From Thermomicrobiales bacterium (GTDB taxonomy: Bacteria > Chloroflexota > Chloroflexia > Thermomicrobiales > JALYUS01): 36,350 bases of DNA. The translations under genes and the position numbers were made by a program. The notes beneath the pieces were generated by a model. That model did not search any database, was not told the DNA's origin, and saw only the letters and a program-made list of their open reading frames with translations. Below are positions 1 through 36,350 of this stretch, in pieces. Within the stretch, counting starts at the first letter, position 1; every line of letters starts with the position of its first letter. Location of the stretch: positions 1 to 36,350 of the forward strand of contig JBPCPB010000296.1 of NCBI GenBank assembly GCA_050999735.1, in the 5' to 3' direction.

Positions 1-1
1 C

Positions 2-202
2 CGCGTGGTCTTTACCTGGGGTACCCCCTGCAACGATGCGCTCCCGCCGGTCTCCTCAACCGTTGAAATCCTCTTCAATGCCGATGGCAACGAGACGGTC
101 GTCGCACTGTTCCATCACGGCCTTCCCGTTGACGAGCGGCCTCACCATGAGATCGGCTGGGCTTCGCGCCTCGACATGCTGCGTCAGGTCGCCAGTTCCT
201 AG
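2..202 (+). CDS. 3' end of an SRPBCC/AHSA1-like protein gene (5' part lies outside the window)
   Basis: The frame is open from the window edge to TAG at 200-202. The tail ...LFHHGLPVDERPHHEIGWASRLDMLRQV resembles the C-terminal G-W...L..L end typical of SRPBCC/AHSA1 proteins. This is recalled family knowledge, not a search. Confidence 0.4.
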   Translation, partial: RVVFTWGTPCNDALPPVSSTVEILFNADGNETVVALFHHGLPVDERPHHEIGWASRLDMLRQVASS

Positions 203-357
203 CGAGTACGCCCACATACGGCACGCCGGCCGATCCGACGGGATGTGTCCCTTTCGACCGGGAGCGGTCGTCGCCCGTCCATGCCGTTCGCTCCCTCGCA
301 CCGGCAATCCATCCCAGCGGTGGTCACTGTGACATTCACCGTCGGGACGTACCCGCA

Positions 358-1380
358 TTAGAGTTGCGTCGTAATCTTGCTGATCCGCCGAAATCCGGGC
401 GGCACACCGCTCGCTGCCGCGAGGGCGTGGACGAAGAGTTGCGCGGGGACGACATCGAGCAACGGCGACAGCCACTGCTCTCCGCCGTCGGCGCGCGATG
501 CATCCGCCGCCGTGTGGGTCTCCCCCTGCGCGACGACCAGCACCCGACCGCCGTAGCCGGCGAGTTCGCCCGCGAGCGCGAGCGCGGAGGCGGCGCCCGC
601 CCCCGGCGGGGCGAAGACGACGATGCCGTCGCCGGGCCGCACGATCTCGACGAACCCGTGCCGGAATGCGCCCACGCTAAGGGCGAGGACGGCGCGCTTC
701 GCCCATTCCGCCGCCATCATGGCGCAGTGCCGCGCGGTGACCGCGTAGGGGCCATGGCCGACGAAGATCAGCCGCTCCGCATCGCCCAGCGCGTCCAGCC
801 AGCGCGCTGCGATCTCCGTGTCGCGCGCCAGCAATGCCGCGATACCGTCGGCGACCCTCGCGAGTATCGTTCGCTCACGCCCGTCCGTCCTCCCCGCCGT
901 GCGCCGGCCGAGCAGCCAGAGGAGCGCGAGCGCGTTGACGTAGGTCTTGCAGGCGACCAGGGTTTCCCGGCCCGCCAGCAAGGGAAGCACGAGCGCCGCT
1001 CGCCGGGCGAGCGGACTCGCTTCGTCGTTGGTCACGCCGATCAGCGTGTGGTCACGGGATAGCCCGTCCGCAAGGGGGAGGACCTCCGCGCTCGCGCCCG
1101 ATTGCGATACGTAGATCACCGCGTTCGTGTGCCGGCGTTGCCACTCGCCGTAATTGATCACGTCGGTGGCTTCCATCGCCGTACCGCCGATGCCGAGGTG
1201 ATGCCAATACTGCACCATGATCGCCGCGGCGTGGTAGGACGCGCCCATCCCGGTCAGCAGCGGGGCACCGAGGTCGCGCGCGGCGGCATCGAGCTGCGCC
1301 TCTCCTGCGTCGGCGTAGAATGTCGCAAGCGTGTGCAGCGCCTCCGGTTGCTGGCGCATCTCGGTCGCGAAGGCGTCCAT
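358..1380 (-). CDS. SIS-domain sugar-phosphate isomerase/deglycase-like protein (GlmS C-terminal / AgaS / FrlB type, two SIS repeats)
   Basis: The 358..2058 ORF is trimmed to ATG 1380, which has an SD GAGGGAGGA about 8 nt upstream. The longer N-terminus is Arg/Pro-rich shadow sequence lying antisense to the ROK gene. It has SIS-like motifs (VIYVSQSGASAE; LIFVGHGPY) and a TAA stop. It is divergent from the ROK kinase gene. Confidence 0.8.
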   Translation of the reverse strand: MDAFATEMRQQPEALHTLATFYADAGEAQLDAAARDLGAPLLTGMGASYHAAAIMVQYWHHLGIGGTAMEATDVINYGEWQRRHTNAVIYVSQSGASAEVLPLADGLSRDHTLIGVTNDEASPLARRAALVLPLLAGRETLVACKTYVNALALLWLLGRRTAGRTDGRERTILARVADGIAALLARDTEIAARWLDALGDAERLIFVGHGPYAVTARHCAMMAAEWAKRAVLALSVGAFRHGFVEIVRPGDGIVVFAPPGAGAASALALAGELAGYGGRVLVVAQGETHTAADASRADGGEQWLSPLLDVVPAQLFVHALAAASGVPPGFRRISKITTQL

Positions 1381-1551
1381 TGAACTCGTCCTCCCTCTGG
1401 TCTCTCCGTGCGGCGCCCATCCGCGACCGCGTGATCGCACCCGCCGCACCGCCGCATGATTGATACTACCAGTGTCCGAAGACACCGACATGCGCGGCAG
1501 CGGGCGTCGCACGTATGCATGTCGCCGACCAATCTCGCCAAGGAGGGACGG

Positions 1552-2541
1552 ATGCTCGGTCGTGAAGATACTCAGGACGCGGTTACGATGAGCGACGCGG
1601 CGGTGATCGTCGTCGACATGGGAGGCACCAAAATCGCGGGCGGCCTGGCAGACCCATCCAGTCGTCTCTCTGCCAGACAGGTGGTGCCGACGTGGCCCGG
1701 CGATGGCCCGGGCGGGATCGACGCCCTGATCACGATGATCGAGCGATTGCACGAGGAGAGCCGGCATACCGGCACGCGGATTCGCGCCGTAGGGATCAGC
1801 GTCGCGGGGATCGTGCGCCATCGCTCGGGGATCGTCCACCTCGCGCCCAACCTGCGCTGGCATGATTTCCCGTTGCGGGAGACGCTGGAAGCGCGATGCG
1901 GCCTGCCCGTCGCCATCGGGAATGACGCGAAGCTGGCGACGCTCGGCGAGTATCATGCCGGCGGCGCCATCGCGGGGGAGACGCTCTTCGGTCTCTGGAT
2001 CGGGACCGGGGTGGGCGGAGGCATTGTGCGCGACGGGCGCATCCTGCATGGCGCCCACGACGCGGCGGGGGAGATCGCCTATCTCCTGCCCGAGCGTGCG
2101 GCCCTCGGGCGCCGGTATCCCGACCTCGGCGCGCTCGAACTCGCGGTGGCGGGGCCCGGTATCGCGGGCCGGGCAGCAGCGCAGCTCGCGGCATCACCCG
2201 GTGTGGTGAGTACGCTTCGAAGGAGTGGATCTCCACCGCAGACAGCGGACATCTTCGCCGCGGCACAGCAAGGGGATGCGGTCGCCGGGGAAATTCTCGC
2301 GGAGACCCTGGAGACGCTTACGCTCGCCATCGCCAACGTCGCGGTCGTCCTCGACCCGGATCGGATCGTCTTCGGCGGCGCGGTCGGATTGGCGCTCGCC
2401 CCGTGGCACGCCGCGATCGTGCAGCGTCTCGTCGGGCGGATCCCCAACGTCCCGTCGATCTTCAGCGCCACCCTCGGCGACGCCGCCCCGCTCGTCGGCG
2501 CCGCGTCGATCGCCTGGGAGCGCGTCTCCCCGCATGAATAG
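1552..2541 (+). CDS. ROK-family sugar kinase-like protein
   Basis: ATG 1552 is preceded by AGGAGGG (1541-1547). It has the N-terminal actin-fold phosphate motif VVDMGGTKI and a ROK-like GAHDAAGEIAY segment. Stop is TAG at 2539-2541. An alternative ATG at 1588 has a weaker SD. Confidence 0.8.
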   Translation: MLGREDTQDAVTMSDAAVIVVDMGGTKIAGGLADPSSRLSARQVVPTWPGDGPGGIDALITMIERLHEESRHTGTRIRAVGISVAGIVRHRSGIVHLAPNLRWHDFPLRETLEARCGLPVAIGNDAKLATLGEYHAGGAIAGETLFGLWIGTGVGGGIVRDGRILHGAHDAAGEIAYLLPERAALGRRYPDLGALELAVAGPGIAGRAAAQLAASPGVVSTLRRSGSPPQTADIFAAAQQGDAVAGEILAETLETLTLAIANVAVVLDPDRIVFGGAVGLALAPWHAAIVQRLVGRIPNVPSIFSATLGDAAPLVGAASIAWERVSPHE

Positions 2542-2949
2542 GGGCGGGTCGCACTGCGGAGGGGGCGCTCGACGCGGACCACGTCCACCGCATCGCGGAG
2601 ATCGGCATGTTGCGCGCCACCCGCTACTACTACCTCGACGCACCGACAGCGGCGAGCGCGGCAGCACACGGAGGAGAGAATATGCCCATCCTCATCCGCA
2701 GCGACCGTTTGCGCGGGCGCATCGTCATCGCATCCCGCATCTCCAGCATCGTCCATCCCGCGCACCGGTCGCAATCGGGGTCGAAAAGTGATGCACAGAA
2801 CGTGCTCGTTTAGCCGTTATTGATGACCGAAAATCACCGCGCCACAAGGAAAAATCGCAATCGGTGGTCTCCCTAATACCGCTTATGCGCCCGTGAAGCG
2901 CCACGAAGACTGCCTTTCGCGCAGATGATAGAGGCCACGAGGTGGCCAG

Positions 2950-3837
2950 CTACCTGAACTCCCGTGCATCCTGTCCCATCAACGGGGAGCGCCGCAGGAG
3001 TTGCTTGACGATCCAGCCATCGTCGCGTGTCCCTGCCAGCAGATGCCGACTGGCCAGGTCGATCAGCAATGCCCACCACATCGGCGTAAGCAACTCCCAT
3101 TCCTCAGGCTCCAGTGGTGACACCTCGGCGTACCCATGGATGACCGCGTCGTACGTGCCGCGCCACGACAGCGCGAAGTCGGCGATCCGGTGATCCCAAT
3201 GCGCCAGTTCGAAGTCGAGGATACCTGAAAGCTGTCCGTTCTGGAAACGCAGATTCCACGGCGTGAAGTCGCCATGGATGACCATGCCGGGTCGGTCTTG
3301 AGGTCGCAGGTTGGCTATTCGCTCGCGGGCGCGGGCGAGGTGCCAGCGCAGCATATGGACCTCCTCCGCACGCTCCCGCTCATGTGCGGCCAGCACGCCA
3401 TCAAGCCTCGCGTCACCAAGGATCTCCTCACAGCGCCGCCAATCGCCGCGCTGCCCCAACCCATCGATCTGTGACAGGTCGGCGTGGAACGCCGCCAGCA
3501 GTCGCCCGCGCGCACGCTGCTCGGCAACTGGATCCGCGACTGATGGGAGATCACCGGGCAGAAACGGGAACAGGCACCACTGATGACCGTCCAGTTCGAC
3601 CGGTCCCGCGATGGCGGGGGCAACCGGCCACCCCCGCGCAGCGAGGCGTGCCAGCAGGCGCAGTTCGTAGTCAATATCGCCGACCCTCTCCGCGATGGCG
3701 TCACCCGGCGCGGCCCAACGACGCAGGACAAGGCGCTCGCCGCGCGCAGCGACGAGCCAGTGTTGATTGAGTCGGCCGCCCAGCGGGGTAACCACGCGGA
3801 CCCCGAACGCCTCCAAGACCTCAGCACTCGGCCACAT
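2950..3837 (-). CDS. Phosphotransferase-enzyme-family (APH / kinase-like fold) protein
   Basis: It has the catalytic-loop motif HGDFTPWNLRF (HxDxxxxN) and the ILDFELAHWD metal-binding motif. ATG 3837 has a strong SD (GAGGAGGG) a few nt upstream. The same frame stays open upstream to ATG 4002/4095 (see the remnant feature 3838..4002). TAG stop. Confidence 0.75.
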   Translation of the reverse strand: MWPSAEVLEAFGVRVVTPLGGRLNQHWLVAARGERLVLRRWAAPGDAIAERVGDIDYELRLLARLAARGWPVAPAIAGPVELDGHQWCLFPFLPGDLPSVADPVAEQRARGRLLAAFHADLSQIDGLGQRGDWRRCEEILGDARLDGVLAAHERERAEEVHMLRWHLARARERIANLRPQDRPGMVIHGDFTPWNLRFQNGQLSGILDFELAHWDHRIADFALSWRGTYDAVIHGYAEVSPLEPEEWELLTPMWWALLIDLASRHLLAGTRDDGWIVKQLLRRSPLMGQDAREFR

Positions 3838-4002
3838 CGATCCCTCCTCATCGCTGTGATCCCGAATGGCTTTCCCGATGAACTGTTCGACCGCATAGCC
3901 GCCGGCGATGCCCCAGGCAAAGGGGGCGTTGGCGAAGGTCTCGATGACTTCCCCTCGCGGCAGCGGTTGCCAATTACGGTCGGGAATGTTGGTGTTCATC
4001 AT
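3838..4002 (-). pseudogene. 5' remnant of a nucleotidyltransferase (ANT(2'')-like fold) gene fused in frame to the APH-like gene
   Basis: The peptide MMNTNIPDRNWQPLPRGEVIETFANAPFAWGIAGGYAVEQFIGKAIRDHSDEEGS matches the N-terminal W-I-G-G-G-W-A-(I/V)-D...G...R.H.D signature I recall for ANT(2'')/lincosamide-type nucleotidyltransferases. It stops before the catalytic DxD. It has its own SD-like GGTGGA upstream of ATG 4002. Confidence 0.35.
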
Positions 4003-4270
4003 GCACACTTCCACCGATCTGGCAGACCAGGCATCGGAACCGTACGGAGAGATCAGCGGTAGTATATCGAGAAGCTGCCACCCGGCGGCAGTCATTTGCC
4101 GTGCATGTCCCCACGGAGGGTTGCTGGGAGATCACGCAACGAGTCGCGAACAAGGAACTGCATTTCGTCATCGCTATCCGCCCCGCGTCATAGGCCAAGA
4201 TAGGGTGGTATTCGAGACATAGGATCACCGTAAAATCCCGTTATGTGCCTCGTTTCGTCGGTGACGGAGG

Positions 4271-4738
4271 TCAGCGCATCGCTTCCAGTGCGTGCAAGTG
4301 CTGATATTGCCACTCTTGTTCCTTGGCTACGGCAGCATCGGCATCGGAGGAGTTGGTGGCTCGGTGTATTGCCTGTAAGGCATAAATTGCCGCACCAATA
4401 GCATGCGTGGGAACATGTGCCGTTGCCACCGCTTGACCTGCGGCATGGGCAGCAGAGCGAGCGGGATTGTCCTCCCCCACGTCACGCGCGGCAGCATGAG
4501 CATCAAGTGATGCCTTACGAATACCTGCCATTCGAAATACTCCTGTCTGTATCCAGGCCTGTAGTGTTTCGATTGCTTGTCGAGGGCGATGGTCTTCTGG
4601 ATATTTTTCTTCAAAATATGGCAGGACACGCTCAGCACAGTCAATTGCCCAGATGGCTAACGTTCTATGGTCAGTTTTCCCTACGCGCTCTACAAACTCG
4701 CCTTTGTAGTGAGTAAGTGAGAATTTTGGTCTCTTCAT
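4271..4738 (-). CDS. Conserved hypothetical, resembles the 'putative immunity protein / Imm5-like' family (often mis-annotated as exonuclease SbcC)
   Basis: Clean 155-aa ORF with ATG 4738 and a TGA stop. Its motifs DHRTLAIWAIDCAERVLPYFEEKYPEDHRPRQAIE...AHAAARD...AAHAAGQA...KEQEWQYQHL match my memory of that family. G+C is clearly lower (about 50% by eye) than in the flanks. Confidence 0.7.
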   Translation of the reverse strand: MKRPKFSLTHYKGEFVERVGKTDHRTLAIWAIDCAERVLPYFEEKYPEDHRPRQAIETLQAWIQTGVFRMAGIRKASLDAHAAARDVGEDNPARSAAHAAGQAVATAHVPTHAIGAAIYALQAIHRATNSSDADAAVAKEQEWQYQHLHALEAMR

Positions 4739-4856
4739 GTACAGCCTTCTTTGCGGTTCCTCTTCGGCATAGAATAGTATGCCTCAGACACCGGCGCAAG
4801 GCAACGTAACACCAATTATAGTATCTGTTCAGGGATGAGGGGGGTATGCTCTCGTC

Positions 4857-5390
4857 ATGATTGACCTGAAGAACGCGAGCCGGGACGACCTGATTCGTCT
4901 GACCGTTTCCCAACACGAAACGATCGCGCGGCAGCAGGTTGTCCGCCACCGGATGGAGCCGACCGCGCGGGTCGTCCATGTCGTGGATACGTGCCCGACC
5001 TGTGGGATGTTGCTGGTCGGCGGATCGGTCAAGCGGACGCGCGAAGTGATCGAGGCGCCGCTGGCACCCGCCATCGTGACAGAGCATGTTTTCCTCGAAC
5101 GATGCTGCCCGCACTTTCGCACCCGGCATACTCCCGCAGGGGATCTCGGTGCGGCGGCGGTGGGCACGCAGCGGTTTGGGGTGGGATTAGTCAGTCTGAT
5201 CGCGACGTTGCGCGCGGAAGCGCGACTGCCCGTGGCGACGATCCAGTGGTATTTGGCGACCGTCCATCAGTTGCACATCAGTGTCGGCGCGACTGCCGGG
5301 GCAATCCAGCAGGTCGCAGGCACGGCGGCGGGCACGATGAGGCAGATGGGTCGCTTGGTCACCGACGCCGCGATCACCGTATCCGGGGCG
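4857..5390 (+). pseudogene. Truncated IS66-family transposase (TnpC) N-terminal fragment
   Basis: It has an N-terminal coiled-coil-like region and the zinc-ribbon CPTCG...CCPHF. It also has the segment RFGVGLVSLIATLRAEARLPVATIQWYLATVHQLHISVGA, typical of the IS66 TnpC N-terminal third. No DDE catalytic part follows, and similarity fades near 5370, where the convergent gene 5393..6064 begins. No terminal repeats were seen. Confidence 0.65.
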
Positions 5391-5392
5391 GT

Positions 5393-6064
5393 TTATGAGA
5401 ACTGCCGCGTGACGACGTTGAACCTCCCCGTCGTGCCATCCGCCGTGGCGAATTGCACCACCGGCCCTTGCAGGGCCGTGAGCGTGACTGCGCCATGCAC
5501 ACCGGATGTCGGATAGACCTTCTCTTCTACCTGCTGGCCAGGGTGCGCACACGCGTCGTCCACCGGGTGGACGAGGACGATTACCCCCTGCTGCGGATTC
5601 TCCAACAGCGCTCCACTATCCAAAATATAAAAGTCGGTCCCGACGACGACCGTGGCGGTCGAGCGGTGCTGGACCAGTTTCACGCCTTCCGCAGCCCGAA
5701 TCGGTGTGCTAATACTTGAGGCTGACGGCACGGTCAGCGGGCACGAGCTGGGAAGCAGAAGGGGCGCATGCGGGATCGCGGTAGGAGCGACCTTCGCCGT
5801 CGCCTGCCGGATCACTTGGCGCGTCGCGAGCAGATCGTTGATATTCCGTGGTGGTGCTGTCCCCGACGTGCCGGTTCCGGCCACCGCACTGCCGCTCAGT
5901 GCTCCCGTCCCTGTCACGGCACTGCCCGTTGGAACGGTCGGTGAGCCGGACGCGCCTTGTGCGGCAGTGCGGAACAGCAGGCCAGCGCCCAAACATGCTG
6001 CGAGGATGATCGCACCGACGAGCAATCGCGCCGGGAAGATTCTCTTCGTGGTCCACGTATTCAT
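5393..6064 (-). CDS. Secreted/membrane-anchored hypothetical protein
   Basis: ATG 6064 has AGGAGGA 7 nt upstream. The N-terminus has a hydrophobic anchor (RLLVGAIILAACLGAGLLF), then a Gly/Ser/Thr-rich linker and a C-terminal globular part. TAA stop. Confidence 0.7.
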   Translation of the reverse strand: MNTWTTKRIFPARLLVGAIILAACLGAGLLFRTAAQGASGSPTVPTGSAVTGTGALSGSAVAGTGTSGTAPPRNINDLLATRQVIRQATAKVAPTAIPHAPLLLPSSCPLTVPSASSISTPIRAAEGVKLVQHRSTATVVVGTDFYILDSGALLENPQQGVIVLVHPVDDACAHPGQQVEEKVYPTSGVHGAVTLTALQGPVVQFATADGTTGRFNVVTRQFS

Positions 6065-6242
6065 GTTCCAGTCCTCCTACTATGTAGGCGTAACAGCATG
6101 CGAATCCTAGCGGGCAGGAGCGCTGGTACCATCAGGCAGCACGGTATCACCACCAGCCACCGGGATGAGCAGCGGGCGGTCATGGGTCACCGTTGCCATC
6201 GCCTGCCGCAGTGGAGGTGACAGGGAGATGACGGGGACAGCG

Positions 6243-7106
6243 TCACTTCAGCCCCGTCTGCGTCAGCCCGGCGATGAACTGCCGCTGCAGGACGGCGTAG
6301 ACAATCAGGACCGGGATCATGATGACAATTGACATGGCGAGCGCCTGGTTGTAGGCACTGGAATATTCGCTGAAGAAGAGCGCGATCCCCTGCGGCAGGG
6401 TGCGCAGACTCGCGCTGGTCACCACGACGACGGGCCAGATGTAGAGGTCCCAACTGCCGAGGAAGCTAAAGATCGCCACTGCGGCAAGGGCGGGGCGGCT
6501 CATCGGCAGCACGACACGGCAGAGGATGCCGAGTTCCGAACTGCCGTCCACCCGCGCCGCGTCCAGGTATTCGTCGGGGATCGCCATGATGTGCTGGCGC
6601 ATGAGGAAGATGCTGAAGGCGTTGACGGATTGCGGGATGATCAGCCCCTGATAGGTGTTCAGCCAGCCGAGGTCGCGCACGACGAGGTAGAGCGGCACGA
6701 GGATTACCTGCACGGGCAGCATCATCGTGCTGAGGATGGCAAGGAAGACGATATTTCGCCCCCAGAACCGGTACTTCGCCAGCCCGAACCCCGCGAGGCT
6801 GGAGACGACGAGCGAGATGAACGTGACGGCCCCGGCGACGAAGAGGCTGTTGAAGAAGTAGCGGCCGAAGGCGTTATGCCGAAAGGGCGTCGTGTAGTTC
6901 TCGAAGTGCAGCGCCCGTGGGATCCACTGCACGGGGATCGTGAAGACCTCCCGGTTGGCCTTAAAGGACGCCGACAATGCCCACACGAGGGGAAAGAGGA
7001 TGAGCAGCGTGCCGACGCCCAGCACCACATAGGTGAAAACCTGCCCGATGATGCGGGAGGGCGCGGGGGCGGCGCGCCGCAGTGCGTTTGGTGTTCGCAT
7101 CTTCAT
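6243..7106 (-). CDS. Carbohydrate ABC transporter permease (CUT1, MalG-like)
   Basis: Multi-TM protein with the EAA loop EYLDAARVDGSSELGILCRVVLPMSRP. Its ATG 7106 overlaps the upstream permease stop (7103) in an ATGA arrangement. Confidence 0.9.
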   Translation of the reverse strand: MKMRTPNALRRAAPAPSRIIGQVFTYVVLGVGTLLILFPLVWALSASFKANREVFTIPVQWIPRALHFENYTTPFRHNAFGRYFFNSLFVAGAVTFISLVVSSLAGFGLAKYRFWGRNIVFLAILSTMMLPVQVILVPLYLVVRDLGWLNTYQGLIIPQSVNAFSIFLMRQHIMAIPDEYLDAARVDGSSELGILCRVVLPMSRPALAAVAIFSFLGSWDLYIWPVVVVTSASLRTLPQGIALFFSEYSSAYNQALAMSIVIMIPVLIVYAVLQRQFIAGLTQTGLK

Positions 7107-8026
7107 ACCTCCGAGCGGAAGAGGCGCATCTGGACGAGGGTGAAGGCCATGACGAAGACGAAGAGGATGACGGACATCGCCGCCGCCGTCCCCATCTTGA
7201 GGAAGACCAGCCCCGTCTCATAGATGCGCACCGCGAGGACGCGTGTCGCGTCCGCCGGGCCGCCGCCCGTCATGATCCAGATGGCATCGAAACTACGCAG
7301 CGCGTTGACGATCGAGACGACGACGACGAAGAACATCGTCGGCTTGAGGAGCGGCCAGGTGATGTGGCGAAACAAGGCCCACGCGCCCGCCCCATCGAGG
7401 CGCGCCGCCTCGTAATACTCGCCGGGAATATTCTGCAGGCCGGCGAGGAAGATGACGGCGTAGTAGCCCGTCGCCCGCCAGATCGCCATGATAATCACGG
7501 CGAGCAGCGCGTGCTGCGTCGAGTTCAGCCACGGGATGGCCTTTCCCAGGACCGGCTCGACGAAGACCGCGTTGATCGGGCCATAGGGGTGATAGAGGAG
7601 CGCCCAGATCACCGCGAGCACGGCGAGCGGCATCATCACCGGCGCGAAAAAAACGGTGCGAAAGAAGGTGCGCAGGCGGATGTTCCGGTTGAGCAGGAGT
7701 GCGAGGCCGAGCGAGAGTGCCCACGTCGGCGCGCTGACGCCGAACGCGTAGATCGCCGTGACCTTGAGGGAGTGGAGGAATGCCGGGGACGAGAGGAGAT
7801 CCTGATACTGCGTCAGTCCGACCCATCGCTTCGGCGTCAGGAGGTCGTAGTCGAAGAAGCTGAGGTAGAACGCGTTGAACATCGGCCAGAACGCGAAAAC
7901 GGCGAAGAAGGCCAGCGCGGGCAGGACGAAAAGGAAGCCGATGAGCGACTGCCGACGGCGATAATTCCAAGCCCGTACGACGCGAGGGGCGAGAACCTGC
8001 GCCTCACGTTGCTCAACCGTTGCCAT
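7103..8026 (-). CDS. Carbohydrate ABC transporter permease (CUT1, MalF-like)
   Basis: EAA loop EYYEAARLDGAGAWALFRHITWPLLKP. The start is set at ATG 8026 (MATVEQRE..., GGAG 8 nt upstream); the ORF-track start 8068 is also possible. Confidence 0.88.
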   Translation of the reverse strand: MATVEQREAQVLAPRVVRAWNYRRRQSLIGFLFVLPALAFFAVFAFWPMFNAFYLSFFDYDLLTPKRWVGLTQYQDLLSSPAFLHSLKVTAIYAFGVSAPTWALSLGLALLLNRNIRLRTFFRTVFFAPVMMPLAVLAVIWALLYHPYGPINAVFVEPVLGKAIPWLNSTQHALLAVIIMAIWRATGYYAVIFLAGLQNIPGEYYEAARLDGAGAWALFRHITWPLLKPTMFFVVVVSIVNALRSFDAIWIMTGGGPADATRVLAVRIYETGLVFLKMGTAAAMSVILFVFVMAFTLVQMRLFRSEV

Positions 8027-8090
8027 GCGCGGCGCTCCATCCAGATCGCGGCGCAGCGCGTATCCCACACCGCGCCGCGATCCATGTCAC

Positions 8091-9497
8091 CTATTTACTC
8101 GTGATTTTGTTGATGTCCGTGGCGGCCGCGTCCAGCACCTGCTTCGCGCTCGTGTTATTGAGGAGCGCTTGCTGCACCGCTTTGTGGACGACATCGTTGA
8201 TCTCGCTGGCGTTCGGGTTGAGGAGGCGCGGGCGCGCGTACTGCATCTGATCGATGAAGACGTCCAGCCCCTTGAAGGCCTTCGCCTCCGGGCTATCGGT
8301 CCAGCCGAGGCGAGGCAGGGCGTAGCCCGAGGTCGTCAGCCAGCGTGCCCCCTGCTGCTGGGCGTAGTTAACGAACTTCCATGCCTCCGCTGTGTTCGGC
8401 GACTTGCCGTTCACCATCCACGCCCATGAAGAGAGCGAGACGACTTTGCGCTTGCCGTCCGACGCTTGCGGTAGCGGCACGATGCGGTAATTATTCTCGA
8501 CCGGGGTGCCCTTGAAGGTCGGCGTCGCCCACGGCCCGAGGATCCACATCGCCACCTTCTCCTGCGTGAAATCCGCCATCGGATCCTGCGCGGTGGAGAC
8601 GTTGACGCCCGGCGCGCCCGCCTTGTACTTGTAGTAGATATCCTGCATCTTCTGCAGCGCCTCCACGCCCTCGGCGTTGTTCAGCACGCACTGCTTTCCT
8701 TTGTCGTCGTCGGAGAGCACGGAGCCGCCCAGTTGATAGACGATGGGAGGATACTGCAACATCGTCCAGCCAGAGGTCAGCAGGTTCCAGCCAAACCCCT
8801 GCCGATCGAAACGGCCATTCGTCATCTTCACCAGTTTCGCGCCGGTCGTGCCGACTTCCGCCCAGGTCTTCGGGTAATCCTTGGCGGGATCGAGCCCGGC
8901 GTCGCTGAACATCTTCTCGTTGATCGTCATCACCCACGAGTTGTACTCGAAGGGCATACCGTAGATCTTGCCGTCCGGTCCCTTGAACGGGGTCAGGCTG
9001 TTCGGCACATATGCCTTCTCCAGATCGGCCTGGCTGGCGAAGCCGAAGGTGGACGGGTCGAGCGGAGCGACGACACCCTTACTCGTATATGTCGGGATAG
9101 TGGTGTCGTTGAGGTCGAACATGTCCGGCGCCTGCCCGCCGGCGAAGGCGGTCGCGATCTTCGTGAAGATGGTATCGTTCGGGATGATCTCCAGCTTGAT
9201 CGTGACGTTCGGGTTCTGTTTCTGGTACTCGTCGATCAGGACCTTCGTGAAATCGTCGGCCGGGTTGTGATTGTGCTTCCAGAAGGTGAGTTCCACCTTC
9301 TTGCCGGAGGAAGACGCGGCGGTCGCCGCGGGCGCACCCGTCGCACCCGTCGCGCCCGTTCCGCCGGACGGCTTCGCCGTCGCCGTTGGGCTGCCACCAC
9401 TTCCACATGCCGCGAGGATCGCCGCCGCGGCGCTTCCCGCGAGCGTCCCGAGGAACCGACGGCGGCTCAACCGATACGATGCAGACTGATGCGACAT
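8091..9497 (-). CDS. ABC transporter extracellular solute-binding lipoprotein (sugar family 1)
   Basis: Signal peptide with lipobox (AAAILAAC-GSGG) and a Gly/Thr/Ala linker, followed by family-1 SBP-like sequence. SD GGAGGAGGG lies 6 nt before ATG 9497. TAG stop. Confidence 0.9.
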   Translation of the reverse strand: MSHQSASYRLSRRRFLGTLAGSAAAAILAACGSGGSPTATAKPSGGTGATGATGAPAATAASSSGKKVELTFWKHNHNPADDFTKVLIDEYQKQNPNVTIKLEIIPNDTIFTKIATAFAGGQAPDMFDLNDTTIPTYTSKGVVAPLDPSTFGFASQADLEKAYVPNSLTPFKGPDGKIYGMPFEYNSWVMTINEKMFSDAGLDPAKDYPKTWAEVGTTGAKLVKMTNGRFDRQGFGWNLLTSGWTMLQYPPIVYQLGGSVLSDDDKGKQCVLNNAEGVEALQKMQDIYYKYKAGAPGVNVSTAQDPMADFTQEKVAMWILGPWATPTFKGTPVENNYRIVPLPQASDGKRKVVSLSSWAWMVNGKSPNTAEAWKFVNYAQQQGARWLTTSGYALPRLGWTDSPEAKAFKGLDVFIDQMQYARPRLLNPNASEINDVVHKAVQQALLNNTSAKQVLDAAATDINKITSK

Positions 9498-9550
9498 GGA
9501 TGCCCTCCTCCCGCTTCCCGCGAGAAGATCGAACGACTGGCCAAAGATGC

Positions 9551-9670
9551 CGGGTTGCCCACCAGAACCGCTTTCGTGCCGTCCTGACCACTTTTGCGCC
9601 TGCTGTTGACCAGCGATGAGCCTAGCACGCAGGCGATAGGAGCGTCAAGGAAACGGTTACCCCACCAGAA
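9551..9670. repeat. Two 17-nt direct repeats (14/17 identical) sharing CCCACCAGAA, in the 5' region of the SBP gene
   Basis: The copies are CGGGTTGCCCACCAGAA (9551-9567) and CGGTTACCCCACCAGAA (9654-9670). The second overlaps a weak LacI-type half-palindrome, GGAAACGGTTACC. Confidence 0.3.
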
Positions 9671-9679
9671 ATCTTGTTC

Positions 9680-10705
9680 CTACCTCTCACGCACATGTGG
9701 CATATGCACCGTCTGTCGCGATGCCACGGCCTCCTCAATCGCCGCCGCGATGCGCACGGCGGCCAAGCCATCCGCAGCCGTCACGAGTGGCGCGCGGCCG
9801 TTCCGGATACAGGCGATGAAGTGCTCCAGTTCGGTTTTCAGGATGCCGCCGGGTGTGCCGCCGTCAAACTCCACGTAGCGCATGGTATCCGGATAGTGCA
9901 TCCCGTCCCGGTCAGCCACGCGCAGCCCCTGCTCCAGCCCCGTCACCTCGATGACGCCCTCGGTGCCGACCACCTCCAGTTGCGCGTCGATTCCGCTCTT
10001 GAGATGCGCAGGCAGAACCCAGCAGCTCTCCACGACACACGGCGTGCCGTCATCCAGGCGCATCAGTGCGAGGAGTGAATCGAGGTGGCCGATCGCGCCG
10101 AGCCGTCGGTCGCTGGCGTGCGCAGTGACCTGCTCGAACTCCCGGCCGGTGATCCAACGGACCAGATCAATATCATGGATGCTGACGTGCCACGGGAGCC
10201 TGACCGCGCTGCCGTAGCGCGCGGCGGCGCCAATCGCGCTGTTGCGCCGAGCGTACACATGGGCCACCGCGCCGATCTGACCCCGCTGCACCGCCTGTCG
10301 CACCTGGTCGTACCGTGGATCGAAGCGCAGGAGATGACCGACCATGAAGATGCTTCCCGCGCGACGCGCGGCATCGCGGATCTGCTCGCCCTCGGTGACG
10401 CTCATCGCCAGCGGCTTCTCGAGCAGCACATGGAGACCCACGGTCAGCGCGGAGAGCGTCGCCTCGCGGTGCAGAGTATCCGGCAGGCAAATGCTGACGG
10501 CATCCAGGCCGGGATGCGCGAGCAGGTTCTCGATGCGGTCGTGGGCAGGCACGCCGAAACTCGCCGTCGCGCGATGCCGCGTCGCCGCGTCGGTATCAAC
10601 GACACCGGCGAGGCACACGCCCGGCATCGCGTCGTAGACGGCGGCATGGCGCAGGCCCATCAACCCCGCGCCGATCACGCCGACCGTGATCGTCTTGTCC
10701 TGCAT
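9680..10705 (-). CDS. Gfo/Idh/MocA-family NAD(P)-dependent oxidoreductase
   Basis: N-terminal Rossmann motif TVGVIGAGLMG, the EKPLA motif, and overall Gfo/Idh/MocA-like sequence. SD GGGAGG lies 5 nt upstream of ATG 10705. Confidence 0.9.
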   Translation of the reverse strand: MQDKTITVGVIGAGLMGLRHAAVYDAMPGVCLAGVVDTDAATRHRATASFGVPAHDRIENLLAHPGLDAVSICLPDTLHREATLSALTVGLHVLLEKPLAMSVTEGEQIRDAARRAGSIFMVGHLLRFDPRYDQVRQAVQRGQIGAVAHVYARRNSAIGAAARYGSAVRLPWHVSIHDIDLVRWITGREFEQVTAHASDRRLGAIGHLDSLLALMRLDDGTPCVVESCWVLPAHLKSGIDAQLEVVGTEGVIEVTGLEQGLRVADRDGMHYPDTMRYVEFDGGTPGGILKTELEHFIACIRNGRAPLVTAADGLAAVRIAAAIEEAVASRQTVHMPHVRER

Positions 10706-10714
10706 CTGGCCTCC

Positions 10715-11488
10715 CTATCCCTTCGGCAGGCTGCTCGGCGTCGGCGGCAGCCACGCGATCGCGTTGTTGGGGATGACGCTCCGTTCCATGCGGTCGAGCG
10801 CCAGATCAATGTGACGTTGCCCCCCGGCAACGACGAAGAGCTGGTGGCCGGGGAACAGCCCGTCAACATCGAGCCGCGCCAGATTCGGGAGGGCGGCGCG
10901 ATAGGCGGCGAGATCGGAGCCAGGCACGTTGATCAGGCTGATGAAGCCGCCGGGAAAGACCGCGTCACCGGCGAAGAGCGCGCGGTAATCGGGCCAGACG
11001 GCGAGATAGCAGGCCATGGCGATGCTGTGCCCGGGGACGACGATCGTCCGGATACGACAGTGCCCCAGCGCGAATTCGTCGCCGGTCGTGACGATGATAT
11101 CTCCCTCGCAATGCGGATAGACGTAGTCGGCCGGATAGGTGCCGTTCTTTTTTGCGGCGATCAGCCCCAACTGCTCGTCCGTCCCCCGCGCGAGCAACGC
11201 TAATTCCGGCGCGGAGCCGACGATCCGGCAGCCCGTCGCCTCACGGAGCGCGGCAGCGCCGCTGGCGTGGTCGGCGTGGCTGTGCGTGAGCAGCAGATAC
11301 CGGACGGCACGCGGGTCGTAGCCGTCCGCACGGAGATTGTCGAGCAACCGTGCCGTGTCGAGGCCCGCGCCCGCATCAATGAGCGCCAGTTCTCCGTCGC
11401 TTTCGATGAGATAGACATGACAGTCGTAGGGGTTCGAGAGGCCGATCGCGCCGCTGCCGATGAGGGCGATGTGTGGCGTCAGTTGCAT
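10715..11488 (-). CDS. MBL-fold metallo-hydrolase
   Basis: It has the HxHxDH motif (LLTHSHADHASG), later His/Asp ligands (VPGHS...) and a typical N-terminus. SD GAGGGA is present. Confidence 0.9.
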   Translation of the reverse strand: MQLTPHIALIGSGAIGLSNPYDCHVYLIESDGELALIDAGAGLDTARLLDNLRADGYDPRAVRYLLLTHSHADHASGAAALREATGCRIVGSAPELALLARGTDEQLGLIAAKKNGTYPADYVYPHCEGDIIVTTGDEFALGHCRIRTIVVPGHSIAMACYLAVWPDYRALFAGDAVFPGGFISLINVPGSDLAAYRAALPNLARLDVDGLFPGHQLFVVAGGQRHIDLALDRMERSVIPNNAIAWLPPTPSSLPKG

Positions 11489-11492
11489 CGCA

Positions 11493-12536
11493 TCATCCCT
11501 CGATCTCGTTCGGCCGGACAGGGCGACGCCGCGCCACGGATTCGAGGATGGCGCACTGCGTCACCGTCACGCCGAGCGTCTTGCTCGCCGCGGTCATCGG
11601 CTCGGTACCGGTGGTGATGCTGTGCAGGAAGAGTTCGAGGGAGTGGCGAAACGCCCCGGAGAGCTGACTACCGACTTCATACGCGGTCGCGAGGTTGACC
11701 AGCCGGCCCTCGTGCTCGGTATAGAGTAAATTCTCCCAGCCCCGCCCGAGCGAGAGCACGCCGTCGCTCCCGACGATCTCCAGGTACCCATCGGCCACGG
11801 TCGGATACGTCGTGGGGTGGATCCACGCGCTGTGGAAGGTTGCCAGCGCGCCACTCGTGAACCGCACCATCGCCTCGACCGCGTCATGCACCGCGATCCC
11901 CCGCTTGGCGAGGACATACGACACGTCGTATGCGAAGACCTCCTCGACCGCGCTCGCGAAGTACCAGCAAACGAGATCGAGGTCGTGGCTCGTCATGAAG
12001 AAAATGGGCGACGTCTGCGATGCCCAGGCGATCATTTCCGTGGGCACGAAGACGGTGTCGTTCTTGATCGAACGAGCAATGAGTGGCGTCCCGATCGTGC
12101 CGGCCTCGATCCGCGCCTTGGCGAACGCGAATTCCGGGACGAAGCGCTGGGAGTAATTTACCTGGAGCAGCCTCCGTGCCGTCTCGGCGGCGGCGATCAT
12201 CCGCCGCGCGTCGGCGAGATTGGTCGCCAGCGGCTTCTCCACGAGGACATGCTTGCCCGCCTCGAGGGCCGCGATCGTTGGTGCGGCATGCAGGTGATCC
12301 GGCGTGGCGATCACCACCGCGTCAACCGACGGATCGCTGAGCAGATCATGGTAGTCCGCATAGGCAGCGCCGCCGTATTTCGCGGTGACTTCCTCGGCGC
12401 GGGGACGATTGAGATCGGCAACGCCGATCAGGCGACTCCCCGGCAGTTCCGCGAAGACGCGCGCGTGGCGCGTGCCGAGGATGCCGGCGCCAATCACCCC
12501 GATGCCGATCGTGGCGCCCTCTGTCCGTTCCATCAT
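11493..12536 (-). CDS. Gfo/Idh/MocA-family oxidoreductase
   Basis: GIGVIGAGILG Rossmann motif and EKPLA motif. The start is set at ATG 12536, 7 nt after the upstream stop at 12544. The ORF-track extension to 12632 would overlap the preceding gene. Confidence 0.88.
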   Translation of the reverse strand: MMERTEGATIGIGVIGAGILGTRHARVFAELPGSRLIGVADLNRPRAEEVTAKYGGAAYADYHDLLSDPSVDAVVIATPDHLHAAPTIAALEAGKHVLVEKPLATNLADARRMIAAAETARRLLQVNYSQRFVPEFAFAKARIEAGTIGTPLIARSIKNDTVFVPTEMIAWASQTSPIFFMTSHDLDLVCWYFASAVEEVFAYDVSYVLAKRGIAVHDAVEAMVRFTSGALATFHSAWIHPTTYPTVADGYLEIVGSDGVLSLGRGWENLLYTEHEGRLVNLATAYEVGSQLSGAFRHSLELFLHSITTGTEPMTAASKTLGVTVTQCAILESVARRRPVRPNEIEG

Positions 12537-12543
12537 GCTCCCT

Positions 12544-13791
12544 TCACTCCTTCCAGAGCCGCGCGAGGAGGTCGCGCAACTCGGGATAGCGTGCGTCAAT
12601 GCGCAGGTGCGGTTGCCCGGCGGCACGCGCAAGCGCCTCGGGTTGCTTCAACGCCGAACCCGTGACCACGCAGACAATCCGCGCCTCGGGATCAACGCGG
12701 CCGGCGTCCATCGCCCGGCGGAGCGCCGCCAACGGCGCCGCCGCAGCCGGTTCAGCGGCGATCCCCTCGCGGCCGAGCCAGCGCATCGCTTCCAGGATTT
12801 CCTCGTCGGTCACCCCTTCCGCCCAGTCCCCGGAGTCGTAGATAGCGTTCAATACGCGCGTGCCACCCTGAATCGGTGCATCCGCCGCGATGCTCTGCGC
12901 AATCGTCTTCGAGGGGTCGCCGAACCGTTCGGCGCTCCGCGCACCCTGTTGGAATGCCTGGACGATATGCCCCGAAGCGGCGGGTTGCACCGCCGCCATC
13001 TGTGGCAGCCGGTCAATCCAGCCGAGGGCGTGCAGTTCGCGGAAGCCCTTCCACGCACCCCAGATGCCCCCGCCGGTGCCGACGGGATGGATCATCAGGT
13101 CCGGCGGCTGCCAGTCAAGCGTGGCGCAGATCTCGTAGGCATACGTCTTCATCGCCTCATGACGGATCGGATTGATGAAATTGACGAACTGGTAGAGGCC
13201 GTGCGCGCGGGTCGCCTCCGCGAGCATCGCCGTGATCTGCTCCATGCTGTCAAAGTCGAGCGTCGCCAGGGTCGCCCCGTACATGCCGATCATCGCGACC
13301 TTCGCGGGGTTGGCGAGGTATTCGACGAGGATGACCGCCTCTATCCCCGCCCGCGCCGCATAGGCGCCGAACGACGCGCCGGCGTTGCCGGATGTGTAGG
13401 TCAAGCCGCGAGTGATGCCGAGCGAGCGGGCGAAACTGATCGCGAGGCTGAACCCACGATCCTTGAAGGAGCCGGTGGGCATCAGTGCGTCGTTCTTGAA
13501 AGAGAGCCGCGAGAGTCCGAGGCGCGGGCCCGCGTATCGGGAAGGGACGAGCGGCGTCCCGCCCTCACCGAGTGAGACGGTCTGCGCGGGATCGCTGAGG
13601 GGCAGGAATTCGCGCCAGCGCCAGATCGTCCGCTCCCGATTGGCGAAGGTTTGCGGCGTCACCGCGACACCGAGGCGGGCGAGATCATACTGCACTTCGA
13701 GCAGCCCGCCGCACGCCGGGCAGGTGTTCAGCGGCTCCGTCAGCGGGAAGGTCCGCGCGCATCGGTCGCATTGATAGTGCGTCGCAAACAT
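12544..13791 (-). CDS. Threonine-synthase-like PLP-dependent enzyme (Trp-synthase beta superfamily) with N-terminal zinc ribbon
   Basis: It has a CDRC...CPACGG zinc ribbon, the PLP-lysine motif PTGSFKDRG and a glycine-rich loop HPVGTGGG. ATG 13791 overlaps the permease stop (TGATG at 13789-13793). Confidence 0.85.
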   Translation of the reverse strand: MFATHYQCDRCARTFPLTEPLNTCPACGGLLEVQYDLARLGVAVTPQTFANRERTIWRWREFLPLSDPAQTVSLGEGGTPLVPSRYAGPRLGLSRLSFKNDALMPTGSFKDRGFSLAISFARSLGITRGLTYTSGNAGASFGAYAARAGIEAVILVEYLANPAKVAMIGMYGATLATLDFDSMEQITAMLAEATRAHGLYQFVNFINPIRHEAMKTYAYEICATLDWQPPDLMIHPVGTGGGIWGAWKGFRELHALGWIDRLPQMAAVQPAASGHIVQAFQQGARSAERFGDPSKTIAQSIAADAPIQGGTRVLNAIYDSGDWAEGVTDEEILEAMRWLGREGIAAEPAAAAPLAALRRAMDAGRVDPEARIVCVVTGSALKQPEALARAAGQPHLRIDARYPELRDLLARLWKE

Positions 13792-14648
13792 CAACCCTTC
13801 ACCGCCCCACCGGTTAGCCCGGAGATGAGATAGCGCTGTAAGCCGACGAAGAAGAGGAGGGGTGGGATCGTGAAGAGCGTCGCCGCCGCCAGCATGTCGC
13901 TCCATGCCAGCGTGTACTCACCTTGGAATGAACTGAGGCCGACCGAGAGCACCCAGTTCGACTCGCTGTTGATGAGCGTGCGGGCGAAGAAAAACTCGCC
14001 CCACGCCACCATGAACGAGAAGATGCTCACGGCAATGATGCCGGGCAGGGCGAGCGGGATCGTCGTGCGGTAGTACGCGCCGACGTGCGAGCAGCCGTCC
14101 ACCATTGCTGCCTCCTCGATCTCCGGCGGGATGCTGTCGAAGAAGCCCTTGAGCATCCAGATCGAGAGCGGCAGGCTGAAGGCGCAGTCCGCGATCACGA
14201 GGCCCCAGAGCGAGTCGAGCAGGTGCGCATTCTTGAAAATCACGTACATCGGCACGACGAGGAGCGTCGCCGGGAGCATCTGGGTAATCAGGATGACGCC
14301 ACCCAGCGCGCCGTTGAGTCGCGTGCGGAAGCGCGAGAGGCTGAGGCCCGCATTCAGGGCGACGAGCAGCGAGAAAAGCGCGGTGGTGACCGCGACGAGC
14401 GTGGTATTGAGGAACCAGCGTCCGAGCGGCCGTTCGGTCACGATGCGGTGATAGGCGCCGAGGGAGAGCGGGTGGGGAATGATCTGCGGCGGCCAGACGA
14501 AGGCGCTGCCGGAACCGAGCGACGACGCGACCATCCAGTAGAACGGGAAGGCCACACAGATACCGACGATGCAGACCGCGACGACTTGCGCAATCGGCCG
14601 CGAGCGACGGCCCGAACGGTGGGCGGTGGGTTCGCGTCGGACGGCCAC
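13791..14648 (-). CDS. Carbohydrate ABC transporter permease (MalG-like)
   Basis: EAA loop EIEEAAMVDGCSHVGAYYRTTIPLALP. GTG start at 14648 with GGGAGGTG just upstream. Confidence 0.88.
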   Translation of the reverse strand: MAVRREPTAHRSGRRSRPIAQVVAVCIVGICVAFPFYWMVASSLGSGSAFVWPPQIIPHPLSLGAYHRIVTERPLGRWFLNTTLVAVTTALFSLLVALNAGLSLSRFRTRLNGALGGVILITQMLPATLLVVPMYVIFKNAHLLDSLWGLVIADCAFSLPLSIWMLKGFFDSIPPEIEEAAMVDGCSHVGAYYRTTIPLALPGIIAVSIFSFMVAWGEFFFARTLINSESNWVLSVGLSSFQGEYTLAWSDMLAAATLFTIPPLLFFVGLQRYLISGLTGGAVKG

Positions 14649-14649
14649 G

Positions 14650-15612
14650 TCACACCTCCCGATTAATGCGCGAGACGACGAACAGGTAGACCAACGTGAA
14701 CGCGACCGCGATCACGAGCACCGCCGTGCCGAGCGCCGAGGCGTAGCCCGTGTTGAAGTACTTGAATGCCTGCAAGTAGGTCTGGATCGGCAGCGTCTCC
14801 GTTGCGCGGGATGGCCCGCCGCCCGTCATCACGTAGATGATCGTCACGACGCGCGTGAAAGCGGTGAGGATGAGCAGGAGGATCAGCACGATGTTCACCG
14901 GCAGCAAACCCGGCCAGGTAATGGAGCGGAACTGCGCGGCGCGGCCCGCGCCGTCCACCGCGGCCGCCTCGTAGAGATCGCGCGAGATCCCTTGCAACCC
15001 GGCGAGCAGCATCACCGTGGCGATCGGGTACTGCGTCCAGATCGTCACCAGCAGCACGGACAAGAGCGCGAGATCGGGCCGCTGCCGCCACGGGAGATTG
15101 TGCCCAATGAGGTGCGTGAACCGCAGCAGATAGTTCACCACGCCGTAGTTCGCGTCGAGCATCCACGCCCAGACGAGGACGGCAACGACCGCCGGAACCG
15201 CCCACGGCAGGATGATCAGCGTGCGCGCGGCAGCCCTCCCGCGGAAGCCGCGGTTCAAGAGGAGGGCGGTGAGCAACCCCATCGCATAACTGCCGACGAC
15301 GGTTCCCGCCGTATAGACGACCGTCACGCGCAGCGAATGCCAGAAGTCCGGGTTGTGCAGCATCCGCCGGTAGTTATCGAGGCCAATGAACGTCGCGTCG
15401 CTCAGGTTGAGCAGCTTCATGTCGAACAAGCTGGAATAGATCGCCAGGCCGATCGGGTAAAAGAGGACGAAGCCGAGGACGATCAGCGCGGGCAGCATGA
15501 GCAGCAGCGCGATCCAGTTCGGGCGAAAGCGCCGTTCTGACTGGCGGCTTCTCTCCCGCGCGCGACTGGCAGGTCGCGCACCGGGAGTCTGGAGAACACG
15601 CGGCGTTGTCAT
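14650..15612 (-). CDS. Carbohydrate ABC transporter permease (MalF-like)
   Basis: EAA loop DLYEAAAVDGAGRAAQFRSITWPGLLP, with about six predicted TM segments. Confidence 0.9.
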   Translation of the reverse strand: MTTPRVLQTPGARPASRARERSRQSERRFRPNWIALLLMLPALIVLGFVLFYPIGLAIYSSLFDMKLLNLSDATFIGLDNYRRMLHNPDFWHSLRVTVVYTAGTVVGSYAMGLLTALLLNRGFRGRAAARTLIILPWAVPAVVAVLVWAWMLDANYGVVNYLLRFTHLIGHNLPWRQRPDLALLSVLLVTIWTQYPIATVMLLAGLQGISRDLYEAAAVDGAGRAAQFRSITWPGLLPVNIVLILLLILTAFTRVVTIIYVMTGGGPSRATETLPIQTYLQAFKYFNTGYASALGTAVLVIAVAFTLVYLFVVSRINREV

Positions 15613-15615
15613 CGG

Positions 15616-17022
15616 TCACTTGCCCGGTGTGATGTTCTTGCTCTTTTCCCAGTCAACCAATTGCTGTTGGAGCGCATCAAGGCCGTCCTTGACGGATTTG
15701 CTCCCGGTCCAGATCGGGGAGACGCCGTCCATGACGATCTGCCGAAACTCCGCCGCCGAGGGCGCGAGCATTGGCGCCGGCGGCGCATAGCCGAAGCCCG
15801 CCTGATACTTGGCGGCGGTATCAATCATGTCGGCGACCCAGGGATTCTTCTGCAGATACGCATCGCTCGCCTTGATGCTCTGACTGGGAAGTTGCACGAG
15901 GTCCTCCAGCCAGCGCCGCTGCCATGTCTCCTGATTGACCATGGCGATGTACTTCCAGGCCGTCTCCTTGAACTTCGAGTCCTTCGGGATGGTGAAGAAC
16001 GCTCCCCCGGTGATCGCGGCGTGCGTCGGCGTCGGCGGTGCGGCGTAGCCCATAGCGGGGTAGAGGGTCGGATTTTCCGTCTGCACATAGGTCATTACCC
16101 ACGGTCCATCGAGCATGAACGCGACCTTGCCGTCCTTGAAGAGCGCGCGGGCATCCAAGACCTTCATCCCGGTCGGCACGGTTCCGGATTGAATCAATTT
16201 CATCTGGAAGGTCATGCCGTCCACGGTCTTCGGGTCATTGGCGCTCGGCGTGCCGTCCGGCTTCGCCCAGTCGCTCCCGTAGCCGAGCACCCACTGCATC
16301 GTCGAAATGTAGGTATCCTGCACCTGCGAGGTGTCCATCGGGAAGACGAATCCCCACGCGCCCGTTTTGTCCTTGACGGCCTTGCATGCGGTCAGGAACT
16401 CGTCCGCCGTGGTGGGGACGGAGACGCCCGCCTTGTCGAGCAACTGCTTATTGTAGAGCAGCCCCTGCGGTGACGCCGTGAGCACAACACCGTACGTCTT
16501 GCCGTCGCGCTGCCCGACCTTCAGGATCGGCAGTTCCTGATTCTTCCAGGGCGCGCTATTCAAATACTCATCGAGCGGCGCCAGCAGCCCTTGCGACATG
16601 AGGCGCGGCATCATGTTCGTGAAGACGGGGTAAATATCCGGGATCGAGCCGCCCGCGATCTGCGTGGCGGTCTTGTCCTCGTAGTCGTTGGACGGGATAT
16701 TCGTCGTCTTCAGCGTGATTCCGGGATTCTGCTGCTGGAAGGTGTTAATGGTGTCTTTCCAGTAATCGCCCACCCCGGCCTCACCGAGCATCCACGTCGG
16801 GTAGTCGAGCGTCCCCGATTGCGCCTTCGCCGCCGGCGACGCCCCGGCTTGGGATGTGCCTGCTGCCTGCGTGGCGACGGGTGCGGTCTGCGATGACCCG
16901 GACGAGGAGGAGTTGCCGCCGCAAGCGGCAAGCGCCGCGGCGACTGCGGAACCGGCCCCCAGTGCGGCACCGGCCTTGAGGATCCCACGGCGACTGATGC
17001 GCGGACTCTCTCGCCAATTCAT
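15616..17022 (-). CDS. ABC transporter solute-binding lipoprotein with Tat-like signal
   Basis: SRRGILKAGAALGAG... followed by the lipobox LAAC-GG, then family-1 SBP-like sequence. The start is set at ATG 17022 (AAGGAG 7 nt upstream); the ORF-track ATG 17043 is possible. Confidence 0.88.
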   Translation of the reverse strand: MNWRESPRISRRGILKAGAALGAGSAVAAALAACGGNSSSSGSSQTAPVATQAAGTSQAGASPAAKAQSGTLDYPTWMLGEAGVGDYWKDTINTFQQQNPGITLKTTNIPSNDYEDKTATQIAGGSIPDIYPVFTNMMPRLMSQGLLAPLDEYLNSAPWKNQELPILKVGQRDGKTYGVVLTASPQGLLYNKQLLDKAGVSVPTTADEFLTACKAVKDKTGAWGFVFPMDTSQVQDTYISTMQWVLGYGSDWAKPDGTPSANDPKTVDGMTFQMKLIQSGTVPTGMKVLDARALFKDGKVAFMLDGPWVMTYVQTENPTLYPAMGYAAPPTPTHAAITGGAFFTIPKDSKFKETAWKYIAMVNQETWQRRWLEDLVQLPSQSIKASDAYLQKNPWVADMIDTAAKYQAGFGYAPPAPMLAPSAAEFRQIVMDGVSPIWTGSKSVKDGLDALQQQLVDWEKSKNITPGK

Positions 17023-17108
17023 CTCCCGGCTCCTTTCGATCATGCGACGGCTCGTCCGGCATGCTACCCACGAGCGGATACCCGGAAACCGCCACGACCA
17101 TACCTGCC

Positions 17109-18254
17109 TCAGCCCTGGACGCTCTCGATCACTCCCTCCTGTCGCACGGCGAACGCCGGTTCGCGATCACCACTCCAGCGCGCGGAAGAGGCGCGCGGGA
17201 TAATCTGTGGCCGGAGGAGAAGGTGGCGCGGGGGGCCGACGTACCGTCCCTCCACGCGGTCCAGCAAGAGCGCCACCGCCAAACGCCCGAGTTCCTGGAG
17301 CGAGGTATCAACGGTCGTGAGTGGGGGCTGCAGGTGCGCGGAGAGGTGGGTGTTGTCGAACCCGACGAGCGACACGTCCTCCGGCACGCGCAGTCCCGCC
17401 GCGCGCAGCGCCTGCAGCACCGTTGCCGCAGTCATGTCGATGCGCGCGAAGATGGCCGTGAAAGCCGTGCCCTGCTCCCGCAGCGCGCGCACCCCGAGTC
17501 GGCCGACCGACTCGTTGTCGGCGTCGAGTGCGGGGATCAGGCTCGGGTCTTCGGGGATGCCCGCGTCCCTGAGCGCCAGCCGATAACCCTCCAGATTGAG
17601 GTCCGGCCGCGGCCGCGACGCCCCGATATAGGCGATGCGCCGATGGCCAAGCTCGATCAGGTAGCGCACGAGTTCCCGCGCGCCGCGGGCCAGATCGGCC
17701 GTGACGGCGTCCGCATCAACTGCGGGCGCGACTCGCCCCGTAAAAATGAATGGGGTCTCGCGCTCCATCAGGTAGCGGTATGCCGCCAACGCGGGATCTT
17801 CGCCGCTCGGCGTGACGAGCACCCCCTTGACGTCCGGGCTCTCCGCGTAACGGAGGAGATAGCGCGCCTCGTCGGCGCTGGTGTATTGCGATTGTCCGAC
17901 GAGCAGTTGGTAGCCGCGCGCGTTCGCCGCCCCCTCGATCGCCTCTGAGAGTTCCCCATAGTAGGGATTGGCCAGCGACGGCACGACCAGGCCAAGCGTG
18001 GCCGGCGACTCCTTCGCCGCCGGTTGCCCCACGAACGTGCCGGAGCCGGGGACACGGTAGAGGAGGCGTTCGTCCACCAGCATCTTGACGGCGCGCCGCA
18101 CGGTCGTCCGAGAGACCGCGAAGCGTTCCGCGAGCTCGCGCTCCGAGGGAAAGAGGTGACCGGGAGAATGCTCGCCGGAGCGGACCCACGCGCGCAGGGA
18201 TGCCGCCAGCCGTGGCGTGAGATGCGTGGTGATATGGCCATCATGTTCTTCCAC
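17109..18254 (-). CDS. AraR-type transcriptional regulator (GntR-family winged HTH + LacI/PBP1-like sugar-binding domain)
   Basis: GntR HTH signature LFPSERELAERFAVSRTTVRRAVKMLVDERLLYRVPGSGTFV, followed by a LacI-type effector domain (LGLVVPSLANPYYGE...). I prefer the GTG at 18254 as start, because the 34 codons up to 18356 are AT-rich, non-protein-like and full of ATACC/GGTAT repeats. Confidence 0.8.
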   Translation of the reverse strand: MEEHDGHITTHLTPRLAASLRAWVRSGEHSPGHLFPSERELAERFAVSRTTVRRAVKMLVDERLLYRVPGSGTFVGQPAAKESPATLGLVVPSLANPYYGELSEAIEGAANARGYQLLVGQSQYTSADEARYLLRYAESPDVKGVLVTPSGEDPALAAYRYLMERETPFIFTGRVAPAVDADAVTADLARGARELVRYLIELGHRRIAYIGASRPRPDLNLEGYRLALRDAGIPEDPSLIPALDADNESVGRLGVRALREQGTAFTAIFARIDMTAATVLQALRAAGLRVPEDVSLVGFDNTHLSAHLQPPLTTVDTSLQELGRLAVALLLDRVEGRYVGPPRHLLLRPQIIPRASSARWSGDREPAFAVRQEGVIESVQG

Positions 18255-18323
18255 GGGACCACCGATTGGTGCGGCCGAAGGCAGGGCCGTGCGGCATATA
18301 GACTTGGTCGCTGCACATGTGCT

Positions 18324-18353
18324 ATACCATACCAGTATGATACCAGAAGGTAT
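18324..18353. promoter_or_regulatory. Candidate operator cluster: ATACC x3 plus inverted GGTAT, including the perfect ATACC-agaa-GGTAT repeat
   Basis: ATACC occurs at 18324, 18329 and 18340, GGTAT at 18349, and the palindrome GTATGATAC at 18335-18343. These sit in an AT-rich patch just 5' of the regulator gene. Two more ATACC copies, 22 nt apart, occur at 17078 and 17100, between the regulator and the SBP gene. Confidence 0.3.
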
Positions 18354-18378
18354 CACGGCGACGGCTCCCTGTCAAGAA

Positions 18379-18388
18379 ACAGCCGAGT
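18379..18388. repeat. Target-site duplication, left copy (ACAGCCGAGT)
   Basis: An identical 10-mer directly abuts both IS ends (18379-18388 and 19710-19719). Confidence 0.85.
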
Positions 18389-18402
18389 CTGACGCATACC
18401 CA
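18389..18402. repeat. IS terminal inverted repeat (left)
   Basis: CTGACGCATACCCA; its reverse complement is found at 19696-19709. Confidence 0.85.
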
Positions 18403-18404
18403 TC

Positions 18405-19619
18405 TCATGGGACACTCGGTAGACAGGCGTCGGGCAGTCGGTGGAACTCATCGAGATAGGTCAACGCCTGGCTGAGGATACTCGCGTTCCCCCATTGCGC
18501 GACATGCGTCTCCCAGCCGTCCGGCAGCAGCCCCAAGCGGGGCAGCCCCAGGAGTGTCAGCCACCTGAGGGCGAGCGTCAGTGCCGCCAGCAGCCGCGTC
18601 AGCCGCAGCGGGCAACGCATCTGTGCCGCGTCCATGCCGAAGCCGCTCTTGCTGTCCTTGAAGCGCTGCTCGATCCAGCCACGCCGCCAATACCACCGTG
18701 CCCAGAGGGCACCCGCCGCCCGCCCCGCATCCTTCAGGCTGGTGGCGATGCCGCCCAGAGGGCACCCGCACGGCTGCCTGGGCTGCTTCCGGCGCGGGTC
18801 GGCAGGCCGCTTGGCGACCCGCCAGCAGCAGGCGATGTTTACCCAGAGATCGCGCGGCCTGCCGTGCTAGAGGCCGTAGCGCACCTGCGGCAGCCAGCGT
18901 ATCTGCCCTGGCCGCATCCCCACGTCACCCAGTTTCGTGCGCACGTCGCGCGCGTCGGTCAGGCAGGTGCCCTTGTTCACGCGCACGACGTCGTCCACCG
19001 CGTGCTCTTGGAGGAAGGTGAGGAACGGCGCGCGGGCGACGCCGCGATCAGCGAGCACGACGGAGCGCACCCCGGATGGCAACACAGCGATCACCGCCGC
19101 CAGGGCTGCCTCTTCCCGCTGATTCTGGCTGCGATCGGCAGGAAGGTGGTCGCGGTCGTAGGCGAGGTGGACGAGGGGCAGGGCACACCTGTGCAGGGGC
19201 ACGGCGATGCGCGCGGGTGCCCTCTGGGCGGCATGATAGCGCATCTGCTGGCCGGTGGGGAGGGTGATCTCCCACAGCGTCCAGTCGATGGCAAGACCGA
19301 GCCACCGCAGGGGAGCGCGGGCGGCGAGGGTGTGCGTGAGCATCGCCGTCTGCACGGCGAGGGGATCGAAGCGGGGGCTGTCGAGGAAGCGCCAGAGCGG
19401 GTGCCCTCTGGGCAGTATGAGGCGGTGGAGCAAGTCGTGTTTGGGGCAGGTGACGCGCCGTTCGGCGGGTGTGGGGAAGGCGCGGGCGAGCGCGGAGAGG
19501 CAACCGGTGCGTTTGGCGAGGAGGGCGCTGACGAGCAGGGCGCGATTGGTGGCCTGGGTGGGCACGAGCGTGGGCAGAGCGGTCTTGATGGCGGTGAGGA
19601 GACGGGGATACCATGGCAT
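18405..19619 (-). pseudogene. DDE transposase (IS4/IS701-like) with one in-frame TAG at 18867-18869
   Basis: ORFs 18867..19619 and 18405..18635 are in the same frame. That frame is continuous across 18636-18866 except for the single TAG. The DDE-like landmarks are LAIDWT, VVLADRGVA and YWRRGWIEQRFKDSKSGFG (the Y..RW.IE..F...K motif). Confidence 0.8.
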
Positions 19620-19695
19620 GGCAAAGCCTCCTTGGCGAGGGAACGGTCCGCCAACCAGACCCTACGCCCGGAGGCTTTGCGCTTCAACCCGTTGG

Positions 19696-19709
19696 TGGGT
19701 ATGCGTCAG
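19696..19709. repeat. IS terminal inverted repeat (right)
   Basis: TGGGTATGCGTCAG, the reverse complement of 18389-18402. Confidence 0.85.
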
Positions 19710-19719
19710 ACAGCCGAGT
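19710..19719. repeat. Target-site duplication, right copy (ACAGCCGAGT)
   Basis: Identical to 18379-18388. Confidence 0.85.
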
Positions 19720-19783
19720 GGACTTTAATGAAGTGGGTGTTCGCCAGGCATTTCATCATGCGCGGCCCTGCGAGCGCACCCAA

Positions 19784-20491
19784 TCACGGATGCATTGCTG
19801 GTGCCGCGGTGGTTTGGTCGATTCGCTGCGCCCACACGCGCCGCACCCGCAGGTCGGGGCTATCCGCCGTCCCGGTGAAATAGATATGATCCCCGACCGC
19901 CAGATGGCGCGCGGCGCCCGTTTCGGACGTGCCGTCGTGGTAGTGGATCATCGTCTCCGGGACGATCACGAGCTCCCGCTCGACATCGCCATCCCGTCCG
20001 GTATTCGGGGCAATTGTGACCGTTGTGCGCCCTATCACCGTGATCGTTCCGTACTACGTGAGCATGTTCGCGTTCACCCACCGCGCCACACGATCCCCTC
20101 GCATGTCACGGGAGAACCCTGCTGCCACGCGATCCCCGGTCTGCAGATCGGTCCACCGCGCCGCGCAACTGCCCCGACAGATCTGCGTATTCGGCGCCAG
20201 GACGAGGCGCAGGTCGTCCGGCCCCGAGGCGGTGAGCTGCATGGTCGTCGCGGACACGGTCACGAGCGTGCCGGTGGCAAAGCCCGCTGTGGCTGCCGTA
20301 GTACCGGCAGGGGTTGCATTGGTGCCCGATGACGCACCCGTTTGGGCACGGCCGACGAGGAACAACGCGATAAGCGGCAATTGCCAACGGCGCAGCCAGT
20401 CCCCCTTGTGGCGGGCAGCGAGGATCAGGCTGAGTATGCCAACGACGAGGACGCGGGCGCCTCGACGGGTATGTCGTCCATGCCACATCAT
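19784..20491 (-). pseudogene. Secreted protein with two tandem beta-rich (DUF5666-like) repeats, interrupted by an in-frame TAG at 20054-20056
   Basis: ORFs 20054..20491 and 19784..20038 share one frame and are separated only by TAG plus 5 sense codons (...ANMLT*YGTITVIGRTTV...). The N-terminus has an anchor (RVLVVGILSLILAA). Both halves share the pattern G.(V/I)T(V/I)....(L/V)....D..V.V.P.T.I...........L..GD.(V/I). They could alternatively be two separate genes. Confidence 0.55.
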
Positions 20492-20573
20492 TGCCGTTCC
20501 CCGCTCCTTCAGTCTTCCTCGGAATACGACGCGCCATCACGCCGGCGCGCTCGCATCCGCGTGTGCGTGCATG

Positions 20574-21755
20574 CTACGGCGCCGGGGTCGCCGTTGGGCC
20601 GGGCGGCGCGATAGGGAGCACGACCGGAGTGGGCGTATACGGTCCCATCGATGGCGCGACGGTCGGCGCATAGTCTTGCGGCGGGATCGTGGACACGGGT
20701 CCGACCGAGGGGAAGGGCAGGGGCGTCGGCGGTGGCCCACTCACCGCCGCGGGTGCCGACCGCGTGGCGATCGGCGGTGCGGGGGTCGCCGTCGGCACGG
20801 GGCCGGGGAGGGTCGGCCCCGGCTGAGTCGCCAGCCCTTCCGCCTGCACGCGCAGTTCCCTCCGATTCTGCCCCGGCGCTTCGAGAACCGTGAGCAGCCC
20901 CTGGTAGCCGTCCCCGCCCGGCAGCGTCCACGCGCTCCACGCGTACGGCCCGTCCCCGCCCCCCGCGACGCGCGTCCAGCCTGCCGCCTGCACCTGCTGC
21001 GCGTAGAATGCTTCGAGATCTGCCGCGCGCTTGTCGGTCAGGGCGGTCGCCTCCGAGGTAAAGCGATTATTCCCGCTTCCACTCCCATTCGGCTGCACCT
21101 GCACACCCGCCGGTGGGGCGAGGGCGGGCAGCCGTCCCGATTCCGGCAGTGGTGGCGGGCCGGGTGCGGTCGGGATGAAGCACGGCCCCGGCCCCGTGGC
21201 ATCAATATGCACCCGCACATCGGCCTGCCCGCTCGCTTCGGGAGCGGCTGTCACGGTCAGGAACGGGGCAGCGCCGATCTTCTGGCAGAAGGTGGCGGCG
21301 GTATCGTTCGGTGCGGCGGCTTGGAAGCCGCCCCCGAAGGGGCCGACTGGCGGCTTCGTCCAGCCGAGGGCGGCGAGTTGCTGCCCGTAGACTTGCAGGA
21401 TGTCCGCGGGCGTACCGGGCGCGTCGAGAATCACGTCCCAGAGCACGGCATCTTGCCCACGCCGGCGCACGACGCTGCCAACGACGCGGCTGTTCGGCGG
21501 CTGCGGCAAGGCGAGGGGCAGGTCGCTCGGCATCTGACCGGGGAGCAGATCGGCGGCCTGCTGCTGACTCGTGGAGCCACTACCGGGCACGGTGAGGAAG
21601 CGCCCGACGAGTGCGCGCAACGCGGCGGCATCGTCCGCCGGATCAGCATGGGCGATGGCAGGCCCACTCCGGCCCGATGTTGCCACCACCACGAGACCGA
21701 GCGCGATGCCCACGAGGACGATGCTGCCGACGTTCATTCGTTTCCCGTAACGCAC
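20574..21755 (-). CDS. Secreted hypothetical protein with two internal repeats and a Pro/Thr-rich C-terminal tail
   Basis: GTG 21755 (AGAGGGAA upstream) or ATG 21737. It has a signal/anchor (VGSIVLVGIALGLVVVA). Two modules end in ...Y.QQ..AAGWT. The C-terminus is Pro-rich. Confidence 0.75.
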   Translation of the reverse strand: MRYGKRMNVGSIVLVGIALGLVVVATSGRSGPAIAHADPADDAAALRALVGRFLTVPGSGSTSQQQAADLLPGQMPSDLPLALPQPPNSRVVGSVVRRRGQDAVLWDVILDAPGTPADILQVYGQQLAALGWTKPPVGPFGGGFQAAAPNDTAATFCQKIGAAPFLTVTAAPEASGQADVRVHIDATGPGPCFIPTAPGPPPLPESGRLPALAPPAGVQVQPNGSGSGNNRFTSEATALTDKRAADLEAFYAQQVQAAGWTRVAGGGDGPYAWSAWTLPGGDGYQGLLTVLEAPGQNRRELRVQAEGLATQPGPTLPGPVPTATPAPPIATRSAPAAVSGPPPTPLPFPSVGPVSTIPPQDYAPTVAPSMGPYTPTPVVLPIAPPGPTATPAP

Positions 21756-21857
21756 GACATTCCCTCTCTTCCCTTGCCCCGAGAGGGATCATCCTTCGGG
21801 GTCACGACCTTTGCCATCGCGCGCTCCTGCATCAGGAGGATACTGCGGGAGGTCTCC

Positions 21858-22391
21858 TCATCCGAGGGGTAGTGCCTGATGGGGATCGTACCCGGTGCGC
21901 ATCATCACGCGACCCGTGTCCACAATGACGTTGCCACCCTCCATGCTGATCGGCATCCAGTCGAGCGGGCGCGCGACGAAATCGGCGGGGCGATTCGTCG
22001 GCCCCCTGAGGACCGTTCCCATTTTCCCGTCATACAGCGCGCCACAACAGGGGCATCCCAGTTTCCCACCGAGCGCAGGGCTGGGTGACGGCACCGTGCA
22101 GCCCTCCACCGGGCACTTCCAGTAGACCGCGATCATTGTATCGGTCGTCGCCGGGAGCAGGTAGAACCGACCGTCGGTGTTGCGGACATACTGCTGCGTG
22201 GCGAGTGCCGCGCGGATCTCCGTGATGCTGCCCGCGTTGACCTTCGTGCCGAACGCCCCGATGCGTCTGGCGGCGGGGGTCGTGGTCGCGCGCGTGATAT
22301 CACATCCAGCGAGGGGCGCGGTCACGGCCGTGCCTGTCGCCCAGCCGAGCAGGGTTCGTCGCGTGGAGCGGCGTGGCGTCATTGACTGCAT
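21858..22391 (-). CDS. Tat-signal lipoprotein with a Rieske-type fold but degenerate cluster-binding boxes
   Basis: Twin-arginine STRRTLL plus lipobox LAGC. Box I reads CPVEGC (canonical CxHxGC) and box II reads CPCCG (canonical CPCHG). Downstream is GTVLRGP, as in Rieske proteins. AAGGAG lies 7 nt before ATG 22391. Confidence 0.75.
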   Translation of the reverse strand: MQSMTPRRSTRRTLLGWATGTAVTAPLAGCDITRATTTPAARRIGAFGTKVNAGSITEIRAALATQQYVRNTDGRFYLLPATTDTMIAVYWKCPVEGCTVPSPSPALGGKLGCPCCGALYDGKMGTVLRGPTNRPADFVARPLDWMPISMEGGNVIVDTGRVMMRTGYDPHQALPLG

Positions 22392-22412
22392 CGCTGCGCT
22401 CCTTCGCTCAGT

Positions 22413-24545
22413 TCACTGGACCGACGCCACGATCCGCCGCAACTGATCGGGCGTGTAGCGCGCCGGGTTCGTCAACGTCAGCGCGACATCGCCCTGTGCC
22501 CACGAAAGCGAGACCCATTCCTCGCCCCTGCGCACGATAGTCACGTCATGCCCGCCAATCATCTCATGCGCCGCCTGCGGGTCGGGGGTCGCCACAGCGG
22601 GGGTTGCGGCCTTCGGCGTCTCCCGCAGCGTCATCAGCGCCTGGCTCGGCGGCGTGTCGGGATGCGGGTCGAAGCCGAGGATCACCCCTGTGCCGGTTCC
22701 CGGCTGGGAACCGGGGATCGGTTGCTCGCGCATGGTCAGCGGTTCCGGTAGCCACGCTGGGCGCAGGATAGTGAACGGCGGGGCGGGGATCGCCGTCGGC
22801 GTCGGGCGAGTAGTTGGCCGCTGCGTCGCGCCGAGGTCCGCCGTCTTCGACAGCGACGCGGCAATCGTCACGAGGTCCTCCTTCGTCTCATTGGAGCCGG
22901 AGAGGGCAAGATAGGTCCCTTCCTGCTGCCACCAGAGGATTGGTCCGCCCGTTTCCGGCGTCCCGGCGAGGAAATGCGCGGCGACGCCGTTCGGCAGCGT
23001 CAGCGGCGTGCCGTCATGCTTCGGGGACAGGCCATCCAGGCAGCACCCCGCCGGGCCATTCAGGATGGAGAGCGCCTTCGTCCCGCCCGCTGTGTGATAG
23101 TCGATGCGCACCATCGCCTGCGGCTGATCCCCGCCGACAGGCGGCTCCGGGATCAGCCCCGCCGGGACGGCGCTCGGCACGAAAACCGGGAATGGCATCT
23201 GCTGGCGGATCTGCGCAAGCGTGAGCGGGGCCGGGGTAGGCAGTGGCGCGTGGCCGCCGGGCACGGGCGCGAGCGAGAGGGCGATGCGGAGCAGATCGTC
23301 TTTTCCGAGCACGAAGCTGCCGAGGCCGATCCGCACGCCATCGCGCACGAACGTCAGATTGGCGCTCCCACCGGTACCGTCGGCATTCCGGACACCGGGG
23401 CTGTACCAGCCCGCGATCGCACCGACCTGGACCGCCTCCGATTGATTGGGGATATCGGTCACGTCGCTCGCGCTCGCTTTGCGCTCGGCGATTTCGACGC
23501 CATATTGGCTGGCGGGGGAGTTCGTCCCGGCCTCGGTGGGCGAGACATAGGCGAGGAGAAGGCCCGGGACGGGCGGATCGAGGTGCGGCTGGCGCGGGAC
23601 GAGATCTGCGGGGACATCCTGTGGCACGAAGAGCGGATAGTCGGCCTGTTTCGCCAGCGCGTCGAGTTGCTGCCGGTATTGCTCCGCCGTCGGGGCGGGC
23701 TGGGGGCGGAAGTCGTGGATGGCCGCGCCGGGCGGCGGCGTGTAGGTGAAGCGGGCGGGATCAATCGGCGCGTTGTACTGCACGCTCGTCACTTCCCGCG
23801 TCGCGATGACCTGGTTGTCGTGCGTTGCATACGTCACATCCTTGAGCGTGAAGAAGGTTTCCCGGTCTACCCAGAGCCGCCGCTTCCCGTTGTACTGTGC
23901 GCCGTCGGCGGACGGGCATTTCGTCGGGCCGAGATCGATCACATATGCGGCCCGGCCCGCGACGCGCTCATCGCCCTGCACCGTCAGGGTGTAGCAGCTT
24001 CGGGTGGCGGCGAGCAAACTGTCGAGATTGGTGGCAGACTGCCCGTACTGATTCCGGTAGCGCAGGTCGGTCATGCCGTCCTGGCGCGCGTTGGCGAGGT
24101 TGATCTGGACATCATTCCCTTGCGCGCGCCACATCGTCGCGCCGTCGCTCATGAGCGTCCAGGCGGTGTGACTGGCCTGGCCGCCTGCGGGAGTGCGTGG
24201 CGTGTAGGTGTCCGTTGCCTCGGTGCGCCAGCGATCCGGCGCCTGATACCAGCGTTGCGTTTCGTCGCGCGTCTCGCCGACCGCTGCGCCAGCGGCGTCG
24301 AGGCGCTGTGATACCGTCGTTTCGGTGAGCACGACGGTCAGCACGGTCCCCGCTGTAGACGACGGAGGGGCGGGCGTCGCCTCCCGTGTCGGAACGGATA
24401 CCGGTGATGTGGGCTGCGATGCCACGATGGGCGCTGTCGCGGGCACGGCGACCTCAGGGCGATCGCGACAGGCGGTGAGCATGACCAACGCCAGCACGGC
24501 GACCAGTACACCCGCGCGTCTGCTTCGCTGCCACCGCCGCCCCAT
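22413..24545 (-). CDS. Large exported protein: LolA/RseB-like domain followed by three DUF4367-like repeats
   Basis: ATG 24545 (GGTGGAGGAA upstream). It has a signal/lipobox-like VLALVMLTAC. The N-terminal half carries the LolA/RseB-type pattern (...GRAAYVIDLGP...RLWVDRETFFTLK...ARFTYTPPPGA). Three C-terminal units end in ...DDLLRIALSL, ...EDLVTIAASL and ...DQLRRIVASV. Confidence 0.75.
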   Translation of the reverse strand: MGRRWQRSRRAGVLVAVLALVMLTACRDRPEVAVPATAPIVASQPTSPVSVPTREATPAPPSSTAGTVLTVVLTETTVSQRLDAAGAAVGETRDETQRWYQAPDRWRTEATDTYTPRTPAGGQASHTAWTLMSDGATMWRAQGNDVQINLANARQDGMTDLRYRNQYGQSATNLDSLLAATRSCYTLTVQGDERVAGRAAYVIDLGPTKCPSADGAQYNGKRRLWVDRETFFTLKDVTYATHDNQVIATREVTSVQYNAPIDPARFTYTPPPGAAIHDFRPQPAPTAEQYRQQLDALAKQADYPLFVPQDVPADLVPRQPHLDPPVPGLLLAYVSPTEAGTNSPASQYGVEIAERKASASDVTDIPNQSEAVQVGAIAGWYSPGVRNADGTGGSANLTFVRDGVRIGLGSFVLGKDDLLRIALSLAPVPGGHAPLPTPAPLTLAQIRQQMPFPVFVPSAVPAGLIPEPPVGGDQPQAMVRIDYHTAGGTKALSILNGPAGCCLDGLSPKHDGTPLTLPNGVAAHFLAGTPETGGPILWWQQEGTYLALSGSNETKEDLVTIAASLSKTADLGATQRPTTRPTPTAIPAPPFTILRPAWLPEPLTMREQPIPGSQPGTGTGVILGFDPHPDTPPSQALMTLRETPKAATPAVATPDPQAAHEMIGGHDVTIVRRGEEWVSLSWAQGDVALTLTNPARYTPDQLRRIVASVQ

Positions 24546-24593
24546 CACATTCCTCCACCCATCGGCTGCGCTTCCCTGGAACGCCACACGCTT

Positions 24594-25904
24594 CTACCTC
24601 CCCGCATCCGGGGTCTGGATCAACCGGCCGCCCCGGTAGCTGGGAAACTCCCGCGCCGCCTGGATCGCGAGCGTCCGGGCATCGAGTCGCTGGAGGAGGG
24701 AAGGGACGTCGGGGAGCAGGATGTGGCTGTCGCCCTCGCCCTCTTTCGGCCCGAAGACGAAGATGTTCTGCCCATCGGGCGCGGGAAGCACCCAGTTGAT
24801 CGTTCGCTCAGGCAAGGCATTGGCCGTGATCGTGTTCCGCGTGAGGTCCAGCCGCGTCAGGCCGAGGCTATGGAAGGTCTGCGCATCGTGGTCATCGAGC
24901 AGGGTCTGGAAGCCGGAGAGATACAGGGAGCGTCCATCCGGCGCGTAGATGGCATCGCGACTCGTTCCGACGCCGGGGGGACCCTTCGCGGCGACGTGCT
25001 GCGGGATGAGACCCAGGACGTGCAGCAGGCCGGAGCCACCCGTGAGACTGATGGTACGCGCGATGGTGAGCCGCTGCGTGTCAATGAGCGTCACCCGGTC
25101 CGCATCGGCATGGGCGATAGCGATCTGCCGACCGTCGGGGGAGAGCGCGATCCCCGGCGAAAGTGCTGCCCGCACCGCTTCGCCCTGCATCATGCGGCCC
25201 GTTGGCCAGCTCCCTGTTGTCACCTCCGGGAGCGCGAGCCGCCCGCGTTCAGCGCCCGTATGCAGGTCGTAGGCGATGAGCGAGATGGGCCGGGGCCCCG
25301 GCGCGGTGGCGGCAGGCGCTGCGGTAATGAACCGATAGAGGGCCTGCGCATCCGCATCAATGAGGGTTGGCAGGTAATCGTTCGACGGCGCGGCGTTTAC
25401 CGTAGTGAGGACGTGGCCATCCGCCGTGTCCAGCACGTCCCACTCGTCCGGCGATGGATTGCCGGACGGATATGGCTGGACGACGAGCCGGGCGCCGTCG
25501 CGGCTGAGGCGCGTGCCGAGCACCGGGGCGGGAGGATGGAAACTTACCCGCGCCGCACCCGTCCGGTTATCGCGGACCGTCACCGTTGTGTCGCTGGGCG
25601 TCGAGTACGGCCCATCCGTCCGGGCGTAGTCGAACGTCGCCAACTGCGCGCCGTCCGGCGAGACGGTCATGAAGCGGGTGGCGAGGCTCAGGGGAGGACG
25701 ATCCTGCCGATCACCGAGCGTCTGGGTGTCGAGCGGCACGAGCGTCATGCCGGGCGGTAACTGGTTAGGGGGATGCACCTCGAAGAGATAGAGATCGGTC
25801 GGCGGGCCGACGCGCTGCTGCGCGGTCGTCCGTGACGCACCGCAACCACTGACGAGGAGTGGGATCAGGCCCAGCATGCAACCGATAGTGAAGAATCTCC
25901 GCAT
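24594..25904 (-). CDS. Beta-propeller-repeat lipoprotein (repeated S/A-P-D-G motifs)
   Basis: Lipoprotein signal MRRFFTIGCMLGLIPLLVSGC-G. It has recurrent SPDGAQL, SRDGARL, SPDGRQI, APDGRSL and APDGQNI blades. GGGAGGG lies 5 nt before the ATG. Confidence 0.75.
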   Translation of the reverse strand: MRRFFTIGCMLGLIPLLVSGCGASRTTAQQRVGPPTDLYLFEVHPPNQLPPGMTLVPLDTQTLGDRQDRPPLSLATRFMTVSPDGAQLATFDYARTDGPYSTPSDTTVTVRDNRTGAARVSFHPPAPVLGTRLSRDGARLVVQPYPSGNPSPDEWDVLDTADGHVLTTVNAAPSNDYLPTLIDADAQALYRFITAAPAATAPGPRPISLIAYDLHTGAERGRLALPEVTTGSWPTGRMMQGEAVRAALSPGIALSPDGRQIAIAHADADRVTLIDTQRLTIARTISLTGGSGLLHVLGLIPQHVAAKGPPGVGTSRDAIYAPDGRSLYLSGFQTLLDDHDAQTFHSLGLTRLDLTRNTITANALPERTINWVLPAPDGQNIFVFGPKEGEGDSHILLPDVPSLLQRLDARTLAIQAAREFPSYRGGRLIQTPDAGR

Positions 25905-25953
25905 CGTACCCTCCCGTCGTCTCCATCATCGCGCGTCCGCTTGCATTACTTCC

Positions 25954-25982
25954 ATTACAGCATATCCGCCGCATCGGTTCCC
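25954..25982 (-). promoter_or_regulatory. Candidate ECF-type promoter GGGAACCG-N15-TGTAAT upstream of the beta-propeller gene
   Basis: The minus strand reads GGGAAC(25982-25977)-17 nt-TGTAAT(25959-25954), about 50 nt before ATG 25904. The same architecture occurs at 33022-33050. Confidence 0.4.
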
Positions 25983-26001
25983 GCTTTTGCCACGGTCGTC
26001 G

Positions 26002-26517
26002 CTACTCCGGTTGGTCGGCGCGACGTTCATCGTTCGGGGATGAAGGTGTGACGCGGATCGGGTTGCCGTCTGCATCGCCGACGTAGGGATGGCCGTCCTC
26101 GTTCAGGTACATGTAGCCGATGGGATTGCCGTCCGTATCCACGGTGCGGTTGCTCCCCGTGTTGTACGACTCGCTCCGCATTACTGTGTCGATCTCTCCC
26201 GTGACCTGATCGGTCACACCGAGTTGCCGCATTACCTGCGCGGGCCAGTCGTCACTGCTGATGATCGCAAGCAGGATGTGCTCCGGACCGACAACGCTCT
26301 GGCCACGCTGTTTGGCTTCCTGCCTGGCGCGTCGGAGCACTTCCCAACCCGCCGGGTTCATCTCCATGAGGTGCAGGAGATTCTTCTGCGCCTCGTGCTC
26401 GATCGCATGCTGACATGTCTCGGAGAGCGGGATGCCAAATCGCCGCGCCGCGTCGAGATGCGTGAGCGAGATGTCCACCGTTACCTTCGCCATCATACCC
26501 TCCATGTGCGAATCCAT
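26002..26517 (-). CDS. Ribbon-helix-helix (CcdA-like) N-terminus fused to a single Clp_N (Clp amino-terminal) repeat
   Basis: ATG 26517 has GAGGG 6 nt upstream; the ORF-track extension to 26892 is non-protein-like. KVTVDISLTHLDAARRFGIPLSETCQHAIEHE resembles CcdA/RHH antitoxin N-termini. GQSVVGPEHILLAIISSDDWPAQVMRQLGV is a Clp_N repeat. The tail has two D.DGNPI repeats. Confidence 0.7.
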   Translation of the reverse strand: MDSHMEGMMAKVTVDISLTHLDAARRFGIPLSETCQHAIEHEAQKNLLHLMEMNPAGWEVLRRARQEAKQRGQSVVGPEHILLAIISSDDWPAQVMRQLGVTDQVTGEIDTVMRSESYNTGSNRTVDTDGNPIGYMYLNEDGHPYVGDADGNPIRVTPSSPNDERRADQPE

Positions 26518-26531
26518 GACATGCCCTCGTG

Positions 26532-26635
26532 AAAGAAAAGCCCCCGTTGGTGGGAGAACCGCAGGGGGCGGGGAGTGGGGAAGTGGTGGTGGGGAACCAC
26601 CAATGCGAGAGCAGATACTACGGTATCCTGCTCTC
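26532..26635 (-). promoter_or_regulatory. Structured leader in the 244-nt gap before the RHH-Clp_N gene (three hairpins, one terminator-like)
   Basis: Hairpin 26607-26635: 12-bp stem, one bulge, 4-nt loop. Hairpin 26585-26601: GGTGGT/ACCACC. On the minus strand, CCCCC-N18-GGGGG followed by CTTTTCTTT (26568..26532) ends 14 nt before the SD. TTGGTGG (26603..26597) is complementary to CCACCAA in the terminator loop (26553..26547), which allows alternative pairing. Confidence 0.35.
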
Positions 26636-26761
26636 ATCCTCTTCAACGAATGAATACCGGCAAACCGGACAGGTCCGTGCAGGCGGATAGTCAGTCGCTT
26701 CGGGCGGAGGGGCCGGTCAATCCTCGAACTGGCTCGCGACCCGATCCGCCACTGGATTTTT

Positions 26762-27187
26762 TTAGCCATTCGGTGCATACACGACGAGGGCAAGTTTGGT
26801 CTCTGGTGCGAGTGGCATCCCCGGCCCCAGTGGAGTCCTGGTGTCGCGTTCGACGACCATGGCAACCCGATCCGGCGTTGCTGTCCCGACAAAGGGGGGC
26901 CGGGTTGCGTAATTGGTCACTTCCACGTCCACGAAGCCGCGTCGGATAAGCGCGTCTCGTGCCGCATCGCCACCCAGCCCGATGACATTCGGCAGTGGGA
27001 TCGTCGGGTGACCGGGGATCCTCGTGATCGGCAAGGGAGTAAGGGCAACGACCCTGCTTCGGGCAGTGTCGGTTGGCGTTGCGGTGCGTGTGGATGCTGG
27101 GGCAAGCCGCCCCACGCCGTAGCCGACGAGCAGGAGCGCGATGCCCATACATACGAGGCAGGGGATGCGCGCACGCGGGCTACTCAT
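26762..27187 (-). CDS. Membrane-anchored single-PASTA-domain protein
   Basis: ATG 27187 with GGAGGGAG 8 nt upstream. It has an N-terminal TM (IPCLVCMGIALLLVGYGVG). The PASTA-like segment is PLPNVIGLGGDAARDALIRRGFVDVEV...LALVVYA. TAA stop. Confidence 0.75.
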   Translation of the reverse strand: MSSPRARIPCLVCMGIALLLVGYGVGRLAPASTRTATPTDTARSRVVALTPLPITRIPGHPTIPLPNVIGLGGDAARDALIRRGFVDVEVTNYATRPPFVGTATPDRVAMVVERDTRTPLGPGMPLAPETKLALVVYAPNG

Positions 27188-27233
27188 CGCCTTTACTCCC
27201 TCCGTACCGGGAAACCGATCCCATCCCGCCTGC

Positions 27234-27866
27234 TCATGCCTGGCGTTTCCGCCCCAACGCGTAACCACCGGTCGCCGCGACGACGATGCCAAGGCTCAGT
27301 ATCGCGATTGGCCACGCGGGATAGACCGTCCGCGTGAGCACGGCGGCGGTATCTGCCTAGGGGATTGCCGTCGCTCCCGTTCCCGCAGCCCCGGTCGTCC
27401 CCCGTGCGATGGCGACCGTGCCGGGCGAGTTGCCCGGGAGATCAATCCCCTGCTGGGCGAGGATGCGCCGCATCGTCTCATCGCCGATCGGCGAGACGCG
27501 ATACCAGTGATCGTCGTACGCCGACGCGCCGTTGACGAGGCCGATGTAATGGACGTAGCTGACCGCTTGATTCAACCCGGGATAGTAGCGTGCACGGTCG
27601 AAGGTACCGCGCTGCACGTCGTAGCCGACGCCAAGCGTGACTGGTGCAGCGATCGGCTGCGTCGGATCCATCAAGGTTGCGATGCCGAGCGCGGGCAAGG
27701 CAAGCGGATCGGTGACGATGATCGGTTTCGGCAGCCCCGGGCCACTGATCGTCACCTCGGTCGCCTGCCCGCCTGCGGCAATTGCCTCCGGCACAAACCC
27801 ACCGAGCATGAGCAAGAGGCTGAACATGCCGCCGAAACGCGCCAATGCGAGCCATCGCTGCCGCAT
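27234..27866 (-). pseudogene. Signal-peptide / C-tail-anchored protein (paralog of 27996..28622) with an in-frame TAG at 27357-27359
   Basis: ATG 27866 (GGAAGGAG upstream). The strict ORF ends at TAG 27357. The same frame continues for 40 codons, ADTAAVLTRTVYPAWPIAILSLGIVVAATGGYALGRKRQA, then TGA at 27234. This is the TM anchor plus basic tail found at the C-terminus of the paralog. Confidence 0.6.
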
Positions 27867-27995
27867 CCTGTTTGCTCCTTCCCGTTGATTTGACTCGTTG
27901 CGATCCAACATACCATGCCGCGCGCACTCCGCCGCTGGCGATTAACGACGATCGCAAGCGAGAAGTGGGACATTGTGCGCTCCCTTCCTTTGCTC

Positions 27996-28622
27996 CTACC
28001 CCGGCGCCGTTCGGTGTGCCCGTGTGTCCCGCGACAACGCGCGCTTCGGGATGACGCGCGCGACACACAGCCCTACTGCTAATCCGACGATTCCGGTGAG
28101 CGGCAGCAGCCAGCGGGGCCATGGCGCGTCCGCGCGGTCGGTCGCATTGACGGGCGCGGTCGCTTCCTGTGCGAGGTGGACGAGATTGGGATAGTCGCCG
28201 GGCACCGCGATGCCGCGCATCGCCAGGGCGGTGCGGAAGACCAGATCGCCGCTACAGGTCGCGCGATACCAGTGGTTGTCGAATTCCGTGCCGATCTGCC
28301 CTGGATCACCGATGGAGAAAACGGCCCCACAGCTCCCGCCCGGACTGGGATAGAAACGGACGCGCTCCCCGCCATCGCGCGTCATCTCATAGGCAAGGGC
28401 ATTGCCTGCGGGCGGGGTGATGATCCTGGTGGAGTCCATGAAGCCGACAATGCCGAGCGTGGGCAGCGCCAGCGGGTTCGTCTCGCGGATCGGCGTCGCG
28501 ATGCCCGGCCCGGTGATCTCCACCTCCGTCGGCACTCCCTTCGCCAAGGCGGCCGAAGAAAAGAGCAGGAGAGCAAAGAGACCGAGGCTCATGCCGTAGA
28601 TGCGGGAAGAACGACTGATCAT
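27996..28622 (-). CDS. Signal-peptide / C-tail-anchored hypothetical protein (family member 1)
   Basis: ATG 28622 overlaps the AAA+ stop (ATGA at 28619-28622). The signal peptide ends ...SSAALA-KG. It has a roughly 130-aa domain and a C-terminal TM (WLLPLTGIVGLAVGLCVA) followed by basic residues. Confidence 0.8.
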   Translation of the reverse strand: MISRSSRIYGMSLGLFALLLFSSAALAKGVPTEVEITGPGIATPIRETNPLALPTLGIVGFMDSTRIITPPAGNALAYEMTRDGGERVRFYPSPGGSCGAVFSIGDPGQIGTEFDNHWYRATCSGDLVFRTALAMRGIAVPGDYPNLVHLAQEATAPVNATDRADAPWPRWLLPLTGIVGLAVGLCVARVIPKRALSRDTRAHRTAPG

Positions 28623-30127
28623 CCTTCGTCTCCTTGCTGCACCGTCCGCGTCGTGACCACGGGGAAGCCTGTCGGCGCCATGGGCCGCGAAGGATGTGGC
28701 GCACCGACATGGTCCGCCGGTTCCTGCGCCGGGCGGAGGCCGAGGAGGCGCTGCGCGAGTTGGCCGCCTTCCTGCAATTCGGCCAGAGCGGCCTGCAGAT
28801 GCGCTCCCGTCACCACCATCTCCGCCCCTGCCATCGCGGCGAGCACCGTTGCCTTGCGCAGCAACTCTTTGATGTATGCGGGGCTTGCGCCTTCGGTCCG
28901 CGCGACGAGTGTGGCGGGTTCGACATCCCGCAATGTCAATCCCCGGGCGTAGAGCTCCAGCAACCGGCGTCGGCCCTCGGCATCCGGGAGCGGCAACTCG
29001 ACGGCCAGATCAATCCGTCCGGGGCGCGCGGCAAGCGTGGGTTCGAGGATGTCCACGCGGTTCGTGGTGAGCGCGAAGATGACGTCGCAGTCGTCGCGCA
29101 GGCCGTCCATCTCATTCAAGAGCTCGAAGAGCAGCGGACCGGTGCGCCCGAACGGCTGGCCGCGCTCCTCAGCGATCAGGTCCACATCCTCCAACACGAC
29201 CATCGCGGGCGCGAGGATGCGCGCCATCTGCACGACGGTCTGCAACAGCCCCATGCCGCGCCCGGTGGTGAGCAATACCGTCCGGTCCGGCATCCGGCCA
29301 ACCAGATACATCACCGTCAGCGTCTTACCAACACCAGGCGGGCCGTACAGCAGCAGGCCGCGCTTGAGCGAGCGCCCGGCCGCCAGCAGGCGCGCGGATT
29401 GCTCGGCGAAGCCAACCGTCTGTCGCTCGATCCGCTCCAGCAGCCCCGACGGCAACACAACATCCGCGCGGGCGACGGGTGGTAGGGCGTGGAAGGCGAT
29501 CAACGTCTGCGGGCCGGGGCCGAGCTGAGCCTGACCAAGCGAGATGACGTGCCCGCGATAGACATTCAGCCGCCGCATGCCGTCGAGCAGTGCGGTCAGA
29601 AAGGCCTGTCCATCTTCCGGCTTCGCGGCCAGCACCTCGATCCGCACCTTCATGCGCGGGCCACCCCGATCGGAGGGGCCAGTTACGAAGATAACCAGGT
29701 GTGCATCGCTATCCTCGACGAGATAGAGGCCGTACTGAACACAGGCGAGCACGCGGTCGTCGGCGAGATGGACGTTGACGTAGTCCACCGGCCCCTCGGC
29801 CAGCACCGGGCGACCGATGCCGCCAACGCGGCTCACGAGGTCGGAGAGGCTGAGGGCCATGAAGCGCTTGTTGTCCATCGCCACACCGACGAGCGCGGCG
29901 CGCCGCCTCGCGCCGCTCAGATAGTCGTCCAGCGCCACCTGAACGTTGGGGTGCTCGAAGGAATCGAACTCCTCCGCGATCACGGGCAGCTGGGTCGGGT
30001 CGCTGCCGAGATGCGCCTGAATCCGCTCGAGCAGCGGGCTGCGCGGCGGCGAGGATTCCGCGACGACGGCGTCCATGAATGCCTTAAAGGCGGTGCCGAA
30101 GCGGGCGGGCGAGAAATCATCAACCAT
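28619..30127 (-). CDS. AAA+ ATPase (classical clade) with a roughly 250-aa uncharacterised N-terminal domain
   Basis: ATG 30127 (GAGGAGG 8 nt upstream). Walker A is LLYGPPGVGKT and Walker B is MVVLEDVD. The second region of homology is TTNRVDILEPTLAARPGRID, and there is a C-terminal helical lid (GASPAYIKELLRKA). Confidence 0.88.
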   Translation of the reverse strand: MVDDFSPARFGTAFKAFMDAVVAESSPPRSPLLERIQAHLGSDPTQLPVIAEEFDSFEHPNVQVALDDYLSGARRRAALVGVAMDNKRFMALSLSDLVSRVGGIGRPVLAEGPVDYVNVHLADDRVLACVQYGLYLVEDSDAHLVIFVTGPSDRGGPRMKVRIEVLAAKPEDGQAFLTALLDGMRRLNVYRGHVISLGQAQLGPGPQTLIAFHALPPVARADVVLPSGLLERIERQTVGFAEQSARLLAAGRSLKRGLLLYGPPGVGKTLTVMYLVGRMPDRTVLLTTGRGMGLLQTVVQMARILAPAMVVLEDVDLIAEERGQPFGRTGPLLFELLNEMDGLRDDCDVIFALTTNRVDILEPTLAARPGRIDLAVELPLPDAEGRRRLLELYARGLTLRDVEPATLVARTEGASPAYIKELLRKATVLAAMAGAEMVVTGAHLQAALAELQEGGQLAQRLLGLRPAQEPADHVGAPHPSRPMAPTGFPVVTTRTVQQGDEG

Positions 30128-30207
30128 CAGCGAAACCTCCTCTGCGGGCGCGCAGGTGCACATACTCCATAGAACGAATGGACCCACCTTCAACCGGACA
30201 GATCGCG

Positions 30208-30984
30208 CTACGGGACCGACGCCAGCACCGCTGCGAGAGTGGTTGCATCCAGCCCGTCGCGCCGGTCGCCCGATGCGATGAGGACGAGATCGGGCCGCTC
30301 CACGACGAGCCGCCCCAGCTGCAACGGCGGGCCGCCGTCCGCCGGGCGCGCCCCCTCGGCCGCCTGGTCAATGTAGACCGCGTGGTACCCGCCGACCATC
30401 ATCTCGCGCGTCGCGCCCGGCGGCGCAGTGAGTGTGCTGCCGCCAGCCGCCTGGTAGGTGAGCGCGAGCGGCTGATTTGCGCCGGGGCGGTGGTACATGA
30501 CGAAGACCTGGCTAGGCGGCATGCCGGGGTCGGGCTGGAAGACCGTGATGTCCGCAAGGGTGAAGCCGGACGGCACCGATTGCGGCAGCGCCACGGGGAA
30601 GGAGACGAGTTGACGCGCCTCGGCGAGGCCGACGTGCCGGATCGGGCCGCCGCCCGGACCCGGTGTGGTGATGACGGCGCGCGGCGCGCCGGATTGACCG
30701 GGCGGTGGCGCCTCGCGCACGACGATCCCCCGGAACCAGCTTCCCGCCGCGGACAGCGCGCCCGGCGCGACGACGAGCGCACCGAGCAGGCCGATGCCGA
30801 GCACGACCGCCAGCGTGATACCAACACGCCTGAATGCCGCGCGCGGGGGCCGTTCCGTGATCCGTCGCAGCACGGGCTGCACGACATCGAAGCGGGGTTC
30901 GCGCTCGCGCAGTCGCGCCAACAGTTGCTCCACGTCATCGGCCGCCGATTGTCGGGCTGCGGGATCGTCTTCTTCGGGTCTCAT
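30208..30984 (-). CDS. Anti-sigma-factor-like membrane protein with extracytoplasmic DUF4367-like domain
   Basis: ATG 30984 overlaps the sigma gene stop (ATGA). It has a short cytoplasmic N-terminus and a single TM (VGITLAVVLGIGLLGALVV). The C-terminal domain ends ...LDATTLAAVLASV, like the DUF4367 units of 22413..24545. There is no HxxxCxxC zinc motif. Confidence 0.75.
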   Translation of the reverse strand: MRPEEDDPAARQSAADDVEQLLARLREREPRFDVVQPVLRRITERPPRAAFRRVGITLAVVLGIGLLGALVVAPGALSAAGSWFRGIVVREAPPPGQSGAPRAVITTPGPGGGPIRHVGLAEARQLVSFPVALPQSVPSGFTLADITVFQPDPGMPPSQVFVMYHRPGANQPLALTYQAAGGSTLTAPPGATREMMVGGYHAVYIDQAAEGARPADGGPPLQLGRLVVERPDLVLIASGDRRDGLDATTLAAVLASVP

Positions 30985-31529
30985 GGCATAACTACTTCGT
31001 CGAGTGCCGCATATACCTGGCGGAAATGTTCCTTCGCCCGCGTGAAGCGCTTGCGAATCGCCTCAGAACTGCCGCCAAGCATCGCCGCAGCCTCCGGGTA
31101 GGATACCCCTTCCAAGCCGCATAGGAGCAGCACCGCACGTTCGTCGGGGCGCAGGCGCGCGAGCGTCTGCCGCACGAGGTCACATTCCTCCACCGAGCCG
31201 GGCGGATCGGCAGAGACAACCCGGTCAATGCCGTGCAGCGAGACCCAGGCGATGCGGCGACGGCGGCGCAGGTGGTCGTAAGCGAGGTTGGTGGCGATGC
31301 GGTAGAGCCACGGCTTGAAGTGCAGCCCCGGTCGGGTGCGTCCGAGCGCATCATACGCGCGCACAAATGCCTCCTGCGCGAGATCGAACGCCACCTCACG
31401 GTCACCGATCAGGCGGAAGAGATAGCCGCCGATCGCCTGCTGGTAGCGCGTCACCAGCGTAGCGAACGCGGTATGATCCCCTGCCCGCGCCTCTTCGACC
31501 AGTTCCTCGTCCGCCCGACCTTCACTCAC
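30981..31529 (-). CDS. ECF-type RNA polymerase sigma-70 family factor
   Basis: Region 2 is FATLVTRYQQAIGGYLFRLIGDREVAFDLAQEAFVRAY...WLYRIATNLAYDHLRRR. Region 4 HTH is LLLCGLEGVSYPEAAAMLGGSSEAIRKRFTRA. GTG start at 31529 with AGGTGG 7 nt upstream. Confidence 0.9.
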   Translation of the reverse strand: MSEGRADEELVEEARAGDHTAFATLVTRYQQAIGGYLFRLIGDREVAFDLAQEAFVRAYDALGRTRPGLHFKPWLYRIATNLAYDHLRRRRRIAWVSLHGIDRVVSADPPGSVEECDLVRQTLARLRPDERAVLLLCGLEGVSYPEAAAMLGGSSEAIRKRFTRAKEHFRQVYAALDEVVMP

Positions 31530-31680
31530 CCATACGCCACCTATCTTCTAAAACGAACGCAACGACGGAAAGCGGACACTCCCCGCCATATGTACCCTGG
31601 CAAGCGCGGAGGCAACCGTTTCCCCTCTCGTCACCGGCGCCACCCACATCTAGAGAAGATACACTCCCGCCGCCACTTTC

Positions 31681-32001
31681 GTGCAGTTCCACTTCCATTT
31701 CTACCCCGCGCCCTTCGCGTCACGCGAGGCGCAATTGCTCCAGCAGCGCGCGCGCAACGAGCTCCGGCGATTGCATGAGTTGGTGATCGCCATCAAGGAC
31801 GACCCGAAGTTCGAGCACGCGTGGGATGACACTCCGGCAGGGATGCCGCGCTCGCGCGAGGAGAATGTCGGAGCAATCAGGGGGTGCAATCTTGCATTTG
31901 AGGATTTCGCAACGCGCATTGCCCTCCTCACGCACGATGAGGTTGCGGCGATCAACAATGAGTACGCGATCAAGCGTCCCGACCTGTTTCGCCCTGACTG
32001 A
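31681..32001 (+). CDS. Hypothetical protein (weak call)
   Basis: Only the + frame looks protein-like and has high GC3. GTG start without a recognisable SD. No family recognised. Divergent from the sigma gene. Confidence 0.35.
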   Translation: MQFHFHFYPAPFASREAQLLQQRARNELRRLHELVIAIKDDPKFEHAWDDTPAGMPRSREENVGAIRGCNLAFEDFATRIALLTHDEVAAINNEYAIKRPDLFRPD

Positions 32002-32123
32002 TCTCCGCACGCCACGCCATCGCAGGGGATCGCGTCGCGGAAGGTATCACGCAGCCCAATCACACTGCCTGGTTCGGCACGACGTTTTTGCGGGTCGTCG
32101 TTCTCGCCGTGTCAACGACAACA

Positions 32124-32455
32124 TTACCGCACTGATGCCACGATCTGCCGGAGTTGATCGGGCCTGAAGCGCGGGTGGCTGGACGGGCCGAACGAGTTAG
32201 TCGTCGGGGGGACATCATACGGGTTCGTCAGCGTCAGGAAGATCTCGCCCTGCGCCCACGCGAGCGTCACCCAGTCATCGCCGCGCTTCACGATCGTCAC
32301 ATTGCGGCCTCCAATCGTCTCATGTACTGCTCCGGTAGGTCCGTGGGTCGGAGGATTGTGAAGGCAGGCGCGGGGATGGCGGTCGCGGTCGGGCGGGAAG
32401 GGGGAATAGTCGTCGGGCCTGACTCCGCCGTCTCGGACATCGAGGCGGGGATGCA
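32124..32455 (-). pseudogene. Decayed copy of the 3' end of the LolA/DUF4367 gene (paralog of 22413..22700)
   Basis: ...HETIGGRNVTIVKRGDDWVTLAWAQGEIFLTLTNP...PDQLRQIVASVR aligns with ...HEMIGGHDVTIVRRGEEWVSLSWAQGDVALTLTNP...PDQLRRIVASVQ. The upstream piece IPASMSETAESGPTTIPPSRPTATAIPAPAFTILRPTDLPE matches the parent but lies in another frame. About 50 codons are deleted in between. Confidence 0.7.
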
Positions 32456-32457
32456 CC

Positions 32458-32502
32458 TAAAAGCCGGTCGGTCGGTGCTCGCTGTCGCTCTGCCGGCTTT
32501 TA
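32458..32502. repeat. Perfect 10-bp inverted repeat TAAAAGCCGG-N25-CCGGCTTTTA at the truncation boundary of the pseudogene
   Basis: Read directly: 32458-32467 and 32493-32502 are reverse complements. A lower-GC stretch follows. Confidence 0.6.
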
Positions 32503-32623
32503 GATGCATCCTCAGAGTACTATTATTCGCTCTACGGATGCAACCATCGCTCGCGCGGGCTATACTTTTCCGGCAAGCGGTCGCGGCGAGCACGTAGCTG
32601 ATCTACGCCAGAGGAGGCTTCCA

Positions 32624-32839
32624 ATGCACGGAGAGTCGCAGCGTTCCCCATCACAATGGGGCACGGTCGGCGTGTTCTGGGTGGCGGTCCTCGCCGCCTT
32701 TCTCCTCTTCGGGGTCGGGGGTGGCGCACTCCATCTGGCGCCCGTTGTTGCGGGGATCCCCGCCTTCGGCCTAGTGGCCGTTGTATTCATTTATGTCATG
32801 CGCAAACAAGGGAGTGACGCGATCAAACCCGGGCCATAG
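32624..32839 (+). CDS. Small two-TM membrane protein (71 aa)
   Basis: ATG 32624 is preceded by GAGGAGG (32611-32617). It has two hydrophobic helices (VGVFWVAVLAAFLLFGV; IPAFGLVAVVFIYVM). A TATACT -10-like hexamer lies at 32561-32566. Confidence 0.6.
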   Translation: MHGESQRSPSQWGTVGVFWVAVLAAFLLFGVGGGALHLAPVVAGIPAFGLVAVVFIYVMRKQGSDAIKPGP

Positions 32840-33021
32840 CGAACAGCGGACCAGGCACGGAGGCAAGCACTCGTCGAGGAACTATGGCAGGCTTGATGTC
32901 AACAATCTGAGGGACGCCTCGCCATATGATCTGAGGCGGGCTTGCACCGGCGACGTTTGCACCTCTCCCGCTGCAGAGACATCGACGGATTCTGTGAGCG
33001 CTGAGGGTACTGCCTGATTAA

Positions 33022-33050
33022 GGGAACCGGTTTGACTCCTCCGGTGTATA
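33022..33050 (+). promoter_or_regulatory. Candidate ECF-type promoter GGGAACCG-N15-TGTATA upstream of 33088..33738
   Basis: GGGAAC (33022-33027), 17 nt, TGTATA (33045-33050), 38 nt before ATG 33088. The architecture is identical to 25982..25954 on the minus strand. Confidence 0.4.
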
Positions 33051-33087
33051 ACGAGGTGAATCACCTTGCGATTGAGGAGGCCGCGCC

Positions 33088-33738
33088 ATGTGCCGCTCGC
33101 TTCGTGGGTTCCCACTCTTCGCCGCTATCCTCGAGGGTACGCTCGCCCTCCTGCTTGGTACGCCGGTCGCTGCCGCTGCTCCACGCTACATCATCGCCTC
33201 AGGCGCCCTCTTGCCACAACCGATCGTCCTGGACGATTGGCAAGAAAACCTCGCCCTCATGGGCGCAACGGTCGAGGATCCTCCCCCACCCACCGTCAGC
33301 GATGCGGATCTCGCGGCCCGTCCGTCAGTCGATCTTGCCCTGTTTTGGGATGCCACGATCTGGGAACCACTTGTCCTGCAACATGGATTGAGCAGTTTGC
33401 AGCCGCAAGATGCGAATCAACATGCACGGTTCTATCCCGCCATCGGTGCGAATGCACCGCTCTTTGTTGGCATGGCGGATGGGGTGTTCGGTCCCCACCG
33501 GATCGGTGTGCGCGGTCTTGCCGTGCTCGCACGGCACGGCGTGCCGACCCGCGTGGAACCCGTGTCCACGCCGGGAGGAGCGATACTCCCACTGACGGGG
33601 AGGGGGACGAGCAGTCACGGATGGCCAGCGACCCGCCTGCTCGTCGCGGTGATGATCGGCATGCTGTTGATCGTTGGTGGCCTGAGCTGCTTGCGGCACC
33701 GATGGCGACCAACTTTTCACCACACTGTCCGAGTATGA
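33088..33738 (+). CDS. Signal-peptide / C-tail-anchored hypothetical protein (family member 3)
   Basis: GAGGAGG lies 7 nt before ATG 33088. It has a signal peptide (...LLLGTPVAAAA), shared landmarks with 27996..28622 (I.(S/T)G.(A/G)(L/I)..PI, RFYP, a GxxV tail) and a C-terminal TM (LLVAVMIGMLLIVGGLSCL) followed by basic residues. Confidence 0.75.
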   Translation: MCRSLRGFPLFAAILEGTLALLLGTPVAAAAPRYIIASGALLPQPIVLDDWQENLALMGATVEDPPPPTVSDADLAARPSVDLALFWDATIWEPLVLQHGLSSLQPQDANQHARFYPAIGANAPLFVGMADGVFGPHRIGVRGLAVLARHGVPTRVEPVSTPGGAILPLTGRGTSSHGWPATRLLVAVMIGMLLIVGGLSCLRHRWRPTFHHTVRV

Positions 33739-35430
33739 GAACGAAGATCCCTGACATGACTGAGCATCTTTTCCGGGGGCTGGTCAACCCCGGTTTCGAT
33801 CGTCACGCGATAGATCGCCACCGGCGTCGAGCCCGCGACCCCGTGCGCTACTTCTTCCAGCCGGTATTCACTCAGTTTGGGTTTCTCTAGCAGCTGGGTG
33901 AAGGAGTCCGTGAACACCGGCGTCCCTGCCGCGATTGCGGCCGCGATCCGCTGACGCTCGGTGTCAAGGGTCCGGCAATGCCTTCACGGGCGCCACATCG
34001 CTCTCATAGCCAACCCACCGCACGGGGACGATGGTACTGCGCCGCCCCGTCGGGGTTGCCTCCACGATGGGATCGAAGAGATCGGTGATGATGATGCTCC
34101 CTGCTGGGACGACCGATTGATAGAGCGCAATGGCCTGACCCTCGATAGGATCGGTGAGACGCAGGCGATCATGCGTCACGTAGCGGTTGTAGAGATAGGA
34201 CTCGTCGAGGGTGGATCGCCCGACCAGCAGACCGATCACGGTAATCCCGCATATCATGCCGCCGCCGATCCAGCGGGCGATCCGGCGCGGCGATGACGAC
34301 ACCCTCCTCCGCATCCATGCCACTCCCTGGTCAGCGCCCACGCCGATCAGGCACGCCATCAGCGGTATCAGCGGCATCAGGAACCGGATCGCCTGGAAGA
34401 AGTAGAGCAGGTACAGGCCGACGGTCAGCAGCGTGAAGAGCACGGCGAAGAGGGCCAGCTCCCGCGCTGCGGGGCGGCGATCACCCAGCAGCACGACGAG
34501 GCCGACGCCGAGCGGGACGAGGCATCAGCGTGGCGGCACGAGCGCGGGGAAGAGGTGAGTGTAGTACCCGATGTTCCCCCACGGCGTGAACCGCCCGCCA
34601 CGCTCCATCAGATGGGGTCGGAGGGCGTAGGTAAGGGCGAAGGTCCGATGGAGCGAGGTATACCAGGCGGGGTGCCAGAAGCGGTACCCCGTCGCGGTGA
34701 TGCTGCCGAAAGTTGCCCAGTTATAGAGCGCGAGGATACTTCCCGCGCATGCTGGCCCGCTCGCAAAGGCAACGAAGGCACGCCAGCCCTGCGCACGGAC
34801 GCGGTGGGTCGCGACCAGCGCGAGCGCCACACTCACCACCAGCGCAACGTTCGTGAAATGCACAAGCATAGCGAATCCGCACGTCGCCCCCAAACCGACG
34901 AGGGCAACGAGACACGCACGGAGGGTAGTGGCATGGATGACAGCGCGACAGAGGAGAATGGCGCTCAGCGCGATCAGGGCGGTTGAGGCCATCTCGCTGA
35001 GGATGAAATGGCTAAAGATGACAAAAACGGAGGAGAGCAGCGCCGACACTGCTGCGATCACCCCGGCGAGCGGCGCGCTGACCATGCGTGCCAGCACATA
35101 GGTGGCAAGCGTCAATACAGCGTAGGTCAGGACGCCATAGATCCCGGTCGCAAGCGTTGCATGAGGCAGCCAATAGAAGGGCATGAGCAACAGCGGAAAG
35201 CCGAAAGGATACCGGGATGGATAGGCCCGGTGGAGCAGGGTGATATGGTAACCCTTCAGGTGCGCGAGGTTCTGCGCCGTGATCGTATATTCGCCCGCAT
35301 CGGCATGGGGGACCAGCGAGCTTGCCCAGTAGGACGGCAAGAAGAGCATCGCTACCGCGAGCGCGAGCACGCCGAGGAGAAGGAAGAGTTCCGCACGGTC
35401 TCGCGTGTGGCGAATCGCCGATCGTACCAT
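33717..35430 (-). pseudogene. GT39/PMT_2-like (ArnT-type) membrane glycosyltransferase with an in-frame TGA (34525-34527) and a frameshift near 33964-33985
   Basis: The N-terminus HADAGEYTITAQNLAHLKGY...YPSRYPFGFPLLLMPFYW matches the GT39/ArnT-type first loop, and many TM helices follow. ORFs 34525..35430 and 33964..34494 are in the same frame, with a TM helix continuing across the TGA (...PALVPPR*CLVPLGVGLVVLL...). The C-terminal piece 33717..33983 is in another frame. Confidence 0.6.
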
Positions 35431-35535
35431 CTCGCCATCGTAGCAGGAGCGGGGGCGTAATCACACGCGGCCATATCCTCGCCTTTCCCGTCCGGTTCCG
35501 GGCGCGATATGCGCGGTTCCGAGAGGATGTCGGGG

Positions 35536-36350
35536 TTAGTGGGCCGAATCGTTCGAAGATGTGAGGAGGTCGGCGAAAGGGCCGTCCAGCGCCCGCTCGG
35601 CGACGAAGCGCCGCCGCTCCAGATCGAACACGCGGACGATGGTCCTCGATCGGGTTCCCCCGCCACTCGCCGCATCGCTGAGATAGGCGTAGCGCCCATC
35701 TGCGGAAAAGCCGTGCAGCGACAACGCCCCACCGACATCTGCATGATCGAGTTCGACCAGCCGATCCGGATCGACGACGGCCAACTGATGCCGCGTGCCG
35801 CTCCCGCCGCTCACCGTCCCCCTGCCATCATCCCGATAGGTATGGAGGATCAGCCGTCGGCCATCGGGCGAGAGCATCATCTCGTTCGCGGGGACGTCGA
35901 GGTGCGCCACCTCGCGCAGGTCGCGCGTCTCGATGACCTGTAGACCGGTCGGGGTCATGGTCTCGCGCCACCGGCCATCGGGCTGCTGTGTCGGCTCCGC
36001 ATGCTGCCCGATCACGAACAACCGCGCGCCGTCGTTGCTGAGCACCGCCCACCGGTCGGTACTCGGCCCACCCTTCGCGGCGACACGCGGCATCAGCCAC
36101 GCGGCGACGCGCCTTGCCAGGGACGTTCGCGGTCGAACCTCCTGCTGCGCGATGACCGTGCCACCGGCCAGATCGACGACGGTGATCGCGTCCCCGTCGG
36201 CATGGGCGATGTACAGCCGCTCCCGCGCGGTGTCCCATGCGAGGCCGGGGGAAAAGAGCGAGTAGAACGGATCGCTTGTCCCCATCTGGCTTTCCCGGAA
36301 CTGGCCCGCTTTCACGCCGTCGAGGCGCAGATCGGTCGCGATACCGCCGC
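35536..36350 (-). CDS. Beta-propeller-repeat protein, paralog of 24594..25904 (5' end outside the window)
   Basis: The frame is open to the window edge. It has SNDGARL, SPDGRRL and SADGRYA blades, and IAHADGDAITVVDL and VAAKGGPS segments that mirror IAHADADRVTLIDT and VAAKGPPG in the paralog. Confidence 0.7.
   Translation of the reverse strand, partial: GGIATDLRLDGVKAGQFRESQMGTSDPFYSLFSPGLAWDTARERLYIAHADGDAITVVDLAGGTVIAQQEVRPRTSLARRVAAWLMPRVAAKGGPSTDRWAVLSNDGARLFVIGQHAEPTQQPDGRWRETMTPTGLQVIETRDLREVAHLDVPANEMMLSPDGRRLILHTYRDDGRGTVSGGSGTRHQLAVVDPDRLVELDHADVGGALSLHGFSADGRYAYLSDAASGGGTRSRTIVRVFDLERRRFVAERALDGPFADLLTSSNDSAH

What the first reader, a model, noticed from the sequence alone, without database searches (positions are those of the whole stretch)
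19784..31529. ECF sigma / anti-sigma-headed, 11-12-gene unidirectional envelope cluster with an unusual domain inventory
All of these genes are on the minus strand, with overlaps or short gaps. The order is:
- ECF sigma (30981-31529)
- DUF4367 anti-sigma (ATGA overlap with the sigma gene)
- AAA+ ATPase with an unknown 250-aa N-domain
- C-tail-anchored protein (ATGA overlap with the AAA+ gene)
- its paralog
- single-PASTA membrane protein
- RHH-Clp_N protein
- SPDG-repeat beta-propeller lipoprotein
- LolA/RseB-like protein with three DUF4367 repeats
- Tat lipoprotein with a His-less Rieske fold
- Pro-rich secreted protein
- OB-like secreted protein
Sigma/anti-sigma/RseB-like logic is established for sigma-E systems. 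I do not know of a described system that couples it to a cytoplasmic AAA+ ATPase, a stand-alone Clp_N protein, a PASTA sensor and a family of tail-anchored exported proteins. The working idea is a cell-envelope sensing or remodelling module whose signal could be processed by the AAA+/Clp_N pair.
Basis: partly seen in the sequence, partly recalled or inferred. Interest (0 to 1): 0.7.

Follow-up and report, generated by a model that had tools for sequence, protein, structure and literature searches.

The report
ECF sigma-controlled envelope gene island
In an uncultured Chloroflexota bacterium, one alternative sigma factor appears to switch on three neighbouring operons that encode poorly known cell-surface proteins and a Bcs1/YjoB-like AAA+ chaperone; this is a variable, probably mobile stress-response island, not a fixed new machine.

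Summary
The 12-gene minus-strand cluster is real, and most domain calls hold: ECF sigma, AAA+, Clp_N, RseB/LolA-like, His-less Rieske. The 'PASTA' call is not supported. The 'tail-anchored' proteins are signal-peptide type-I membrane proteins. Two genes (TA2 and the DUF5666/'OB' gene) carry premature stop codons.

The main new result is a promoter-like motif, TGTCCG-N15/16-TTCGTT. It occurs exactly three times in the window (0.01 expected), always on the minus strand and always intergenic: upstream of the sigma gene, the AAA+ gene and the Clp_N gene. It recurs at the same places in relatives. It also follows sigma orthologues (56-69% identical) into other gene contexts. The cluster is therefore best read as the local regulon of an autoregulated ECF sigma, in three transcription units.

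The AAA+ protein is Bcs1/YjoB-like: Bcs1-like N-domain fold (weak), 'ED' Walker B, and no aromatic pore loop. B. subtilis YjoB is already a known member of the sigma-W (ECF) regulon.

The cargo is plastic. Distant sigma/anti-sigma orthologues drive MauE/DoxX and thioredoxin-like genes instead. The AAA+ and TA families occur widely without each other. Relatives carry the module on conjugative elements.

Verdict: a new variant of a known kind, of moderate interest. The proposed AAA+/Clp_N signal-processing role is unsupported.

The parts
31552..31578 (-). Predicted sigma-dependent promoter P1 (TGTCCG-N15-TTCGTT), about 25 nt upstream of the sigma start codon. It implies autoregulation.
   Evidence: Exact motif match, with 3 in the window against 0.01 expected. 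In the alignment of upstream regions from relatives, the motif block is conserved while the flanks diverge. The same site is present in L081, L084-L087, L113 and L119.
30981..31529 (-). ECF (group 4) sigma factor, 182 aa
   Evidence: Pfam Sigma70_r2 9.4e-18, Sigma70_r4_2 1.8e-12, Sigma70_ECF 1.2e-4. NCBIfam TIGR02937 scores 82.3 bits against a cut-off of 42.9.
30208..30984 (-). Single-pass anti-sigma candidate, 258 aa. It has a ~53-aa cytoplasmic N-terminus, a TM helix at 54-72, and an extracytoplasmic DUF4367-like domain.
   Evidence: ATGA overlap with the sigma gene. TM segment. Ectodomain homologous to the RseB-like repeats. No Pfam hit. Only 22 relatives were found in the clustered database of about 5.8 billion proteins, and every one whose locus was examined lies next to a sigma orthologue.
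30173..30200 (-). Predicted sigma-dependent promoter P2 (TGTCCG-N16-TTCGTT) upstream of the AAA+ gene
   Evidence: An equivalent site (exact or with 1 mismatch) lies just upstream of the AAA gene in L001, L081, L083, L085/L086 and L087; in L084 the nearest site precedes the inserted 353-aa gene.
28619..30127 (-). Soluble Bcs1/YjoB-like AAA+ ATPase, 502 aa. N-domain 1-~235, followed by one classic-clade AAA module with an 'ED' Walker B (VVLEDVD) and no aromatic pore loop 1.
   Evidence: PF00004 and AAA_lid_3. AlphaFold model with pLDDT 81.5. Foldseek top hits are Bcs1 and YjoB. For the N-domain alone, the top 8 hits are all Bcs1. hhalign against mouse Bcs1 gives 37% identity and E=1e-17 over the AAA module. 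The pore-loop residues fall in a gap against p97.
27996..28622 (-). TA1, 208 aa: signal peptide ending in AKG, a ~110-aa uncharacterised extracytoplasmic domain, a C-terminal TM helix and a basic tail. It is translationally coupled to the AAA+ gene.
   Evidence: ATGA overlap. Alignments. Hydropathy. The family has 362 representatives with no Pfam or PDB match.
27234..27866 (-). TA2, a paralogue of TA1. An in-frame TAG at 27357-27359 interrupts it, where relatives have TCG (Ser). The truncated product lacks the TM anchor.
   Evidence: A weak 2-mismatch motif lies at 27944-27972 upstream.
26762..27187 (-). It has an N-terminal TM helix at 8-26 and an unassigned ectodomain.
   Evidence: Orthologues of 141 aa in L084 and L087 and a truncated match in L085/L086, 84-86% identical. 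TM segment. No Pfam or PDB support for PASTA.
26645..26671 (-). Predicted sigma-dependent promoter P3 (TGTCCG-N15-TTCGTT), followed by a ~125-nt structured leader before the Clp_N gene
   Evidence: Identical sites in L084 (7023) and L087 (6138). Leader fold and a terminator-like hairpin at 26560-26539.
26002..26517 (-). Cytoplasmic protein of 171 aa with a possible RHH N-terminus and one Clp_N repeat
   Evidence: PF02861 4.9e-9. CcdA (RHH) is weak at 0.018. Start codon and the L087 orthologue.
24594..25904 (-). Lipoprotein of 436 aa with SPDG-type repeats; a beta-propeller is likely
   Evidence: Lipobox LVSGC. PD40 is weak at E=0.01. 94% identical orthologue in L087.
22413..24587 (-). Lipoprotein of 724 aa: RseB/LolA-like N-domain plus three DUF4367-like repeats
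   Evidence: MucB_RseB 1.6e-8 (above cut-off), LolA_like 4e-5, DUF4367 sub-threshold. The repeats are homologous to the anti-sigma ectodomain.
21858..22391 (-). Tat-signal lipoprotein of 177 aa with a b6f/bc1-type Rieske fold in which both His ligands are replaced (CPVEGC...CPCCGA)
   Evidence: The motif STRRTLL plus the lipobox LAGC are read directly from the sequence.
20574..21755 (-). Pro-rich exported protein of 393 aa. A 47%-identical paralogue sits between the anti-sigma and AAA genes in relatives.
   Evidence: No Pfam hit.
19784..20491 (-). Its lipobox Cys is replaced by Arg. It is a likely pseudogene in this contig.
   Evidence: alignment with the intact L084 orthologue. DUF5666 is weak at E=0.005.

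Best explanation
The cluster is the local regulon of an autoregulated ECF sigma factor. It lies in a plastic, probably mobile, accessory island of a narrow Chloroflexota lineage.

Proposed mechanism:
1. The sigma (182 aa) is held at the membrane by the translationally coupled single-pass anti-sigma. The DUF4367-like ectodomain of the anti-sigma senses an envelope signal.
2. On release, the sigma recognises TGTCCG-N15/16-TTCGTT and transcribes three units.
   - Unit 1: sigma and anti-sigma.
   - Unit 2: the Bcs1/YjoB-like AAA+ gene, TA1, and probably TA2 and the 141-aa membrane protein.
   - Unit 3: the Clp_N protein, the beta-propeller lipoprotein, the RseB/LolA-DUF4367 lipoprotein, the degenerate Rieske Tat lipoprotein, the Pro-rich protein and the DUF5666 protein.
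3. The output is a set of surface proteins plus a cytoplasmic chamber-type AAA+ chaperone that is not a threading unfoldase. This parallels YjoB in the B. subtilis sigma-W envelope-stress regulon.
4. The RseB-like lipoprotein shares its repeat domain with the anti-sigma sensor. It could give feedback on the anti-sigma in an RseB-like manner.

Shown: gene content, promoter-motif statistics and conservation, and domain or fold assignments. Inferred: anti-sigma function, the inducing signal, the chaperone role and the feedback loop.
For: MOTIF IN THE WINDOW
- It occurs exactly 3 times, against 0.01 expected and 0 of 100 shuffles reaching 3. All three copies are on the minus strand, and all are intergenic and directly upstream of the sigma, AAA and Clp_N genes.

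MOTIF IN CLOSE RELATIVES
- The same motif occupies the equivalent sites. The hexamers are conserved while the spacers vary.
- It is retained, with 1 mismatch, upstream of the AAA gene in L001 and L083.

MOTIF IN DISTANT ORTHOLOGUES
- It travels with the sigma orthologue into different contexts. In L113 (sigma 69% identical) there are 3 exact and 2 one-mismatch sites, all on the coding strand. They lie upstream of the sigma gene, an Amidase_6 gene and two MauE/DoxX-redoxin operons.
- L115 (sigma 56% identical) has a 1-mismatch site upstream of its sigma operon.
- None of the loci L002-L080 has the motif.

GENE CONTENT
- The sigma and anti-sigma genes are translationally coupled.
- Near-complete gene order recurs in L087 and L084.
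- The AAA+ protein resembles Bcs1/YjoB.
- YjoB is a sigma-W regulon member and a putative chaperone (PMC9565160).
- Most products have signal peptides, lipoboxes or TM anchors.
Against: - No expression data exist. The promoter assignment is purely in silico.
- The relatives that share the full gene order are very close (sigma 90-94%, RseB-like 90% identical). Their synteny alone says little.
- The anti-sigma has no recognisable anti-sigma domain and only ~53 cytoplasmic residues.
- TA2 and the DUF5666 gene are disrupted in this contig, so part of the cluster may be decaying.
- The N-domain match to Bcs1 is weak (TM-score 0.26-0.32).
- By sequence score the AAA module lies nearer FtsH and p97.
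Confidence: 0.62

Rival explanations
1. The genes share a location but not a function. Only the sigma/anti-sigma pair belongs together. The other genes are unrelated accessory cargo of a mobile element, kept adjacent in close relatives by recent common descent.
For: - The AAA family has no recurrent neighbour across 80 species.
- The TA family has none of the cluster's other genes nearby in 24 distant loci, apart from one ECF-sigma-like hit in L107.
- The cargo differs between relatives. A redoxin, 353-, 389- and 330-aa genes, Clp_N and TA2 are each present or absent.
- In L119 an IS element directly follows the anti-sigma gene.
- Conjugation genes and transposases flank the module.
- The window itself carries nonsense mutations.
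Against: Three exact copies of a 12-base bipartite motif sit upstream of the first genes of three gene blocks, and they are conserved in relatives. Unrelated cargo is unlikely to show this. Shared regulation is itself a functional link, even if the proteins do not form one machine.
Confidence: 0.2
2. The island is a redox-protein biogenesis module. The Bcs1-like AAA+, with the membrane protein TA1 as its partner, chaperones or helps export the Tat-dependent Rieske-type lipoproteins encoded in the same island. This would echo the mitochondrial Bcs1-Rieske pathway.
For: - The AAA+ protein's best structural matches are Bcs1, including the Rieske-bound state 9gs2.
- It shares the ED Walker B and lacks the aromatic pore loop (PMC9565160).
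- A bc1/b6f-type Rieske gene lies in the same island in the window, and upstream of the AAA gene or of the sigma operon that precedes it in L001, L081, L083, L085 and L087.
- In Anaerolineae, the TA family lies next to heme A synthase, a cytochrome b-ferredoxin fusion and a Cu-ATPase in 16 of 24 loci.
- Distant sigma orthologues control envelope thiol-redox genes.
Against: - No Rieske-like ORF lies near the AAA gene in the other 79 species-level loci.
- None of 24 distant TA loci has the AAA gene.
- The window's own Rieske-like protein has lost both His ligands.
- The AAA+ protein has no membrane anchor.
- The N-domain fold match is weak.
- The adjacency is confined to close relatives.
Confidence: 0.08
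3. The AAA+ ATPase and the Clp_N protein together process the signal, for example by unfolding or degrading the anti-sigma.
For: Both proteins are cytoplasmic and sigma-linked. AAA+ unfoldases such as ClpXP are known, from general knowledge, to finish anti-sigma degradation in other systems.
Against: - The AAA+ protein lacks the aromatic pore loop needed for threading.
- It has no protease partner in the cluster.
- Clp_N domains belong to ClpA/B/C-type ATPases, not to Bcs1- or FtsH-type ones.
- The two genes lie in separate predicted transcription units.
- Clp_N is absent from the clusters of L084-L086, which keep the sigma, anti-sigma and AAA genes.
- The AAA gene is absent next to distant sigma/anti-sigma orthologues.
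Confidence: 0.05
4. The cluster is an anti-phage defence island regulated by an ECF sigma, as in the DdvS/DdvA CBASS-CRISPR locus.
For: The location is mobile-element associated. The AAA protein has weak similarity to IetA/IteA. An ECF-controlled defence island is a known precedent (PMC11506125).
Against: The PADLOC hits are generic AAA similarity only. There is no IetS partner, and no other protein hits any defence model. The products are mostly exported envelope proteins.
Confidence: 0.02

Closest known systems
Bacillus subtilis sigma-W regulon, including the AAA+ protein YjoB (PDB 7W42)
   Same: - An ECF sigma held by a membrane anti-sigma controls envelope-stress genes.
- These genes include a soluble single-module AAA+ with a Bcs1-like N-domain and an ED Walker B (PMC9565160).
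- YjoB is the second-best Foldseek hit of the full-length model, with the highest TM-score (TMq 0.46).
   Different: - There is no detectable sequence similarity between the N-domains.
- The paper describes YjoB as restricted to Bacillales, whereas this AAA family spans Chloroflexota, Actinomycetota, Planctomycetota and Myxococcota.
- Here the AAA gene sits directly beside the sigma operon and is translationally coupled to a membrane protein.
- The anti-sigma is unrelated to RsiW.
Mitochondrial Bcs1, the AAA+ translocase for the folded Rieske protein
   Same: - Architecture: an N-terminal Bcs1-type domain plus one classic AAA module.
- ED Walker B and no canonical aromatic pore loop.
- 37% identity over the AAA core.
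- Rieske-type genes lie in the same island.
   Different: - No N-terminal TM anchor.
- No BCS1_N Pfam match.
- The N-domain TM-score is only 0.26-0.32.
- The protein is bacterial and cytoplasmic.
- The Rieske proteins here carry Tat signals.
- Outside this lineage the family is not linked to Rieske genes.
E. coli/Pseudomonas sigma-E (AlgU) with RseA (MucA) and RseB (MucB)
   Same: An ECF sigma, a single-pass anti-sigma and an exported protein with a MucB_RseB/LolA-like N-domain are all present.
   Different: - The RseB-like gene lies seven genes downstream, in another transcription unit.
- It is a 724-aa lipoprotein with three extra DUF4367-like repeats.
- The anti-sigma has no RseA domain.
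- Chloroflexota are generally regarded as monoderm (general knowledge), so no outer-membrane-protein or LPS signal is expected.
LolA-like lipoproteins with a DUF4367 domain in monoderms (B. subtilis SsdC; C. difficile GerS)
   Same: The LolA-like fold combined with DUF4367 in an exported lipoprotein is described for SsdC (bioRxiv 10.1101/2025.01.13.632879).
   Different: - Here there are three DUF4367-like repeats, which match Pfam only below threshold.
- The context is an ECF regulon, not sporulation or germination.
Mycobacterial/Streptomyces ClpC2, a DNA-binding domain fused to a ClpC1-NTD-like domain
   Same: It is a small stand-alone protein that joins a putative DNA-binding N-terminus to a Clp_N-type domain. 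ClpC2 is a phosphoarginine-responsive repressor (PMC13345244).
   Different: - Only one Clp_N repeat is detected, where a ClpC N-terminal domain has two (the two-repeat count is general knowledge).
- The RHH assignment is weak (E=0.018).
- Neither DNA binding nor phosphoarginine binding was tested.
Genomic islands that carry a self-contained ECF regulon (S. coelicolor island, bioRxiv 10.1101/247056; M. xanthus DdvS/DdvA defence island, PMC11506125)
   Same: The concept is the same: an ECF sigma/anti-sigma pair sits beside, and controls, accessory genes of one island (abstracts).
   Different: The cargo differs entirely, and the regulon here is predicted only from sequence.

Membership tests
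ECF (group 4) sigma-70 factors | Only the sigma-2 and sigma-4 domains, ~180-200 aa | tested here: met
   Sigma70_r2 and Sigma70_r4_2 hits, 182 aa. TIGR02937 scores 82.3 bits against a cut-off of 42.9.
ECF (group 4) sigma-70 factors | Co-transcribed cognate anti-sigma and an autoregulatory promoter with a conserved -35 box and a CGT-containing -10 box | tested here: met
   ATGA overlap. TGTCCG-N15-TTCGTT lies upstream of the sigma gene and is conserved in orthologues down to 69% identity. This is in silico evidence only.
RseA/RseB-type sigma-E system | RseB/MucB N-terminal (LolA-like) domain protein | tested here: met
   PF03888 scores 34.8 bits against a cut-off of 22.3.
RseA/RseB-type sigma-E system | RseA-type anti-sigma domain and contiguous rpoE-rseA-rseB order | tested here: not met
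   The anti-sigma has no Pfam hit. The RseB-like gene lies seven genes downstream, behind a separate promoter.
Bcs1 family AAA+ | 'ED' instead of 'DE' in Walker B (as stated in PMC9565160) | tested here: met
   VVLEDVD. E313 is nearly invariant and D314 invariant in 44 family members. The motif aligns with LVLLEDVD of mouse Bcs1.
Bcs1 family AAA+ | Bcs1-specific N-terminal domain | tested here: inconclusive
   No BCS1_N Pfam hit and no hhalign match in the N-domain. However, the top 8 Foldseek hits of the N-domain model are all Bcs1, with E from 4e-4 to 1e-2 and TM-scores of only 0.26-0.32.
Bcs1 family AAA+ | N-terminal transmembrane anchor | tested here: not met
   No hydrophobic segment lies in residues 1-290.
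Bcs1 family AAA+ | Heptameric ring that translocates folded Rieske protein | not testable with these tools
   This needs biochemistry or cryo-EM.
YjoB-like AAA+ | Soluble protein with a Bcs1-like N-domain plus one AAA module, under ECF sigma control | tested here: met
   Fold hit to 7w42 with TMq 0.46. Promoter P2. No TM segment. Sequence orthology to YjoB was not tested because no YjoB sequence was at hand.
PASTA domain proteins | Match to the PASTA profile (PF03793) or to solved PASTA domains | tested here: not met
   No Pfam hit at E<=0.1. No PASTA chain in the PDB search at E<=10.
Clp_N domain | Match to PF02861 above the gathering score | tested here: met
   36.7 bits against a cut-off of 20.7, with a single repeat at residues 189-237 of the long ORF.
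ClpC2-like repressors | N-terminal DNA-binding domain plus a complete ClpC-NTD (two Clp_N repeats) with a phosphoarginine-binding site | tested here: inconclusive
   The only RHH-like hit is CcdA at E=0.018, and only one repeat is found. Phosphoarginine-site residues were not examined.
Rieske [2Fe-2S] proteins | Rieske fold or sequence family | tested here: met
   The profile hits b6f/bc1 Rieske chains at E=2.8e-8. NCBIfam PetC hits at 5.8e-6, below its cut-off.
Rieske [2Fe-2S] proteins | Cluster ligands CxH...CxxH | tested here: not met
   The window, L084 and L087 have CPVEGC...CPCCGA, so the two His are replaced by Val and Cys. Paralogues keep CKHLGC...CPCHNS.
DUF4367 (PF14285) | Match above the gathering score | tested here: not met
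   The RseB-like protein scores 18.8 bits against a cut-off of 22.1, and the anti-sigma has no hit. The two proteins do share a homologous domain.
Tail-anchored membrane proteins | A single C-terminal TM helix and no N-terminal signal sequence | tested here: not met
   TA1, and TA2 in relatives, have an N-terminal hydrophobic signal peptide in addition to the C-terminal TM helix.
Known anti-phage defence systems (PADLOC) | Matches to the component models of a system | tested here: not met
   Only generic AAA similarity to IetA is found. The other nine proteins have no hits.

The most novel reading that the evidence does not exclude
A bacterial, soluble Bcs1-like AAA+ ATPase is translationally coupled to a membrane protein of an uncharacterised Chloroflexota family. 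In other classes, that family neighbours heme A synthase, cytochrome b and Cu-ATPase genes. On this reading, the AAA+ works with the Tat-exported Rieske-type lipoproteins of the same ECF-controlled island. That would make it a prokaryotic counterpart, or even a relative, of the mitochondrial Bcs1-Rieske assembly pathway, embedded in an envelope thiol/redox stress regulon.
Probability: 0.08. Interest if true: 0.85.

Novelty: new variant of a known kind. Interest (0 to 1): 0.45.

Why it matters
- The cluster offers a compact, testable ECF regulon in a phylum where almost no sigma-factor regulons are defined. The regulon comprises one sigma, a 12-base promoter motif and three target units.
- It identifies two uncharacterised protein families that deserve names. 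The first is a multi-phylum soluble Bcs1-like AAA+ family with an ED Walker B and no pore-loop aromatic. The second is a Chloroflexota-wide exported domain, here called 'TA', with 362 representative clusters.
- The same sigma and promoter drive different cargo in different mobile elements. This illustrates how ECF modules act as portable switches for accessory envelope genes.
- If the Bcs1-Rieske link proved real, it would bear on the origin of the mitochondrial Bcs1 pathway. The present evidence for that link is thin.

Tried and rejected
- **Conserved partners of the AAA family.** tblastn of all cluster proteins against 80 species-level AAA loci found co-occurrence only in L001. Clustering of neighbouring ORFs gave only lineage-specific synteny plus common families such as acyl-CoA dehydrogenase and ABC ATPase.
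- **A downstream partner coupled to the AAA gene in distant genomes.** None is consistent.
- **Rieske genes near distant AAA or TA loci.** An HMM built from the island's Rieske proteins found none.
- **PASTA assignment.** Rejected at the sequence level.
- **Defence-system reading.** Rejected.
- **Stop-codon recoding as the explanation for in-frame stops.** Rejected. TAG and TGA both serve as ordinary stops of neighbouring genes, and relatives have sense codons that differ by a single base at those positions.
- **Known RNA families in the window.** None found. The fold of the Clp_N leader is not significant (z = -1.56).
- **Sequence relatives of the AAA N-domain and the TA domain in the PDB.** None found.
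- **Pfam domains in longer TA-family proteins.** None found.
- **Sigma-70-type promoters and intrinsic terminators in the cluster.** Not enriched over shuffled sequence.
- **A first attempt to search genomes with a 45-sequence TA alignment.** It failed because no stretch was conserved enough, so a smaller alignment was used.
- **Structure prediction of TA1 and the 141-aa protein.** Not done, because both prediction slots went to the AAA+ protein and its N-domain.

Full report
**1. What is in the sequence.**
The window is a complete 36,350-bp contig of about 66% G+C. Frame-specific GC3 and ORF analysis give twelve co-directional minus-strand genes between 19784 and 31529. The closest relatives of its proteins are uncultured Chloroflexia and Thermomicrobia MAGs and Nitrolancea.

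Profile searches confirm these calls:
- An ECF sigma factor (Sigma70_r2 9e-18, r4_2 2e-12; TIGR02937 above cut-off).
- A classic-clade AAA+ module.
- A Clp_N repeat (36.7 bits against a cut-off of 20.7).
- A MucB_RseB/LolA-like domain (34.8 bits against 22.3).

The sigma/anti-sigma and AAA/TA1 junctions are ATGA overlaps. The Rieske-like protein carries a twin-arginine motif (STRRTLL) and a lipobox. Its family profile hits b6f/bc1 Rieske chains at 2.8e-8. Its two His ligands are replaced (CPVEGC...CPCCGA), whereas paralogues in relatives keep CKHLGC...CPCHNS. The anti-sigma ectodomain is homologous to two of the three repeats in the RseB-like lipoprotein (BLASTP 8e-6 and 4e-4).

**2. Corrections to the observation.**
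- The 141-aa 'PASTA' protein has an N-terminal TM helix. It matches neither the Pfam PASTA profile at E<=0.1 nor any solved PASTA domain at E<=10.
- DUF4367 is sub-threshold in the RseB-like protein and undetected in the anti-sigma.
- The 'tail-anchored' proteins have N-terminal signal peptides ending in a nearly invariant A-K-G, a ~110-aa domain, and a C-terminal TM helix. They are type-I membrane proteins.
- TA2 carries a TCG->TAG change that removes its anchor.
- The last two ORFs are one DUF5666-like gene split by a CAG->TAG change. That gene has also lost its lipobox cysteine.
- The gaps before Clp_N (244 nt) and before TA2 (130 nt) are not short.

**3. The key new result: a shared promoter motif.**
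Aligning the regions upstream of the sigma gene from relatives exposed a conserved block. Its core is TGTCCG-N15/16-TTCGTT.
- It occurs exactly three times in the 36-kb window. The expectation is 0.01, and none of 100 shuffles reached three.
- All three copies are on the minus strand and intergenic. They lie upstream of the sigma gene (31552-31578), the AAA+ gene (30173-30200) and the Clp_N gene (26645-26671).
- The layout matches ECF promoters: a -35 box, a spacer, and a CGT-containing -10 box. This comparison rests on general knowledge of sigma-W and sigma-X type promoters.
- In close relatives the hexamers are conserved at equivalent sites while the spacers vary.
- Sites with one mismatch persist upstream of the AAA gene in L001 and L083, where this sigma is not adjacent.
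- The motif follows sigma orthologues into unrelated contexts. In L113 (sigma 69%, anti-sigma 62% identical) there are three exact and two one-mismatch copies. They precede the sigma gene, an Amidase_6 gene and two MauE/DoxX-AhpC/TSA-thioredoxin-like operons.
- L115 (sigma 56% identical) has a one-mismatch copy upstream of its sigma operon.
- None of the distant AAA loci L002-L080 has the motif.

I therefore read the cluster as three sigma-dependent transcription units. This is inference from sequence; no expression data exist.

**4. The AAA+ protein.**
The family is strongly conserved over its full length, at 43-92% identity. It spans Chloroflexota, Actinomycetota, Planctomycetota, Myxococcota and other phyla. 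It has no specific Pfam or NCBIfam model for the N-domain and no sequence relative of the N-domain in the PDB.
- **Full-length model.** An AlphaFold model built from a 44-sequence alignment (pLDDT 81.5) finds Bcs1 and B. subtilis YjoB as its best Foldseek hits over ~470 columns.
- **N-domain model.** A separate model of the N-domain (pLDDT 78.5) has Bcs1 structures as its eight best hits (E from 4e-4 to 1e-2). The TM-scores are low, at 0.26-0.32.
- **Sequence features.** The Walker B box is VVLEDVD, with ED rather than DE, and is conserved across the family. The YjoB paper highlights this same swap for Bcs1 and YjoB (PMC9565160).
- **Comparison with Bcs1.** hhalign against mouse Bcs1 aligns the AAA core at 37% identity, E=1e-17. 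The mouse sequence was taken from the PDB search output.
- **Pore loop.** Against p97, the pore-loop-1 residues (MWFG) fall in a gap.
- **Topology.** The protein has no TM segment.

It is thus a soluble, Bcs1/YjoB-like AAA+ that probably works through an internal chamber. It is unlikely to thread substrates. According to PMC9565160, YjoB belongs to the sigma-W (ECF) envelope-stress regulon and is a putative substrate-specific chaperone. Membership in the Bcs1 family proper is not established. There is no BCS1_N hit and no TM anchor, and the AAA module scores at least as well against FtsH and p97.

**5. How conserved is the cluster?**
- **AAA loci.** In 79 of 80 species-representative AAA loci, none of the other cluster genes is nearby. 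No recurrent neighbour family emerges.
- **TA loci.** The TA domain family has 362 representative clusters, mostly Chloroflexota. None of 24 distant TA loci has the AAA gene.
- **Close relatives.** Metagenomic contigs with sigma 90-94% identical keep sigma, anti-sigma, a variable gene, AAA and TA. L087 and L084 keep nearly the whole order. Genes come and go between them: a Pro-rich paralogue, 198-, 330- and 389-aa genes, a redoxin, TA2 and Clp_N.
- **L119.** Here an IS element directly follows the promoter that lies after the anti-sigma gene.
- **A second module.** Several relatives carry a second ECF sigma, an RseB-like anti-sigma and a canonical Rieske gene just upstream. This module has its own GTAACG-N17-GCGTCT motif.
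- **Mobile context.** Relatives place the whole region beside conjugation and plasmid genes: TraG/VirD4, TrbC, ArdC, ParA and Rep_O. The window itself has an IS4-like transposase immediately downstream.
- **Distant orthologues.** Sigma/anti-sigma orthologues at 52-62% anti-sigma identity lack AAA and TA. They drive MauE/DoxX and thioredoxin-fold genes instead.

The stable entity is the sigma/anti-sigma/promoter switch. The cargo is plastic.

**6. Mechanism and rivals.**
Best explanation (confidence about 0.6). An envelope signal, perhaps related to thiol or redox stress given the cargo of distant orthologues, is sensed by the anti-sigma's DUF4367-like ectodomain. The signal releases the sigma, which autoregulates and induces two further units: the AAA+/TA unit, and the unit running from Clp_N to DUF5666. 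The RseB-like lipoprotein shares the sensor's domain type and may feed back on it.

Rivals:
- Mere co-location of unrelated cargo (0.2). The motif evidence weakens this.
- A Bcs1-like/Rieske biogenesis module (0.08). It is attractive because Rieske genes share the island, and because in Anaerolineae TA homologues sit beside CtaA, a cytochrome b-ferredoxin fusion and a Cu-ATPase in 16 of 24 loci. However, the AAA-Rieske adjacency is confined to close relatives.
It is contradicted by the missing pore loop, the separate transcription units, and the absence of Clp_N or AAA from related modules.
- A defence island (0.02).

For the Clp_N protein, the closest known analogue is ClpC2, a repressor with a ClpC1-NTD-like sensor domain (PMC13345244). 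For the RseB-like protein, the closest is the LolA-like/DUF4367 lipoprotein SsdC (bioRxiv 10.1101/2025.01.13.632879).

**7. Verdict.**
The finding is real and most of its domain calls hold, but its interpretation needs revising. This is a lineage-restricted, probably mobile ECF regulon island. Its cargo consists of uncharacterised envelope proteins and a Bcs1/YjoB-like AAA+. It is a new variant of a known kind of system, not a new signalling machine. Interest is moderate (0.45). The promoter prediction is directly testable, and the AAA+ and TA families are worthwhile targets in their own right.

Noticed in passing
window 27357-27359, 20054-20056, 18867-18869, 34525-34527: Four genes carry in-frame stop codons.
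- TA2: TCG->TAG, which removes its TM anchor.
- The DUF5666 gene: CAG->TAG, plus a lipobox Cys->Arg change.
- An IS4-like transposase (18405-19661): in-frame TAG.
- A PMT_2/DUF6541 glycosyltransferase (33964-35430): in-frame TGA.
For TA2 and the DUF5666 gene, relatives have sense codons at these positions. These could be real pseudogenes or consensus errors. Recoding is unlikely, because TAG and TGA end neighbouring genes normally.
   Followed up: partly
L091-L112 (e.g. L093 6916-13549; L103 8001-13891): In Anaerolineae, the TA-domain gene sits in a conserved neighbourhood. Heme A synthase (COX15/CtaA) lies directly upstream in 6 loci. A convergent ~685-aa cytochrome b + 4Fe-4S ferredoxin fusion lies downstream in 16 of 24 loci, followed by a heavy-metal (Cu-type) P-type ATPase in most of them. 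This hints at a role for the uncharacterised TA domain in respiratory or redox-protein biogenesis.
   Followed up: partly
L113 9406-20178; L115 2580-5907; L117 1187-3386: More distant orthologues of the sigma/anti-sigma pair keep the TGTCCG-N15-TTCGTT motif. There it precedes MauE/DoxX membrane proteins, AhpC-TSA/thioredoxin-like proteins and an Amidase_6 protein. This suggests an envelope thiol-redox theme for this ECF family.
   Followed up: partly
L119 1-4752; L113 1-8608; L085 156-1055: In relatives the sigma module lies next to conjugation and plasmid genes: T4SS coupling protein TraG/VirD4, TrbC, ArdC, ParA and a Rep_O-like replication protein. In L119 an IS element sits directly behind the promoter that follows the anti-sigma gene. 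The island is probably carried by an ICE or plasmid.
   Followed up: partly
L081 3980-6362; L083 6604-8983; L085 3151-5568; L119 6912-9326; window 32124-32456: Relatives carry a second module just upstream of the sigma gene: an ECF sigma (187-199 aa), a 406-422-aa RseB-like anti-sigma, and a canonical Rieske protein with His ligands. It has its own GTAACG-N17-GCGTCT motif. The window lacks this module and keeps only the small DUF4367-like gene (110 aa) that precedes it in relatives.
   Followed up: partly
window 35536-36350 (cut by the contig end); L083 3605-5221; L081 1-487: A beta-propeller-like gene is a paralogue of the cluster's 436-aa lipoprotein. Its orthologues in relatives have the sigma motif directly upstream. 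The regulon may therefore extend upstream of the reported coordinates and beyond the contig end.
   Followed up: partly
window 26505-26640 (- strand): The ~125-nt leader between promoter P3 and the Clp_N start codon folds into three hairpins. The last is followed by a U-rich run and looks like a terminator. At least its 5' hairpin region is conserved in L084 and L087. The fold is not statistically significant (z = -1.56), and no Rfam family matches.
   Followed up: partly
window 28619-30127 and loci L001-L080: The AAA+ protein belongs to a highly conserved but unnamed family found in several phyla. The family is ~500 aa long, 43-92% identical over its full length, and has an ED Walker B and no aromatic pore loop. 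Its genomic context varies, so it would merit a family description of its own.
   Followed up: yes
window 1-17100 and 4839-5516: The rest of the contig looks ordinary. It holds two sugar-type ABC transporter operons with solute-binding proteins, GFO/IDH/MocA oxidoreductases, a GntR/LacI-type regulator (17109-18356), an APH-family kinase, and a fragment with an IS66 zinc-finger (4839-5516).
   Followed up: no
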